A stretch of DNA of 64,000 nt from an uncultured Spirochaetota bacterium (GCA_963734495.1 CAVTHK010000006.1:57109-121108); one strand, 5' to 3'; positions 1 to 64,000 are shown, counted from the first letter of the stretch. Numbers and translations: made by a program. The notes: generated by a model not told the origin, from the letters alone.

Positions 1-100
1 TTTGTTTGGTATTCAAGAGCAGCGACGGCACGCTCGCGGGCGGACAGCGTGCAGTGTACAATCGGCACGAAAAGTCTTGGATCCAAAAGGAAGGGAATTC

Positions 101-697
101 ATGAAACAACGGCAGAGCCTCGTGATCGGTGTCCTCCTGGCCGTCGCATTCTCGGCAGGCGCGCAGGACTTCTCGCAGGGCCTCGGAGTCCGGGGCGGCA
201 TCGGCACGGACATCACATTCGGAGGCGTCGCTTGCGGGGTCGGAGTCAACAAGCTCCTGGGCGAAGAGCTCGAGATCGGCCTGCAATTCTACTATGGAAG
301 CTTCGAGGAGACGGACAAGGAAGCAGTCAACACCTACGTCGACACGACGAAAGTGACCGCTTTCACCGCTCTCGCGAACCTTCTCTACGGGTACCACCGC
401 GGCGAAAGCGGATTCTTCTTTCTCACCGGCGTAGGTCTCGGCTATCTCGGGGTCAACTGGGAAGAGAGGAGCGACACCGACATGACCCTCGGCACGCTTC
501 TCCCGGGCGGCGGAAGCAAGCAGACGTTCGACGGCAGCGCCGGAGGGCTCATTCTGAACCTGGGCGCCGGATACGCGATTCCCGGCGGCATGGACGTGCG
601 GTTCGAGGTCCCCATCGTGATCGCGATCGGGGACACCGGCGGAGCGTCGCACATAATACCGCTGTTCACGCTCACCGCCGGATACCGTTTCCGCTAG
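101..697 (+). CDS. Outer-membrane beta-barrel protein (OmpA/OmpW-like small barrel)
   Basis: ATG at 101 after AAGGGA; signal peptide ending AFSAGA-QD; Gly/aromatic alternating strands; terminal strand LTAGYRFR. Confidence 0.7.
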   Translation: MKQRQSLVIGVLLAVAFSAGAQDFSQGLGVRGGIGTDITFGGVACGVGVNKLLGEELEIGLQFYYGSFEETDKEAVNTYVDTTKVTAFTALANLLYGYHRGESGFFFLTGVGLGYLGVNWEERSDTDMTLGTLLPGGGSKQTFDGSAGGLILNLGAGYAIPGGMDVRFEVPIVIAIGDTGGASHIIPLFTLTAGYRFR

Positions 698-700
698 ATC

Positions 701-720
701 GGGCACGGTCCGCCGTGCCC
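701..720. terminator. GC-rich hairpin between convergent genes
   Basis: GGGCACGG-tccg-CCGTGCCC, perfect 8-bp stem 3 nt after the stop codon; no U-tract. Confidence 0.4.
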
Positions 721-883
721 AGACCCGCGGAAGCGGCGGGAACGGCGGTCAGCCGCAAGTCCGACAGGCTCATGGACGCGGGCCCGCGGACGCCTGGACG
801 CTGATGGAAAAGGGCCGGCGGGCTGCCGCGAACGGCCCTTCGCCAATCCGGTGAGCCGGAGGAGCGCACTGCTGCTTGCCCAC

Positions 884-1378
884 TCAGGAGCGGGCAAGCA
901 GCAGCTGCATCAGGCGTACGTCGATGTAGCGGCCGAACTTGTAGCCGACTTCGCTCATGGTGCCGACGAGGCGGAAGCCGGCGCGCTCGTGCAGGCGCAC
1001 GCTCGGCTCGTTGTCGCCGGCGATGCGCGCGAGGACCGTGTGCAGCCGCGCCTCGCGGCCCGCGGCGAGCAGCTGCTCCATGAGCCGGCCCCCGATCCCC
1101 TGGCCGCGGCGGCCCTGCTCGACGTAGATCGAGATCTCGGCCGTGCCGTCGTACGCGGGCCGGTCCGACCACCGCGAGAGCGACGCCCAGGCGACGACGG
1201 CGGCGCCGTCGACGGCGACGAGGACGGGGTGGCGCGCGTCGTGAAGCGCGAGCCAGTCCACGATCTGCCGCTCCGTCCTCGGCTCCGTGTCGAAGGTGGC
1301 CGTGCTGCTGACGACCGCGTCGTTGTAGATCTCCGCGATCGCCGCGCAATGCTCGCTGGCAGCCGGTGCGATTTGCAT
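884..1378 (-). CDS. GNAT N-acetyltransferase (phosphinothricin acetyltransferase/YncA-like)
   Basis: MQIAPA...IYNDAVVSSTATFDTEP, RGQGIG acetyl-CoA motif, NEPSVRLHERAGF, VGYKFGRYID; SD AGGAG upstream. Confidence 0.9.
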   Translation of the reverse strand: MQIAPAASEHCAAIAEIYNDAVVSSTATFDTEPRTERQIVDWLALHDARHPVLVAVDGAAVVAWASLSRWSDRPAYDGTAEISIYVEQGRRGQGIGGRLMEQLLAAGREARLHTVLARIAGDNEPSVRLHERAGFRLVGTMSEVGYKFGRYIDVRLMQLLLARS

Positions 1379-1409
1379 GCGTTCTCCTATGTCGGCGCCG
1401 CCGCGGGCC

Positions 1410-2885
1410 TCAATCCACGTATCCCTGCAGCACCCAGCCGCGCGTGCCCAGGTCGCGGTAGAGCCACTCGATCCGCCCCTCGGGCCCCTCGGCAAAGTAG
1501 TATTCGCGATCCGCCTCGCCGCCGTTCCACCAGGAGCCCGACAGGGCGTAGGGGCCTCCCACAAAGCGACTCGCGGAGCGGCCCGCGAGCGGCCGCGCGC
1601 CCAGAGGCCGCGGCGCCTCCAGGATGCGGCGCACCAGCACGGGAGCCTGCGCAGCCGGCGTCTCGTCGCCGCCCCCGCCCGCGCGCTCCGGCTCCGGGCG
1701 CGCCTCCACCCACGCGTACTGCCGCTCCGGAAGGTGCTCGTCCACCGGCTGCGCCTGCACCACCGCGTCGTTGCCGAGCTCGGCCCGCAACCGCGCAAAG
1801 GCGCGGGCCGCGGCGGCGAGATCGCGCCTGGGGCGCCTGCGGAAGAGCTCCGGCTGCACATCCTGCGCCTTTGTCCGCTCCGCGTCGAGCGCGATGCGCA
1901 CGACCGGCGAGCCGAGGGCAAGCGAGGCGAGCCGCAGGTCGAGGAGCTCTAAAAGAAGGCTGCGGCCCCGCGTCGGTTCCGCAGGCTTCAGGCTCTCCCG
2001 CAGCGTCTCCCCGCGCTCCAGGCCGAGCGAAAGGGAGATCTCGACGGCGAGCTCGCCCTTGTGCCGCAGGTCCGCGATCAGCCGGTCGAGGAGCGCGGCC
2101 GCGTGGAGCATCAGCCGGCCGCGGTCGGCCTCGGGCGCGGCGAGCCGGCGCGCGAGCGCGAGCGGCTCAGCCGGCGGATCGGCCTGGATCGGGAGCGCCA
2201 GGCCGCCGGAGGCGAAGCGCCAGGCCGCCTCGGCCTCGGCCCCGTAGCGGCGGAGCAGGCCGCCCGGCGGCAGCCGCAGGAACGCCTCCACCGTCCGCAC
2301 GCCCAGCCGCGCGAAGCGCTCCTCGAGCCGCGGCTCGAGGCCCAGCACGGCGAGCGGCGCGTCGAGGGCGAGCCGCCGCTCCTCCTCGGGGCTGGCGAGC
2401 ACGCGGGCGCCCCGTCGGCCGCGCGCCGCGGCGTAGCACCCGAAGCGCGTAAAGCCGACCGCCGCCCGCGCGGCCAGCTCCGCGCCCTGCAGCGCCTCCA
2501 GCACCGCGCTCACCCACCCCTCGAGCGAGCCGTAGAGCTCCTCGAGGCCGGAGGCGCCCACCCAGAAGACGCCGGGCTCTTCGCGCTTCGGCTCCACCTG
2601 CGGGCTCGCCCCGCGCAGCAGGCCGCCGATGAGCTCGACGCCCGCCGCGATCTCGTCCGCGGCGACGGGCGCGGCCCGCAGCTCCGGCGCCAGCGCCAGC
2701 GCGGTGGCGTAGCGCATCCCCGCGGCCACGCCCGCCCGCCGCGCCCGGCCGTTGGCTGCCAGCACGGGCGCGAGCGGCCTGTCCTCGGCCACGACGGCGG
2801 CGGGGTGGCGGCGCCAGGCCTTTTCCCGCCGCAGCAGAAGCTGCAGCGCGAGCTGCGGCACGTCAACGCAGGCCAGCCGGCCCAT
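1410..2885 (-). CDS. imuB: ImuB, catalytically inactive Y-family polymerase-like mutasome subunit
   Basis: Y-family layout without the catalytic SIDE acidic motif (VEPKREEPGVFWV instead); C-terminal GPYALSGSWW...REYY...WLYRD...WVLQG; overlaps imuA. Confidence 0.88.
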   Translation of the reverse strand: MGRLACVDVPQLALQLLLRREKAWRRHPAAVVAEDRPLAPVLAANGRARRAGVAAGMRYATALALAPELRAAPVAADEIAAGVELIGGLLRGASPQVEPKREEPGVFWVGASGLEELYGSLEGWVSAVLEALQGAELAARAAVGFTRFGCYAAARGRRGARVLASPEEERRLALDAPLAVLGLEPRLEERFARLGVRTVEAFLRLPPGGLLRRYGAEAEAAWRFASGGLALPIQADPPAEPLALARRLAAPEADRGRLMLHAAALLDRLIADLRHKGELAVEISLSLGLERGETLRESLKPAEPTRGRSLLLELLDLRLASLALGSPVVRIALDAERTKAQDVQPELFRRRPRRDLAAAARAFARLRAELGNDAVVQAQPVDEHLPERQYAWVEARPEPERAGGGGDETPAAQAPVLVRRILEAPRPLGARPLAGRSASRFVGGPYALSGSWWNGGEADREYYFAEGPEGRIEWLYRDLGTRGWVLQGYVD

Positions 2886-3522
2886 GGCAGCTCTCCCCGC
2901 AGCGCCAGCCCGCGCCCCGGCGCTTGTCCTTGAGCGGCCGCAGCTCGCAGCGCCAGCGGAAATCCCCGAGCCTCTCGCTGCGGCACAGCGCGCGCAGGCT
3001 CACGGTAGAGCTGTCGCCGATCGGGCCCGCGCCCGCGAGGCAGAGCAGCGCCGTGTCGTGCCTGCGCGCAAGCTGCGCGAGGCGCGCCTGGGCCGAGGCG
3101 CGGACGCGGGCGGCCGCGAGCCCCGCCAGGTCCACGACGACGAGGCCGAAGGCGCCGGACCGCAGCAGCCGGTCGGCCGCGCGCGCGGCCTGCGGCGCGT
3201 CGGCGACGCGCACCACCGGCAGCCGGTCGAGCGCCACGCCGTTGGCCGCCATGTCGGGGGGAAAGAAGACCGCGGTGCCCGCGGCGATCCAGCAGGCAGG
3301 CTCGCCGCAGGACTGCGCTTCGAGCACGAGACGGCAGGCGAGGGAAAGGCTCCCCTGCCCCGCGAGCTCGGTGAGCCGTCCGGCCAGCGCGGCCAGGCTC
3401 CAGGGCCGTTCGCCGGAGAGCCGCTCCTCCAGCGCCGCCGCGCGGACCAGCCTGAGGAACGGCGTCGCCTCGCGTGCGGAGGGCGTGGACGCCGATACGG
3501 ACATTCCGGGCATCGCAGCCAT
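2863..3522 (-). CDS. imuA: ImuA, RecA-like mutasome accessory protein
   Basis: RecA-like motifs (GRLTELAG with degenerate Walker A, FFPPDMAANGV, LLRSGAFGLVVVD); lies between lexA and imuB; start codon uncertain. Confidence 0.8.
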   Translation of the reverse strand: MAAMPGMSVSASTPSAREATPFLRLVRAAALEERLSGERPWSLAALAGRLTELAGQGSLSLACRLVLEAQSCGEPACWIAAGTAVFFPPDMAANGVALDRLPVVRVADAPQAARAADRLLRSGAFGLVVVDLAGLAAARVRASAQARLAQLARRHDTALLCLAGAGPIGDSSTVSLRALCRSERLGDFRWRCELRPLKDKRRGAGWRCGESCHGPAGLR

Positions 3523-3535
3523 CGGCGCGTAACCT

Positions 3536-4162
3536 CTACGTGATCGGCCCCTCGTAGGAGCGCCGCACCTCGAGCACCTTGCCGAGGATGGAGAAGCGCT
3601 CGCCGTCCGACGCATCCGGCACGATCGGCTCGTAGGCGGGATTGGCGGGGTGCAGCTCCACCCTTCCCTTTACGATTCTGAAGGTCTTGACCGTCGCCTC
3701 CTCGCCTGATAGAGCCACGACGATGTCGCCCGGCTCCGCCGTCGGCTGCTGCCGCACGACCACGACGTCGCCCTCGAGGATCCCCGCGTCGCGCATGCTG
3801 TCGCCCTTGACCCGCAGGGCGAAGAGGCGCTCCTGCGGCGTCCGCGACCGGACCGCGAGCATGCCCTGAGCATCCTCGATCGCCGTGGTGAGCGGACCGG
3901 CCGCGACGCGGCCGAGCAGGGGGATCGAGACCACGGGTGCGGCGCCCCCGCCGGCCAGGCGGTAGGCCCGCGCCTTGTGCGGCTCCTTGGCGAGGCGCCC
4001 CTCGGCCACGAGCGCCTCGAGGTGCTCGCGCGCGCTCTGCACCGAACGGAAGCCGAACGCCTCCTGCACCTCGCGCACCGTCGGGGGAGAGCCCGCCGCA
4101 AGACGGTCGCGGACAAACGCGAGCACCCGGCCGCGGGTCTCGCCCGGCTCGCTGTACGCCAT
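3536..4162 (-). CDS. lexA: SOS repressor LexA
   Basis: PPTVREV helix-turn-helix, LGRVAAG Ala-Gly cleavage site, GDSM catalytic Ser, ATVK catalytic Lys. Confidence 0.96.
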   Translation of the reverse strand: MAYSEPGETRGRVLAFVRDRLAAGSPPTVREVQEAFGFRSVQSAREHLEALVAEGRLAKEPHKARAYRLAGGGAAPVVSIPLLGRVAAGPLTTAIEDAQGMLAVRSRTPQERLFALRVKGDSMRDAGILEGDVVVVRQQPTAEPGDIVVALSGEEATVKTFRIVKGRVELHPANPAYEPIVPDASDGERFSILGKVLEVRRSYEGPIT

Positions 4163-4217
4163 ACTCGCTCCTATGACCTGGCTTCGCCAGGTCCCAAGCC
4201 CGCTTGCGGGCCCGGCA

Positions 4218-4246
4218 AGAATAGCATACATATGTATGGCAGTCAA
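4218..4246 (-). promoter_or_regulatory. sigma70 promoter of lexA with a palindromic candidate LexA box in its spacer
   Basis: Minus strand TTGACT-17 nt-TATTCT (with extended TG); perfect 14-bp palindrome CATACATATGTATG at 4225-4238. Confidence 0.8.
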
Positions 4247-4381
4247 GGTGAAGTAAAAATTGAAGGCACCGCGCGGCCGCGTGAGGGCGGCGACCGCCGA
4301 CCCTGCCTTCAACTTTTGTCGATTTCCTGCGTTCCCGACGACTATCAAGTGTTCGACCGGCAACGAAGAACGGGAGGGAAC

Positions 4382-4723
4382 GTGAAATACATGCTGTTGA
4401 TCGTCGCGGCCGAAGGGCCGCGGATGACCCCTGCGGAGAGCGCGGAGATGGCGGCGGCGACCACCGCGTGGGTGAGGGAGATGGACGGCCGCGGGGTCCG
4501 CGAGCAGGGCCACCGCCTGCGCCCGGTACGCGACGCGCGGAGCGTCCGGGTGCGCAGGGGCAAGCTGTCGGTGACGGACGGACCCTTCGTGGAGACGAAG
4601 GAGCAGATCGCGGGCTTCGACCTGATAGAGTGCTCGAGCCTCGAGGAGGCGATCGAGGTGGCGTCGAAGCATCCGGTCGCCTCGATCGGCACGGTCGAGG
4701 TGCGGCCCTTCTGGGACGAGTAG
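4382..4723 (+). CDS. YciI/DGPF-domain protein
   Basis: GTG start after GGAGG; KYMLLI, TDGPFVETKEQIAGF, EVRP motifs. Confidence 0.9.
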   Translation: MKYMLLIVAAEGPRMTPAESAEMAAATTAWVREMDGRGVREQGHRLRPVRDARSVRVRRGKLSVTDGPFVETKEQIAGFDLIECSSLEEAIEVASKHPVASIGTVEVRPFWDE

Positions 4724-4761
4724 CCGCCAGGGGCCGCCGAGCTGGACAGCGCGGCAGCCGC

Positions 4762-6000
4762 GTGCTAATCCGTCCGGCAGTGAAAGAGCCGGCTTCCCGC
4801 AGGCTGCGCGCGAGCCTCCGCTCCGCCTTTGCCGACCCTGCCTTTCGCCGGAGCTTCGGCTACTACTCTCTCTACGTCTGCCTGGGGCTGGACCTCGGAG
4901 TCCTGGGACCGACGCTGCCGGCCCTGGCCGCGCAGACGCACGCCCGCCTGGGAGAGATGGGCCTGCTCTTCCTCTGCGGCTCCGCGGGCGGCGCCGCGGG
5001 AACGGCGATCAGCGGCTGGTTCTTCGACCGCGTGCGCGGTCACCTCGTGCTCGGCGTCGCGGCGCTGTGCGCGGCGGTGCTGATCGCGCTGATGCCCCTC
5101 GCGCCTTCGTTCTGGCTGCTGGCCTGGATCGTCGTCATCAAGGGCGCGGCCCACGGCTTCATCAACACGGGAGCGAACACTCTCCTCGTCTGGACGCACG
5201 GCGACAAGTCCGGGCCGTACATCAACGCGCTGCACTTCTTCTTCGGGCTGGGCGCTTTCGTCGCCCCTCTCGTCGTGGCGCAGCTCATCGGTTCCCCGGG
5301 CGGATACCGCGTGGCCTACTGGGTGCTCGCCGCCTTCGTGGGGCTGAACGGCCTGCGCATGCTGGCCGCGGCGGGAAGCCCGCGGCCGGCGCGCGCGAGG
5401 GCCGCGGGGGCAACAGCCGCGCCCGCGGCGGCCGGCGGGCCCGCGCCCTACCCCTTTGTCGTCGTCGCGGCGCTGTTCCTCTTCTTCTATGTGGGCGCGG
5501 AGATCTCTTTCGGCGGCTGGGTCTACACCTACGCCGTCAGCCTGCGGCTGGCCACGGAGGCGGGAGCCGCCTATCTCAACTCGGCGTTCTGGATGGCATT
5601 CACCGCGGGGCGCCTCGCGTCGATTCCGCTCGCCACCCGCTTCAGGCCGCTGCAGGTGATCCCGACCGCGGTCCTCGGCTGCCTCGCGTTCCTGGCGCTG
5701 GTGCTGCTCCTGCCGTCGTCTTCCGCAGCCCTCTGGGCCGCCGCGATCGGGCTGGGCCTCTGCATGGCGCCCGTCTGGCCGACCGGGTTCACGCTGGCCG
5801 GCCAGTCGATCGCCCTGAGCGGCCGCCTGACCAGCCTCATACTCCTCGGCGACGCATTCGGGGGGATGGTGCTGCCTTCGACCATCGGCAAGGTCATCGA
5901 AAGCGCCGGGCCGCGCTCGATGGTGTACCTGATCGCGGCGAGCCTGGTGCTCAACCTGCTGGCCCTGGCGGGCATGCTCAAGCTGCGGCCGCAGAAGTAG
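4762..6000 (+). CDS. MFS transporter (fucose permease/TsgA-like)
   Basis: About 12 hydrophobic segments; LGPTLPALA, NALHFFFGLGAFVAP, FFYVGAEISFGGW; start approximate. Confidence 0.85.
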   Translation: MLIRPAVKEPASRRLRASLRSAFADPAFRRSFGYYSLYVCLGLDLGVLGPTLPALAAQTHARLGEMGLLFLCGSAGGAAGTAISGWFFDRVRGHLVLGVAALCAAVLIALMPLAPSFWLLAWIVVIKGAAHGFINTGANTLLVWTHGDKSGPYINALHFFFGLGAFVAPLVVAQLIGSPGGYRVAYWVLAAFVGLNGLRMLAAAGSPRPARARAAGATAAPAAAGGPAPYPFVVVAALFLFFYVGAEISFGGWVYTYAVSLRLATEAGAAYLNSAFWMAFTAGRLASIPLATRFRPLQVIPTAVLGCLAFLALVLLLPSSSAALWAAAIGLGLCMAPVWPTGFTLAGQSIALSGRLTSLILLGDAFGGMVLPSTIGKVIESAGPRSMVYLIAASLVLNLLALAGMLKLRPQK

Positions 6001-6042
6001 CCGCGGCGCGGGTCATGCCGAAACGCCCGGCGAGACCCTCCC

Positions 6043-9000
6043 TCACGAGCAGCCGGTCGTGCCCCCGCAGGTCTCGCACTTGAGGCAGGTGCCGTTGCGC
6101 ACCAGCGTGAAGTGGCCGCACGTCGGGCACGGGTCGCCCTCGTAGCCCTGCATGCGCGCGAGCAGCATCGGGCTCTCGTCCTCCGCGGGCTGTGCGGCCC
6201 GGCCGACCGGGCCGCCCGAAGCGCCGTTGCCGTTCCTGCCGTTCTCCATCGTCTCGGTGGCGATCAGGTCGTCCGGTTTGACCTGCACCAGGTCGGTCCG
6301 GTGGAGGTAGGTCAGCGCCAGGTCGCGGAAGATCAAGTCCAGGACCGACGTGCACATCTTGATGTTGTCGTGGCCGTGCACCATCCCGTTGGGCTCGAAG
6401 CGCGTAAAGGTAAAGGCGTCCACGTACTCCTCGAGCGGCACCCCGTACTGAAGGCCGAGAGAGACCGCGATGGCGAAGCTGTTGAGCAGCGAGCGGAACG
6501 CGGCGCCCTCCTTGTGCATGTCGAGAAAGATCTCACCGAGCGCCCCGTTCTCGTACTCGCCGGTGCGGATGAACAGGCTGTGCTGCCCGATCTTGGCCTT
6601 CTGCGTGTAGCCGTTGCGCCTGTTGGGCAGGGGGCTGCGCTTCTGGAGCTGGGCTGCAGCCTCCGCCGCCGCAGCCGGGGCGCGCGCGGCCGGGGCCGCC
6701 GACGGGCGGGCGCGCGGCGTGAGGCTCGCGCGCCGCCCTGCCCGCGGCGACGATCTCCTCCGCTACCGAGTCCGCGCTCGCGCCGAGCGCCGACAGCGGC
6801 TGGCTCAGCTTGGAGCCGTCCCGGTAGAGCGCGATCGCCTTGAGCATCTTGCGCCACGAGTCCAGGTACGCCTCCTTGATCTCTTCGACGGTGGCCTGGC
6901 CGGGCATGTTGATCGTCTTGGAGATCGCGCCGGAGATGTACGGCTGCACGGCGGCCATCATGTCGATGTGGGCCTTCCACGCGATGTAGCGCGTGCCCCA
7001 GCGCCCGCTCCTGCTGGCCGTGTCGAACACGGCGTAATGGGCGGGCGAGAGGTGCGGGGCGCCCTCGATCGTCATCGCGCCGCAGGCGTAGCGGTCCGCG
7101 GCTTCCGCCTCTTCGCTCGTGAAGCCGAGGGCCTGCGCCACGTTGAGCGACAGCGCAACATCAGTCTCCGGCACCCCGAGAACCCCGGCCAGGACCGCCG
7201 TCCCGATGACCGTCGGCGTAAGGGCCATGGACAGGCTGAAGCTCGACGGCAGCAACGCCTCGACCTTGTCGAGGGCGTCCGCGGGGATTCCCCTGGCAGC
7301 CAGCGACTCGCGCGAGATGTCCGGCGCACCCGCGAGCGTGCCCCGGCCGACGCAGTACTCCGTGATCTCGCCGATCTGCTGCTCGCTGTATCCGAGCCGG
7401 CGCAGCGCGGGCGGGACCGACTGGTTGATGATCTTGAAGTAGCCGCCGCCGGCGAGCTTCTTGAACTTGACCAGGGCGTAGTCCGGCTCGATCCCCGTGG
7501 TGTCGCAGTCCATGACCAGCCCGATCGTGCCGGTCGGCGCGATCGCCGTGACCTGCGCGTTGCGGTAGCCGTGCTTCTCGCCGAGCGCGAGCGCGCGATC
7601 CCAGCTTTCGCGCGCGCCCGCGGCGAGGTCCGGCGGGCACGCCGCGGCATCGAGGCCCACCGGCGTGATCGTGAGCCCTTCGTATTCGTCCGCCGGAGCG
7701 CCGTGCGCGGCGCGGCGGTGATTGCGGATGACCCGCAGCATGGGATCGCGGTTGGCGGCGTAGCGCGCGAACGCGCCGAGCTCGCCGGCCATCTCGGCCG
7801 AAGCAGCGTAGGCCTCGCCCGACAGGATCGCCCCCAGCGCCGCGCCGATGTTGCGGCCCCCAGCGCTGTCGTACGGGATGCCCATCACCATCAGCAGCGT
7901 GCCGAGGTTCGCGAACCCGAGCCCGAGCGTACGGTAGGCATAGCTGCGCCGCGCCACCTCGCGGCTGGGGAACTGCGCCATGAGGACGCTGATCTCCAGG
8001 ACGACGGTCCAGATCCGGATCGCGTGGCGGTACTCCTCGAGCAGGAAGCGGCCGCTCTCCTGGTCGTAGAACTTGAGCAGGTTGAGCGACGCGAGGTTGC
8101 ACGCGGTGTCGTCGAGGAATGAATATTCTGAACAGTTGTGGACCACGATGCCGTTCGCGACGAAGTGATGGCTCCGAGGCTCGCTCAGATCGAAAACGTC
8201 TTCGACGCCGCAAGGCGTGAGTGATGCGACGCGGTCAACGAACCCGTCCGCATAGACTCCGACTGAGGCGTTGAGCTCGGCCAGCTTCGCGGCTTTGGGG
8301 CTTGAAGGCAGGAACCCGATCTCGCGCTCAAAGGTCACGCGCGAAGAGCGGCTGAGCCGCAGGCTGTGCATCTGCTGGACGTAGTAGGCGCGGGTGCCGC
8401 CTTTCCCGTCCGGGAGCATCGCGATGTCGCCTCCTGCGCGCCGGCGGTTCTCGTAGATCTTCGCCTTGATGCCGAATCCAAGCAGCAGGAGCTGGACTTG
8501 CTGCAGAAGCTCGAGGCTCGTCGAATCCAGTGCGACGTACATGTCCTTCGAGCGGGAGTTGGCAACAGTACCATCGGTGGAGAAGAGCCCTTTCAGGACG
8601 CCAGCCAGGCTCTCGCGATCGAGCTCGTAGATGGCGTCGGTGAACCGCTTGTGCGCGGACCCCTCGCCGAGCACGGCGTAGCGCGAAAGCTCCTCGAGCA
8701 CGGCCGCGACCGCGGTCCCGACGCGCAGCGTCGTGGGTGTAGCCACCAGTCCCGTCCGGCGCGTACCTCGCCGGTCGCCGTCGAAGACCCACGCCTTGGC
8801 CGCGTCTACGCAATCTTGCAGCTGCAGCGCGAGGTGCGGTTCCCGCTTGCTGACCGTGATGAACAGAGTCCCCTCGCGATCGCCCCGTGCAATGCAGCCG
8901 TCGCCGACCGCGGCGCCCAGCAGGATCGCCGCCTCTTCAGGCAGCGAGTCGGTACCGAACGCCGGCTTCTCGAGGATCACGTGGTCGTCGCCGGTCAGAT

Positions 9001-11140
9001 CTGCCGCGCGCACATCGCCGCGGTTGGCGGTCTTCACCTTGTGATCCGCGGTGAGGCGCAGCCGGTACCCGCCTGCGGTCTTCAGCTCGAACACCGGCTT
9101 CGTGCCCGTCTTGAAGATCCGGTCGACGGCAACCGCCTCGCCATCGCCGTTGATGACGGTGACGCTCTCGCCCGACCAGACTCTCAATCCTCTGCAGGCC
9201 GCGGTCCGTGGCGATCAGCGTATCGCCGGTGACGCACGGGTTGGTCGCCCGGATCTCTCCGTCCACGGGGCAGGTGTGCCATTCGTTGATCGTGGTGTGA
9301 AACTGGAGGCCCGGGTCGGCGCACTGCCACGCGCTCACAGCGATCTTCTCCCACAGGGCGCGCGCCTTGACCTTCTCCCTGTGGCTCGAGTCCGTGCGCC
9401 ACACGAGATCCCACTCGGAATCGTCGAGGACCGCCTGCATGAACGCGTTGGTCACGCGCACGCTGTTGTTGGAGGACTGGCCGCTCACGGTGTTGTAGGC
9501 CTCGTCGTCCCACTCCGTGCTGTACTCGGCGAGCGGCAGGTCCGTCACGCCCTGGCGCGCGAGCGAGATGATGCGGTGCACGTAGACCGGCGGCACCTCG
9601 TCGCGCAGCGCATCGGCGATCGCGGCGCGCAGCTCGGGGTCGTGGTCTCCCGCGCCGCCGTTCACGAGCTCGACGAGGCGCTTCGCGTGCCTGCGGAGGA
9701 TCCGGCTGCCGGTCACCATCGAGGCGACCTTGTGCTCCTCGGTCACCTTCCAGTCGATGTAGTCGCCGATGTCGGGGTGATCGGCGTCGAGGATCACCAT
9801 CTTCGCCGCGCGGCGCGTCGTGCCGCCGCTCTTGATCGAGCTGGCCGAGCGGTCGTTGACGCGCAGGAACGAAAGCACCCCCGAGGAAATTCCGCCCCCG
9901 GAGAGCGGCTCGCGCCTGCCCCGGAGCTTCGAGAAGTTGCTGCCCGTCCCCGACCCGTACTTGAAGATGCGGGCCTCGCGGGCGATCAGGTCCATGATCC
10001 CGCCCTCGGCGACGAGGTCGTCCTCGATGCTCTGGATGAAGCAGTTGTGGACCACGATGTTGTTGGAGAGGTAACGGGCGCTCTCCGTCTGAACATCGTA
10101 GACCGGCAGAGGACCGAGCTCTTCGATGCGAACGATGGCCTCTTCGCGGATTCCGGGGGAGCCGCCGGCAAGAGCCTCGCCGATCTCGCTGCGCCCGCCG
10201 GCGACCGCCAGGACGGCCGCTCTCATCCGCGAGGCGACGACGAGGCGCATCCCGGCCGCGAGCTCGTCCACGCGCCGCCACGAGCCTTGCTGACGCCGCT
10301 CGTCGCGCGCCCACACGAGGTGATCGCCCGTCGCGTCGATATGCGCGCCGTTCTTGAGCACGACGCGAAGCACGGGCTTGACGCCATTGGCCTTGACCGC
10401 AACCACCCTCGTCGTGCCGGCGCCGCCGTCGGTGCCGTCAAAGACCTCGAGGCCGACGAGCCCCTTCTCCACTATTTCTCCAATGGGGAAAGGGCCGCGA
10501 GGGGTCGAGATCGGCGCCCAGTACGGCTGACACGCGTGCGGCTGCGGGCGCTCGTAGGCATTCTCGGAGAGCTTGACCTCGCCGGTCGCGGGGTCGGCGT
10601 AGTAATGGCCCTGCGGCGGGCCCTCGATCCCGTAGACCGCGTGCAGGCCGGTGTTGAACCACTGCGGCGAGTTGGGCGCCGCCATCTGGCGCGCGAGCAT
10701 GTGGACGAGCTCGTCGTAGAAGGCCTGCGCATCCTCGGGCGAATCGAAGTACCCGTGGCGCTCTCCCCACAGGCGCCACGTGTACGCGAGGCGATGGAAG
10801 ACCTGCTTCGCCGAGGTCTCGCCGCCGGTCTTGCCGGACCGTCCGGCGCGCGCCGGCTTCGCCGACCCGGGCTGGCCAGCCGCCCCGGCGAGCCAGCCGT
10901 GCCGGGGGAGCCCGCCGTCTGCCATGCGTCGCGTTTGTCGAGCGGCACGCCCGCTTTCCGGAAGTATTTCTGGGCGAGGATATCGACCGCGATCTGCGAC
11001 CAGCCCGACGGAACTTCGACCCCCTCCATGCGGAACACGACGGAACCGTCGGGGTTCCGCAGCTCGGAGGTCCGCTTCTCAAAATCGATCCCAGCGTACG
11101 GGTCCTTCCCCGGCTGAGTAAAAAGGCGGGAAACGCGCAT
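6043..11140 (-). CDS. nrdJ: Class II (adenosylcobalamin-dependent) ribonucleotide reductase with two inteins; split by about 3 frameshifts (near 10860-10930, 9172 and 6700-6740)
   Basis: [46 protein letters not shown]...[27 protein letters not shown]-terminal domain ending in a CxxC...CxxC-GCS zinc ribbon; pieces lie in ORFs 10472-11140, 8937-10925, 6533-9187 and 6043-6519. Confidence 0.95.
8135..9236 (-). mobile_element. Intein with LAGLIDADG homing endonuclease (about 367 aa) in NrdJ
   Basis: [11 protein letters not shown]...TADH...LGAAVGDG...LKGLFSTDG...VFDLSEP...[10 protein letters not shown]; one extra base in the run at 9171-9173. Confidence 0.93.
10044..10532 (-). mobile_element. Mini-intein (163 aa, no endonuclease) in NrdJ
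   Basis: PQPHA|CQPY...TGDH (block B)...VYDVQT...[10 protein letters not shown]; removal restores PHA-CFI. Confidence 0.92.
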
Positions 11141-11236
11141 GCCCCCCTCCGTTGGCTCTGCTATATATGACAGGTCATGTCAGATACTCCGTCATGACCC
11201 GTAACGTCTAACCTACCATAGCGAGCGTTCCCTTGT

Positions 11237-11285
11237 CCACAAGATATTGTGTGAACAATGCGATTCGGACCACAATAGGTAGCAT
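11237..11285. promoter_or_regulatory. Tandem NrdR boxes upstream of nrdJ
   Basis: CCACAAGATATTGTGT (11237-11252) fits the consensus acaCwAtATaTwGtgt; weaker CCACAATAGGTAGCAT lies 33 bp away (11270-11285). Confidence 0.8.
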
Positions 11286-11587
11286 CTACCCTTCTCATCG
11301 GCCGATACGACCGGGTGTGTTATCCCGCAGTTTCCGCCTCAGTGGCCACAGGGCGGGATCCGGGAAGCGTGCCCGCGCCGGCGTCGGCCCGCGGTTCAAG
11401 GCGGCCCACCCGACCCCAGACCACCCCCGGGCGCCCGGGCCGGGGCGGCAGACTAAACCTTCGGACAGGCGGACGCAAGCGCCGCGAGCGGCTCGACGGC
11501 GTCAGCCGTCGATCCGGGTCGGCCTTGCGACCGCAAAACGCCAAACGCACGGAAAGCGCGCGCTGCCTCTGGTATATTGCGGCTTGT

Positions 11588-12151
11588 ATGTGGGCACGCC
11601 TGGAGCTGCAGCGCGCACCCGATCGCCTATCACTCTCGATCCCGCTGCGGGTCCGGCTGCTCCCGGGCATCATTTCCGGCTGGCTCCTCTACGCCCTGAT
11701 CGGCGCAGGCGGAAGCCCCGTCGCGGGCCCGCGCGCCGCAGCCCTGGCTCTCTTTGCCGTGTGCGCCCTCGCCGCCCTCTACGACGATCGCTGGGTATTC
11801 GACCTCGACAAAAAGAAGGTAGTCCGCCGCGTCGGCCTTCTGTTCGCGGCCCGCGAGACCGCGTTCGACATGGCCGAGCTCAGGCGCATCGTGCTGAGCG
11901 GCAGGATCGTCTCGAGCGGTCTCGGGGCCGTCAGAGGCGGCTTCGGCGGCAGCGGCCCGGCCGAAGGCGGCGCCGCGGCCCGCCGCGCGGGGGTTGCCAG
12001 CTACGCGATCCTCTCGCTCGAAGAGGAGGCGGGCACCTGCCGCCGCCTGGAACAGTACCGCGGCACCCGCGCGGGCGACCTGCGTGCCGTGGCCGCCGAG
12101 ATCGCCGCCTTCTGCCGCGTGCCGCTCGAGGACCTGACCGCGCGCGACTGA
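11588..12151 (+). CDS. Hypothetical membrane protein (2 TM segments)
   Basis: ATG at 11588 downstream of TGGTATATT; two hydrophobic segments then a soluble domain. Confidence 0.6.
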   Translation: MWARLELQRAPDRLSLSIPLRVRLLPGIISGWLLYALIGAGGSPVAGPRAAALALFAVCALAALYDDRWVFDLDKKKVVRRVGLLFAARETAFDMAELRRIVLSGRIVSSGLGAVRGGFGGSGPAEGGAAARRAGVASYAILSLEEEAGTCRRLEQYRGTRAGDLRAVAAEIAAFCRVPLEDLTARD

Positions 12152-12248
12152 CGGCGCGGGGCGACCGACTCGCGAGGCGCCGCGGCGATCGCGGGATGCG
12201 CATCCGCCGCGGGCGGGAGGATCACACCCGCGCCGCCCGGGCGGCCTT

Positions 12249-14408
12249 CTACCGGGTCTCGATGACCACCAGGTCGTAGATGTCGAGGCGATCGATCGCG
12301 ACGCTCACCATGCCGTCGGAGAATCCAAAAGGAAGCGACGCTCCCGAGGAAGCGCGGAGCACGCGCTTCGGCGACGAGCCGGAAGCAAGCCTGACCTGGA
12401 GCTTGAGGTCGTGCACCGGCACGGTCTCCGACTGCGGCCGCTTGCCCGTGAGGTTGATCAGGTGGACGATCACTCTCCCCTGCTCGGGCTGGGCCTGCAG
12501 CATGAGGTCTACGGTGACCGGCGCTTCGAGCCGCACGATGTCCCTGTAATCGAGGGCCCATCTCACCGCGTTCGCGATGAGCCGCCGGTGGTCCGGGTAG
12601 CCGAAGCGTTCGTAGAGGCGATCCACCATGGCCGGGAAGAACACGACCTTCCCCTTGCCGAATCGATGGGCGATCGCGGCAGGGATGTCGGTGTCCTTGT
12701 GGGCCACCCACGCTTCGCCTTCGGGGAAGACCCGCGCGGGAAGCTGCCCGGTCAGGAACACCTCGGCATCGGGCAGGGCCCGTGTGAGCCGCAGGAACCC
12801 GGCGTTGGGCAGGACATCGGTATCGCCGATGCCCTCCAGCACGGGATGCTCGCGGGCGGCGAGCCGCATGTAGCTCATGATGCGTCCGGCGCCTTCGACG
12901 GTCCCGGCGAGAGGCCCCAGGCGATCCCCGGCGAGGCGGCATCCGAAGACGTCGGCCAGCGCGAAGTCCTTGCGCATCGCGCCTTCCTCCGTGAAGAGAG
13001 AGGTCTCGTACGTGGCTACGAGCCCTCCCCCGCCGCGGACGAACTCCCGGAGGGCCGAGGCCGAGCCGTCGCTCATGGCTGCCGCGTTGGGCACGACGAG
13101 CGTCCCGTACTTCTCCAATCCCTTCGCGGAGGACAGGGCGCTGTCGGGAATGATGTCGAACACGATATGGCTCTCGGCGAGGGCCGAGTAGACGCCCCGG
13201 TAATGCTGCCCGTATCTCTGCCGCGTGTGGTCCCCGGCGTACATGTCGAGGGTTTCGTTGGAAAGGACCACGGCCACATTCACGTAGGAGCGGACGCCGT
13301 CATAGTACTTCTCGTTGTCCGCGAGAAAGTGGAACATGTCGCGGACGGCCTTCATCCCCCTTCGATCTTCAACCATCTGCGGAAATCCGCTGATGTGTAC
13401 AAAGGGATTGACGTTGTTGGCCGCGGCCTCGGCGATCCACATCTTCTCCATCGCCTCGGGGGCGGCGTTCATCCTCCACGGCCAGGGGAAGTAGTAGCTC
13501 GTGGTCGTGATCACCTTGCGGTCGGTGATCGTGTTGAAGTACCGGCCCTCCTCGCCCGCGAACCACATCGGCGGAAGATGGACCTCCCCGTCGATGTCGT
13601 CGAAATAGACCTTGGTCTGAGCCTCGGTTTTGACAAAGTCCTGCAACTCCGAGAGGGCCTGCATGGGCGCGAACGCCCTCTCGGAGATGTCGTAGGCCTG
13701 GTTGATCCAGGTGGCGATCCCCGGCTTCGCCTTGCGGATGGCGTCGATCATCCTGCGGTACTGCTCGATGATCCTCACCTCCCGCCACTTCATGTAGGTC
13801 TTCCAGTTCTCGCTCCCGGATTCGTCCCCGGCCGGGATCTCTCTGCCGCTGGCCTCCCGATACTCGCGCACGCAGTTATGGCAGTGGCAGATGCCCGATC
13901 CGTAAGCGCCGAATCCGAACCCCGTGAGGTTGAAGTGGTCGAAGTCGTAGCGCTCGAGGTGCTCGCGGACCACGGGAAGAATGAAGTTCTCGAGGTACCC
14001 GCCGATCGGGCAGGCGATGTAGAGCTCCACGGGGTGGGCGGTGACGATGTGCGGACCTCCGGACGCCGTCTTCATGAACCATTCCGGGTAGTGGTCGTAG
14101 ACGGGCCGCGGCACCGCCGCGACATCCACGCACGCGCCGACCTTGATGCTGCTCTCGTGGGCGAGACGAACGACGTCGCCCAGAGGGTCACCCTCACCGA
14201 GATAGGGATTGACGCGGTTCAGCGCGATCTCCGAACGGTAGATGCAGTGGTAGCCCGCGGTGAGAAGGCTCACGAAGTTGCACTTGAGGTCGACGAGCGT
14301 GGCGACGAATCGGCGGGGATCGAACCCCTGCATGTCCGGCTCGCGCACCGTGATGTGAATGTTCCGGACCGGCTTGCGGGTCCAGAGCGGCCTGTCGTCT
14401 GCGCTCAT
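12249..14408 (-). CDS. Putative glycoside hydrolase (GHL6/GH42-like TIM barrel plus GATase-like trimerisation domain)
   Basis: SD GGAGGA; GDPLGDVVRLAH, YPEWF, CHCHNC zinc motif, LREFVRGGGGLVATYETSLF, GKGKVVFFP. Confidence 0.75.
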   Translation of the reverse strand: MSADDRPLWTRKPVRNIHITVREPDMQGFDPRRFVATLVDLKCNFVSLLTAGYHCIYRSEIALNRVNPYLGEGDPLGDVVRLAHESSIKVGACVDVAAVPRPVYDHYPEWFMKTASGGPHIVTAHPVELYIACPIGGYLENFILPVVREHLERYDFDHFNLTGFGFGAYGSGICHCHNCVREYREASGREIPAGDESGSENWKTYMKWREVRIIEQYRRMIDAIRKAKPGIATWINQAYDISERAFAPMQALSELQDFVKTEAQTKVYFDDIDGEVHLPPMWFAGEEGRYFNTITDRKVITTTSYYFPWPWRMNAAPEAMEKMWIAEAAANNVNPFVHISGFPQMVEDRRGMKAVRDMFHFLADNEKYYDGVRSYVNVAVVLSNETLDMYAGDHTRQRYGQHYRGVYSALAESHIVFDIIPDSALSSAKGLEKYGTLVVPNAAAMSDGSASALREFVRGGGGLVATYETSLFTEEGAMRKDFALADVFGCRLAGDRLGPLAGTVEGAGRIMSYMRLAAREHPVLEGIGDTDVLPNAGFLRLTRALPDAEVFLTGQLPARVFPEGEAWVAHKDTDIPAAIAHRFGKGKVVFFPAMVDRLYERFGYPDHRRLIANAVRWALDYRDIVRLEAPVTVDLMLQAQPEQGRVIVHLINLTGKRPQSETVPVHDLKLQVRLASGSSPKRVLRASSGASLPFGFSDGMVSVAIDRLDIYDLVVIETR

Positions 14409-14443
14409 CTGATCCTCCTGCGTGTTGTTGCGGCAGGCCACCG

Positions 14444-14962
14444 ACCGTGACCAGGTAGATGGTCGAGCTCAGCAGCGGGAGAGTGATCCAGAAGAGAACC
14501 TCTGGACCCCGCTCGTTCCATCGATCGTGGCAGCCTCGTAGACCTGTTCCGGGACACCCTGAAGGGCCGCCAGGAAGATCACCATGTATCTCCCGGCCGC
14601 CCGGCGAGCTTCGCGTCCAGCAACGGCGCGAGCGCAAGCGTCGCCGCGACCCGCAACGGGACCGAAATTGCAACGAACACGCTCGTGTTGGCCAGGGCCT
14701 TGATCGCGAGATCGTCGGTGAGGATGCGCTTGAGGTTGCTCAGACCGGTCCACTCGAGCGGCGTGATGATGTCGTACCTGGTGAAGCTCAGAAACAACGA
14801 CGTCGCCAGGGGCCCGAGCTGGAAGACCAGGAAGCCGACGACCCAGGGCAGAACGAAGATGCAGCCCCAGAACCAGCGCCTCGCCTCCGACCTGACACGC
14901 CCGCCGGGTCGCAGCGTCCGCCTGCGGTCGGCTGCCTTGAAGTCCGCGACGTGCACGCGCAT
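14444..14962 (-). pseudogene. Remnant of a carbohydrate ABC permease (MalF-like) with internal and C-terminal deletions
   Basis: FVLPWVVGFLVFQLGP..SLFLSFTRYD..WTGLSNL joined almost directly to MVIFLAALQGVPEQVYEAATIDG (EAA motif) and WITLPLLS; middle TM block and C-terminus missing. Confidence 0.8.
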
Positions 14963-15128
14963 ACGCCTCCCGGGCCGCGAAGGTCAACGCAGCGGATCCA
15001 AGCCGCACCGGACCCGCGTCCGCACCCCGCCACGGCCAGACCCTGCGCCGCGCGGGGACCAGGGCACACTATAGACGATCGCCCCCGGAACGAAAAGGCG
15101 TCGAAAGCGGCGGAGAGGGCCCGGCGAC

Positions 15129-16133
15129 CTACACCCGGCTCCAGTCGAACAGCGTCGCCAGCCTCTCGAGGCGCATGTACAGCGTGTCCTGGTAGACCTT
15201 CTGGCAGTCTCTCGGCGACGCGAGGGCGCAGAGCCCCTCGACGTCGATGCGGCCCGACGCGATCCACTGCAGGCCCGTGCCCATGTTGCCGAACATGCTG
15301 TTTTTCCGGAACTCGGCCGGGTGCGCGGCCACTGCCTGCTCCTTGCCGCTGCGGAGGCTCGCGAACGAACGGAACAGCCGGTGCAGCAGGTCCTGCGCGA
15401 AGATCTCCGTCCGCCGCACCATGGGCACGCCTGCTACGACGACCTCGCCGCCCTTTTCCACGAGCGAGACGCCGTCCAGGATCGCCTGCTCGTGACCCGA
15501 GCAGTCGAGCACCAGCGGCACCTTCGCGATGTACGAAGGGTCGTCGAGCGGCATGGCCGGCAGGACCTTGGCGAGCCCCTTGCCTTGCGCGATCCCGCGC
15601 CTCGCCGCCACGGGCTCGACCGCGGTCACGTCGTAGCCGCTGGTGTCGAAGACCAGCGCGGCCATGAGGCCGACCGGCCCCAGCCCGGCGACCACGACCT
15701 TCCCGGGCGGCCGCGCCGTAGTGGTCGTGAGCGCGCTCATCCCGATGTTCATGAGGCGCGCAAACGGAGCACGGTCCGGAGCGAGCCCCGCTGGAAGCGG
15801 GATCACCTCTGCCCGCGGCCAGCGCTGCCACGATGCGTGCTTGCCCTGACAGAAGACGACGTCACCGGCCTTGAGGTCCTGGACCTCGGCGCCGGCCGCT
15901 TCGACGCGGAAGACCGCGGCGTAACCCGGCACGAAGGGGAGCTTCCCCCAGGAAAGGCCTTCCTTCTCGTAGTTCCCGAGATAGATGTTGAGCTCCGTGC
16001 CGGCGCTGACCTGAGTGTAGATCGTGTGACCCGCGACCTCGTTCGGGCCGAGCGGCTTCGCGTCACTCGGCTCGCTCACGAGCTCGGCCTGCTCCGCCGC
16101 CTTGAAGAGGACCTTCGATTCCCGAGCGCTCAC
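15129..16133 (-). CDS. Medium-chain dehydrogenase/reductase (alcohol/sugar dehydrogenase-like)
   Basis: VSAGTE in place of the zinc-binding CxSD, PFVPGY, Rossmann GLGPVG, VLDCSG. Confidence 0.85.
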   Translation of the reverse strand: MSARESKVLFKAAEQAELVSEPSDAKPLGPNEVAGHTIYTQVSAGTELNIYLGNYEKEGLSWGKLPFVPGYAAVFRVEAAGAEVQDLKAGDVVFCQGKHASWQRWPRAEVIPLPAGLAPDRAPFARLMNIGMSALTTTTARPPGKVVVAGLGPVGLMAALVFDTSGYDVTAVEPVAARRGIAQGKGLAKVLPAMPLDDPSYIAKVPLVLDCSGHEQAILDGVSLVEKGGEVVVAGVPMVRRTEIFAQDLLHRLFRSFASLRSGKEQAVAAHPAEFRKNSMFGNMGTGLQWIASGRIDVEGLCALASPRDCQKVYQDTLYMRLERLATLFDWSRV

Positions 16134-16191
16134 CCGCGCCTCCTCGATTCTCGGATAGGGCGACGGCCCCGCAAGGCCGCCGCACTGCGTT

Positions 16192-17025
16192 CTACTTCAG
16201 GCTCGCCAGGTAGCCCTTCATTTTTTTCACGTAGTCCGGGAAGGCGACGTGCGCATCCGGCAGGGCCGGGTGCCACGCCTTTTCCCACTCGAAGGTGAGG
16301 TAGCCCTTGTAGCCGGCATCCTTGAGGAGCTGCAATGCCTCGATGTTCGGCACGTTGCCTTCGCCCAGGAGCGTGTAGCGGTGACCGACCCGTTCGCTCG
16401 GGTCCAGTACGGAATCCTTGAAGTGCGTGTCGTGGGTCCATTTGCCCACGTTGCCGAAGGCCTCTTTCATCGTCTGGCCCAGCGTGCGGAACGGGTGGTG
16501 CACGTCCCAGAGGACGCCGACCCAAGGATGGTTCGCGCGCTCCATGACCTCGCGCACGACATAGGTGTCCGTGAAATCGTCGTGCGTTTCGAGCAGGACG
16601 AGGATCTTCTTCCTGGCGGCGTAGTCGCCCGACGCCTTGAGGCAGTCCACGACCCACCCGTAGGCGTCTTCTTTTTTCGCGTCCTTGGGGATGGCGCCGC
16701 CGAAGACCCGGATCGTCTTCGCGTTCATGGCCTCGGCGAGGTCGATGTTCGCTTTGGCGTCCGCCACGTTCTTGTCGCGCTCGGCCTTGTCCTTCTGCAC
16801 GAACTTGGCCCCGGTCAGCATCATCATGATCTCGAGGCCGGCGTCGCGGAACCGCTTGATCGTGGCCTTGCGGTTCTCAGGGAGAAACTCGGGGATCTTC
16901 GTCAGGTCCATCTGGCCTTTGAGCCCGCGGAACCCGACGCCGTCGTAGCCGTACTGCCTGGCGTACTTGAGGACATCGTCCATCGACCAGTCCGGCGCCC
17001 CGAGCGTGCTGAAGCTCAGTTTCAT
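16192..17025 (-). CDS. Sugar phosphate isomerase/epimerase (xylose isomerase-like TIM barrel)
   Basis: MKLSFSTLGAPDW, IRVFGG, LETHDDF, WDVHHP, HFKD, LTFEWEKAWHP. Confidence 0.9.
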   Translation of the reverse strand: MKLSFSTLGAPDWSMDDVLKYARQYGYDGVGFRGLKGQMDLTKIPEFLPENRKATIKRFRDAGLEIMMMLTGAKFVQKDKAERDKNVADAKANIDLAEAMNAKTIRVFGGAIPKDAKKEDAYGWVVDCLKASGDYAARKKILVLLETHDDFTDTYVVREVMERANHPWVGVLWDVHHPFRTLGQTMKEAFGNVGKWTHDTHFKDSVLDPSERVGHRYTLLGEGNVPNIEALQLLKDAGYKGYLTFEWEKAWHPALPDAHVAFPDYVKKMKGYLASLK

Positions 17026-17048
17026 CAAAGCGTTCTCCTCTCTCGTCG

Positions 17049-18079
17049 CTATTTCGCGCGGTGTCCCGCACCGCTGCCTTCCGTTTCCTTCTCGTCCCTG
17101 TAGAGCCAGCAGCGCGCCGTCTGCGCCTCGCCGACGGCGAACACCGGCGGCTCGTCCGTCCGGCACACGTCCATGGCCTGCGGGCAGCGCGGCGCGAAGG
17201 TGCAGCCCGCGGGCAGCGCGTGCATGCTCGGCACCGACCCCGTGATCGGCGTGAGCCGCGTCCTGCGCCCGATCTGGGGGATCGACGCGAGCAGCCCTTG
17301 CGTATAGGGGTGGCGCGGCCGGTAGAAGATCTGGTAGGTGCTGCCGCCCTCCACGACCTTGCCAGCATACATCACGATGACGCGATCGGCCATCTCCCCG
17401 ATGACCCCCAGGTCATGCGTGATGATCATGATGGACATGCCGAGCTCGGCCTGCAGGTCCTTCATCAGGTTGAGGATCTGCGCCTCGATCGTCACGTCGA
17501 GGGCCGTGGTCGGTTCGTCGGCGATCAGCAGGTGCGGGTCGCAGGAGAGGCCCATCGCGATCATCGCCCGCTGTCTCATCCCGCCGCTGAACTGGTGCGG
17601 GTACTCGTCGACGCGCTGCTCCGGCCGCGCGATGCGCACGCGGCGCAGCATCTCGATCGCGCGCTCGCGCGCCGCCTGCCGTTCCAGTCCCTGGTGCAGC
17701 TGGACCGCCTCGGCGATCTGCTCGCCGACCGTAAAGACGGGGTTGAGCGACGACATCGGCTCCTGAAAGATCATGGCGATCTCGTTGCCTCGGATGGCGC
17801 GCATCTCGGGGCTGTGGGGTTCGAGAGCGGCGATGTCGACCTGCGTGCCGTCCTTGCAGTCGTAGAGGAGGCGCCCCTCGACGATCCGGCCGCGCGGTCG
17901 AGCCAGGAGCTGCATGACCGACAGCGCCGTCACGCTCTTTCCGCAGCCGCTCTCCCCCACGACGCCGAGCGTGCCTCCCGGCTGCACGTCGAAGCTCACA
18001 CCGTCGACGGCCTTGACGACGCCGTCGTCGGTGTCGAACCAGGTCCGGAGGCCCTCGACTCTCAGCAGCGCCCGGTCGC

Positions 18080-18083
<4 letters not shown>
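17049..18083 (-). CDS. Opp/Dpp-family ABC ATP-binding protein (OppD-like)
   Basis: [30 protein letters not shown]-terminal Cys cluster. Confidence 0.95.
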
Positions 18084-19162
<1,079 letters not shown>

Positions 19163-19174
19163 GAGCCTTCCTCT

Positions 19175-20329
19175 CTAGTGATAGGGGTCCGCGGCGTCAC
19201 GCAGGCCGTCGCCGACGAAGTTAAAGGCGAGCACCGCGATCACGACGACCACGCCCGGGATCAGCAGCCACGGGAACAGCGCCACCGTCTGGAGGCTCTG
19301 CGCCTTTTCGAGCAGGACCCCCAGGCTCACGACCGGCGCCCGCAGCCCGATCCCCAGGAACGAGAGCGAAGTCTCGGCGAGGATCATCTGCGGGATCGCC
19401 AGGGTCAGGTTCACGATGATGTAGCTCACGAAGTTGGGCACCAGGTGCCGCGCCACGATCCGCAGCGTCGAGGCGTTGTAGCCGCGCGCGGCGTTCACGA
19501 AATCCTCCTCGCGGAGGCTGATGAACTTGCTGCGCACGACGCGCGCGAGCCCCGTCCAGCCCATCAGCGAGAGGATGATGGTGATCGCGAAGTAGACCTG
19601 GATGGCGCTCCAGCTCTTGGGCACGGCGGCCGCGAGCGCCATCCACAGCGGAAGCTTGGGGATCGCGAGCAGCGTCTCGATCACTCGCTGGATCACGTCG
19701 TCGACCGCCCCGCCGATGAGGCCGGAGATGCCCCCGAACAGCAGGCCGAGGACGAGGCTGATGAACACGCCGATGAACCCGATCGTGAGCGAGACCTGCG
19801 AGGCGAGGAGAATGCGGCTGAGCAGGTCGCGCCCGAGGTGGTCGGTGCCGAGCAGGCTCACCTGCCCCCCTCTCTCGACGCCGAAGAGGTGGACGTCGCT
19901 CGGGATCAGGCCGAGCAGCCGGTAGGCGTCGCCGCGGCAGAAGAGCCGGATCGGATACCTGCGGCTCGTGTCGGGAAAGTACCTCATCTGCCAGGTCTGC
20001 GGGTCCATCTTCTTGACCCACTTGTACACGAACGGCTGCAGGTGGAAGCGCCCCTGCACGTCGCGCAACCGCAGAGGCTGCGGCGGCAGATACGTCTCCT
20101 TGAACGCCGTGGTGGCCGCGTAGGGTGCGAAGAAATCCGGGAAGGCCACCCCCACTCCGTACAACACGATCAGCGCCCAGAAACCGGCCACGGCCAGCTT
20201 GTGGCGCAGGAAGTGCCGGAGGATGAGCCTCCACTGCGTCTGCGCGACGGCGCGCTCGCCGCCCGGGCCGCTCCCCGGCGCCCCGCTGCCAGGCCTTTCC
20301 GGGCGTTCGACTTCGACTACGGTCGACAT
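19175..20329 (-). CDS. Opp/Dpp-family ABC permease (OppC-like)
   Basis: LGTDHLGRDLLSR, ETSLSFLGIG, FNFVGDGLRDAADP. Confidence 0.93.
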   Translation of the reverse strand: MSTVVEVERPERPGSGAPGSGPGGERAVAQTQWRLILRHFLRHKLAVAGFWALIVLYGVGVAFPDFFAPYAATTAFKETYLPPQPLRLRDVQGRFHLQPFVYKWVKKMDPQTWQMRYFPDTSRRYPIRLFCRGDAYRLLGLIPSDVHLFGVERGGQVSLLGTDHLGRDLLSRILLASQVSLTIGFIGVFISLVLGLLFGGISGLIGGAVDDVIQRVIETLLAIPKLPLWMALAAAVPKSWSAIQVYFAITIILSLMGWTGLARVVRSKFISLREEDFVNAARGYNASTLRIVARHLVPNFVSYIIVNLTLAIPQMILAETSLSFLGIGLRAPVVSLGVLLEKAQSLQTVALFPWLLIPGVVVVIAVLAFNFVGDGLRDAADPYH

Positions 20330-20339
20330 GCGGGCCTCT

Positions 20340-21326
20340 TCAGTCGTAGCGAATCCGCGGATCGATGACCGCGAGCAGGATGTCCGACAACAGCGTGCCG
20401 ATGACGGTGAGGACACTGATGATCAGCACGATGCTGCCCGAAACGTACATGTCCTCGCTGAGGAGGGCGTTGAACATCGAGGTGCCGACCGTCGGGAGGT
20501 TGAGCACGATCGACACGATCATGGTGCCCGAGACGAGCTGCGGCAGCAGCCAGCCGATGGTGCTCACGATGGGGAGAACCGCGATCTTGAACACGTGCTT
20601 CCAGATCACCGCGCGCTCCGAGAGCCCCTTGGAGCGCGCGGTGCGCACGTACTGCTTGCCGAGCTCATCGAGCACCATCCCGCGCATCACGCGCACGAGC
20701 CACGCGGTCCCGCCCATGCCCACGACGACCACCGGCAGGATCAGGTGCCTGGCGAAGTCCACGAGCTTGCCGAGGCTCCACGGGGCCCCGTCGTATTCGG
20801 CCGAGAAGAGCCCGCCGAGGCTCCAGCCGAACGCCGTGTAGAAGAAGTACATGAGGACGAGGGCGACCAGGAACTCGGGCACCGACCTGCCCAGAAACGA
20901 GACAAAGGTGAAGGTGTAGTCGAAGCCGCTGTACTGCTTGACGGCGGAGGTGACCCCCAGCGGTATGGCGAAGGCCCAGGTGAACACGAGCGTGAGCAGA
21001 GTCACGAAGACCGTGATCGGCACGCGCTCTCTCAGGATCTCGGAGACCGCCTGGTTGGTGGAAAAGCTCTGCCCGAAGTCGCCCCGCAGGACGATGCCCT
21101 CGATCCAGAGGAGGAACTGGACATGCATCGGCTGGTCGAGACCGTAACGGACGCGCAGGAGCTGCGCCTGGCTCTCGGCGACGTTTCCGTACTGCTGGGC
21201 CAGGTTGTCCAGCTGGCTCGTGAGAAAGTCGCCCGGCGGCGCCTGGATGATGACGAACGAGATGAGAGCGATCAGGAACAGCGTCGGGATCATGTAGAGG
21301 ATGCGCCTGATGATGTAAGAGAACAT
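20340..21326 (-). CDS. Opp/Dpp-family ABC permease (OppB-like)
   Basis: YIIRRIL, PPGD, GDFGQS, YVRTARSKGL, IDPRIRY. Confidence 0.95.
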   Translation of the reverse strand: MFSYIIRRILYMIPTLFLIALISFVIIQAPPGDFLTSQLDNLAQQYGNVAESQAQLLRVRYGLDQPMHVQFLLWIEGIVLRGDFGQSFSTNQAVSEILRERVPITVFVTLLTLVFTWAFAIPLGVTSAVKQYSGFDYTFTFVSFLGRSVPEFLVALVLMYFFYTAFGWSLGGLFSAEYDGAPWSLGKLVDFARHLILPVVVVGMGGTAWLVRVMRGMVLDELGKQYVRTARSKGLSERAVIWKHVFKIAVLPIVSTIGWLLPQLVSGTMIVSIVLNLPTVGTSMFNALLSEDMYVSGSIVLIISVLTVIGTLLSDILLAVIDPRIRYD

Positions 21327-21356
21327 GGGCAGCCCTCAGGATTCCGCGGAAAGGAA

Positions 21357-21385
21357 CCGTCGGGCCGGCCGGACCGGCCCGACGG
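21357..21385 (-). other. Intercistronic stem-loop after the solute-binding protein gene
   Basis: CCGTCGGGCCGG-ccgga-CCGGCCCGACGG, perfect 12-bp stem. Confidence 0.65.
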
Positions 21386-21398
21386 CGTTCTGCTATGA

Positions 21399-23462
21399 CT
21401 ATGGCTCCAGGTACCACTGCATGGGGTAATAGACGTACATGTACCCGGTGCGCCAGTCCCAGATGCCCTTGGTCGGCACGTTTTTCAGCTTGTTGGAAAC
21501 CATGATCGGCTGCGGCGCCATCGAGACGGTCCCGATGTACCACAGGTTCTCGGCCTGCGCCTTGAGCAGCTTGTCCGCGGCCTCGTCGCGCTTCTTGGGG
21601 TCGATGTCGGTCCCGAGGATGTCGCGGTACGCGTTGAGCTGCTTCATCAGCGGGGGAGGTTCCACGCCCTTCTCGCCGTTGCTGATGTAGTAGTTCCGCC
21701 AGCCCGGCCACGGGGTGTCCTTGCCGCTGTCGGCTCCCGCCGGTGCCAGGTCCCGGTCCGCGCCGCCGAATGAGGTGTCCGTCATCTGGTCCATGAGCAG
21801 CGCGTGGGCGTCGCCCTTGTTGGTGGGCCAGAACGTGTCGTGCAGCGAGCGGGCGACCTGCTTGGTGTCGAACTTGAGCCCCACGGCGTCCAGCTTGGCT
21901 TTGATCAGCTCGACGACCGGCGCAGGGTCGACCGTTCCGACGATGGCAAAGATCATCTGCGGGCTGAACTTCTTGCCGCTCGGCGTCTCACGCCAGCCGT
22001 CGCCGTCCCTGTCCTTCATGCCCATCTCGTCGAGCAGCCTCTTGGACTCCTCCGGCTTGTACTCGACGTACGCCTGGGCGTACTCGGGCTTGAAGTAGCG
22101 GCTCGTCGGCGGGATGGTCGCCTGCATGACGATGGCCTGCCCGAAGTAGACCTTGTCGTTGATCTCGTTGCGATCAATGGCCTGCGAGACCGCTCGGCGG
22201 AAACGCACGTCGTTGAAGACCGCGTACATGTCGGGGTTCTCGTGCGAGAGGTTCAGCAGCACCACGATGTCCGATCCGTACGCCCTGCTGTAGATCAGGG
22301 TCTTGTAGCCGGACTTCTGCTCGTTGGCCTTGTACAGCGGGATGTTGGGGGTCTGGGTAAAGCGCCCCGACAGGTGGGCCTCGCCGGTCACCATCTTGGC
22401 GGCCGCGATCTCGGGGTTGGCGGCGATGTTGACCCGCACCTTGTCGATGTACGGAAGCTGGTTGCCCTGCGTGTCCACGAAGGGCCAGTAGGGGTTGCGC
22501 TCCCACATCATGTAGGTCTCGGTGCGCTCCGTCACGACGTAGGGCGAGATGACCGGCTTCTGGGCCTCCCACTCGGGGTGGTCGTGCGAGTCGTTGGAGA
22601 CGCGCAGGTAGTACTGCCACCATTCCTTCAATCCCACCTTCTTCGCCATCTCGGTGATCTTGTCCACCGGCGTGAAGTCAGGATGGAAAGCCTTGAGATA
22701 ATGGGCGGGAGGGATGGGGACGATCGGGAACAGGTTGGCGTAGAAGTTGTAGTCGTGGAAGCGCGGATTGGGCTTGGCGAAGATAAAGGTCACCGTGTAG
22801 TCGTCGACCTTTTTGAACCCCGTCATCGCGATCGGCGTGATCTTGTCCGGCGGGGTCGGCGTCAGGTTCTTGTTGAAAGCGACGTGCTCCCACCAGAACT
22901 CGAGGTCCGCGGCCGTGAACGGCGCGCCGTCCGACCACTTGAGCCCCTTGCGCAGCTTGAGGGTGAGCTGCGTAAAGTCGGGCGAGTAGCTCCAGCCCTC
23001 GAGTATGAAGGGCACGGTCCTGCGGCCATCGGGGGTGGGGCGCCCGGGCCCGGGTTGGTGCTCCGGCCACTTGAAGAACATCGTGTCGCCGCGGTAGTTC
23101 GGCTCGGCCCAGACGATCGCGGTGCCGCCGTAGGTTCCGACCTTCTCGTAAGGCTCGACGACCGGCGGATCCGCAGGCAGTCGGTCCTTGACCGCCGGAA
23201 GCTTGCCCGCCTTGACCCGCTCGGCGAGCATCGGCGACTCCTGGTAGGCCTTGATGCCTGCCTGCGACGCGAGCTTGGGGGCTTCGTACCAGCTCTTGGG
23301 GACCTTCGCGTCGACGTACCGGCTGATGTCGGTTTGCACAGCCTCCTTCGGACCGGCTGCGGCCGAGTCGGCCCCTCCGCTCTTCTCGCCGGTCGCTCCA
23401 GCCCACAAGGGCAGCGCGAAACAGAACGCCATGAGAACGAGGAACACAACGAGCCTGCTCAT
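21399..23462 (-). CDS. ABC solute-binding protein, family 5 (probably oligosaccharide-binding)
   Basis: Signal peptide; ESPMLAERVKAGKLPAVKDRLP, LRKGLKWSDGAPFTA, ERNPYWPFVDTQGNQLPYID. Confidence 0.92.
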   Translation of the reverse strand: MSRLVVFLVLMAFCFALPLWAGATGEKSGGADSAAAGPKEAVQTDISRYVDAKVPKSWYEAPKLASQAGIKAYQESPMLAERVKAGKLPAVKDRLPADPPVVEPYEKVGTYGGTAIVWAEPNYRGDTMFFKWPEHQPGPGRPTPDGRRTVPFILEGWSYSPDFTQLTLKLRKGLKWSDGAPFTAADLEFWWEHVAFNKNLTPTPPDKITPIAMTGFKKVDDYTVTFIFAKPNPRFHDYNFYANLFPIVPIPPAHYLKAFHPDFTPVDKITEMAKKVGLKEWWQYYLRVSNDSHDHPEWEAQKPVISPYVVTERTETYMMWERNPYWPFVDTQGNQLPYIDKVRVNIAANPEIAAAKMVTGEAHLSGRFTQTPNIPLYKANEQKSGYKTLIYSRAYGSDIVVLLNLSHENPDMYAVFNDVRFRRAVSQAIDRNEINDKVYFGQAIVMQATIPPTSRYFKPEYAQAYVEYKPEESKRLLDEMGMKDRDGDGWRETPSGKKFSPQMIFAIVGTVDPAPVVELIKAKLDAVGLKFDTKQVARSLHDTFWPTNKGDAHALLMDQMTDTSFGGADRDLAPAGADSGKDTPWPGWRNYYISNGEKGVEPPPLMKQLNAYRDILGTDIDPKKRDEAADKLLKAQAENLWYIGTVSMAPQPIMVSNKLKNVPTKGIWDWRTGYMYVYYPMQWYLEP

Positions 23463-23549
23463 GATCGATCGCTCCTTTTGTTGCAAGGTCGGACCGGATT
23501 CGAACGCGCCGTCAACGCCGCCTGGACTTCGCACCTCCTCGAGCGATGC

Positions 23550-23603
23550 ATTATATACCGGAATCCGCCAGCCGTGTTCATGAAAATCGTTCACCGATTT
23601 TCA
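23550..23603 (-). promoter_or_regulatory. -10 box and palindromic operator upstream of the ABC operon
   Basis: TATAAT (minus strand, 23550-23555); perfect inverted repeat TGAAAATCG-N5-CGATTTTCA at 23581-23603. Confidence 0.65.
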
Positions 23604-23628
23604 CGGTCAGGCGCATCGGCGCGCGGCT

Positions 23629-24540
23629 TCAGCCGCCGCCGCGGACCGCGACGGAGGTGTGGCGGCCGACTTCGGCGACCCAGGCGGCCAGCGAGTCGGC
23701 GGAGGGAGTGTTCGTTTGCGGCAGCGTGGGCGCGCGGCCGAGACCGGGCAGCTTGGAGGTGCCCAGAGGATGATATGGAAGAAGGTCTACGCGCGCCACG
23801 CCCTCGAGCCTCGCGGCCAGCTCGCCGATCGCGCGCAGGTGGCCGGGCCTGTCGTTCAGGCCCGGGATGAGCGGGCAGCGCAGGATGATGCGAGCGCCGG
23901 ACCGCGAGAGGCGCTCGAGATTCGCCAGGATGAGCCGGCCGTCGGCGCCGGTCAGGCGCTCGTGCGCTTCGGGGTCGGTCTCCTTGACGTCGAAGAGGAA
24001 GAGGTCCACGCGGCCGAGCAGCGCCTCGAGGCGTTCCCACGGCGCCTGGCCGCTGGTGTCGAGGCAGGTGTGCAGCCCCTGCGCCTTCGCGGCAGCAAGC
24101 AGAGCGGCCGTGAATTCATGCTGGAACAGGGGCTCACCGCCGGAGATCGTCATGCCGCCGCCCGAGGTCTCGTAGAAGGGCCTGTCCGACAGCACCTGCT
24201 CCATCACCTGCTCGACGGTCATGGAGCGGCCGACCCGCTCGAGGGCGCCGGAGTAGCACTGCTCGGAGCAGAGCCCGCAGCGCACGCACTCCGTCCGGTC
24301 GAAGGCGTGCTTGCCGTCGACGGCGCGGTGGCATCCGTGGGGGCAGACCCCGACGCACGCGAGGCAGCCGATGCAGCGGTCAGGTCTCCATGCGAGCTCG
24401 GGCTGCGGATCCATCGACTCGGGGTTGTGGCACCAGAGGCAGCGCAGCGGGCAGCCTTTGAGAAAGACGGTCGTGCGGATGCCCGGGCCGTCGTGAATCG
24501 CGAACCGCTGGATGTCGAAGACGAGGCCTGCGATGCCCAT
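23629..24540 (-). CDS. Glycyl-radical enzyme activating enzyme (radical SAM with ferredoxin insert)
   Basis: IQRFAIHDGPGIRTTVFLKGCPLRCLWCHNPES; two CxxCxxCxxxC ferredoxin motifs; SGGEP; LLPYH. Confidence 0.96.
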   Translation of the reverse strand: MGIAGLVFDIQRFAIHDGPGIRTTVFLKGCPLRCLWCHNPESMDPQPELAWRPDRCIGCLACVGVCPHGCHRAVDGKHAFDRTECVRCGLCSEQCYSGALERVGRSMTVEQVMEQVLSDRPFYETSGGGMTISGGEPLFQHEFTAALLAAAKAQGLHTCLDTSGQAPWERLEALLGRVDLFLFDVKETDPEAHERLTGADGRLILANLERLSRSGARIILRCPLIPGLNDRPGHLRAIGELAARLEGVARVDLLPYHPLGTSKLPGLGRAPTLPQTNTPSADSLAAWVAEVGRHTSVAVRGGG

Positions 24541-24550
24541 CGTTTGAGGG

Positions 24551-24580
24551 AGTGTAGCCGGGGCCGGCGCGGCGCGGCAA
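24551..24580 (-). promoter_or_regulatory. Candidate internal promoter for the activase gene
   Basis: Minus strand TTGCCG-18 nt-TACACT, 10 nt before the ATG. Confidence 0.5.
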
Positions 24581-24587
24581 CAGCCTC

Positions 24588-25440
24588 TCAGTGCCCTCTC
24601 GAGCGCCCGAGGAGGCTCGCCACGACGGCGGCGAGCGCCGGCCGCTCCGCCGCATCCTTGAAGCCGGCCATGCGGCCGTAGATCTCGGCCGCGGCCTCGT
24701 GGAAGCCGCGCGGAAGCCCGGCGCTCTCCATGGTCGCCGCGATCTCCAGCATTTCGCCGACAAAGCGCCACGCCTTGGCCGTCACGGAGCGCGTGCGGTC
24801 CGAGGCGCCGGAGGCAAGCTCGGGTTGCGAAATGGCCCATTCGCTGCGCAGGCTCGCGTCCACGCCTTCGGCCTCGGCCAGGGCGAGCACGGCGGCGACG
24901 AGCGCCTGGCTGCCCTTGGTCCAGGCCGAGTAGGCCATCTTCAGGGCCGACGCGGCCCCGACCGGCCCGCGCAGGTCGATCGCTTCGAGCGGGCTTCCCG
25001 CGAAGAGCTCCACGGCCTCGGCGGCCCGCGGCCCGCTCACGTAGAGGCGAGTCGTCTTCGGCTTCCACGGAGGACCGCCGATGATGCCGCCGTCGATGCA
25101 GCGGCCGCCTCCGCCTTCGACGAGGGCCGCGATCTCGCGCGCCCGGGCGGGCGAGACCGCATTCGCGTCGAGGTACGTGCCGCTGAACCCGAAGTTCATG
25201 ACTGCCGCGGCGACGTCTCGCGCCGAGGCCGGCGGCACGACGCTCACGATCATCGTGCTTCGCTCGACGAGCGACCGGAGCGCGCCCGCGTCCTCGAGGC
25301 CCGCCCTGGCCGCGCGCCGGCTGCTCGCCGCGCTCCGGCCTTCGGAAGCCCAGAGGACCGCGGCCCCGGAGCCGCGAGCCGCGGCGCCGACCGCCGATCC
25401 CATCTCGCCGGGACAAAGGAGTCCCACTGTTGCATGCGCA
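24588..25440 (-). CDS. NAD(P)-dependent oxidoreductase (6-phosphogluconate/3-hydroxyisobutyrate dehydrogenase-like, DUF1932 type); body downstream of the group II intron
   Basis: VGLLCPGEMGSAVG Rossmann motif, DANAVSP, DGGIIGGPP, ASALKMAYSAWTKG, KAWRFVGEM; in-frame ATG found only across the intron (27386). Confidence 0.88.
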
Positions 25441-27375
25441 ATTGGTCGATTACTGGCGCGGTACCGCTAACGCGGCCCGTTTCCAGTTCCTCCTTTCAAA
25501 CTGTGCGTGCGGTTTTCCCGCACACAGCTTACCGATGGTTTTCCTGAGACGGCTTGCGCGGGGTATCGCACGGTCCCGGCGAGCTTGTACAGGCCCAGGT
25601 CCCATAGTCGTTGCGGGGCCACCGGTCATAGCGGAAGCGCGTGCGCTGTCCGCCCCGGCGTCTCTTGCCAGTCGAGTACCCGTTTATACACGTAGGTGTC
25701 CATCTCTTTGAACTTCGCCTGCGAGTTTCCCGTCTGGAAGTAGTTGCCCCACCCGCGCAGCACCGGGTTCAGCAGCTCGATCAAGCTCATCCAGTCTTCC
25801 GGGCCGGACCGCTGCGCACGTCGGTCAGCTCATGGACCCGGGTACGAATGCGCTTCATCGCCTTGGGCGACGGCCACCGCTGCACGAAGTGCACCCGCGG
25901 ATTCCGCAGGATGCTTCGTCGCTTGCGCACTGTCCACCCAAGAAACTGAAAGCTCCTTCGCCTCGGTTGAGCCTGACCACGCGCGTCTTCTCGGGATGCA
26001 GCTCCAGGCCCAGGCGCCCCATGATGATCCGTATGCGCCTGAGGGCTTCCTGCGCCTGCCGACTCGCGGCGACACAGCACCACGAAGTCATCGGCATACC
26101 GCACCAGGACTCCCAGGTGCGAGCACCTGTCCGTCCAGATGCGGTCCAGAACATCCAGGTAGATGTTCGCCAGCAGCGGCGAGATCACGCCCCCTTGCGG
26201 CGTTCCCGCCAGCGTCTCTCTCACCGTCCCGTCTTCCATCACTCCTGCCTGTAACCACTGTCGGATCAGCTTCAGCACGCGCCGATCCGAGACCCGCTCC
26301 GTCACCAGCCGCAGCAGCTTCCTCTGGTCGATGCTGTCGAAGTAGCCTCGGATGTCCGCGTCGACCACCACGTTGTAGCCCCGGTTGCCAGCCTCACGGA
26401 TGGCCTCCATCGCCTGCGTCGCGCTGCGCCTCGGGCGGAACCCGTAGCTGCAATCCTCGAAAGTCCGCCTCGAAGATCGGTTCGATGACGAGCTTCGTCG
26501 CCATCTGCACCACCCGGTCGCGCACCGTCGGTATCCCCAGCGGCCGCTGCTTTCCGTCTCCCTTCGGGATGTACCGCCTTCGCACCGGCGCCGGTCGGTA
26601 CTTGCCTGCCTTCAGGGTAGCCTCAATCCCTCGCAGGAACTCAGCCACCCCTCCGTCCTCGATGTCAGCGAGCGTCTCTCTGTCCACACCAGCCGCACCG
26701 CCGTTGGCCCGCACTCGCTCCCACGCTTCCCACAGGACGTCACTCCTGTAGATCCGGTCGTACAGCGCGTGGAACCGCCGCGTCCTACTCCGCTTGGCAC
26801 ACATCCATAGCCGTCGTTGGAGTTCTCGCACTTTGTCTGTGGGGTTGTTGGGTCCTTCGACCATGCCCTCGCGCTTACCTCCGCCTCCGGCGTAACCAAA
26901 GCAGGGCCCCTTCCCTCCAGCGGTTTCTCGCCGCCTTCCCCGGTACTATGAGCCCCTCGGACTCCCTCCCGGCTCCGCGCGATTTCGGTCTACCCCTTAT
27001 ACGCGCGGTCTTCGCCCGACAAGGCGCACCGGGTAGGGTCTCTCGTGTTCCGCACCATCCCTTCAAAACGTGCCGTCGCCAGTACCCCGGGGATGTCCAG
27101 TGCTCTTCCGGATCACGAGTCACTGTCTGTTGCCTTCGCCGCGACATGAGCGGCTCGGCCATCCCGATCCACCTTTCGGCTGATAATCTGTCGAGGCTTG
27201 CTCGGCGTTCACTGCGCGTTACGGCCCGCTTCCTTGCTCCCTCCTGTCAGAGGCCTTCGACGGTCCGCTCAGCCGCAGGGATCTCTCCCCACAACCGGAC
27301 CCTGCTACCGGGCGCTCCGGCGCTTACCTGGGCGGGACTCTCACCCGCTGGGGCGATGCAGCTTTCACGACGCAC
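25441..27375 (-). mobile_element. Group II intron (about 1.9 kb, RT-encoding, no endonuclease domain)
   Basis: 5' end GTGCG at 27375; domain V AGCTGTGTGCGGGAAAACCGCACGCACAGTT; 3' end ...CGACCAAT at 25441; EBS1 loop UCAUGUC (27143-27149) complementary to 5' exon ...GCCATG. Confidence 0.93.
25467..26864 (-). CDS. ltrA: Group II intron reverse transcriptase/maturase (several frameshifts as sequenced)
   Basis: [74 protein letters not shown]-terminus overlaps domains V-VI. Confidence 0.9.
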
Positions 27376-27424
27376 CATGGCGCCATCCTATCATAGGGCC
27401 GCGCCCGGCGTTCGGGTGAAGCCC

Positions 27425-27462
27425 TTGACCGGGCCGGGCCCCGCCTCTACGCTCGCGCTATG
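27425..27462 (+). promoter_or_regulatory. sigma70 promoter with probable leaderless start for the glycyl-radical enzyme
   Basis: TTGACC-17 nt-TACGCT-6 nt-ATG (27460); no SD. Confidence 0.7.
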
Positions 27463-29620
27463 AGCGTCCCCAGTCGCCGCCGCAGAGCTGACCTTCGCAG
27501 ACCGCATCCGACTGCTGCGCGAGAAGAAGATCCGCCAGACGCAGGAGAAGCTCGCGAAGAACGGCCCGATGGACGAGGACGATTACGGGACCGTCCTTCC
27601 GCCCGAGGGCTTCGTATGGAAGCCGATCCCCAACCATGCGAACGGCAGCTTCTACGGGCTCGACGGCTGGGCGCGCAACTTCCGCTCGCTCATGGAGTGC
27701 CACCCGACCTACGTCGACCCGCTGGACGCGCTGGCCGGGCGCTGGATGGTCTTCATGTCTCGCCTGCGGCCGGTCAAATGGAAACCGGAGCTGGACTACT
27801 CGCGCCTCAAGCCGTACCACGAGCTCTACGGCATCATCCCCGGGATCGGAGCGGACAGCCACTTCGCGCCCGACTACCGCATCGGTCTCGAGCTCGGCTG
27901 GGGCGGCTTGCTGGATCGGGTGCGCCGATGCCGCGCCGCCCGGGGAGCCGACAAGGCCGCGTTCTACCAGGCCGAGGAGGACACGATCCTCGGCGTGCAG
28001 AGCTGGATCAGGCGCACGGTCGCCGCGATTCGCGAAGCGGAGTCCCGCGAGCCGCGGCCGGAGCTGCGGCGGAACCTCCGCGAGATGGCCGACGTCAACG
28101 AGCGCCTGGTGAGCGGCGCGCCGCGCACGCTTCGCGAAGCCTGCCAGTGGATCGCCTGGTACAACATGGCCTCGCGCACGTACAACCGCGACGGGGCCGG
28201 CGGCCAGCTCGACGAGCTGCTTCGCCCCTACTACGAGCGCGACCTCGCGGCGGGGAGAGTCGACGACGAGGAGGCGACCTTTGTCTTCGCCTGTCTTCTC
28301 CTCAACGACGCGCACTACTACCAGATCGGCGGGCCCGGCCCCGACGGCCGCGACGTGACGTCGAAGGTCTCGTTCCTCATCCTCGAGGCCGCCCACCGCA
28401 TGGGCGTCTCCGCGAACCTCACGATCCGCGTGCACGAGGGCCTCGACAACGAGCTCTTCCTCAAGAGCGTCCGCCACCTGTTCGAGGACAGGCTCGGCTG
28501 GCCGCGCTACTCCGGCGACAAGGCGCTCGTCGACGGGTTCATGCGCAACGGCTATCCGGCCGAGCTCGCGCGCAGCCGCATCGCGGTCGGGTGCCACTGG
28601 ATGGCGATCCCGGGCCGGGAGTACACGCTCAACGACTGCGTCAAGATCAACATGGCGAAGGTGTTCGAAGCCGCGTTCTCGGAGCGGGGCGAGCGCACGG
28701 TCGAGGCGCTCTGGCGCCGCTTCGAAGCCCACCTCGAGCGCGCGGTGGCGGTCGTGGCGGAGGGGATCGACTTTCACCTCGCGCATCAGAAGGACAACAG
28801 CCCCGAGCTCATGCTGAACCTCCTCTGCCGCGGGCCGATCGAAAAGGGCGTCGACGTCACCGACGGCGGCGTCGAGATGTACAACATGTGCGTCGACGGG
28901 ACCGCGCTCGCCACGGTCGCGGACTCGTTCGCCGCCGTCGAGCAGCGCGTCGAGCGGGAGCGCCGCCTGAGCTGGGACGAGCTGGCCGCGGCGCTCCGCC
29001 GGGATTTCGCCGGCGTCGAGGGCGAGCGCGTGCGCCTGATGCTCCGCGCGAGCGAGCGCTACGGGCAGCCCGGTTCGCTCGGCGAGAAGTGGGCGGTGCG
29101 CCTCTCGCGCCGGTTCACCGAGCTCGTCAAGGCCGGGCCCACGCCGGGCGGCCGCATCATGATCCCGGGCTGGTTCAGCTGGTCGAACACGATCGCCATG
29201 GGGAAGGTCGTCGGCGCGACGCCTAACGGAAGGCATGCGGCCGCCCCGATCTCGCACGGCGCGAACCCCGACCCCGGCTTCGCCCGCGACTCCGCGCCGA
29301 CGCTGATGGCGCGGGCTATCGCGAAGATCCAGCCGGGCTACGGCAACACCGCGCCGATTCAGCTCGAGCTCGACCCGGGCGCCGCGCGCGGCGACGACGG
29401 GATCGCGAAGGTCGCGGCGCTCATCCGCACGCACTTCGAGCTTGGCGGGACCCTGTTCAACATCAACGTGATCGACGCGAAGCAGATCCGCGAGGCCCAC
29501 GCCGACCCCTCGAAGCATCCCGACCTCGTCGTGCGCGTGACGGGCTTTACCGCCTACTTCGCGGCGCTCTCGCCCGAGTTCCGGCAGCTCGTGGTCGACC
29601 GCATCATCGATGAAGGGTGA
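27460..29620 (+). CDS. Glycyl-radical enzyme of unknown function (PFL superfamily)
   Basis: C-terminal DLVVRVTGFTAYF glycyl motif, GATPNGR, cysteine loop IAVGCHW; extending from 27569 to ATG 27460 needs removal of one C in CCCC (27468-27471). Confidence 0.93.
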
Positions 29621-29624
29621 GCCT

Positions 29625-30827
29625 ATGGAAGAGAGCCGCCTGCGCGCGCTGAGCGCGTCTTTCAGGACCGCGTTGCTCCAGGACACGCTCCCCTTCTGGA
29701 TCGACCACTGCGTGGATCGCCGTTACGGCGGCTTCGCGACGTTCGTCGACCGCAGGGGAGAGCCGCTCTCGGGCGACAAGGGCGGCTGGGTGCAGGGCCG
29801 CTTCACGTGGCTGCTCGCGCGGCTGTACAACACGCTCGAGAAGCGGCCCGAATGGCTGGCGCTCTCGCGTCACGGCATCGAGTTCATCGAGCGCTGCGGC
29901 ATCTCGCCCGAGGGACGCGTGTACTTCACCCTCACGCGCGAGGGGAAGCCGCTGCGCCTGCGCCGCTACATCTACGCCGAGACCTTTGCCGCCATCGCGT
30001 TTGCCGAGTATGGCCGGGCTGCCGGCGATGCGGCGCGCGTAGCTCGCGCTCGGGCCCTCATGGAGATGGTCGAGCGTTTGCTCTCGACGCCGGGCGCGCT
30101 CGCGCCCAAGTTCTTTCCCGACGCGTTCCAGGCGCGCTCCCACGCCGTCGCGATGATCCGGGTCGCCACCTACCAGATCCTGCGCGAGGCCGACCCCGCG
30201 AACGCGGCGAATTACAGCGCGCTCATCGACCGCTCGATCGCCGAGATCTTCGACCTGTTTCTCAAGCCCGAGCGGCGGGCCCTGCTCGAGACCGTCGGCC
30301 CGGGCGGCGAGATGCTCGACGGTCCGGCTGGACGCTGCGTGAACCCGGGCCACGCGATCGAGACCTGCTGGTTCCTGATGACGGAGGCGCGGTTCCGCCG
30401 CGACCGGGCGCTGCTCGAGCGCGCGCTGCCGATCCTCGACTGGTCGCTCGAGCGCGGGTGGGACCCGGTGCACGGCGGCCTCTTCTCGTTCGTCGACGTC
30501 GAAGGCCGCCAGCCCGAGCAGGTCGAGTGGGACATGAAGTACTGGTGGCCCCACACCGAGGCGATCTACGCCACGCTGCTGGCGCACGCGCTCACGGGCC
30601 GCGCTTCCTACGCGGAGTGGTTCGAGCGCGTCCTCGACTGGGCGCTGGCCCATTTCCCCGACCGCGAGCACGGCGAGTGGTTCGGCTACCTGCACCGCGA
30701 CGGTTCCGTCGCCATGGACCTCAAGGGCAACAACTGGAAGGGGCCGTTTCACCTTCCGCGCGCCCAGCTCTACTGCGCCCTGCTGCTCGAGGAGATGATC
30801 GGCCGCGGCGTGCCGCTGCCGTTGTGA
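29625..30827 (+). CDS. AGE-family epimerase/isomerase (N-acylglucosamine 2-epimerase-like)
   Basis: LPFW, DKGGWVQGRFTW, NPGHAIETCWF, KYWWPHTE, GEWFGYL, KGPFHLPR. Confidence 0.92.
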   Translation: MEESRLRALSASFRTALLQDTLPFWIDHCVDRRYGGFATFVDRRGEPLSGDKGGWVQGRFTWLLARLYNTLEKRPEWLALSRHGIEFIERCGISPEGRVYFTLTREGKPLRLRRYIYAETFAAIAFAEYGRAAGDAARVARARALMEMVERLLSTPGALAPKFFPDAFQARSHAVAMIRVATYQILREADPANAANYSALIDRSIAEIFDLFLKPERRALLETVGPGGEMLDGPAGRCVNPGHAIETCWFLMTEARFRRDRALLERALPILDWSLERGWDPVHGGLFSFVDVEGRQPEQVEWDMKYWWPHTEAIYATLLAHALTGRASYAEWFERVLDWALAHFPDREHGEWFGYLHRDGSVAMDLKGNNWKGPFHLPRAQLYCALLLEEMIGRGVPLPL

Positions 30828-30891
30828 GGCGGGCGCGGCGGGCGCGGATCGCCGAGGTGCTGGCGCGGCTCGAGAAGGCGGAGCCGACGCC

Positions 30892-31257
30892 GTGAGCGAT
30901 CTCCTGCGGCAGCGTGCGCGGCGCATACGGGAACAGGCCCTGATCCGGGCATGGGAGTACCGTCAGCGGCACACCAGCCATGGCGTGTGGCACCGTCTCC
31001 GGCGCGTGCTCGTGGATGCGGCCGAGGCCTGGGTCATCAGTGAAGAGGATGCCGACCGGCTCGAGAGTCGCGGTCATGCTCCCCTGCCTGTCGGCCGCGA
31101 GCTGGAACCTCCCAAGCGAATCTTCTTCGTGACGAAAGACGAGCTGAGCACGCTCTCGGACCGCCGCCAGGTACCGGTACGCCTCTCCCGCGAGCTTCTG
31201 CTTGCGCGCAGCGTCGCGCTGGTCGGTCACCCCGAGGAAGTCTCGCGTTCCCGGTGA
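30892..31257 (+). CDS. Hypothetical protein
   Basis: 121-aa ORF with GTG start after GGAG and protein-like composition; no recognised motif. Confidence 0.6.
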   Translation: MSDLLRQRARRIREQALIRAWEYRQRHTSHGVWHRLRRVLVDAAEAWVISEEDADRLESRGHAPLPVGRELEPPKRIFFVTKDELSTLSDRRQVPVRLSRELLLARSVALVGHPEEVSRSR

Positions 31258-31387
31258 CACGGCGCGGCCGTACGGCGCCGTTCCGGGCGATTGACACCAA
31301 CTTTCATATCCTGTATCGAATGCGGTTGATGCGGGCCGCTCGGGCGGCGTCCGCGGGACGCGGTGTGCGGCGTCCGGAGGTCTTGCG

Positions 31388-32035
31388 GTGAGACAGAAAG
31401 TGCTGCGCCAGCAGCAGGTCGAGGCGCGCCTGCGCGAGTACTGCGGCGAGGTGACCGCGAGCGCTCGCGTCTTCCGCGAGGCATTCGCGGCGGCCTGCGA
31501 AGGCTGCTCCCGGGAGCGGCTCGGCGAGATCTTCGGCCGGCTCCACCGGGCGGAGAGCAACGCCGACGACATCCGCCGCTCGACCGAAACTCAGATGTAC
31601 ACCGAGGCGCTCTTCCCCGAGTCGCGGGGCGACATCCTCGGCCTGCTCGAGGCAGTCGACCGCGTGCCCAACCACGAGGAGTCCTCGGTCCGCATGGTGC
31701 TGCATCAGCACATCACGATTCCCGAGGAGCTGCGCGCGGATCTGCTGGCGCTCGTGGACGCCTGCGCGCGGTGCGTGGACTCGCTGGTCGAGGGCGTCAG
31801 CCTTCTTTTCAAAAACTTCCTGGCGGCCACCGTCTCGGTCGGCCAGGTCGAGGAGCTCGAGAGCCTGGTCGACCGGCTGGAGGGCGCGCTCGTCGACCGC
31901 ATCTTCTCGGGAAGCCTCGACGCGCTTTCCAAGATCCTGCTCCGCGACCTGGTGCAGCGCCTCGGGGGCGTGGCGGACCGATGCGAGAGCGCCGCGGACC
32001 GCATACGGATCATCGTGGCCAAGAGGAGCACGTAA
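31388..32035 (+). CDS. DUF47/PhoU-like phosphate transport regulator
   Basis: ESNADDIRR, RGDILGLLEAVDRV, ESLVD, VADRCE; directly upstream of PiT. Confidence 0.88.
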   Translation: MRQKVLRQQQVEARLREYCGEVTASARVFREAFAAACEGCSRERLGEIFGRLHRAESNADDIRRSTETQMYTEALFPESRGDILGLLEAVDRVPNHEESSVRMVLHQHITIPEELRADLLALVDACARCVDSLVEGVSLLFKNFLAATVSVGQVEELESLVDRLEGALVDRIFSGSLDALSKILLRDLVQRLGGVADRCESAADRIRIIVAKRST

Positions 32036-32036
32036 C

Positions 32037-32981
32037 GTGCTGCTGGCCCCGGTTCCCCTCGTCGGCGGCGTGTTCCTCGGCTGGGCGCTCGGCGCCAACG
32101 ACGCCGCCCACGTGTTCGGCACGGCGGTGGGCGCGAGGATCCTGAAATTCCGCACGGCCAGCATCGTCTGCGCGGTCTGCGTGATGGCCGGGGCCGCCCT
32201 CGAGGGTCAGGGGGGCATCGCGACGCTCTCAGGCCTGACCACGCAGACCACGAGCACGCTCCTGGTCGTGACCGTTTCCGCGGGGATCGCCATCACCATC
32301 ATGACGGTGGCGGGGCTCCCGATCAGCACGTCCCAGGCGATCGTCGGTGCGATCGCGGGGGTGGGGTTGGCGACGCGCAACCTGCAGACCGCCAGCCTGC
32401 TCAAGGTCGTGGTCTGCTGGGTCGCGACTCCGATCGGCGCCATGGTTTTTTCGTTCGTGATCTACCAGGCGCTGCGCGCGGTCATGCGGCGGGTCCCCAT
32501 GAGCATCCTCACGCGGGACACCCTGCTGTGGACCGGGCTCGTCGCAGTCGGCGCCTACGGCGCATACGCGCTCGGGGCCAACAACGTGGCCAATGCCACC
32601 GGGGTCTTCTCGGGCCTCATACCCGGCGTCTCGGACTTCCACCTCGCTCTACTCGGCGGCGCGTCGATCGCCCTCGGAGTCCTCACGATGGGCAAGAGGG
32701 TGTTCATGGCGGTGGGCACCGGCCTGCTGAGGCTGAACGCCTACTCGGCGCTCGTCGCGGTTTCGGGAATGGCCGTCACGACGCACGTCTTTGCCGTGAT
32801 CGGCGTGCCGGTCAGCACGAGCCAGGCGATCGTCGGCGGGATCCTCGGCGTCGGCCTGCTCCAGGGTTTCCACGCCTTCGAGTTCCGCGTCCTGCGCAAC
32901 ATGGCGCTCGGCTGGGTGCTCTGCCCGGCGATCTCTTTCGTGCTTTCAGCCGCGGGATTCGCCATCATCATCGGCGGCTGA
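32037..32981 (+). CDS. Inorganic phosphate transporter (PiT family)
   Basis: GANDAAHVFGTAVG and GANNVANATG signatures; PISTSQAIVG and PVSTSQAIVG repeats. Confidence 0.92.
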   Translation: MLLAPVPLVGGVFLGWALGANDAAHVFGTAVGARILKFRTASIVCAVCVMAGAALEGQGGIATLSGLTTQTTSTLLVVTVSAGIAITIMTVAGLPISTSQAIVGAIAGVGLATRNLQTASLLKVVVCWVATPIGAMVFSFVIYQALRAVMRRVPMSILTRDTLLWTGLVAVGAYGAYALGANNVANATGVFSGLIPGVSDFHLALLGGASIALGVLTMGKRVFMAVGTGLLRLNAYSALVAVSGMAVTTHVFAVIGVPVSTSQAIVGGILGVGLLQGFHAFEFRVLRNMALGWVLCPAISFVLSAAGFAIIIGG

Positions 32982-33032
32982 GGAGCGGACGGCTGAGGCG
33001 CGGCGCCGGCTCAGGCGCGGCGCAGCCCCTGC

Positions 33033-33779
33033 TCACCTCGCCTGCTTTGACATCGCGGCCCGCGCGCCCTCGCGGATCGCGTCGAGGCCCTGGTACGGGC
33101 GATCGCCTATGAACGCGACAGGCAGCTGCCTGAGCGCCTGCCCCTGCCCTTCCAGCCGCCGCAGGAGCTGCGGGAGCGTCGCCGCGTCCAGGATGCTGTG
33201 CCGCGCCAGGCGCAGCACCTTGCCTGCGTGCTGCGCCGCCGAAGGAAGCCCACGCTCCAGGTACTCGTCGCAGTCGCCGCAGCCGGGGTCGAAGTAGAAA
33301 TCGATGAGCAGCACCTCGAGCGAATACAGGTCGAGCAACCGCTCCTCGTCGAACTGCGCCTCCATCTTGCGGCACTCGTCGCAGCCCGAGGCGGCGGAAT
33401 AGGCGGGACGCGCCGATTCCGCGAACGTCGCCTTGACCACCAGCCGCTGGTTGTCGAGCTCGGGCAGGTTCGACCTGACGAGCAGGTTCCGCTGCGTCCA
33501 CGTGTCGCTCCGGTACGGCTCAGGGGTGTAGACAAGCGTCACGTCGCGCGTCTCGCCCGGCTCGAGGACGAGCATGTCCGGCCGGACCTCGAGGCAGCCG
33601 CAGCCGCTCAGCAGGTCGACGCGCGCTATCTTGTCGCGCGACGGGTTCTTCAGCGAGTAGACCGCGGTGACCGGGCGCTCATCCCGAACCAGGCCCAGGT
33701 CGACGATCCCGAGGATGTCGGCTCGACCCGGGGCGGACACGACAAGAACGAACAGCAGCGACGAAACAATCCCGCGCAC
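33033..33779 (-). CDS. Exported protein with DUF1573-like Ig domain and thioredoxin-like CxxC domain
   Basis: Signal peptide; SGCGC, LEPGET, CDEC, FYFDPGCGDC. Confidence 0.6.
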   Translation of the reverse strand: MRGIVSSLLFVLVVSAPGRADILGIVDLGLVRDERPVTAVYSLKNPSRDKIARVDLLSGCGCLEVRPDMLVLEPGETRDVTLVYTPEPYRSDTWTQRNLLVRSNLPELDNQRLVVKATFAESARPAYSAASGCDECRKMEAQFDEERLLDLYSLEVLLIDFYFDPGCGDCDEYLERGLPSAAQHAGKVLRLARHSILDAATLPQLLRRLEGQGQALRQLPVAFIGDRPYQGLDAIREGARAAMSKQAR

Positions 33780-33788
33780 GTCTCGACC

Positions 33789-34760
33789 TCACTTGTACAG
33801 CCAGCAGTATACATCCCGCTCCGCTTCCGCGCGAACCGGCGTCGGACGCTCGCTCTTGCAGCGCTCCATGACGTGGGGGCAGCGATTCGCGAACTTGCAC
33901 CCCGCGAAGCCATACTCCTTGGTCTCGAGGTCGGACATCTTCTCGCGCTTCGTCCACCTGACGCCGACGTGGGGCACCGAGGCGAGCAGGAGCTGCGTGT
34001 AGGGATGGAGCGGCTTGCGGAGCACCTCCGCCGCCCGGCCGAACTCCACGATGCAGCCGCGGTAGAGGATCACGATGTAGTCGCTGATGTAGTAGGCGGT
34101 GGCCAGATCGTGGGTGATGTAGAGGAAGCTGGTGGCGTAGTCCTGCTTGATCCTGCGGAAGAGGTTCACGATGTTCATCCGCAGGCTCGCGTCGATCATG
34201 CTCACGGGCTCGTCGGCCACGATCAGCTTGGGCTTGGGGATGAGCGCCCGCGCGACCGAGACGCGCTGGAGCTCGCCCCCCGAGAACTGGTTCGGGTACT
34301 TCCCGACGACGTCGTTGTAGTGCAGGCCGACGGAGTGCAGCGCGTCCTCGATCTGCCGCTCAGCCTCTGCGCCCCGCTTCGCCTTGTTTATGTGAAGGGC
34401 TGTGTCGCGGAGGTAGTTGTCCACCCTGCGGTACGCGTTGAACGCCTCGAAAGGGTTCTGGAAGATCGGCTGCACGAGGTGCCTCAGCTCCCGCACCGTC
34501 ACGGCGTGGTCGCCGCGCGCCACGATGCGCCTGCCTTCGACCTCGAGGCTCCCGCCGTTCGGCTCGACGAGCCGCAGCAGCACCTTGGCCAGCGTCGTCT
34601 TGCCGCTGCCCGATTCTCCGATCAGGCTCACCACGATCGGCGAGTCGCTCCGCACCTCGAAGCTCACGTCGTCGAGGGCGTGGATCCGGATACGGTGGAG
34701 GAGGCTCCCCAGAGAGTAGTTCTTGCGCAGGTGGTCGGCCTTGATGACGGTGCGTTCCAC
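33789..34760 (-). CDS. Opp/Dpp-family ABC ATP-binding protein (OppF-like)
   Basis: GESGSGKT, FSGGELQR, ADEPVSMIDAS, GCKFANRC. Confidence 0.93.
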   Translation of the reverse strand: MERTVIKADHLRKNYSLGSLLHRIRIHALDDVSFEVRSDSPIVVSLIGESGSGKTTLAKVLLRLVEPNGGSLEVEGRRIVARGDHAVTVRELRHLVQPIFQNPFEAFNAYRRVDNYLRDTALHINKAKRGAEAERQIEDALHSVGLHYNDVVGKYPNQFSGGELQRVSVARALIPKPKLIVADEPVSMIDASLRMNIVNLFRRIKQDYATSFLYITHDLATAYYISDYIVILYRGCIVEFGRAAEVLRKPLHPYTQLLLASVPHVGVRWTKREKMSDLETKEYGFAGCKFANRCPHVMERCKSERPTPVRAEAERDVYCWLYK

Positions 34761-34762
34761 GC

Positions 34763-35758
34763 CTACTCCTCGGGGAAAAAGCAGGCCGCTTTATGGCCCG
34801 GTGCGAGATCTTCGAACGGCGGCTCGTATTCGCGGCACTTCGCCTGCGCCTTCTTGCAGCGGTCGGCGAACCGGCACCCCTGCAGGTTGTCCCACAGGCT
34901 CGGCGGCTTGCCCTCGACGCCCTGCCTCTCGCGGTCGTCGCCGACCTTGGGCAGGCTCTCGATCAGCATCTTCGTGTAGGGGTGGCGCGGCCGCGAGAAG
35001 ATCTCCTCCGAAGTCCCGTACTCCACGACCTTGGCGGCGTACATGATAAGCATGCGGTGCGTGAGCTGGTAGTGCACGCCCATGTCGTGCGTGACGAGAA
35101 AGATCGTGTTCCGCATCCTTTCCTGCAGCTCGGCGAGCAGCAGGAGGATGCCCTTCTGCACGACGACGTCGAGCGCCGTGGTCGGCTCGTCCGCGAGGAT
35201 GATCTCGGGGTGAAAGAAGGTAGCCAGCGCCACCATGACCCGCTGCCTCATGCCGCCGGAGAGCTGATGCGGGTAGGCGTCGAGCGCCTCGACGGGGAGG
35301 TCGAGCTCGCGGAAGAAAGCGCGCACCTGGTCCAGGGTCGCCTCCTGCTGCTCCCGCGTCTGGAAGCCCTGGAAATCCAGGAACTGCTTTCGGATGCGCA
35401 CGACGGGGTTGAGCGAGCTCATGGAGCTCTGCGGGATGTAGGAGATCCGCTTGAACCAGTAGTCCTTGATGTTCTCCGTCGTGATCGGCTCCATCCCGCC
35501 CAGGTCGTAGCGGATGCGTCCGCGCGTCAAGGCGAGCGGGTACTGGATGTCGCCGTACAGGAGCTTCATCAGTGTGGTCTTGCCGCAGCCCGATTCGCCG
35601 GCGATCCCGATGATCTTTTGCGTCTCCACCGAGAGGCTCACGCGGTCGACCGCGTTGACGGTGCCGCGCACGGTCGTGTAGGTGCCGACGACGTCCTCGA
35701 ACGTGATGGCGGGCGCGGCGGTGGCCGGCCGGAACCCGAGCGGCGCGACGGTGCTCAT
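34763..35758 (-). CDS. Opp/Dpp-family ABC ATP-binding protein (OppD-like)
   Basis: ATG overlaps the permease stop (TGATG); [25 protein letters not shown]. Confidence 0.92.
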   Translation of the reverse strand: MSTVAPLGFRPATAAPAITFEDVVGTYTTVRGTVNAVDRVSLSVETQKIIGIAGESGCGKTTLMKLLYGDIQYPLALTRGRIRYDLGGMEPITTENIKDYWFKRISYIPQSSMSSLNPVVRIRKQFLDFQGFQTREQQEATLDQVRAFFRELDLPVEALDAYPHQLSGGMRQRVMVALATFFHPEIILADEPTTALDVVVQKGILLLLAELQERMRNTIFLVTHDMGVHYQLTHRMLIMYAAKVVEYGTSEEIFSRPRHPYTKMLIESLPKVGDDRERQGVEGKPPSLWDNLQGCRFADRCKKAQAKCREYEPPFEDLAPGHKAACFFPEE

Positions 35759-36580
35759 CAGTGGCCCCGCCTTTCCGCGAAGTACTGGTTGTAGCCCGTC
35801 GACGTCAGGAACAGCCCGAGGAACAGGAGGCTCGTGGCCACGATCGGCGCCCCGATCCACACGTACTTGCCCGGTCATGATCGCGCTGTAGGTGATGGCC
35901 CAGTAGACGGCGGAGCCGAGCGTCGGGGTCTGTATGGACGAGAGCCCGATGACCGCCAGCGCCGCCTCGGCGTTGATCACCGAGAGGATCGAGTTGATAA
36001 AGGCCACGATCCCGTAGGCGTACACGTAGGGAAAGAACTCCTGCGCGATGATCCGCGCCTTGCTGCAGCCCGAGTACCAGGCCATGTTCACGAACTCGCG
36101 CTCGCGCACCGAGAGCGCGATCGAGCGCGTGGTCCGAGCGCCCCACGCCCACCCGAAGGCGATCAGGATCGGCACGATCGTGATCAGCCCGCCCTTTCCG
36201 CGGATGAGCGAGCTCAGGACGATCAGGATCGGGAAGGTCGGGATCACGATGAACGAGTCGTTGATCAGCATCGCGACCCGGTCGTACGAACCGCCGAGGT
36301 AGCCGGAGCTCAGGCCCACCGCCAGCCCGATCAGGCTCGTGCAGATGCTCACCCCCGCGCCGAGCAGGATCGAGTTGCGGATCGCGAACATGAGGAACCA
36401 GAAGATGTCCTGCCCGAGGCCGTTGGTGCCCAGCAGGTGCTCCCAGCTGATCTTGAGGTACGGCGGGTAGGAGCTCTGCATCGACGGGTCCTTGGGGCAG
36501 AAGAGCGTCAGAACGAAAGCGCACAGCAAGAACACCGCGAGAATGACGACCCCGACCTTGAGCCGGCTGTTCCACTTCAT
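35758..36580 (-). CDS. Opp/Dpp-family ABC permease (OppC-like), one frameshift near 35871
   Basis: LGTNGLGQDIFW, REREFV, PTLG; the last TM helix (YVWIGAPIVATSLLFLGLFL) and TGA are in the shifted frame. Confidence 0.88.
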
Positions 36581-36588
36581 CTCGGCAC

Positions 36589-37593
36589 CTACTTGTGGCG
36601 GATCCGCGGATCGAACAGCGGGTAGACGAGATCGATGACGAACGTGGCCGTCGCGACCGCCACGATGGTCACCGTCAGGCAGCCGTAGAGCAGGTTGTAG
36701 TCCCCCTCGCCGATGGCCCGGCGCATGATCATGCCCATCCCCGGGTAGGAGAACAGCATCTCCGTGATCATCGCGCCGCTGAAGATCGAGCCCAGAGAGA
36801 GGGCCAGCGCCGTGACCTGCGGCAGAATCGCGTTGCGGGCCACGTAGTCGGTCATGATGTGGTTGCCCGGCACGCCCTTGAGCCGCGCGTAGACGACGTA
36901 GCTCTCCTCCTTGGTGGCGAACGACAGCGCCTTCATCCCGAGGATGTTCCAGCCGAAGCCCGCCAGCACGAGGGCGAGGGCCGGCAGCACGGAGTTGTAG
37001 ACGACCTCCCAGACCTTTCTGATCGAGAGCGGCCCCGGCATGATGAGGGTCGTGAGCGGGAACAGCGGGATGATGAACGCCAGGAGGATGATGAGAGCCA
37101 GCGCAAAGATGTAGTACGGGATCGGGTAGATCAGCACGCCGATGGTCTCGGCGACGGATGCGAACCTCCGGTTGTGGTAGAAGCCCGCGATCAGCCCGAT
37201 CAGGTTACCGAGGGTCCACGAGATCACCGTCGACACGATCAGCAGGCCGAAGGTCCAGGGAAGCGAGTTCTTGATGAACCACGAGACCGGCGTCGGGTAG
37301 CCGGAAAGCGAAGGGCCGAAATCAAAGGTGATAAAGACGCGCTTGAGGTAGCCGAGGTACTGCTGCCAGAGCGAGCCCTTGAGGCCGTAGAGCTCGGTCA
37401 GCGCCCCGCGGATGGCGTCCACCTGTTCGGCCGACAGGCTCTGGCCCGCCCGCGACTGCATCTGCGACAGGTAGTTGTCTATCGGGTCGGCGGGCATCAG
37501 GCGCGGGAGGATAAAGACGATCGTGATGCCGATGAACAGCACCCCGAGGTAGGTGGCGAACCGCGTCCCCAGGTACGTCAGAAGGTTCTTCAA
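36589..37593 (-). CDS. Opp/Dpp-family ABC permease (OppB-like)
   Basis: PRLMPADP, FDFGPS, YARLKG, FSYPGMG, FDPRIR. Confidence 0.93.
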   Translation of the reverse strand: MKNLLTYLGTRFATYLGVLFIGITIVFILPRLMPADPIDNYLSQMQSRAGQSLSAEQVDAIRGALTELYGLKGSLWQQYLGYLKRVFITFDFGPSLSGYPTPVSWFIKNSLPWTFGLLIVSTVISWTLGNLIGLIAGFYHNRRFASVAETIGVLIYPIPYYIFALALIILLAFIIPLFPLTTLIMPGPLSIRKVWEVVYNSVLPALALVLAGFGWNILGMKALSFATKEESYVVYARLKGVPGNHIMTDYVARNAILPQVTALALSLGSIFSGAMITEMLFSYPGMGMIMRRAIGEGDYNLLYGCLTVTIVAVATATFVIDLVYPLFDPRIRHK

Positions 37594-37622
37594 AGTGTGC
37601 CGCCGCCTCCCCGCCGAAGAAA

Positions 37623-37650
37623 GCTGCGGCGGTCTCGCGACCGCCGCAGC
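37623..37650 (-). other. Intercistronic stem-loop after the solute-binding protein gene
   Basis: GCTGCGGCGGTC-tcgc-GACCGCCGCAGC, perfect 12-bp stem. Confidence 0.65.
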
Positions 37651-37666
37651 GTCGAGGCGAATCCTA

Positions 37667-39576
<1,910 letters not shown>

Positions 39577-39598
39577 CTTCTCCACCTCCTCGTGGCGA

Positions 39599-41138
39599 CT
39601 ACTTCTTTTCCCTGACCAATCTCAGGGCCATGCGCGGCTTTCGGGGAAGCGGCACTTCGCACTTCCCGGTGAACGAGCCAATCGGCTCGATCGTCATGTT
39701 CCACGTGTCGATCACGTCGACCTTGTACGTGTTCTTTCCGAGCGTGAACGCGCGCTTCGCCGGCGCGTGGTCGGCGAAGTAGACGAGGTAGTAGTCGTCG
39801 CCGTAGCGGCACATGCCGTCGTGGCCGCCCTGCATGAAGCTCCGGTCGTTCTTCGGCACGGGCTTGAGCCCGGGGACGCCCGACTCCTCGAGCAGCTTGC
39901 GCAGGAACGCGATCCGCTTCGGGCTCTTGCCCACGAGCTTGCCGCCCTTGGCCCACCAGAGCATCTCTTCGGGGTTCAGGTAGGTCTCGCCGTGGCCGAC
40001 GTAGCCGCCGCGGGCAGAAGCCCAGCCAGAAGCGATGCACCATCTCCTCGGCCGTGATGTCGCCCCAGCGCATCTCGATGTCGCCCTCGTAGCAGCACTC
40101 GTCGTAGATCACCGGCTTCCAGTAGCTGTGCGCACCCAGGTCGTCCGTCATGCGCGAGGTCGCTGCTCTGGATCGAGCGTGCGTGACCCACGGCAGGGAG
40201 TGGTCGTAGAAGACGCGAGCGCAGTTGTGGATGGAGCGCAGGTGATCGTAGGGGTCCGTGTCGCGCACGAGCTTGAAGTAATCGTGCCAGTCCTGCATCT
40301 TGATCGAGGGCATGAGGTCGTACTCGTTGGCCAGGGACCACCACACGTTGCGGAACGCAGCGAGCCGAGCCATCAGATACTTCAAGACGCGCTCGTTGAC
40401 GCCGCGCGGCATGTGGTCGAAGCCCCACGCGCCGAAGTCGTAGGGGTGGAAGAGGATGAGGTCGGCCTCGATGCCGAGCTTCTGCAGGTCGAGGATGCGG
40501 CGCTCGAGCTTCTGGAAATAGACGGGGTTCAGGCGGTCGTAGTCCCACTTCGCGAGGGCCGGCTGGTTGTGGTTGTCGCGCATCGACATGTCCCACTTGC
40601 CGGTGAGGCCGCCCTCGAACGGGTAGGACTCGGGCTCGTTGTAGTTGTATCGGTAGCGCTTGGGAAAGACGCACATCCTCATCTTGTTGAAAGGCGCCTT
40701 TTTCAGCGTGCGCAGCGTCTCGGCCTCGAGCTCGGGGGTCTGGTGGTTCCAGACGTAGCAGGTCGTGCCGACGCACCAGTACGGGCGTGCCGTCCTCGTA
40801 GGCGAAGTTGGTGGAGTCGTGGACCCGCACCGGGCCCGTGGTTGCCCGCCGACGGGGCGATGCATTCGAACGAGCCTTCCTGCCCGTCGAGCTCGCGCAC
40901 GTTGCTGCTGGTGCGGAAGGTCCACTTGCCTTCCATGCGCGGCATGAAGCGCACGACCGAACGTGTCGTCGCCGTCGTAGAATCCGTTGACGCGGACCTG
41001 CTGGAAGTCGACGACCTTGCCCGCGTTGGTGAACTCGCACTCCAGCCTGACTTCGGTAAACGGGTTCCTGGCGCTCCTTGCCTGGAATTTCGCTTCGAAA
41101 CAGCCCCACTTTTCGATCTTTGCGTTACTGAGCTTCAT
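39599..41138 (-). CDS. DUF5060/DUF4038/DUF5605-type putative glycoside hydrolase (apiosidase-like), frameshifted as sequenced
   Basis: [68 protein letters not shown]. Confidence 0.8.
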
Positions 41139-41182
41139 TCCTTCGTTTCCTTACGCCTCGGCACCGATACGATAACAAACGC

Positions 41183-41211
41183 AGGTTAGCATGCGCCCCT
41201 GCCGCTGTCAA
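41183..41211 (-). promoter_or_regulatory. sigma70 promoter of the hydrolase-ABC operon
   Basis: Minus strand TTGACA-17 nt-TAACCT with extended TG. Confidence 0.7.
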
Positions 41212-41243
41212 ACAAATGGCGCACCCAAGCTCCCCCCGGCGCC

Positions 41244-42671
<1,428 letters not shown>

Positions 42672-42709
42672 CGGCTGACCTCCCTCTCGCGTACGGTGGC
42701 GGCCCCGAG

Positions 42710-42752
42710 ATTATAGGACCGCCCGATGGAGGTGTCAACGAAAAGTTTCGTT
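42710..42752 (-). promoter_or_regulatory. Consensus sigma70 promoter of the isomerase with an operator palindrome overlapping the -35 box
   Basis: Minus strand TTGACA-17 nt-TATAAT (42738-42710); AACGAAA-AG-TTTCGTT at 42737-42752. Confidence 0.8.
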
Positions 42753-42941
42753 TGCTTGCGTATCCGGGGCGGAAGGGGCAGACGACGGGCCGCGAGGGGT
42801 CATCGCGGGGCGGCATGGTTCCCTTCAGCTTATTATAGAAGAAGTTAGGCAAAGCGGCCGCTCCGTCGGGTTCCGCGGGATGTTTTCTTTTACTTACGGA
42901 TTCTTCTTGATCAGAAGGGAAACCTGTGCTTCAATAGGGGC

Positions 42942-43787
42942 ATGGAACGAGGCCGAAAGGCTGCCGTGCGCGCGCCGCTTGCTCCCGCCGAGATCGCGAA
43001 GCGCGCGCGCAGCATCCGGCGGCGCATCATCCGCATGAACGCGGGCGCCGGGCAGGGGCACACGGGGGCCGACCTCTCGGAGACCGACATCCTCGCCACG
43101 CTCTTTTTCAACGTGCTGAACATCGCGCCCGACCGGCTCGACGACCCGGAGCGGGACCGCTTCATACTCAGCAAGGGGCACGGGATCGGCGGCTTCTACT
43201 GCATGCTCGCGGAGGCCGGCTATCTCGACGAGGCGCTGCTCGCGACCTACCTCAAGTTCGACTCGCGGCTGCCGGGACACCCGGTGCGGCAGAAGACGCC
43301 GGTGATCGAGCTGAACACCGGCGCGCTGGGCCACGGGCTCTCCGTAGGCGTGGGGCTGGCGCTCGCGGGCCGCATGAGCGGGCGCTCGTACCGGGTGTTC
43401 GTGCTCACGGGCGACGGGGAGCTTCAGGAGGGGTCGGTGTGGGAGGCGGCGATGAGCGCGTCGCGGTTCGAGCTGGGGCGGCTCGTCGCGATCGTGGACC
43501 GCAACACGCTGCAGCTCGCCGACAGGACCGAGAAGATCATGCCGCTGGAGCCGCTGGCGGCCAAGTGGCAGGCCTTCGGGTGGGACGTCCACGAGTGCGG
43601 CGGGCACGACCCGGCCGCGCTGATCGCCACGATCGCGGGCCTCGACCTCGCCGGGACGAAGCCGCACGTGGTGATCGCGAGGACCACCAAGGGGAAGGGA
43701 GTCTCGTTCATCGAGGACCAGGCTTCCTGGCACCACAGGATCCCCGTGGGGAACCAGGTCGAGCAGGCCATAGAGGAGCTCGAGTGA
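42942..43787 (+). CDS. Split transketolase, N-terminal (TPP-binding) subunit
   Basis: GHTGADLS, RDRFILSKGH, LPGHP, TGALGHG, GDGELQEG, KGKG..WHH. Confidence 0.95.
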   Translation: MERGRKAAVRAPLAPAEIAKRARSIRRRIIRMNAGAGQGHTGADLSETDILATLFFNVLNIAPDRLDDPERDRFILSKGHGIGGFYCMLAEAGYLDEALLATYLKFDSRLPGHPVRQKTPVIELNTGALGHGLSVGVGLALAGRMSGRSYRVFVLTGDGELQEGSVWEAAMSASRFELGRLVAIVDRNTLQLADRTEKIMPLEPLAAKWQAFGWDVHECGGHDPAALIATIAGLDLAGTKPHVVIARTTKGKGVSFIEDQASWHHRIPVGNQVEQAIEELE

Positions 43788-44752
43788 TGAGCGCGGCCCC
43801 TCCCCTCGTCGACCTGCGCGACGCCATGGTCGCCGCGTTCACCCGCGCCGTCGATGAGGGCGTCAACGTCGTCGTGGTCGTGAGCGACTCGACGAGCACG
43901 TCCCGCATCGGCCCTTTCAGGGACAAGCACCCCGACCGCGTGATCGACGTGGGCATCGCGGAGCAGAACCTCGTCGGCGTGGCCGTCGGCCTCTCGCTCG
44001 GCGGCTACGTCGCGGTCACGGCCAACGCGGCGCCGTTCCTCGTGGGCCGCGCCAACGAGCAGGTCAAGAACGACGTCTGCTACTCCGAGACCAACGTCAA
44101 GCTCGTCGGGCTGAACGCGGGGGTCGCCTACGGAGCGCTCGCGAGCACGCACCACTCGATCGACGACCTCTCGATCATGCGGGGGTTCGGCAACATCACC
44201 ATCCTCGCCCCCTGCGACGCGGTCGAGGCCGACCGGGTGTTCCGCTTCGCTCTCGGCCACAAGGGGCCGGTCTACATCCGCATGGACAGCGTCGCGCTGC
44301 CCCTGCTCCATGAAGAAAGCTACGAGTTCGCGCCGGGCGCGGTGGACGTGCTGCGCGAAGGCGGCGACGTCACGATCGCCGCGATCGGCACCGTCGTCCA
44401 CGAAGCGGCGGCCGCGGCGCGGGACCTCGAGGCGGAGGGCGTCGGCGTCGACCTGCTGAACGTGCCGTGCCTCCGGCCTCTGGACCCGGCGCGCCTGCTG
44501 GCCTCCGTGCGCCGCACCGGGCGCGTGCTCACCGTGGAGGAGCATTCCGTGCACGGCGGGCTGGGATCGCTCGTGGCCGAGACGGTCGCCGAGGCGGGGG
44601 TCGCCGCGGCGGTACGCCGGCTCGGCATTCCCGAGGGGCAGTTCTCCAAGGCCGGGCCGCGCGGCGAGATCCGGGCCTGGTGCGGGATCGATCGCGCCGG
44701 GATCGCGAAGGCGGCGCGGGAGCTGATCGGGCGGCCCGCCCTTGTCCGCTGA
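43787..44752 (+). CDS. Split transketolase, C-terminal subunit
   Basis: VSDSTST, GIAEQN, RANEQVKND, STHHSIDD, VEEHS..GGLGS; TGATG coupling to the N-terminal subunit. Confidence 0.95.
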   Translation: MSAAPPLVDLRDAMVAAFTRAVDEGVNVVVVVSDSTSTSRIGPFRDKHPDRVIDVGIAEQNLVGVAVGLSLGGYVAVTANAAPFLVGRANEQVKNDVCYSETNVKLVGLNAGVAYGALASTHHSIDDLSIMRGFGNITILAPCDAVEADRVFRFALGHKGPVYIRMDSVALPLLHEESYEFAPGAVDVLREGGDVTIAAIGTVVHEAAAAARDLEAEGVGVDLLNVPCLRPLDPARLLASVRRTGRVLTVEEHSVHGGLGSLVAETVAEAGVAAAVRRLGIPEGQFSKAGPRGEIRAWCGIDRAGIAKAARELIGRPALVR

Positions 44753-44822
44753 GGCCGGCGCGCGACAAGCTATGCAGACGACGCGCCGCGCATTAGAATC
44801 TTCTCGCGAGGAAGCGGGGTCC

Positions 44823-45587
44823 ATGCTCGCACAGCAGCGGCGCATGAAGATCCTGGAGATGCTCCAGGAAGAGGGAAGCGCGCGGGTCAGCGACCTGAGC
44901 CGCGCGTTCGGCGTCTCCGAGCCGACGATCCGCCAGGACCTCGACCGCCTGCAGGACGAAGGGCTCGTCGGCCGCGAGCACGGCGGCGCCTACCTCAAGA
45001 GCATGCCCCAGCAGGTGCGCTCGCTGTCGCTGCAGCGCACGGAGAACATGGACAAGAAGGCGCGCATCGGCCGCGCCGCGGCCGGCATCATCGAGAACGG
45101 CGACTCGATCATCCTCGACTCCGGCTCGACCGTGACCGAGATCGCGAAGAACCTCGAGGACAAGCGCGACCTGCAGATCATCACCAACGCGCTGAACATC
45201 GGCCTCATGCTCGGGGCGCACTCCTCTTTCGTCGTCATGGTGACCGGCGGCGAGTTCAAGGCCCCCACGCTGTCGCTCACGGGCGAGAAGGCGGCGGCCT
45301 TCTTCTCACAGATTCATGTGAAGAAGTTGTTCCTGGCCACCGGCGGCATCTCCTACGACGTCGGGCTCACCTACCCCGGCCTGAGCGACCTTCCGGTCAA
45401 GAGCGCGATGATCGAGGCGGCCGAGGAGACCTACCTCGTCGCCGACTCGACGAAGATCGGGCGCATGGCGTTCGCGGCGCTCGGCGCGCTGGACCGCATC
45501 CAGTACCTCATCACCGACGGCGGCATCTCGGACAAGGACCTCAAGGAGTTCGAGTCGCGCGGGATCAAGGTGATCCTCGCGGAGTAG
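44823..45587 (+). CDS. DeoR/GlpR family transcriptional regulator
   Basis: VSEPTIRQDL, HGGA, LDSGST, ITNAL, ADSTK. Confidence 0.95.
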   Translation: MLAQQRRMKILEMLQEEGSARVSDLSRAFGVSEPTIRQDLDRLQDEGLVGREHGGAYLKSMPQQVRSLSLQRTENMDKKARIGRAAAGIIENGDSIILDSGSTVTEIAKNLEDKRDLQIITNALNIGLMLGAHSSFVVMVTGGEFKAPTLSLTGEKAAAFFSQIHVKKLFLATGGISYDVGLTYPGLSDLPVKSAMIEAAEETYLVADSTKIGRMAFAALGALDRIQYLITDGGISDKDLKEFESRGIKVILAE

Positions 45588-45635
45588 CGGGACGGCCTCG
45601 CCGGGGTCGGCGAGGGTGTGGGCGGGAGAGCTGTC

Positions 45636-46868
45636 TTGAAAAACACGACGAAGGCGACCATCATCTCGCTCCTTTCGACGATCGGATTCTTCGGCATCTT
45701 TTCGACGACCATCTCGAAGAACCCGGTCTTGCCGCTCTTTCTCAAGTCGATGGGCGCGGGAACGGACGTCATCGGCATCGTCTCCGCGATCTCGCCCCTC
45801 GCGGGCATTCTGTTCAGCTTTCCGGTCGGGCTCCTCGCGGACCGGCTCGGCAAGAAGAGACTGCTCATCGTATCCGCGTTCGTCTTTCTCCTTGCTCCTG
45901 TCCTCTACGTGTTCGTGCAGAATCCCTGGTGGCTCATCCCCGTGCGTTTCTTCCACGGCATCGCGACCGCCATCCTCGGGCCGGTCTCCGCGGCTCTCAT
46001 CCTCAGCGCGTACAAGGAGACAAAGGGAGAGAAGCTCGGCATCTACTCGTCGGCGACTCTCGTGGGGCGGACCCTCGCGCCGATCCTGGGCGGGGCCATC
46101 ATTTCGGTTTTCGCGGCCCTTTCGGGCGCCTGGAACTTCCGGCTCGTCTACGTCGCGGCTTTCCTCCTCGCGACGCCGGTATTCGTGATGTCGTTCATGA
46201 TGCCGGACGACCGCTCGGCCGAGTCGGGGATCAAGAAGGTGGCGCTCGCGGACTTCGGCAGGAGCCTCTTCGCGTTCGTGTCGAACGGGCGGCTCCTCGG
46301 GACGGCCCTGATCGAGATGGCCGCCTACTTTACCTACGGAGCCTTCGAGACGTACCTGCCGCTGTACCTCCAGGGGAAGGGTCTCCCGCCGTACCAGATC
46401 GGGTTCATCTTCTCGCTGCAGATCCTGGCCATCGCCGTCTCGAAGCCGCTGTTCGGCCGGCTGTCCGATCGCATCGACCGCAGGCTGCAGATCCTCGCCG
46501 GCATCGTCCTCCTCGGAGGATCGTTCGCGCTCATCCCGGTGTTCTCCGGAATCGTGGCCGCGACCGCGATCGGCATCGTCTTCGGCCTCGGGCTTTCTCT
46601 CTCGACGGTCGCGACCAGCACCTACGTTTCGGATGTCGCGGCGGAGGAGAGCCTCGGCGCTTCCATGGGGGCCCTGAGCTCCATCATGGACATAGGCCAG
46701 TCGAGCGGTCCTTTCGTCATCGGCGTCGTCATCCAGGCTTCGACGATGACGCTGGGATTCCTGGTCGATTTCTGCGTATGCCTGGTCTGCGCCGTCGTCT
46801 TCGCGGCCCTGTGCTTCACGCGCACGAAACGCCGGCCGCCCTCCCCGGCCCCGGGGTCGGTTTCCTGA
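45636..46868 (+). CDS. MFS transporter
   Basis: GLLADRLGKK and GRLSDRIDRR motif A repeats; 12 TM segments; start approximate. Confidence 0.9.
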   Translation: MKNTTKATIISLLSTIGFFGIFSTTISKNPVLPLFLKSMGAGTDVIGIVSAISPLAGILFSFPVGLLADRLGKKRLLIVSAFVFLLAPVLYVFVQNPWWLIPVRFFHGIATAILGPVSAALILSAYKETKGEKLGIYSSATLVGRTLAPILGGAIISVFAALSGAWNFRLVYVAAFLLATPVFVMSFMMPDDRSAESGIKKVALADFGRSLFAFVSNGRLLGTALIEMAAYFTYGAFETYLPLYLQGKGLPPYQIGFIFSLQILAIAVSKPLFGRLSDRIDRRLQILAGIVLLGGSFALIPVFSGIVAATAIGIVFGLGLSLSTVATSTYVSDVAAEESLGASMGALSSIMDIGQSSGPFVIGVVIQASTMTLGFLVDFCVCLVCAVVFAALCFTRTKRRPPSPAPGSVS

Positions 46869-46896
46869 CGGAAGGCGCTGCCGCTCCGCGGCCGCC

Positions 46897-47616
46897 TCAG
46901 CCGCTTCCCCGCGTGCGGCCGCGCGCCGCGGACCGCTTCGGCCGACTTGCGGCGCGGCGCGCGTTCGGCTCTGGGCCGGGCCGATGGGTGCGCACGCGCC
47001 CCACGAGAAAGTTGACGCTCCTCCAGATGTCGTTCTTTGTGGGACGACCCGGCAGCATGAGGTAGTGGTACAGCAGCGCGGCCGAGAGAAGCATCATGAG
47101 TCGATCGATGTCGGCCGAAGCGTCGATCTCTCCCCGCTCGATTGCCCGCTGGAAGACCGCACGCATCATCTCGAATCGGGGAGTGATGTAGGCGGACCAC
47201 CAGGCCTCCCGCAGGGAGTCGGCCATGGAGACTTCGGTCATGACGAGCAGCCACAGGCGCCGCACGGATGCGTCTGACAAGGCCCGCTCCATCGCGTCGA
47301 CCATCCCCTCCAGATCGCGGGCGAGACTGCCGGTGTCCGGCAGCGCGAAATGCGGTCTCCAGGATTCGATCGCCTCCGCGACGAGCTCCTCTTTTCGCTT
47401 CCACCGCCGGTAGATCGTCGGCCGCCCCACGCCCGCTCGCGAGGCTACAGCCTCGAAGGTGAGGCCGTCGAACCCTCGCTTCCCGAGAACCTCGAGTGTC
47501 GCGCTCAGGATAGCCTGGTGCGCCTCCCGGCTCCGCGGCCTGCCGCGCCCGCGTTCCGCGGCTGCTGCGGCTGCTGCGGCTGCTGCGGCAGGCGACGAAT
47601 CATAGTCTCGGCTCAC
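46897..47616 (-). CDS. TetR/AcrR family regulator
   Basis: RGRPRS, GFDGLTFEAVASRAGVGRPTIYRRW, PDTGSL. Confidence 0.93.
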   Translation of the reverse strand: MSRDYDSSPAAAAAAAAAAAERGRGRPRSREAHQAILSATLEVLGKRGFDGLTFEAVASRAGVGRPTIYRRWKRKEELVAEAIESWRPHFALPDTGSLARDLEGMVDAMERALSDASVRRLWLLVMTEVSMADSLREAWWSAYITPRFEMMRAVFQRAIERGEIDASADIDRLMMLLSAALLYHYLMLPGRPTKNDIWRSVNFLVGRVRTHRPGPEPNARRAASRPKRSAARGRTRGSG

Positions 47617-47717
47617 GCGTTCGTTCCCCCCCCCCGCACCGCCGGCGTTCCCTCACGTCGCGACGGTGCCTGTGGATGCCGGCACGGTACCGCGAAGCCC
47701 GCATCGCCCAGCGCGTC

Positions 47718-47763
47718 TTGACGCGCCCCGCCCGTCTACTTATATTACGTTACAGTAGCGTAA
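47718..47763 (+). promoter_or_regulatory. sigma70 promoter and candidate TetR operator
   Basis: TTGACG-17 nt-TATATT; near-palindrome TTACGTTAC-A-GTAGCGTAA (47745-47763) over the -10/+1 region. Confidence 0.75.
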
Positions 47764-47867
47764 AGTAAATGTCAAGGGGGCGGCAGCGCGCTGGTCGTGG
47801 ATGAAGATCTCGACCGACGGCGCGGACAACCCGGGCGCGGAGGGCGGAGTCCGCGCGCGGACCCCAT

Positions 47868-49403
47868 TTGGTCTACGCTGTGGTGCTGGCGGCGTCCGGA
47901 TGGCTGGCCGACCGTTTCGGCTACAAGACCGTCTTTCTCGCCGCGCTGGTCCTCTTTACGACGGGTTCGTTTCTCTGCAGCGTCTCGTGGAGCCTGGGCG
48001 CGCTCATTGCCTCCCGCGCGGTCCAAGGCGTCGGCGGCGGGCTGCTCATGCCGGTCAGCATGGCCATGGTCACGAGAGAGTTCCCCAAGGAAAAGCTGGG
48101 CATCGCGGTGGCAGTGTGGTCGATGCCCGCCCTGGCGTCGACCTCTTTTGGTCCAACGCTCGGCGGATGGCTCATCGACAACTTCTCGTGGCAGACGATG
48201 TTCGACGTCAACGTGCCCATCGGCATCCTCGCCTTCGCGGCGTGCTCCCGCGTTCTGCGCGAGCACCGCGCGGCGGAGCGTCCTCCGTTCGACTTTGCCG
48301 GCTTCGCGAGCCTCACCATCGCCTTGTCGGCGCTGCTCCTGGCCCTCGCGGACGGAAACGCGGCATGGAACACCGACGGCTGGACATCCACGTTCATCGT
48401 GAGCTGCTTTAGCGTCTCTGCCGCCGCGTTCGCCCTGTTCTTCGTCTGCCAGCTGACGTCGGCCTACCCGGTCATCGATTTCTCGCTCTTCAGGATCTAC
48501 AACTTCGGCATGAGCACGATGGTGATCTTCATATTCGGGCTGGGCATCTTCGGAAGCGACTTCCTGCTTCCGCTCTACCTTCAGAACGGGCTCGGCTACA
48601 CCCCCACGCAGGCAGGGATGGTCTTTATACCGTTCGGCTTCGTCATGATGGCGACAGGCGCCATCGGCGGCAGGCTGACCGATCGGATCGGCGCAAAGAT
48701 CCCCGGCGTGACCGGGATCCTCCTGCGGGCCCTGGGGATGTATCGCTTTACCTTTCTGACGACGTATTCCAGCAACGCGGAGATTCTCGGGACCGTATGC
48801 CTGCTTGCCGCCGGGATGGGCTTCCTGATGGCGCCCCTGCAGGCAACGGCCATCCAGGCGATCCCGGAGTCAAAGACAGCGCAGGCATCCGGCCTGATTC
48901 AGATCATTCGACAGATCGGCGGCAGCTTCGGCGTCGCGGTCCTCAGCACCCTGCTCGTGGACCGCGAGAAATTCCACCTCGCCATCGTCGGACAGACCAT
49001 GAACGCACAGTCACCTGCTGCAAAGGAGGTCCTCTCCCGGGCGTTCTTCCATGCACTTCGCGCGACCGGCGGCACGACGGCAGATGCCGTGAGCAAGGGC
49101 CAGGCGCTGGTGCTGAGTCACTTGCAGACACAAGTCTTTGTCTGGTCGATCGACGACGTCTTCTTCGCGGCCATGCTCATCAGCGTCATCTCGTCGATCC
49201 CGTTCCTCTTCCTCAAGAACAGCGGCGCTCCCGGGCCCCTCGGCGAGGGTGACGCCGGCGGCGCCTCGGCCGCGGAAAGCCCGTCCGTCGGCGTTGTTCG
49301 CGGCAGCGGCCTGCCCGGTGCGGTAGCTCCCGAGCGAGGGGGGGCCGGGTTGCTGTCCCGGCGAGGCGCGTCCTATATTGAGCGCAAGTCCGTTCAGGGT
49401 TGA
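47868..49403 (+). CDS. DHA2 (EmrB/QacA) efflux MFS, apparently lacking TM1 and part of TM2
   Basis: GWLADRFG, RAVQGVGGG, GPTLGGWL, NVPIG, LPLYLQ, RQIGGSFG; the usual DxTIVNVALP N-terminus is absent. Confidence 0.8.
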   Translation: MVYAVVLAASGWLADRFGYKTVFLAALVLFTTGSFLCSVSWSLGALIASRAVQGVGGGLLMPVSMAMVTREFPKEKLGIAVAVWSMPALASTSFGPTLGGWLIDNFSWQTMFDVNVPIGILAFAACSRVLREHRAAERPPFDFAGFASLTIALSALLLALADGNAAWNTDGWTSTFIVSCFSVSAAAFALFFVCQLTSAYPVIDFSLFRIYNFGMSTMVIFIFGLGIFGSDFLLPLYLQNGLGYTPTQAGMVFIPFGFVMMATGAIGGRLTDRIGAKIPGVTGILLRALGMYRFTFLTTYSSNAEILGTVCLLAAGMGFLMAPLQATAIQAIPESKTAQASGLIQIIRQIGGSFGVAVLSTLLVDREKFHLAIVGQTMNAQSPAAKEVLSRAFFHALRATGGTTADAVSKGQALVLSHLQTQVFVWSIDDVFFAAMLISVISSIPFLFLKNSGAPGPLGEGDAGGASAAESPSVGVVRGSGLPGAVAPERGGAGLLSRRGASYIERKSVQG

Positions 49404-49414
49404 CGGGAGGTGCC

Positions 49415-50266
49415 ATGTCCACCGGTGTCGAGCCTTTCTTCGAGACGCGCCGCATCGGCGCCGCGGAGGTAACGACCATTTCCGAAGGGACCCTGCCGTG
49501 GGCGCCGAAGCTGCAGGCTCCCGAAGCGGATTGGCGCAGAGAGATGCCGGAGGCGGATGTGCAGGGCGTCGCGCCGCTGGGGCTCGCGGTGGCCCTGATC
49601 CGGGTCGGCGGCGCCTCTGTTCTCGTCGACCCCGGCTTCGACACGCCGGGCTCGCCCGGGGATGCGGCGTTTCACGGCCTCATCCGTTCGCCCGGCCTGG
49701 AGGCGGCGCTCGACGCGCTCGGCGTCGCGCAGACTGCGATCACCCATGTGCTGATCACCCACACCCACGGCGACCACTACGCGGGCGTGACGGTCGAGCG
49801 GAACGGAGCCCGTGTACCGCGGTATCCGAACGCGCGCGTCTTCGTGGGACGCGCGGACTGGGAGCAGAGCCCGCAGCGGGACAAGCCGGACTCGCCGCTG
49901 GTGAAGCACCTGGGCAGCCTCCTGCGCCTCGGCCTGCTCGAGCTGATGGACGAGGAGCGCGAGATCGTGCCGGGCGTCAGCCTGGTGCCCACGCCGGGAG
50001 AGTCTCCCGGTCACTGCGTTGTCCGGGTCCGCTCCGCCGGCCGCACTTTTTTCTACCTCGGCGACCTCATCCATCACGCGTGCGAAATCGCCCACCTGGA
50101 CTGGATGCCCGCCGGGCGCAGCGCGGGCCCGCTGCGGGAATCGCGCAGGCGCATCATGGCTGAGGCTGCATCGAGCGGCGCGACTGTGATCTACTCGCAC
50201 GAGCCGTACCCGCCGTGGGGGACCGTCGTCCGCGAAGGCAGCGGCTATCGCTGGCGGCGCGGATAG
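49415..50266 (+). CDS. MBL-fold metallo-hydrolase
   Basis: VLVDPG, THTHGDH, PGESPGH, GDLIH. Confidence 0.9.
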   Translation: MSTGVEPFFETRRIGAAEVTTISEGTLPWAPKLQAPEADWRREMPEADVQGVAPLGLAVALIRVGGASVLVDPGFDTPGSPGDAAFHGLIRSPGLEAALDALGVAQTAITHVLITHTHGDHYAGVTVERNGARVPRYPNARVFVGRADWEQSPQRDKPDSPLVKHLGSLLRLGLLELMDEEREIVPGVSLVPTPGESPGHCVVRVRSAGRTFFYLGDLIHHACEIAHLDWMPAGRSAGPLRESRRRIMAEAASSGATVIYSHEPYPPWGTVVREGSGYRWRRG

Positions 50267-50371
50267 GCGAGTCGCGAACGACCCGCCGCGCCGCGGGCCC
50301 AGCCCGAGCGATGGTCACGGCAGCAGAGGTGATGCGATGGACGCAGCCCGGGAAACGGGAGGTTACCTTCA

Positions 50372-51363
50372 ATGTATATGAGCCCCTACGCCGCGCTGGC
50401 GGGGAAGGGCCTGTGGCTGAAAGCGAACTTCCACGTCCACGCGGTTCCCGACGGAATCGGAGGACAGTGGACCGCGAAACAGCTGGAGCGGCGTCGCCAA
50501 TGGCGAAGCCGGCCTGGGACGGCGCACCGGTGAGGGGGCCGCTGAACGACGTGTCCAAGGTGGTCGCGCTCTACAAGGATGCGGGCTACGACGTGCTCAC
50601 GATCGCGGACCAGAGCTCGCTGATGGACACGAGGGAGCTCGGCGAAAAGCTCGACATCCTCACCATCAGGGGCATTGAGAACATCGAGCACGACGGGATC
50701 CTGTGCATCGGCATCGAGGAGCTCATCAGGGGAGAGCCGCAGGAGGTGATCAACGAGTGCGCGAGACAGGGCGGCTTCTCGATCATCTGCCACCCGAACC
50801 TCCTTCCCGCGCCGGGACTTCATGAGCTCCTCGCGAAGCACACGACCAAGTCGCTCACGGGCTACGACGGCATCGAGATCCTCACGCCGGCCGTGTTCAA
50901 GGGGCTCATGGGGTCAGGCCTTGCGACGGATTTCTGGGACGAGCTTCTCACGGCCGGCAAGCTCGTCTGGGGCTTCGGCAACGACGACTTCCACTGGTTC
51001 TGGGAGATGGACAGGGCGTGGAACTGGGTGTTCGCGGACGGGCGCGGCGTTGCGGAGATCAAGGCCGCCGTGAAGCGCGGCAGCACGTACGTGTCGACCG
51101 GGCTCGTGCTGTCGCGGTTCTCGCTCGAGGGCGGCGTGCTCGAGGTCGGCGCGACGCTGCCCGGGGGCCAGCCACGGAGAACGCACTACGAGTTCGTCGG
51201 GGAAGACGGCACCGTGCTGGCGGAGTGCTCAGGTGCCGCTGAGACTGCGCGTTATCGGCTCGGCGGCAATGAGGCGTACGTGCGTGTTCATGCGGCGAGC
51301 GAAGATGGAGCCGCGCTCTGGACGCAGCCGGTCTACGACGACGCGAGGCTGAAGCGGGTGTGA
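50372..51363 (+). CDS. PHP-domain metal-dependent hydrolase (frameshift between about 50440 and 50530)
   Basis: WLKANFHVH in the frame of ATG 50372; YKDAGYD, CHPN, GIEI, WDELL, GNDDFH, WTQP in ORF 50215-51363. Confidence 0.8.
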
Positions 51364-51413
51364 CGGGCCGGCGGGTGGCGGGCCGGCGGGCGGTCGCGGG
51401 AAGGAAGCGAGTC

Positions 51414-52097
51414 ATGGAGCTGGTCGGCGGGATCCACAGGGTCGATGGAATCCGAGGCGTCAACTGCTACGTGGTGGAGGGCGCCGAGGGGCTCACCCTC
51501 GTCGATACCGGCGCGCCCGGCAGCGGGCGGCGCATTCTCGAGTACATCAAGAGGCTCGGGAAACGTGAGAAAGATCTGCGCGTGATCCTTCTCACGCATT
51601 CAGATGTCGATCACGTCGGGAGCGCGGCAGCCCTCAAGCGAAGGACAGGCGCGAGGATCGCGATCCACGAAGGGGATGCGGCGAGCCTCTCAGGGACCAG
51701 GGAAGGAAAGAGGGTCAAAGGTGCTTTGGGCGCGCTGTTGCGCTTTGCGATGCTGTTCATCAAGGCGGAACACGTGCAGGCCGACGTTCTGCTCGAGGAT
51801 GGCGAGAAGATCGGATCCCTGACGGTGATCGCCACGCCGGGCCACACTCAGGGACACTGCTGCTTTCTGCACGAAACGAGCCGGACCATCTTCGTCGGCG
51901 ACGCCCTGCGCACCACGAGGGGTGGCGACGTCAGGATCTCGCCGGACATCATGAACCTGAGCACCGAGCAAGCCTGGAAGTCGGCGGAGATCCTCGCTTC
52001 GCGGGATTTCGACGCCTTGCTGCCGGGGCACGGGGAGCCGCTGCTGCAGGCGGCAGGCGAGCGGGTCAGGCGGCTGGTGCAATCGCACGGCACGTGA
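51414..52097 (+). CDS. MBL-fold metallo-hydrolase
   Basis: LVDTG, THSDVDHVG, TPGHTQGH, GDA, PGHG. Confidence 0.92.
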   Translation: MELVGGIHRVDGIRGVNCYVVEGAEGLTLVDTGAPGSGRRILEYIKRLGKREKDLRVILLTHSDVDHVGSAAALKRRTGARIAIHEGDAASLSGTREGKRVKGALGALLRFAMLFIKAEHVQADVLLEDGEKIGSLTVIATPGHTQGHCCFLHETSRTIFVGDALRTTRGGDVRISPDIMNLSTEQAWKSAEILASRDFDALLPGHGEPLLQAAGERVRRLVQSHGT

Positions 52098-52266
52098 AAG
52101 GCCGGCAGGGGCACGGTCCCCGCCCGGTGTGGTCTGCGGACGCGGAGATGCCGCGCACCGCGGACGCGCCTGCGACCCCGCCGAGGCGTGCCAGAGCAGG
52201 CGCGGGGTCGAGGGCTACGCCAGGCTGCGATCGAGCGCGCGCAGATCGGAGCTCGCGGGGCGGACC

Positions 52267-52958
52267 CTAAGACAGCGACCTCGCCGCCTCCAGGCCGAGA
52301 CCAAGCGTCAGAAGGAACTGCGCCGCGATGTAGAGCAGAGCCACGACGAAGCTCGCGTACCTCGATTCTGTTCTTGAATCGAAACAGCCGGAACGCGAGC
52401 ACGGTGTCCGATGCCATGAACAACAGCGAGCCGGCGCAGAGGAATCCAGAACGCAGCACCGTAGCGCCAGCCTCCCCTGAATGCAGCGGCGAATCCCATG
52501 AGGCAGAGACCGACGCTGTAGACAACTACGGGCGTGGCCATATCGCCGAGATCCGGCCGCAGGGCGAGGTACATGCAGGTGCCGTAGGCGACGTACGGGA
52601 GGGCCAGGAGATAGCGCCAGGCCGGCGTGACCGCCACGGACGAAAAGGGCACCAGCAGGGTTGTCGTCCAGAAGAGAAGGCACACCAGGAACGACCCGAG
52701 GCCCAGCATCAGGAAGGTTTCGCGTTCCGACCGCAACATGAAGACGTCGCCGGCGAAGCCGAACCCGAGCGCCGCCAATACCGGCCAGGCCGGCCAGCCG
52801 AGGCTCGGAGAGGCGAGTGCGAAGCTCAGCCCCAGGAACGGCATCAGGACGGACATCGAGACGTACTCGACCTTCCGCACCTTGAGCAGGCTCGCCGCGA
52901 GCTCCACGATCGAGAACGCGCAGAAAAGGCCGAAGGGGACGAGGACGAAGACTTTCAT
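52267..52958 (-). CDS. YhhN/lysoplasmalogenase family membrane protein (frameshifted)
   Basis: GDVFML, FLMLGLGSFLV, PVVVYS, GSLLFMASDTVLA, LYIAAQ distributed over three frames. Confidence 0.8.
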
Positions 52959-53316
52959 TCTTTCCTCCCCGAGGACTCCGTCAGGGCGGGGCGCCGGCGC
53001 GGCACGCCGTCTCGTTCACATCCGGGCCCCCTTGGCATGGGAGCCCGGTTGCGCACCTTGAAGTATAGGAGCGGCGGGTGGGTCACTGCACACGGATTGC
53101 CGCGGCGTTGCCGGCGGGCATCGTCGCGCTGCTGCTGGCGCTGTGCCTCCATGGCGCCGGCCGAAGCGGCCGCCCGGGCCGAGATCGTCCGCCCGGGTGT
53201 TCTCGATAGGATCAATGCCGCCGGGCGTGACACGACGAACCGATGCAGCCAGGAACTTCCCATCTTCGCCGGTTACGAGGCGGTCGACCATCGCAGCCTC
53301 GTCGAGCGCGATTCTG

Positions 53317-53721
53317 CTATGGCCGGTCCTCGAGAAAGACTTGAGGACGGACAATGCGAATGCCCTCGAATGAGGCCAGCTTGACCAGGTGCCTGTCGCC
53401 TGACACGATCGCCACCGCTCGGGCCTCGACAGCGCACTCCAGAATCATGTTGTCGTCAGGGTCTTCCGCGCAGATGTCTATGCGACGCCCCGGTTTCACC
53501 ACGATTGCCGTCTGCACCACCTGCGCCACGATCATCGTCACTTGTTGGGGCGTCAGGCCGAACCTGGCGCGACTGAGAACGCCTTGGAGCTCTTCGACCA
53601 TCGCGGGACTGATGGCGAGCTCGATTCTGCCGGTGACCGCGAGGTCAAGGAACCTCCTCGGTGGGCCCTCAAAGAGAAGCCCTGAGACGAGCACGTTCGT
53701 ATCGGCGACGATCCGATCCAC
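53317..53721 (-). CDS. PIN-domain toxin (VapC-like)
   Basis: VADTNVLVSG, DPDDNMILECA, IVSGDRHL. Confidence 0.92.
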   Translation of the reverse strand: MDRIVADTNVLVSGLLFEGPPRRFLDLAVTGRIELAISPAMVEELQGVLSRARFGLTPQQVTMIVAQVVQTAIVVKPGRRIDICAEDPDDNMILECAVEARAVAIVSGDRHLVKLASFEGIRIVRPQVFLEDRP

Positions 53722-53724
53722 GGC

Positions 53725-53982
53725 TTACCGACGCCGTTTCTGTTTTCGGTAAGCGGAGATCTCGAGTTCGACGTCTTCCGGCTTCAGCCCTGCTTCCGAC
53801 GCTTGCCGGCCGCCCAGGTCAAAGATAGCCTGCCATCGATTCTTGCTGTCGATGTATGTCCGAGCGGCTTCGCGGATGAGCTCCGACCTGGTTCGCGATT
53901 CCTCCGCCGCCACCTCGTCGATGCGCTCCAGGAGATCTTTCCGGAACGAGATGTTGACTGTAGTGGTCTCCGATTCAGCCAT
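53725..53982 (-). CDS. Ribbon-helix-helix (CopG-like) antitoxin
   Basis: TVNISF, LLERID, RSELIREAAR; 3 nt upstream of the PIN gene. Confidence 0.9.
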   Translation of the reverse strand: MAESETTTVNISFRKDLLERIDEVAAEESRTRSELIREAARTYIDSKNRWQAIFDLGGRQASEAGLKPEDVELEISAYRKQKRRR

Positions 53983-54017
53983 GCTTCAATGGTACATACA
54001 AGGTTTGTATATGTCAA
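53980..54017 (-). promoter_or_regulatory. Leaderless promoter of the TA operon with an operator in the spacer
   Basis: TTGACA-17 nt-TACCAT-6 nt-ATG; inverted repeat ATACAA-GGT-TTGTAT at 53996-54010. Confidence 0.8.
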
Positions 54018-54068
54018 CAACGATCCACCCAAGCCCGTTCCGCTTGGGATTCCCGGATGATGGGTGTG

Positions 54069-54718
54069 TTACGACTTGAAGCATCGATCGCACAGCGGAC
54101 GCCGCACTGAGGTCCGGATCGGGTCGCCACACGAGTGGCAAAAGCGCTCCTCGTAGTCCGGGTTCGACCAGTCTGCCCATTCGCGATAGCACTCTCGGCA
54201 CAAAGGCTTGTCTGGATCAAGCGGGACGGGTCTCCCGCAGCGGACGCAGAACCCAAGGTCAGCCTCAGCAGAGGCTGAGGGACCCTGCTCCATGAAGTAT
54301 CGTTCGGCATCCTCTGCGATCTGATCGGCTTCTGCCCTTATCTCGTCGTATACGGAACACTCTTCGCTCTTCAGAATCGCCACGCCCATTTCGCGGTTAT
54401 TCGTTTCGGAATACTGATGCAGGTTCATAGAAGTCACGATCGCCCGATTCTCATTCAGGTAGCATTTGGCGTGAAGGTTCGGCAAGAAGAACACTTCTGT
54501 CTTGTCCAGGCACCTTAGCTTCTCCTCCTCCTCGGGACGCAGATGGACCTTGCGATGCACAAGCCGTACCTTGATGCCCTTGTCCTGGGCAGCCTTCAGC
54601 CGATCAACGAAGATGTCCGGAATGGTATATAGGGTATGATCAGCGTCACGAGCTGCCGCGCCTCCCGCACCACTCGCTCGACCTCTCCAGAGACCTGCTC
54701 TGTTGTCAGGAATTGCAT
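54069..54718 (-). CDS. Phospholipase D-family (single HKD-like) nuclease-like protein with C-terminal zinc fingers; frameshift near 54630
   Basis: SD GGAGGTGA; MQFLTTEQVSGEVERVV..LIIPY in one frame, then LHAKCYLNE..TSMNL..NREMG and four CxxC pairs. Confidence 0.82.
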
Positions 54719-54924
54719 ACATCACCTCCGCGCTGTTAGTTGATACTTCGGTGCAGGTGGAGTCGAGCCGGCGAGCGGCGAGATGGTCAGCCGCGGTTTC
54801 CTCGGGCCACTACGGCAGGCCTTCCAGGGCAATCGTTCTCGCGACAGTCGCAGGGAGAGTGGCGTCCAGCGTCGCGGGGAGAGCGGAGGCCGAGGCAGTC
54901 CGCTTTTCGACGGCGTCGCGCGCA

Positions 54925-56415
54925 CTACAGCCGGCGCGCGAGGGTCTGCTCGACAGCGGACCTCCACCCCGCGAGCAGACGGGCGCGGGCGTCGGCGGCG
55001 AGCGACGGAACGAAGGCGCCGCGCTCGCCGGCAAGGGATGCGAGCTGGCCGCGGTCGCGCCACACGCCGACTGCAAGGCCGGCCGCGAAGGCGGCGCCCC
55101 GCGCGGACACGTCCTCGATGTCGGCCACGCGAAGGCCTGCGCCCAGGATGTCGGCCTGGAGCTGCATGAGGAAGCGGTTTCGGGTGGCGCCGCCGTCGAC
55201 GCGCAGGCTCGCAAACGGCACGCGCTCGTCGCGGCGCATCTCGGTCAGAAGGTCGTTGATCTGGTACGCGATCGACTCGCACGCCGCGCGCAGAATGTGG
55301 GCGCGCGACGATGAGCGCTCCAGGCCGGTGATCAGCGCGCGTACGCCGTGGGTCCAGTACGGCGCGCCCAGCCCGGCGAAAGCCGGCACGAGGTAGACGC
55401 CGCCGTTGTCCGCCACCGACGAAGCCGCCTGCTCCATCTCGTCGTAATCGGAGAACAGCCGCACCTGGTCTCGCAGCCACTTGAGTGTGTCGGCGCTCGA
55501 GTGGATGTTGCCTTCGAACACGTAGTCGACCTTGCCGCCGAGGCCCCAGGCGAGCGACAGCACGATGCCCTGCGGCGGCTCGATGGGGGCCGGCCCGATG
55601 TTGAGCATCACGGACGTGCCGGTGCCGTAAGTGGCCTTCGCGTCGCCCGGGGCGAACCCGCAGTGGCCGAAGAGCGACGCGTGCGAGTCGCCCAACACGC
55701 CGGTGATGGGCAGCGTCACGCGCGGATCCTGAAGGGCAGCCTCGCCGAAGGAGGCATCGCCGAACCGCACCTCGGGGAAGCGCAGGGCTGCAACCCCGAA
55801 AAGATCCTGAAGCTCCCGGTCCCACTGCAGAGTGTGGACGTTGAAGAGCATCGTCCGGCAAGCGTTGGAAAAATCGGTGGCGTGGACCTCGCCTTTTGTC
55901 AATTTCCAGACGAGCCAGGAGTCGACCGTGCCGCAGAGCGCGTCGCCCCGCCCGGCCGCGTCGCGGACGGCCGGCACGTTGTCCACGAGCCACTTGAGCT
56001 TGCTCGCGGAGAAGTAGGTGTCGACGAGCAGGCCGGTCCTGGCGCGGATCGAGGGCTCGAGGCCGCGCGCCTTGAGGTCGTCGCAGGCGGCCGTGCCGCG
56101 CTGGTCCTGCCAGATCACGGCGTTGTGCAGCGGACGGCCGGTGCGCCGGTCCCACACCGCGATCGTCTCGCGCTGGTTGGCGATGGCGAGCGCGGCGATC
56201 GACGCGGGGTCGACGCGCGTCTCGCGCACGACGCGGGCGATGACGCGCAGCGTGTTCGCGTAGAGCTCCTCGGGGTCGTGCTCGATCATCCCGGGGCCAG
56301 GGTAGTGCTGCTTGTGCTCCTCGCTTGCGCGGCCCACGAGGCGGCCGTCGTCGCGAAACAGCACCGCCTTGGTCGCCGACGTGCTCTGGTCGACCGCGAG
56401 GACGTGACGCGCCAT
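54925..56415 (-). CDS. FGGY-family carbohydrate kinase (glycerol kinase-like; candidate apulose kinase)
   Basis: AVDQSTSATK, NQRET, WQDQR, YFSASK, KATYGTG, GLGAPYW, DGGA; SD AAGGAGG. Confidence 0.92.
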   Translation of the reverse strand: MARHVLAVDQSTSATKAVLFRDDGRLVGRASEEHKQHYPGPGMIEHDPEELYANTLRVIARVVRETRVDPASIAALAIANQRETIAVWDRRTGRPLHNAVIWQDQRGTAACDDLKARGLEPSIRARTGLLVDTYFSASKLKWLVDNVPAVRDAAGRGDALCGTVDSWLVWKLTKGEVHATDFSNACRTMLFNVHTLQWDRELQDLFGVAALRFPEVRFGDASFGEAALQDPRVTLPITGVLGDSHASLFGHCGFAPGDAKATYGTGTSVMLNIGPAPIEPPQGIVLSLAWGLGGKVDYVFEGNIHSSADTLKWLRDQVRLFSDYDEMEQAASSVADNGGVYLVPAFAGLGAPYWTHGVRALITGLERSSSRAHILRAACESIAYQINDLLTEMRRDERVPFASLRVDGGATRNRFLMQLQADILGAGLRVADIEDVSARGAAFAAGLAVGVWRDRGQLASLAGERGAFVPSLAADARARLLAGWRSAVEQTLARRL

Positions 56416-56593
56416 CGAGTCCTCCTTGAGAAGAGTGCGCGGGCATGATAGCAGGGGAGCGGGTCGCCCACAACCGCGGCCGGCAGCGAGATCACCCATC
56501 CCGAACGCCCATGATGTCGATAATGTGGGGAACACCAGACACGGGCTTCTGAACGTACTGCGGGACTGCTGTCCTGAAAGGAGTCGACAACAA

Positions 56594-57166
56594 ATGCATC
56601 GATTCGCCACGGGAGCTCTGATGGCTGCGGCACTGCTCGCTCTCGCAGCCTGTGCAACCACGGGAGGGAAGCTCGAGACCCAGCGCGACAACGACTCCCT
56701 CGTCTTCGGTTACCTGGACATGTCGCAGGCCAGGGGACACTTCGAATGGGTGCAGATGCAGAAGCTTCAGCCTCCCACCGACAAGCCGTACTACAGCTGT
56801 TACGTGGACAACGGGCTGTTCTGGCATCCTCGCGTCGTGCCGGGCACGTACAAGTTCATCAAGTTCGGCGGCATGGACGGGATCAAGATCGGGTCGGTGC
56901 ACCTCTTCGGGTCGACCCAGTACGAGTACGGCTTCCCCCCACAGGGCAAGGGTGAGCTGGACCCGGTCATAGAAAAGTCGGGCCTGTACTTTGTCGGAGC
57001 CTGCAAGGTCGTGATGAAGCGAGGCGGGTTCTTCAAGCCCGACGAGTTCGACATCCAGAAGATCGAGTCGCCCACGGAAAAGGAGCTGCTCCAGCAGCTC
57101 CTCACCAAGGATGACAAAGGCGAATGGCGCAGCCGCATCGAAAAGCGCCTTGGGGAGCTGCACTGA
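56594..57166 (+). CDS. Hypothetical lipoprotein
   Basis: SD AGGAG; lipobox LAAC. Confidence 0.75.
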   Translation: MHRFATGALMAAALLALAACATTGGKLETQRDNDSLVFGYLDMSQARGHFEWVQMQKLQPPTDKPYYSCYVDNGLFWHPRVVPGTYKFIKFGGMDGIKIGSVHLFGSTQYEYGFPPQGKGELDPVIEKSGLYFVGACKVVMKRGGFFKPDEFDIQKIESPTEKELLQQLLTKDDKGEWRSRIEKRLGELH

Positions 57167-57755
57167 TGCGCGCCTCGCGGTGGTCGCGGTGCTCGCGGCG
57201 CCGACGGTCGCGGCGCTGCTGCTCGCCTCGTGCGTCGGCATGGCCCAGGTGGGCTCCCTGTCGGAGATCGGGCCGGACGAGGTCGTGACCGTGGCGAAGA
57301 TCCAGCTCGATCCGCCGCTCCAGAACAACGAGCAGCAGCTGAAGTTCACGATGGAGGGGTATCGCAACCGCGTGGTATTCGTGGTCGACGAGCGCGTCCG
57401 CGACCCCGAAAAGATCGGGCTGGGCGACATATCGGTGATGCAGAAGGCGGACCTCGGACAGCTCTTCTACGCCAAGGCGCGGCGGGCGCCGGCGCTGTTC
57501 TACTCGGCGCCCATGATCCTGCTGGATGAGATGGACAAGATGATCCTTCCCGGCGGGCTCGAGGTCGCGATCCCGCCTGCCGCCCGGATGGTGTACTTCG
57601 GCACCCTGATCTACAAGCGCGACGCGTACAGTGCCATCACGGGCGTGGAGCTCAAGGACGAGCTGGAAGCCGCGCGCCAGGAGGTCTCTGCGCGCTTCGG
57701 GTCGAACGCGGTGCTCACGCCCACGACCGTGCGGCCGCCCCAGGCGCCCAGGTAG
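57166..57755 (+). CDS. Hypothetical lipoprotein (start uncertain: ATG 57166 with an indel, or GTG 57180)
   Basis: Lipobox LASC; TGATG overlap with the upstream gene. Confidence 0.7.
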
Positions 57756-57821
57756 CGCCTTGCCCCCGCGCGGCCGAGCCCGCGGCCGAGCCTGCGGCCG
57801 GCTGCGCGGGAGCTCTCACGA

Positions 57822-58298
57822 TCAGCGGACCGGGATTTGGGCCGCGAAGGCTTCCACCTTCTTCTGCCAGCCCTCCTCCAGCGGTCCCTTCATCCTGGTC
57901 ACCAGGACTCTGCCGTCGGCGACCTTGACGAGACCCTTGGCCTGGAGCAGCTCGTTCATGATCGGGAGGACGCGTTGCCACCGCGCCAGCTCTTCCTCGG
58001 TGGGCATCCGTCCGTTCTTGTCTGGCCGCGACGCCCCCTCGGTGGTGAGGACGGCGTACCTGGTCCCGGCCGGCAGATTCGCCTTCTTCAGAAAGCGGCG
58101 CACGCGGCCGATCGGCTTGCCCATGCGTCCGGGCGAGCTGAAGAGATACAGATCGGCAGGCGGGATCTCCCGCGGCCGCGCGTCCTTGACGTGATGCACG
58201 TCGACCGCGACGCCCCTGGCGGCCATCTGCTGCTTGAACTCCTCCGCGACCATGGCCCCGTTTCCGAACTTCGATGCGTGAAAATACTCGATTCTCAT
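57822..58298 (-). CDS. Flavodoxin-like protein
   Basis: YFHASKFGNGAMVAE, FSSPGRMG, KGPLEEG; SD GGAGG. Confidence 0.75.
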   Translation of the reverse strand: MRIEYFHASKFGNGAMVAEEFKQQMAARGVAVDVHHVKDARPREIPPADLYLFSSPGRMGKPIGRVRRFLKKANLPAGTRYAVLTTEGASRPDKNGRMPTEEELARWQRVLPIMNELLQAKGLVKVADGRVLVTRMKGPLEEGWQKKVEAFAAQIPVR

Positions 58299-58467
58299 TT
58301 CGACCTCCCGATACCTTTATCAACACCGGGGCGAGCCGATTCCAGCACCCCGAGGGCCGGCTTTCCCGCCGGGGACGAGCTTCCGGGCCGTTGTCGGACA
58401 CGCCGGGGCCCCTCGTATTTCCACGGGGTGGGCTTCCGCAGTACTGTAGGGAGCGAGGAGGCAGGCG

Positions 58468-59461
58468 TTGAACTACGTAAACCTGGGGCGTTCGGGAATC
58501 AAAGTAAGCAAGGTGTGTCTCGGTGCCATGACGTTCGGGCGCGAGGCGGACGAGGACACGAGCGACCGCGATCCTGGACTTCTTTGTGGAGAAGGGCGGC
58601 ACGTTTGTCGACACGGCCAACGCCTACTCCAAGGGCGGCAGCGAAGAGGTGGTCGGCCGCTGGATGAAGAAGCGCGGCAACCGCGACTCCATCATCCTCG
58701 CCACCAAGGTCTTCGGCAAGATGGGTGACGGGCCCAACGACGGCGGGCTCTCGCGCATCGCGATGCAGCGCGCCTGCGCGGCGAGCCTCAAGCGCCTGCA
58801 GACGGAGGTCATCGACCTCTACCAGATCCACCGCTGGGACCCCGAGGTCCCGCCCGAGGAGACGCTCGAGGCGCTCACCGACCTCGTGCGCGAAGGCAAG
58901 GTCCGCTACATCGGCTGCTCCAACGTCGCCGCGTGGCAGCTCGCCAAGACCCTGCGCATCTCTGAGCGGCGCAATTTGAGCCGGTTTGCATGCCTTCAAC
59001 CTGTGTTCAATGCGCTGTACCGCGCCATTGAGAATGAGCTCCTGCCCCTCTGCGAAGACGAAGGCATCGGCGTCATCTGCTACAACCCCCTCGCCGGCGG
59101 CGTGCTCACGGGCAAGTACACGCGCGGCAAGGAGCCGCCCAGGGGCTCGCGCCTCGGCGAGTTCAAGCTGTACTACAACCGCTACTACTACGAGCAGATG
59201 TTCGACCTGGTGGAGCGGTTCGTCGCGCACGCCAAGTCGCGCGGAGCCACCCCGGCCCAGCTCGCCCTGGCGTGGGTGTTAGGCGAGAAGCGCATCACCT
59301 GCCCCATCGTCGGCGCCCGGAATATCGAACAGTTGAAGGATTCCCTCGGCGGGCTCGACCTCAAGTTGACGCCCGAGCAGCGCGCGGAGGTGCCCTCCGT
59401 GCCGCCGGGGCGGTGGCTCGAGGTGGACCCGGTCTACGACCGCGAGCGCGTGCAGCGATAG
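58468..59461 (+). CDS. Aldo/keto reductase (frameshift near 58570)
   Basis: [57 protein letters not shown]. Confidence 0.93.
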
Positions 59462-59636
59462 CGGCTCCGGCGATCATCGATGGCGCCGACGGTCGAGCTC
59501 ATCCGCGACCGCGGCTGCCACCACGTCAAACGAACGCCTGGGCGCATCGGATCGCAGGCAGCGAGTCGCAGCGAGTGGCATTTCCGTCGCGGACCGGCTA
59601 TTCTGTCGGGCAGTCAGTGAGAAAAGGAGCACGGCG

Positions 59637-60638
59637 TTGAACAAGAAAAAGACTGTGGCGCTTCTGTTGAACGAGATGATCAGCGATCGGGTGATGGACC
59701 CGAAGGACGTATCGCGGCTCAGGAAGATAGCTACGGTCAGGACCAGGAGGCTCGCCCGCCTGGACGCGCAATCGTGCAAGGAGCTCATCGCGGGGGCGGA
59801 TGCGGTCATCACAAGCTGGGGCACCCCCAGGCTCGAAGAGGAGATACTGGATCGCGCGCCCGGCCTCAGGCTGATCGCTCATGCGGCCGGCTCGGTCAAA
59901 CCGGTAGTGAGCGACGAGGTCTGGAAGCGCAGGATCAGGGTCACCACGACCGCTCCTTCGATAGCCCTCAGCGTCGCGGATTTCGCCCTGGGAATGATGC
60001 TGCTGTACTCTGTCCGGACCAAGCGGTTCGCGCAGGCCGTCGCCGCCGGCGCATGGTCGAGCCAGGACGAGAAGCTCAGGCTCAGGGGCCTCTATGATCG
60101 GACGATCGGCATCATGGGGGCGGGCTACGTCGGTCGCAGAGTGATCGAGCTTCTCAAGCAGTTCCCGGTCAACGTTCTTCTCTACGATCCGACGCTTTCG
60201 ACCGCGCAGGCGGCGAAGTTGGGCGCGAGAAAGGTGACGATGGAGCAGCTGTGCAGGAAAAGCGACATCATCTCGTCGCACGCTCCCTCGATCCCCGCGA
60301 CCCGTCACCTGCTCAACGAGCGCATGTTCGGCCTTATGCACAAGGACGTGCTCATCGTGAATACGTCGCGCGGGTCGGTGATCGACGAGAACGCCCTGGT
60401 CTCGTTTCTGAAGGAGAACAAGAACGCCTTTGCCTGCATCGACGTGACCGATCCCGAGCCTCCGACGGCGAGCAGCCCTCTGCGGACGATGGAAAACCTG
60501 CTCCTCACGCCCCACATCGCGGGCATCGGGGCCACCAGGCGGCAGGGCCGGTACGCGGTGACCGAGATCGAGAACCTGTTCAAAGGCAAGAAGCTCGTCC
60601 ACGAGGTCAAAGAGAGCATGCTGGCGACCATGGCATAG
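59637..60638 (+). CDS. D-isomer-specific 2-hydroxyacid dehydrogenase
   Basis: HAAGSVK, GAGYVG, NTSRG, DVTDPEP, TPHIAG. Confidence 0.93.
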   Translation: MNKKKTVALLLNEMISDRVMDPKDVSRLRKIATVRTRRLARLDAQSCKELIAGADAVITSWGTPRLEEEILDRAPGLRLIAHAAGSVKPVVSDEVWKRRIRVTTTAPSIALSVADFALGMMLLYSVRTKRFAQAVAAGAWSSQDEKLRLRGLYDRTIGIMGAGYVGRRVIELLKQFPVNVLLYDPTLSTAQAAKLGARKVTMEQLCRKSDIISSHAPSIPATRHLLNERMFGLMHKDVLIVNTSRGSVIDENALVSFLKENKNAFACIDVTDPEPPTASSPLRTMENLLLTPHIAGIGATRRQGRYAVTEIENLFKGKKLVHEVKESMLATMA

Positions 60639-60660
60639 CGGCCCTTTCGCCGGCCTCGAC

Positions 60661-60784
60661 GGCGAGAAGCGCGTCACCTGCCCCATCGTGGGCGCCCGGA
60701 ATGTCGAATAGGTGAAGGATTCCCTCGGCGGTCTCGACCATATGCTGACGCCCGAGCAGCGCGACGGAGGTGCCCTCCTTGCCG
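60661..60784 (+). repeat. Degenerate direct copy of the aldo/keto reductase 3' region (59282-59404)
   Basis: Manual alignment: about 12 differences over 124 nt, including CAG to TAG and a 1-nt insertion. Confidence 0.9.
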
Positions 60785-60802
60785 GCGGAGCGTTGCGGGA
60801 CG

Positions 60803-61649
60803 TCAGGACGCACGCCGTCTCGACGCGTGCGCCTCCGGCCTTCCGCGCCTTTCGCGCGGGAGCAGCGCCGCGCAGACGTCGCCGATCAGCGCCAGCGCAT
60901 CGTCGATGCCCTCGGTTGCGGCCTTTCTCGAAATCGCCCTTTGTCACGCCCATCCGGTTCGTGATCAAGGCGAAACAGACAACGCGCCTGCGCCGGGCGA
61001 CAGACAGAGCATAGAGCGCGGCCGCCTCCATCTCGACCGCCTGGACCCCCAGCTTCCGGGCTCGGGAGATGGCCTGCGGAGTTTCGCGGAACGGCGCATC
61101 GGTGGTCCATGTCGCGCCAAGGGTCACTCGGGGTGCCTGTGGCTCCAGCAGGTCAGCCAGACGGGCGCGCAGGCCAGGGTCGAGACGGGCAAAGTCGGCC
61201 GGAGGCAGGTAATGGTAACTCGTCCCCTCGTCCCGCAGCGCCTTATCGATCAGGAGGAAGAGCGGCGGTCGAAGGCGCGAATCGATCTGGCCGGCGGAGG
61301 TCAGGCTGATCAGGAGCCGGCAGCCGCTGGCAAAGAGCTCCTCGGCGACGAGGACGGCAAACGAGGCGCCGACGGCAAAGGGAACGATCCCAATGGTCCT
61401 GCCGGCCGCCTCGCAGTCATAGAGGTTCGTGTGATAACAGGCCCAGGCGGGATTCATGCGCGCTTTCCCCGTGGCGATCAGATGTCGCGCGATGTCCCCG
61501 TCCGGGTCGAGAAGGCAGACTGAAGGTATGCGACCACTCTTGCGGCGAAGCTGTCGACGCCCTTCGCGCAGGAGGTTCTCCGGCTTGAACAGGGACGGTG
61601 CGGCATAGTTCCGGCGCATCATAAGAGGCGCTCGCCAGCTCTTTTTCAC
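60803..61649 (-). CDS. Nucleoside phosphorylase family protein (PNP/UDP fold; frameshift near 60920)
   Basis: CLLDPDGD, WACYHT, VGASFAVLVAEELF, RDEGTSYHY, WTTDAPFRET, VEMEAA, FEKG. Confidence 0.88.
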
Positions 61650-62487
61650 CGGACAAAGCTGTGGGTTCCGGAAACTCTGGAAGGTGGATTCCGGAAATTC
61701 TGACAGGTTGATCAGGTTGGCCTGAGGGCGTCGGTTCGTCAAGTGAGAGGTGACGTGTGCGCATGGAGGGGCCGTCGAGCTGCATCATGCGGCCACGCTC
61801 GAGGATGCGGTCGACGATGGCCGCGGCCAGATCGTCGTCGTGGAGGACCGCTCCCCACTGCCTGGGGTGCTTGTTGGTCGTGAAGACCATCGAACGGCGC
61901 TTCAAGTGCCGGTCGTTGACGACGTGGAACAGCACGTTGGCGGCGTCGGTACCGTAGGTGAGGTAGCCGACTTCGTCGACGACCAGGACGTCGGGGTGAG
62001 TGTAGCGAGGCAGGGCCTGAGAAAGCCGGCCGGCGCGGAAGGCGGTGGACAGCTCGTCGATCAACTGCGCAGCGGTGACGAAGAGGGCATCGAAACCGTT
62101 CTGGATGGCGCGGTAGGCGATGGCGACGGCCAGATGGGTCTTGCCGCGACCGGGCTTGCCGATGAACACCAGAGAGCGACCCTCGGTGACGAAGTCGGCT
62201 GAGAGGGCGGAGCCCAGCAAGGCCAGTCGCACCGTGGACTGGAAGGTGAAGTCGAACTCCTCGACGGTCTTCAGGAACGGAAAGCGTGCACGGCGGGTCA
62301 GGCGCTGGATGCGGGTCTGATACCGATGGGCAACCTCCTCGCTGACCAGCACCGACAGGAAGTCCCCGTAGGACCACTGTTCGCTCTCGGCTCTCTGGAT
62401 CAGGGAGCGATAGACCCTGCGCGTGTTGGCGAGGTTCAGCCGCTTCAACACCGCCTCCAGATCGATCTCGGCAGGCACCGGGTTCAT
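61417..62487 (-). CDS. istB: IS21 helper ATPase IstB (reads through the IS end)
   Basis: KTVEEFDF, GKPGRGKTHLA, VVDEVGY, FTTNK, AIVDRIL. Confidence 0.95.
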   Translation of the reverse strand: MNPVPAEIDLEAVLKRLNLANTRRVYRSLIQRAESEQWSYGDFLSVLVSEEVAHRYQTRIQRLTRRARFPFLKTVEEFDFTFQSTVRLALLGSALSADFVTEGRSLVFIGKPGRGKTHLAVAIAYRAIQNGFDALFVTAAQLIDELSTAFRAGRLSQALPRYTHPDVLVVDEVGYLTYGTDAANVLFHVVNDRHLKRRSMVFTTNKHPRQWGAVLHDDDLAAAIVDRILERGRMMQLDGPSMRTRHLSLDEPTPSGQPDQPVRISGIHLPEFPEPTALSGEKELASASYDAPELCRTVPVQAGEPPARRASTASPQEWSHTFSLPSRPGRGHRATSDRHGESAHESRLGLLSHEPL

Positions 62488-64000
62488 GGCGTCACCCCCG
62501 AGGCGGCCAGCAGCGGTGTCTCAGCGAGATAGTGCCTGATGTACTCGGCGCCGAACAGTTGCTCCTGAAGCCCCGTGAGGAACGCCGTGCGCAGGGCGTC
62601 GTCGCCGTAGGCCAGCAGCAGGTCGTGAAGCTGCTCGACGTCGATGATCCACAGATTCGGCCGCCGGTGAACGAGCTCGGTGAGGTAGCCGTGAGCCGCC
62701 TCCCCGAGCTGCAGCAGGTGCTCGCGCTTGAGGTAGCGGCGTGCGCGCTTGCCCGAGACTGCCGCCACGGCCGACGCACGGTGCTGCGGCAGAACAGAGC
62801 GAGCGCCGGGGATTCTCAGCCTCGTGTGAGTGGCCTCATGGCGGCCTGCGACGATGCGCAGCCGATCCTGGTAGAGGTACAGAGTGCCCGAGATCGCGAT
62901 CGCCTCTGCGGGCATCGAGTACAGGTGGCCGTCGTGTGTCACCATGCCGGTGGGCCCGACAAACACCGGGATGCGCAGCGCCAACTCCTGGGGGCTGACC
63001 TTCAGCGGCCGCAAGCGTGGCCGTTCCTCCTGGAGGCGAACGCGGGGAACGACGCCCGTCGCTCGCGAGGGACGGCTCTCGTTGGTCTCCTGAAGCCACT
63101 GGGCCAGCTGTTCGCGCAGGTCCTGCTCATCCAGGAAACGCCGCTGCTTGAAGAACGAACCCTTGACCCAGCCGACCAGATTCTCGATCGACCCTTTCTG
63201 CTCGGGGCTCGCAGGCCAGCACAGTTCCACCCCGACGCCCAGCTCCAGCATTACCGCCGCGAAGGTCGGGTTCCATTCGGTGACCCGGCCGTCCTTGCCC
63301 CACACCAGAGCGACCGTCTTGGGTCGGTCGAAGACCGCCAGCAGCGGCACTCCTCCCATCCCCTGGTAGTGCTCCAGAAGCCCGCGAACCAGGCTTTCCA
63401 CCCCCTGGTCGTCAACCAGGCTGACCATGGCCCAGCGGGAGTACTTAAGCCTCGAGGCCAGGAACTGGACCGTCCGCACGGTCCCGTCCAGAAAACGTAC
63501 TTTGACCTCTCCGAAGTCGTGCTGGCAGAACTCTCCCGCCAGCCCCTCGAAGCGCACCATGGCCCGGGAGACTTTCGGCCGCAGCGAGCTCACCAGCGCG
63601 TACAGCGCACTCTTGCCGCCGCTGTAGCCCTCAAGCCGCACGCGCCGCAGGATCTCCACGCTCAGCAGCGGAGGCTTCTCGGCCACGAGCGCAACGACTT
63701 TCTCGCGGAACGGCTCCGCTTTCGAGGGCCGGCCGATGTGGTGGCGCTCGCGCGCCGCTTCATCATCGACGTCCTCTACCAGCGGCTCCCGCTCAACCCT
63801 TCTGACCGCGCTTTCGGAGACCTCGGCCCGCTCGGCGACGTCCGCCTGAGTGTGCCCCGCCCGGCGCAGCACCTGTATCTCGTGGCGCTTGAGCATGTTG
63901 ATCATCCTTCCCCTCGCCGCCTGAAGCTACAGCGAGTCTGTCGGTCGCACCGTCCTTCGACCTGTCAGAATTTCCGGAAAGGATGCTGTCAGAGTTTATG
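61660..64000 (-). mobile_element. IS21-family insertion sequence (far end just outside the window)
   Basis: End 5'-TGTGGGTTCCGGAAACTCTG at 61660 with a second repeat TTCCGGAAATTCTGAC (61689-61704); inverted copies GTCAGAATTTCCGGAA (63964-63979) and GTCAGAGTTT (63988 onward); istA-istB pair. Confidence 0.95.
62484..63905 (-). CDS. istA: IS21 DDE transposase IstA
   Basis: N-terminal HTH, RFEGLAGEFCQHDFG, FDRPKT, KGSIENLVGWVK, YSMP; 4-nt overlap with istB. Confidence 0.95.
   Translation of the reverse strand: MINMLKRHEIQVLRRAGHTQADVAERAEVSESAVRRVEREPLVEDVDDEAARERHHIGRPSKAEPFREKVVALVAEKPPLLSVEILRRVRLEGYSGGKSALYALVSSLRPKVSRAMVRFEGLAGEFCQHDFGEVKVRFLDGTVRTVQFLASRLKYSRWAMVSLVDDQGVESLVRGLLEHYQGMGGVPLLAVFDRPKTVALVWGKDGRVTEWNPTFAAVMLELGVGVELCWPASPEQKGSIENLVGWVKGSFFKQRRFLDEQDLREQLAQWLQETNESRPSRATGVVPRVRLQEERPRLRPLKVSPQELALRIPVFVGPTGMVTHDGHLYSMPAEAIAISGTLYLYQDRLRIVAGRHEATHTRLRIPGARSVLPQHRASAVAAVSGKRARRYLKREHLLQLGEAAHGYLTELVHRRPNLWIIDVEQLHDLLLAYGDDALRTAFLTGLQEQLFGAEYIRHYLAETPLLAASGVTP

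Follow-up and report, generated by a model that had tools for sequence, protein, structure and literature searches.

The window, a stretch of 64,000 nucleotides from an uncultured Spirochaetota bacterium, contains a gene that, as judged from its sequence and structure model, codes for a genuine glycyl radical enzyme (GRE) with every structural hallmark of PFL-like GREs. Sequence comparisons place its product in a large uncharacterised G-C-[H/N]-W family conserved over many phyla. It is a predicted oxygen-sensitive radical enzyme of a large, widespread and uncharacterised branch of the superfamily, a branch set apart by a Trp in place of the catalytic Glu of all studied relatives. The best explanation for these observations, which we consider probable, is that the GRE plays a sugar-linked role and abstracts hydrogen from a neutral sugar-derived substrate. 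Because it sits amid sugar-uptake genes, it probably performs undescribed anaerobic sugar chemistry.

The GRE and its comparison with characterised enzymes

The gene and its two motifs are located as follows, with positions counted from the first letter of the window.

27460-29620, plus strand: GRE gene (Pfam, ORF reading, orthologue comparison, AF2 model and Foldseek)
28580-28600, plus strand: Cys loop IAVGCHW, GRE residues 338-344 (alignments to known GREs)
29534-29548, plus strand: glycyl radical motif RVTGF, GRE residues 656-660, including Gly659

The sequence-only reading had taken the span 27460-29620 as a single gene, but these 2161 nt comprise more than one frame, with an ATG at 27460 out of frame with the remainder. 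The open frame is 27569-29620, coding for 683 aa, and both reported motifs are found in it. The protein matches the Pfam families PFL-like (PF02901, 307.4 bits) and Gly_radical (PF01228, 48.6 bits). Its AF2 model (pLDDT 89.2, pTM 0.91) has the ten-stranded barrel of GREs, and the top Foldseek matches are all GREs (TMq 0.77-0.87), the first being PflD (8yjo_A, E 2e-39, TMq 0.86). Cys342 is the presumed thiyl radical site and corresponds in alignments to the catalytic Cys of PflD, glycerol dehydratase (GD), CutC and HpsG.

The earlier proposal that the GCHW loop fits neither the Cys-Cys pair of PFL nor the Cys-x-Glu of eliminases is borne out. We searched the GRE for an adjacent Cys-Cys pair as in PFL and TdcE and found a single Cys in a G-C-H-W loop; the C-x-E motif is likewise absent from the loop, which reads C-H-W. 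In alignments to PflD, GD, CutC, HpsG and 2f3o, Trp344 occupies the position of the catalytic Glu. No grouping with a characterised enzyme, named beforehand as the counter-case, was seen: the GRE scores far below all the curated equivalog cut-offs, among them TIGR01774 (245.2 vs 678.2 bits) and those of PflD (NF007437, 225.7 vs 1109), CutC (169 vs 1050), HypD (162 vs 1100) and HpsG/HpfG (195.6 vs 1000).

The closest solved relatives are the ring-opening isomerases PflD/YbiW (8yjo, 8id0, 8id7), which convert 1,5-anhydromannitol-6-P and 1,5-anhydroglucitol-6-P to 1-deoxyfructose-6-P, PflD being the best match in both sequence (phmmer E 2.4e-61, profile E 2.8e-93) and fold. Like the GRE, they have one Cys on the Cys loop followed by a PG-x-x-Y-x-L-x-D segment, as well as a His that aligns with GD His164, and they too occur in a sugar context with an activase of the ferredoxin-insert type. 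Nevertheless, identities in structural alignments are only 24% (8yjo) and 20-21% (8id0, 8id7), the GRE is ~60-100 aa shorter, its locus is devoid of a PTS or aldolase partner, and the Glu of the C-x-E motif is replaced with Trp in every member of the GC[H/N]W family.

The 1,2-eliminases (GD 1r8w, propanediol dehydratase 5i2a, CutC, HypD and HpsG/IslA) have the same PFL2/dehydratase-like fold (TMq 0.80-0.87) and an activase of the same TIGR02494 type. In dehydratases, GD Asp447 contributes with His164 to leaving-group and hydroxyl binding; both have counterparts in the GRE, His98 aligning with His164 and Asp356 with Asp447. The GRE differs from these enzymes by the loss of C-x-E, by Phe536 in place of GD Tyr640, by a loop three residues shorter at GD Ser282, and by a locus without microcompartment or aldehyde-dehydrogenase partners. 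PFL and TdcE belong to the same superfamily and have the same Gly loop, but their PDB matches cover only the C-terminal ~175 residues of the GRE (E 1e-21), whose TIGR01255 (PFL) score is 67.7 (cut-off 994).

According to the part of a 2026 GRE review available to us, all eliminases and isomerases keep the CXE motif, PflD/YbiW require the Cys+2 Glu for deprotonating the C2-OH, and GD His164 protonates the leaving group; that part mentions no Cys-x-Trp type loop and describes no GRE epimerase. As read from the alignments, the missing Glu base makes it less likely that the GRE follows the PflD/YbiW mechanism unchanged.

A widespread family with a Cys-x-Trp loop

Among 8000 scored candidates, 3806 proteins match the GRE with E<=0.001, and the best 120 relatives are 66-100% identical to it and mostly 717-729 aa long. 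Family members have ~720 aa and a GC[H/N]W Cys loop, and relatives are encoded in 565 species genomes. Their carriers include Planctomycetota, Verrucomicrobiota, Lentisphaerota, Kiritimatiellota, Bacillota, Bacteroidota (with gut Bacteroides), Chloroflexota and Bathyarchaeia.

Conservation was analysed with 199 family sequences and the reference, a set in which P-hits and locus proteins may overlap and are thus not independent. Cys342, Trp344, Glu351, Asp356, Glu413, His98 and Gly659 are each invariant (199/199). The residue at Cys+1 is His in 130 sequences and Asn in 69, with exchanges inside tight clades; since about a third of the members have Asn, the His is dispensable. A wider Cys-x-Trp clade with GCQW, GCFW, GCYW, GCGW and ACPW loops surrounds the family. 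Glu413 is retained in 9/9 and Glu351 in 7/9 of these wider relatives, and both positions are variable among 30 Cys-x-Glu GREs.

Genetic environments of related GREs

We surveyed 80 related loci by tblastn and counted neighbours in 78 loci. The proposed sugar context of the homologues is supported, with at least one carbohydrate-type neighbour in 56 of the 78 loci, a lower bound counted without a genome-wide control. The activase cluster is present in 51/78 loci, mostly directly upstream of the GRE gene and on the same strand. Sugar transporters and glycosidases also recur as neighbours, as do cupins, TIM barrels and oxidoreductases of the Gfo/Idh/MocA type. Gfo/Idh/MocA genes are found at most 5 kb from the GRE gene in 24/78 loci (14 of the 33 with full flanks), and their density, 8.5 per 100 kb close to it, declines to 0.6 further away; all cupin genes (15/15) are within 2.5 kb.

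In contrast with what had been expected, the AGE-family gene next to the GRE gene of the window is not a conserved partner, as it was found in 3/80 loci by tblastn and in five by HMM, three of the latter within 5 kb. Neither were the family-5 importer, the MDR dehydrogenase and the GHL6 protein found as conserved partners in the 80 loci. Therefore, the suggested series of steps, from import through hydrolysis and epimerisation to a radical reaction, describes at most how the locus is organised in this genus. The neighbours are mixed, including mannan-type PULs, fucosidase/rhamnosidase, amino-sugar genes, sugar-acid dehydratases and inositol-like enzyme sets. Given this heterogeneity, the family may have several specificities, or act on one common small metabolite instead of a sugar ring.

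Possible reactions

In the mechanism that we favour, the radical-SAM activase encoded nearby (23629-24540) would install a glycyl radical on Gly659, which would generate a thiyl radical on Cys342, and the latter would abstract a hydrogen from a neutral sugar-derived substrate. What follows is more tentative. A radical C-O cleavage or an isomerisation akin to the reactions of PflD/YbiW and the dehydratases is speculative, and we regard it as possible but rather doubtful. Trp344, in place of the Cys+2 Glu base, may serve as a sugar-stacking wall; the base would then come from another residue, Glu413 and Glu351 being candidates. The keto or deoxy product could be passed to the oxidoreductases or isomerases that recur beside the family. 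More broadly, the GC[H/N]W family and the wider Cys-x-Trp clade might form a further mechanistic class of GREs, whose radical chemistry would dispense with a Cys-loop Glu, the base having been relocated or lost, and whose substrates would be neutral sugars or rings derived from them, a proposal that we find plausible while leaning slightly against it. If it is true, carriers from Planctomycetota to Bathyarchaeia would have an unrecognised anaerobic carbohydrate pathway in common.

A more radical departure would be that the family performs no Glu-assisted C-O, C-N or C-S elimination at all, and catalyses for example the thiyl-radical epimerisation or isomerisation of a sugar C-H, or the conversion of a keto-sugar that Gfo/Idh/MocA enzymes would produce. 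The absence of the Cys-loop Glu from all 199 members is consistent with this idea, as are the aromatic-rich pocket-lining segment PGWFSWS, the Phe536 substitution with the shortened Ser282 loop, and the recurrence of isomerase-type partners (cupins, TIM barrels and AGE). Nevertheless, the retention of His98 and Asp356, whose equivalents have leaving-group and hydroxyl roles in dehydratases, speaks for elimination, the two invariant, family-specific glutamates could relocate the base, and a GRE epimerase is not described in the part of the review cited above. We thus consider such a departure unlikely.

The family could also be the non-phosphorylated counterpart of PflD/YbiW. Its substrate would be free 1,5-anhydro-D-mannitol, free 1,5-anhydro-D-glucitol or a comparable cyclic ether, whose ring would be opened to give a 1-deoxy-ketose. 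C2 epimers would then be funnelled to one GRE, where E. coli uses two, by AGE, by cupin isomerases or by pairs of Gfo/Idh/MocA enzymes, which are related to 1,5-anhydrofructose reductase. PflD is the nearest solved relative in sequence and fold, and mannose-related neighbours (GH92, GH76, GH47, GH38, GH130, a PMI-type cupin and AGE) are recurrent. Beside the family no PTS gene was found, and kinases are few (FGGY in four loci, ROK in three). The PDB entries matched by the Gfo/Idh/MocA neighbours include 1,5-anhydro-D-fructose reductase (2glx), but these neighbours are equally near levoglucosan dehydrogenase, DgpA, GFOR and inositol dehydrogenases. No recurrent aldolase is found beside the family. 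Furthermore, AGE-type epimerases act on reducing sugars and are not known to use anhydro-alditols. The Cys+2 Glu that PflD/YbiW need, according to the same part of the review, is always Trp in the family, and altogether we deem this counterpart role improbable.

The locus in the window and in a same-genus genome

Next to the GRE gene, the locus comprises an AGE-family gene, an intron and a minus-strand arm.

29625-30827, plus strand: AGE-family (N-acylglucosamine 2-epimerase-like) gene (Pfam PF07221, 160 bits, above cut-off)
~25441-~27375, minus strand: group II intron of ~1.9 kb, ends approximate (domains and reverse transcriptase)
~27375, minus strand: intron 5' GUGCG
27084-27350, minus strand: intron domains D1-D4
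26394-26864 and 25787-26410, minus strand: intron reverse transcriptase, in two frames
25438-25532, minus strand: intron domains V/VI
24588-25427, minus strand: 6PGDH-like NAD-binding/DUF1932 oxidoreductase, first gene of the arm, GTG start (Pfam)
23629-24540, minus strand: radical SAM enzyme of the GRE-activating type, its ferredoxin insert carrying two clusters; 303 aa when read from the ATG at 24540 (TIGR02494, Fer4, Radical_SAM)
17049-23594, minus strand: family-5 (Opp/Dpp-type) ABC importer (Pfam)
21399-23594, minus strand: SBP_bac_5 protein of the importer
20340-21326 and 19175-20416, minus strand: importer permeases
18080-19162 and 17049-18083, minus strand: importer ATPases
16192-17166, minus strand: xylose-isomerase-like TIM barrel of the sugar isomerase/epimerase type (PF01261, 116.8 bits)
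15129-16133, minus strand: MDR (zinc-type) alcohol/polyol dehydrogenase (Pfam, NCBIfam)
12249-14441, minus strand: putative glycosidase with GHL6, GH42M and ThuA-like domains (Pfam)

All the genes that the sequence-only reading had attributed to the arm, from the oxidoreductase to the glycosidase, are present on the minus strand. The TIM-barrel protein has weak NCBIfam matches, and a sequence search for a PDB relative yielded none. The GHL6 protein weakly matches the alpha-L-fucosidase 6tvk (E 2e-7), and its Atlas neighbours are all GHL6 clusters. The activase scores 341.7 bits on TIGR02494 (cut-off 174). Its gene is ~2.9 kb from the GRE gene on the divergent arm, and their pairing is inferred from this proximity. 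In a tree, it was not separated from the other GRE activase of the genome.

The two arms are on opposite strands as described, but they are not simply divergent, since a group II intron overlooked in the first reading lies between them. It occupies nearly the whole intergenic space, leaving ~84 nt upstream of the GRE gene, and its 3' end is ~14 nt from the GTG start of the oxidoreductase gene. It lies within the 5' UTR of the minus-strand genes, oriented in the sense direction, and could splice out.

At the 5' end of the GRE gene, a single surplus base relative to the same-genus orthologue, near 27466 just past the ATG (a shift at codon 3), separates the ATG at 27460 from the GRE frame. The 35 codons of 27464-27568 are in the GRE frame and code for the conserved N-terminus of the family, and no in-frame ATG, GTG or TTG start was found in them. 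In a second genome of the genus (G001), the GRE-AGE pair has a divergent DHDPS-family aldolase gene and a response regulator gene upstream instead of the arm; the arm with its activase is on a different contig (C142), and other genes intervene. The homology of the two genomes sets in precisely at 27473, where the coding sequence starts. The activase is inside the sugar-import arm in both genomes, and the importer is syntenic with it in C142.

A shifted frame and a promoter region that holds an intron may cast doubt on the expression of this copy. Together with the different surroundings of the pair in G001, they are consistent with a decaying or rearranged locus, in which the GRE would be non-functional or only accidentally close to the activase arm. 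Nevertheless, the frame stays intact over the 683 codons that follow the shift, with a GC3 of 0.94 like that of the neighbouring genes, and its product is 89% identical to the orthologue. The surplus base, which falls where this draft metagenome sequence is rich in C, may be an assembly error, and the intron could be removed by splicing. Moreover, a genome search with an activase query detected only the activase of the window besides the one next to the C2 GRE. We therefore give decay or chance proximity only a small likelihood.

The AGE gene was said to start 4 nt after the GRE gene, which applies to its second ATG (29625), the start used in the closest orthologue; the first ATG (29610) overlaps the GRE gene by 11 nt. 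Our literature searches yielded no publication that describes an AGE and a GRE as a pair. The AGE protein resembles known N-acylglucosamine 2-epimerases over its full length (8bry, E 2.4e-108; 6f04, 2gz6 and 1fp3, up to E 2.2e-72), but it scores 341.6 bits on NF052547, below the equivalog cut-off of 600.

That the GRE substrate in this genus is an N-acetylhexosamine or a sialic-acid-derived sugar (ManNAc/GlcNAc or a derivative) of an amino-sugar pathway would agree with the proximity of AGE to these true epimerases rather than to cellobiose 2-epimerases, with the aldolase gene upstream of the pair in G001, the DHDPS family including N-acetylneuraminate lyase, and with the NagB-like, amidohydrolase, GH20 and BNR-repeat neighbours of a few related loci, but it is very improbable given the rarity of AGE beside the family, the small minority of amino-sugar genes among the neighbours, and the sub-threshold score of AGE, whose substrate is putative. 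With a neutral sugar-derived substrate, as we favour, the family-5 importer and the GHL6 glycosidase would probably supply it in this genus, and AGE would probably interconvert it with its C2 epimer.

Genetic environment of the GRE

The window codes for a protein that bears every structural mark of a glycyl radical enzyme (GRE), and the Glu base is absent from its Cys loop across a large, conserved, sugar-linked family. With a G+C content of ~67%, the window contains many long spurious ORFs, and genes were chosen by third-position G+C and Pfam matches. The GRE and its surroundings are as follows.

12249-14441, minus strand: GHL6/GH42M/ThuA-like putative glycosidase
14579-14962, minus strand: small ORF with no Pfam match
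15129-16133, minus strand: MDR dehydrogenase
16192-17166, minus strand: xylose-isomerase-like TIM barrel
17049-23594, minus strand: SBP_bac_5 protein, two permeases and two ATPases
23629-24540, minus strand: ferredoxin-insert GRE activase (TIGR02494, 341.7 bits; cut-off 174)
24588-25427, minus strand: 6PGDH-like/DUF1932 oxidoreductase, first in transcription order
~25441 to ~27375, minus strand: group II intron, 5' GUGCG at ~27375
27569-29620, plus strand: GRE open frame, 683 residues (Pfam PFL-like, 307 bits; Gly_radical, 48.6 bits)
29625 (start ATG), plus strand: gene of the N-acylglucosamine 2-epimerase (AGE) family, 4 nt past the GRE stop

The observation made in the sequence-only reading is real, save for the frame and an overlooked intron. 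That reading had placed the GRE at 27460-29620. The enzyme and its IAVGCHW and RVTGF motifs (residues 338-344 and 656-660) are present, but the interval spans 2161 nt and is not a single frame, the ATG at 27460 being in another one. Homologues of ~720 residues begin with a conserved N-terminal helix (M..ELTYxxRLxxLRExK..), which the window encodes in frame at 27464-27568, preceded by a TGA at 27461. DNA alignment with the same-genus orthologue revealed exactly one extra base just behind the ATG, which could be a real frame shift or a draft-assembly error. If the shift is real, translation perhaps starts from Met37 at 27569. Contigs from four public runs, sharing at most 0.16 of sampled words, contained intron domains and scattered GRE pieces of relatives, and left 27408-27509 unspanned.

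The AGE start at 29625 coincides with that of the orthologue, in agreement with the 4-nt spacing initially noted; an alternative ATG at 29610 overlaps the GRE. The closest matches of the AGE protein are true N-acylglucosamine 2-epimerases. PhoU-like and PHO4 phosphate transporter genes come next, and thus the plus-strand unit comprises the GRE and AGE genes only.

All genes proposed for the divergent arm are indeed found on the minus strand, but a ~1.9-kb group II intron between the arms had been missed. Rfam searches matched D1-D4 at 27084-27350 (best E 1.8e-20) and domain V/VI at 25438-25532, and the reverse transcriptase is broken into two frames (26394-26864 and 25787-26410). The intron occupies the inter-arm space, ~14 nt from the oxidoreductase start and ~84 nt from the GRE ATG, and lies in sense orientation within the 5' UTR of the oxidoreductase-activase arm. 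The same genome (G000) harbours a second copy, 70% identical, at C9:6077-7735 and a fragment at C2:66040-66501; G001, a genome of the same genus, yielded none. Atlas comparison of the GHL6 protein gave GHL6 clusters alone, none naming a specificity.

Conservation within the genus

The GRE-AGE pair is kept in G001 with 89% and 87% protein identity, respectively, the DNA homology extending from 27473 to 30821 of the window. The divergent upstream neighbour of the pair is there a DHDPS-family aldolase (contig C162, locus L087, 3663-4652, plus strand), which is followed by a response regulator in the closest public contig, L007. We take this aldolase, together with AGE, to resemble the lyase-plus-epimerase pair of sialic-acid catabolism. 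The MDR-TIM-ABC-SBP5-activase block of the arm is kept on a different G001 contig, which ends inside the activase gene. Thus, in both genomes the activase goes with the sugar-import genes, and this links the arm to some GRE. The position of the arm directly beside GRE-AGE is peculiar to the window's genome.

The window's genome contains four PFL-like loci, but a search with the window's activase as query gave only two strong activase matches there, namely the activase itself and one adjoining a GRE on contig C2. In a FastTree analysis of 55 activases, the distances (2.2-2.5) of the window's protein to activases linked to the family and to the second GRE activase of the genome are about equal, the latter ranking 7th, and the tree did not assign it to a GRE. 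The GRE is patchily distributed in the order: a search of 31 genomes detected it in 3, one of which is the window's own.

A Cys loop with Trp in place of Glu

Among solved structures, the best sequence match of the GRE is Escherichia coli PflD (8yjo, E 2.4e-61), followed by glycerol dehydratase, CutC, HpsG and a second PflD. The same ranking was obtained with the family profile, PflD then being found at E 2.8e-93. An AlphaFold2 model computed from a 15-sequence alignment (pLDDT 89.2, pTM 0.91) retrieved GREs alone with Foldseek, with PflD on top (E 2e-39, TMq 0.86) at 24% identity. With every curated NCBIfam GRE model the protein scores far under the cut-off. The sequence-only reading had taken the enzyme for an uncharacterised GRE, which is correct.

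That reading had also considered the GCHW loop to be unlike those of PFL and the GCxE enzymes, which our alignments bear out. The match with PFL is confined to the C-terminal ~175 residues. Where PflD has VVGCVELSIPGRTY, the window's GRE has AVGCHWMAIPGREY, and Trp344 stands at the position of the Cys+2 glutamate in every alignment. Relative to glycerol dehydratase, the aligned pairs are His164/His98, Asp447/Asp356, Tyr339/Tyr250 and Tyr640/Phe536, whereas the loop that bears Ser282 is three residues shorter in the window's GRE. The PGWFSWS segment of the latter brings two further tryptophans.

According to the portions consulted of a June 2026 review, all six C-O eliminases, CutC, the C-S lyases and three isomerases keep the CXE motif with Glu bound to the substrate, and the biochemically characterised non-PFL, non-decarboxylase, non-XSS GREs all retain the Cys-x-Glu base (PMC13450708). 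Those portions do not mention a Cys-x-Trp loop. In the literature searched, no paper dealt with a Cys-x-Trp GRE, but an earlier mention may exist elsewhere; the GH130 paper refers to GREs only briefly.

Extent of the GC[H/N]W family

A word-indexed search yielded 3806 proteins with E<=0.001 among 8000 scored candidates. The best 120 of these are 66-100% identical to the query and mostly of 717-729 residues, and few are named ('formate acetyltransferase' or 'pyruvate formate lyase family'). Of the same 120, a pattern scan assigned 74 to GCHW and 34 to GCNW, the remaining 12 being outside the pattern. Among 50%-identity cluster representatives, full-length matches down to 41% identity all have GC[H/N]W. 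The next tier (26-35% identity, ~700-760 residues) harbours GCHWW, GCQW, GCFW, GCYW, GCGW or ACPW, and Cys-x-Glu enzymes follow. As these next-ranked relatives, ahead of the Cys-x-Glu enzymes, are also Cys-x-Trp proteins, the family lies within a wider Cys-x-Trp clade. P0144, P0149, P0161, P0164, P0172, P0173, P0178, P0180 and P0189 are members of the latter.

Cys342, Trp344, Glu351, Asp356, Glu413, His98 and Gly659 are each conserved in 199/199 family sequences compared with the window's protein, a set that is not independent since some proteins may have entered it both as homologues and from the loci. At Cys+1, 130 of the sequences have His and 69 have Asn. A catalytic role of His343 was considered and rejected: His and Asn interchange inside tight clades of a 73-row tree, and hence His343 is not an essential base. 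Glu413 is kept in 9/9 and Glu351 in 7/9 wider Cys-x-Trp sequences, and both positions are variable in 30 Cys-x-Glu GREs.

When one genome per species was scanned, a relative was found to be encoded in 565 stretches; the genomes originate from soils, sediments, digesters and animal guts. The best 80 of these loci (51-89% identity to the window's GRE) are labelled as Planctomycetota, Verrucomicrobiota, Lentisphaerota, Kiritimatiellota, Bacillota, Bacteroidota, Chloroflexota, Bathyarchaeia, Spirochaetota and several candidate phyla. Among the cultured carriers are Oligosphaera ethanolica DSM 24202 (Lentisphaerota, locus L067) and the organism whose complete genome contains locus L055; the Bacteroidota carriers include a MAG labelled Bacteroides thetaiotaomicron. 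The family member P0128 (1052 residues) has a ~340-residue N-terminal extension with a ferredoxin-like Cys motif, its GRE part being residues 339-1027, and judging from its sequence it may be an activase-GRE fusion.

Genes associated with the family

We searched the 80 loci for the window's proteins using tblastn. The activase was found in 54/80, AGE in 3/80 and the other arm proteins in 0-6/80. Epimerisation had been made a step of the proposed pathway, but the rarity of AGE in related loci speaks against centring the pathway on it. ORF calling and clustering of the neighbours covered 78 of the 80 loci (L017 and L025 dropped out), and the activase cluster is present in 51/78, typically immediately upstream on the same strand.

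Pfam analyses of 66 of the 80 recurring neighbour clusters and of 75 singletons co-directional with the GRE returned mostly carbohydrate genes. They code for oxidoreductases (Gfo/Idh/MocA, SDRs, FAD oxidoreductases), isomerases or dehydratases (xylose-isomerase-like TIM barrels, PMI-type and other cupins, AGE, MR/MLE, UxuA), kinases (FGGY, ROK), AraC, GntR and LacI-type regulators, transporters (CUT1 and ribose-type ABC, MFS, RhaT-like, SSS) and glycosidases (GH92, GH76, GH47, GH38, GH130, GH116, GH127, GH20, GH28, GH78, GH29, GH10, GH2). Kinases are few, and no PTS genes were seen in the neighbour annotation of the related loci. At least 56/78 loci have one or more carbohydrate-type genes, 41/78 in the same-strand run of the GRE; these raw counts are lower bounds. 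The sugar setting initially assigned to this uncharacterised GRE is thus borne out, and sugar genes do recur beside homologues, but AGE rarely does.

Gfo/Idh/MocA genes lie within 5 kb of the GRE in 24/78 loci; among the 33 loci whose two flanks each reach 5 kb or more, 14 have such a gene in this range. The corresponding numbers for cupins, TIM barrels and AGE are 11, 8 and 3 of 78. Over four successive 2.5-kb bins from the GRE, Gfo/Idh/MocA density falls from 8.5 to 6.1, 3.3 and 0.6 per 100 kb, and 15/15 cupin genes are within the first bin. The c4 (~258 residues) and c16 (~142 residues) clusters directly 3' of GREs have sub-threshold Cupin_2 matches alone, and six other ORFs downstream of family GREs have no Pfam match.

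We attempted to name the substrate from the Gfo/Idh/MocA neighbours. This failed, as the PDB entries that they match are without exception remote and of several kinds (levoglucosan dehydrogenase, DgpA, GFOR, 1,5-anhydrofructose reductase and inositol dehydrogenases, E around 1e-20).

In the Bacteroidota loci L040, L042, L045, L051, L056 and L081, the GRE is inside mannan or N-glycan-type polysaccharide utilisation loci, with GH92, GH76, GH47, GH38, GH130 and SusC/D genes. An AraC regulator is encoded upstream in L040, L042, L056 and L081, and a 140-residue cupin-like ORF directly 3' in L040, L051, L056 and L081. Locus L086, from an Oscillospiraceae MAG, harbours two tandem activase-GRE pairs of the family followed by genes for ETF subunits, an FAD-linked oxidase and a LarA-like lactate racemase.

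Proposed function

The activase would form a glycyl radical on Gly659, Cys342 would be turned into a thiyl radical, and the latter would abstract hydrogen from a probably neutral, sugar-derived substrate. Because His98 and Asp356 are retained and the ring-opening isomerases PflD/YbiW are the nearest relatives, we tentatively favour either C-O cleavage or isomerisation. Trp344 might then stack on a ring, and the base might come from elsewhere (Glu413 or Glu351). The recurrent partners, i.e. oxidoreductases related to sugar C2/C3 dehydrogenases together with isomerases of the cupin, TIM or AGE type, suggest the formation or consumption of a keto or deoxy sugar. In the window's genus, AGE suggests a C2-epimer pair of a reducing sugar. 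Knowledge of the reaction would bring to light either a GRE mechanism not described before or a new way in which a common carbohydrate-derived compound is processed anaerobically, and would allow the annotation of thousands of genes that currently carry the label 'formate acetyltransferase'. As cultured carriers exist, it is open to direct testing.

Other features of the window

A class II (B12-dependent) ribonucleotide reductase gene at 6533-10925 (minus strand) is interrupted by intein sequences, based on Intein_splicing and LAGLIDADG_3 matches, and was called as overlapping ORFs (6533-9187 and 8937-10925). Two minus-strand stretches, 33789-39389 and 41244-42671, hold another family-5 ABC transporter set and, further along, a gene whose product has the L-fucose isomerase C-terminal domain. 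The transporter set includes a 605-residue ORF (34763-36580) that fuses a permease domain with an ATPase domain.

Follow-up and report, generated by a model that had tools for sequence, protein, structure and literature searches.

The window analysed here, a stretch of 64,000 nucleotides from an uncultured Spirochaetota bacterium (GCA_963734495.1, CAVTHK010000006.1:57109-121108), carries a group II intron at the very beginning of a dehydrogenase-like gene (hereafter the host gene), with a glycyl-radical activase gene downstream and a divergent glycyl-radical enzyme gene on the other side (Table 1). The hallmarks of a group II intron were found, namely the 5′ GUGYG and domain I motifs, a domain V (D5) with the catalytic triad, a domain VI (D6) with a bulged A, and a reverse transcriptase (RT)/maturase ORF in domain IV. 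A sequence-only reading of this DNA had proposed such an intron in the first codons of a dehydrogenase gene, and both parts were confirmed, the gene as a DUF1932/NAD_binding_2 dehydrogenase and the intron by GTGCG at 27375, the Rfam domain I match, the fold of D5 and D6 and the RT pieces; its placement of the intron at the beginning of a metabolic gene was likewise borne out. Since the RF02003 match begins so close to the 5′ end, the intron has no large subdomain Ia. The last frame of the RT crosses D5, continues into D6 and ends with a stop codon at 25469-25467, which is 27 nt short of the terminal codon. The 3′ exon is without frameshift and 82% identical to its orthologue in G001, a genome of the same genus whose intron-less orthologue (L002) served as the reference for the start codon. 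The leaderless-type start of the divergent glycyl-radical gene is also kept in G001 (window 27425-27475, + strand), and an extra base in a C run at about 27467-27470 shifts the first codons of that gene.

Table 1. Features of the intron, its host gene and the neighbouring genes (window coordinates).
Feature	Position	Strand	Basis or remark
Damaged group II intron of 1936 nt from an endonuclease-less lineage close to class F	25440..27375	-	gamma, EBS3, branch point
Extended -10-like box (TGn + TAGGAT), TGATAGGAT, 6 nt ahead of the start codon; last three bases are the predicted IBS2	27385..27393	-	identical in the intron-less orthologue L002; putative promoter
Host start codon ATG, the entire 5′ coding exon; with C27379 it makes up the 4-nt IBS1	27376..27378	-	comparison
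Rfam match RF02003 (group-II-D1D4-4), 92 bits	27214..27350	-	Rfam; begins 25 nt after the intron 5′ end
Loop with EBS2; bases 27187-27185 are predicted partners of -7, -8 and -9 in the -10 box	27183..27189	-	covariation
EBS1 (CAUG), pairing over 4 bp with target positions -1 to -4	27145..27148	-	covariation
EBS3 (C); its complement G25439 opens the 3′ exon	27082	-	
J2/3 (CGA); gamma is C26959, which would pair with a terminal G	26957..26959	-	
RT/maturase ORF in domain IV, frameshifted, with its own GGAGG (26882-26878) and ATG (26864)	25467..26864	-	RVT_1 and TIGR04416 pieces
YADD motif of the RT	26098-26087	-	
Domain V, AGC triad, 5-nt loop	25498..25530	-	fold
Domain VI, bulged branch-point A25446	25444..25493	-	fold
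Terminal triplet of the intron, in the host-gene frame; ATT here, ATG or GTG in 141/146 ends	25440..25442	-	
3′ exon: codon 2 onward of a DUF1932/6-phosphogluconate-dehydrogenase-like NAD-binding (NAD_binding_2) protein	24588..25439	-	
Downstream glycyl-radical activase (context)	23629..24540	-	TACACT at 24556-24551, 10 nt ahead of its ATG
Divergent glycyl-radical enzyme gene (context)	27425..29620	+	TTGACC-17 nt-TACGCT-6 nt-ATG (27460), leaderless-type

The host start codon was located by comparison with G001, which shares the box TGATAGGAT and the ATG corresponding to 27378 but differs farther upstream; the in-frame start of the orthologue is the counterpart of ATG 27378. The start at 27386 with an 11-nt exon, as previously proposed, could not be upheld, because that ATG overlaps the TAGGAT hexamer and its counterpart is out of frame in G001; the real coding exon is 3 nt long. 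When the eight closest intron-less homologues (L002-L009) were read by eye, six had TAnnnT 5-8 nt ahead of the ATG, one had it at 9 nt and one had a Shine-Dalgarno (SD) sequence. The layout at the host gene, a -10 box directly ahead of the start codon and no SD sequence, is that of a leaderless gene, and a -10 motif immediately ahead of leaderless start codons is described in passages of PMC4007540. Transcription would thus be expected to start at the A of ATG 27378, and the 5′ exon of the precursor would therefore be 3 nt. The earlier claim of an extended -10 holds for the box at 27393-27385. This box is best described as the host gene's own conserved promoter-like element and, at the same time, as part of the predicted intron target; the divergent gene has a separate box at 27448-27453.

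Relatives of the intron were collected by RT similarity to a second copy of the lineage in the same genome (contig C9), taking the best 80 of 561 genome matches and the best 80 of 583 metagenome matches; the C9 copy and the window were added to these 160 loci (162 in total), and ends were located by intron-internal motifs. J2/3 was CGA in 130/130 of these best-match loci in which the motif was found (32/162 were unmatched), so that the last base of the intron, pairing with gamma = C, should be G. Indeed the terminal base was G in 145 of 146 ends, the window having T, and the triplet after a conserved CCA was ATG in 133 of the 146 best-match ends, GTG in 8, ACG in 2, AAG in 2 and ATT in 1 (the window). 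An unbiased column scan showed EBS3 to be complementary to the base following this triplet in 65 of 76 representatives, where 24 would be expected, and EBS3 located by regular expression gave 106 Watson-Crick and 8 G-U matches among 127; in the window, EBS3 C27082 suits G25439 and not T25440. Six bases follow the bulged A25446 only if the intron ends at 25440. As gamma, EBS3 and branch-point spacing agree, the intron was taken to run from 27375 to 25440, and not to the 25441 read earlier. The canonical AY 3′ end is thus replaced in this lineage by AUG with gamma = C (AUU in the window); among the outgroups, AC ends go with J2/3 GGA, and an AG end was seen in one with CGA. A boundary inside the codon (RT|G, with a canonical AY end) fits neither gamma = C nor the covariation of EBS3 with the nucleotide that follows the terminal G, and was ruled out.

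With 27376 joined to 25439 the reading frame is restored, and the sequence over the junction agrees with G001. Correct splicing would therefore restore the reading frame as had been claimed, but the join given for it was in frame only since two errors cancel. An accompanying caveat, that a G might be missing near the junction, pointed in the right direction in view of the window's terminal T. Empty alleles in sister Nannocystis genomes showed one start codon followed directly by codon 2 at 4/5 sites, the fifth being too diverged, and they include sites with GTG before and ATG after the intron; the second codon therefore arrives with the intron. A target-site duplication or a donor-derived 5′ codon was ruled out by the single GTG in the empty alleles of such GTG-before/ATG-after sites, and the comparisons of L072 (L216, L217) and of L208 were too diverged to judge duplication. 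Mobility is implied only by this coexistence of filled and empty alleles.

The insertion sites of the best-match loci gave a strong answer to whether start codons are preferred, a test that the first reading had suggested: in 130 readable flanks the 5′ codon was ATG in 106, GTG in 22 and neither in 2, that is, 128/130 after a start codon, with 32 loci lacking a usable 5′ end. TAnnnT was found 5-8 nt upstream of the codon in 103 of 119 unique flanks (at 6 nt in 68, 7 nt in 28 and 8 nt in 7), compared with 80/8559 random RTG (1%) and 64/1160 approximate gene starts of this genome (6%), and G occupied -14 in 69 of these 103 flanks. The spacing of 6 to 8 nt between box and codon varied even within one intron variant. 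The 16/119 flanks without TAnnnT at 5-8 nt include three tandem copies. The same pattern was seen at the 5′ ends of sisters from the window's own order (L037, L038, L039), and the hosts among the best-match loci belong to Myxococcota, Acidobacteriota, Pseudomonadota, Actinomycetota, Gemmatimonadota and others. A sample of 300 genomes from the phylum yielded no close sister at E 1e-20. The second copy in this genome (L036; G000 contig C9, about 6053-8060), 70% identical, lies behind TAnnnT-6 nt-ATG, with its terminal ATG intact and its RT end frameshifted, and a third RT (contig C2, L244) belongs to another intron type that is not at a start codon. A related intron on a Paenibacillus plasmid (L223; NZ_CP118110, about 434-2300) has J2/3 CGA and a G end, is not at a start codon, carries TAnnnT 7 nt ahead of its likely 5′ end and may be an intermediate. 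Four copies (L147, L156, L157 and L190) lie directly behind the terminal ATG of another copy, through tandem self-targeting or assembly of circular forms.

Covariation between intron and target was evaluated in 81 representatives less than 90% identical, with permutation within the two subfamilies. Base 3 of EBS1 pairs with -3 in 75 of the 81 (63.3 by chance) and base 4 with -4 in 61/81 (36.8 by chance), and in the EBS2 loop nt 4 pairs with -8 in 59/69 (30.4 by chance) and nt 5 with -9 in 32 (20.0 by chance). The offset control was not significant, and EBS2 did not track -10 in the representatives (16 against 14.9). A six-base EBS1 was rejected, as loop base 5 pairs in 5/81 (5.4 by chance) and base 6 in 34/81 (33.7 by chance). 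The loop identified earlier, and its match to the upstream hexamer at five of six positions, are thus real, but only loop bases 1-4 track the target; the claim that the recognised target includes the ATG held, with EBS1 covarying with the start codon. The EBS2/-8 association runs in the same direction in about 7 of 7 independent RT-tree pairs (p about 0.016). All 11 loci with a CAC-type EBS1 are at GTG; this type requires 8 changes on the RT tree but gives only 5 independent pairs (p 0.125). The terminal triplet tracks EBS1 and not the target, being GTG in 8 of the 11 loci of the CAC type but at no CAT locus, which supports a possible ribozyme role for the triplet. No covariation was observed between EBS2 and the intron's own D6 hexamer (32 against 31.0; 8 against 10.5). 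For the fixed TA at -12/-11 no RNA partner was found in the intron, and these bases may be recognised through protein contact or reflect the need for an opened promoter. If transcription does start at the ATG, -4 and -7 to -9 would be absent from the RNA, and their pairings would therefore act on DNA in homing.

The reading frames of the intron were compared in the same loci. The first 447 nt were stop-free in the host-codon frame in 109/130 best-match loci, against 0 and 0 in the other two frames, a contrast to which ribozyme motifs closing the +1 and +2 frames and the relatedness of the loci may contribute. The host-codon frame is also the RT frame in 103 loci and is open into the RT in 80. 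The window's RT falls in a Bryobacterales subfamily (support 98), in which the host-codon frame mostly stops about 11 codons ahead of the RT's own SD-ATG; in the window, the frame meets a stop at codon 43. At the other end, the frame after the terminal codon is open in 95/108, against 16 and 54 in the other frames. The RT stop, located in 143 loci, lies 6-60 nt before the terminal codon after passage through D5/D6 in 53, before D5 in 89 and beyond the terminal codon in 1. The end of D6 carries nAnnnT six bases ahead of the terminal codon in 124/146 and TAnnnT in 50/146, though no such -10-like hexamer in the window, and an SD-like AGGA near the intron end sits in the D6 stem. In one contig (L024/L039; G044:C32, locus positions about 1350-1640) a 290-nt internally deleted sister remnant, with EBS1 and domains II-III missing, fronts an rpe-like gene and has kept the terminal ATG, the host-ATG frame stopping 8 nt before it. 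These arrangements suggest that the host gene could be rescued without splicing. The proposed dependence of host expression on splicing is not supported for the lineage, because sister introns carry an in-frame terminal start codon as a possible bypass, and splicing is probably not the sole route by which such host genes are kept expressed.

With regard to classification, the nearest named references in a quick RT tree with long branches, built without basal F members, labelled classes C, D or E, or any member of the IIB1 start/stop clade, were class F or unclassified introns, adjacent to g2, g3 and S.ag.I2, and the monophyly of the lineage itself had a support of only 58. Endonuclease-less introns of class F (IIF) or unclassified position include Ni.ha.I1 (g3), B.th.I3 (g2), S.ag.I2 and Rh.sp.I1 (PMC3552965). 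Like them, the present lineage has an RT-X without the D/En part, a length of about 1.9-2.0 kb, six bases after the branch A and a 5-nt D5 loop, the last named as a class F feature in a passage of PMC3753933; no HNH was found in the sister RTs L105 (whole ORF) and L072 (first 400 aa). It differs in that the reference and outgroup loci fetched are not at leaderless starts and that their readable 3′ ends are AC, AT or AG, a comparison that excludes So.us.I2, Ge.ur.I1 and Pe.th.I2, one of which could belong to the lineage.

Introns at initiation or termination codons are known from the IIB1/CL1 clade (Avi.groEL, EcKTE56.groEL; Michel et al., 2007, as cited in a passage of PMC12584367), which according to the same passage is proteobacterial, has a subdomain Ia of 300-700 nt and reaches about 3.2 kb in EcKTE56.groEL. 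The likeness, on that description, lies in a position at or beside a start or stop codon, a regenerated codon and a spared host gene. Of the features of the clade, however, only the start-codon site was found here (128/130); the Ia of 300-700 nt and a CL1 RT with En were not, the part before the ORF being about 490-590 nt in sisters and the domain I core beginning 25 nt past the 5′ end in the window. The present introns are moreover 1.9-2.0 kb long, end in G with gamma = C, insert after a whole codon and also require a -10-like box that covaries with EBS2. A search of an E. coli collection returned short matches only and no groEL-type intron. The short EBS pairing and the recognition of a host expression signal, leading to many unrelated target genes, resemble class C (IIC) introns, which passages of PMC12584367 describe as targeting terminator hairpins without EBS2; the present lineage, by contrast, targets the opposite end of the transcription unit and has retained an EBS2 of 3 nt. 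The intron protein also appears to borrow the translation start of its host. In organellar group IIA introns, translation of the protein proceeds in frame from the upstream exon; here, unlike in these, the upstream exon would be the start codon alone and the frame would cross ribozyme domains I-IV.

Comparison of the loci reveals the boundaries, the target consensus, the covariation of EBS1, EBS2 and EBS3, the terminal start codon borne by the intron and the open host-start frame. On these grounds the window probably holds a damaged copy of a lineage that is placed directly after start codons, 5-8 nt behind TAnnnT, and that likely homes to leaderless promoters through base pairs formed on the DNA with the start codon and with the -10 box. 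The pairings with -4 and the -10 box would act only on DNA, in reverse splicing, and since the RT lacks an endonuclease the target would probably be the non-template strand opened at the promoter. The host promoter would then drive transcription of the intron. Translation of the RT would begin at the host start codon in the larger subfamily, whereas in the window's subfamily a leader frame stops just ahead of an SD-ATG that belongs to the RT. Rescue of the host gene would for the most part need no splicing, the terminal AUG serving for initiation or re-initiation; accurate splicing would be a second route. More broadly, we lean towards the view that this is a widespread undescribed lineage that homes to active leaderless promoters, pairing with the -10 box of the opened promoter and with the start codon, that is transcribed with a 5′ exon of 3 nt and translated through its own ribozyme, and that supplies the host with a substitute start codon, in many cases accompanied by a coupled RT stop or a further -10 box; insertion would thereby be near-neutral without splicing. 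The choice of target is well supported by the aligned loci and apparently undescribed: no account of the start-codon/promoter-box habit was found in the full-text literature, whose coverage leaves out Michel 2007 and Simon 2008, and passages of PMC4424553 and PMC8919778 mention neither start-codon nor promoter targeting.

Several other explanations were weighed against this one. The same lineage, target and boundaries could be combined with host expression that requires splicing after all, whether of a transcript with a 3-nt exon or of a longer read-through RNA; the terminal RUG would then be kept for a ribozyme reason, as a partner of EBS1 in circle formation or self-targeting, and not as a start codon. 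Such a view draws on the tracking of EBS1 by the terminal triplet, on tandem copies at the intron's own end (L147, L156, L157), on the good conservation of gamma and EBS3 and on the position of the SD-like AGGA in the D6 stem. An EBS1 helix of 3 bp would nevertheless be very short, when passages of PMC3753933 describe EBS1-IBS1 as crucial for splicing in class E/F introns (and EBS2 as dispensable for splicing in vitro), and the L024 remnant, devoid of EBS1 and domains II-III, retains an in-frame ATG ahead of an intact-looking gene start; we therefore regard splicing dependence as unlikely. It is still more improbable that TAnnnT reflects only a sequence preference of the intron (IBS2 and protein contacts) at sites that need not be active leaderless promoters. 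EBS2 does pair with half of the hexamer, and a consensus promoter scan over 23400-27700 returned no site, but the scan demands a match at -35. The same box lies ahead of the ATG in most of the closest intron-less homologues, its spacing varies within one intron variant, G is enriched at -14, and the layout is one described for leaderless starts, all of which speak for a promoter. The original model as a whole, with its start at 27386, 11-nt exon, 3′ end at 25441 and expression only after splicing, has an in-frame join and a canonical AY end to recommend it; given the overlap of its start with the -10 hexamer, the out-of-frame counterpart in G001, the evidence for 25440 and the fact that no sister supports such an exon, it is scarcely credible.

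With homing to leaderless starts kept as the preferred reading of the lineage, the state of the window copy was considered separately. Its RT, whose frameshifts the first reading had not mentioned, aligned to that of sister L105 in seven segments. Over about 1.4 kb the frame switches at least five times, compared with a background of 91 switches over 582 kb genome-wide and of 1 over 17 kb of this contig. Alignment of 19 kb of flank to G001 revealed two single-base insertions and one at the glycyl-radical start, along with seven larger non-triplet indels near gene junctions. The two insertions, at 35872 and 36587, are probably assembly errors; the former joins the frame of an ABC permease to that of the ATPase that follows. 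None of the matches listed for contigs of X1-X4, X6 and X8 bridged either intron junction. Decay and local assembly error appear about equally likely for this copy. The proposal that the lesions (the terminal T and the RT frameshifts) arose in assembly, the living intron being intact, falls a little short of an even chance: the lesions are mostly single-base indels relative to a 91%-identical sister contig and twelve sisters, the end branch of the window RT is ordinary (0.19, median 0.17), the copy on C9 is likewise frameshifted and the flanking genes carry single-base insertions too, but errors would have to concentrate in the intron to account for its frame switches, and the terminal change reads as a substitution. 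If the terminal T is real, both routes to host expression would be weakened, splicing by the mismatch with gamma and the spare start by becoming AUU, and the dehydrogenase may be poorly expressed.

If the preferred reading is true, the lineage would represent a third strategy by which group II introns target signals, beside that of the IIC introns at terminators and that of the IIB1 start/stop clade, and the first based on reading a promoter. It would bear on how endonuclease-less introns reach single-stranded DNA, on the role of EBS2 in class E/F introns and on the minimum length of a 5′ exon. The window copy, being damaged, is a poor model, but cultured Nannocystis strains carry many copies, several of them intact in N. 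punicea FL3 or N. pusilla, which would make these ideas directly testable, and insertion sites would mark leaderless starts in uncultured bacteria.

Two further arrangements were observed. In L116 and L117 a second intron-like sequence interrupts the intron just after domain V, in a twintron-like manner. Other RT-bearing elements are repeated at a spacing of about 2 kb in G041:C1 (about 1626000-1631000) and G054:C2 (about 3421000-3425500), suggesting tandem arrays of a different intron.
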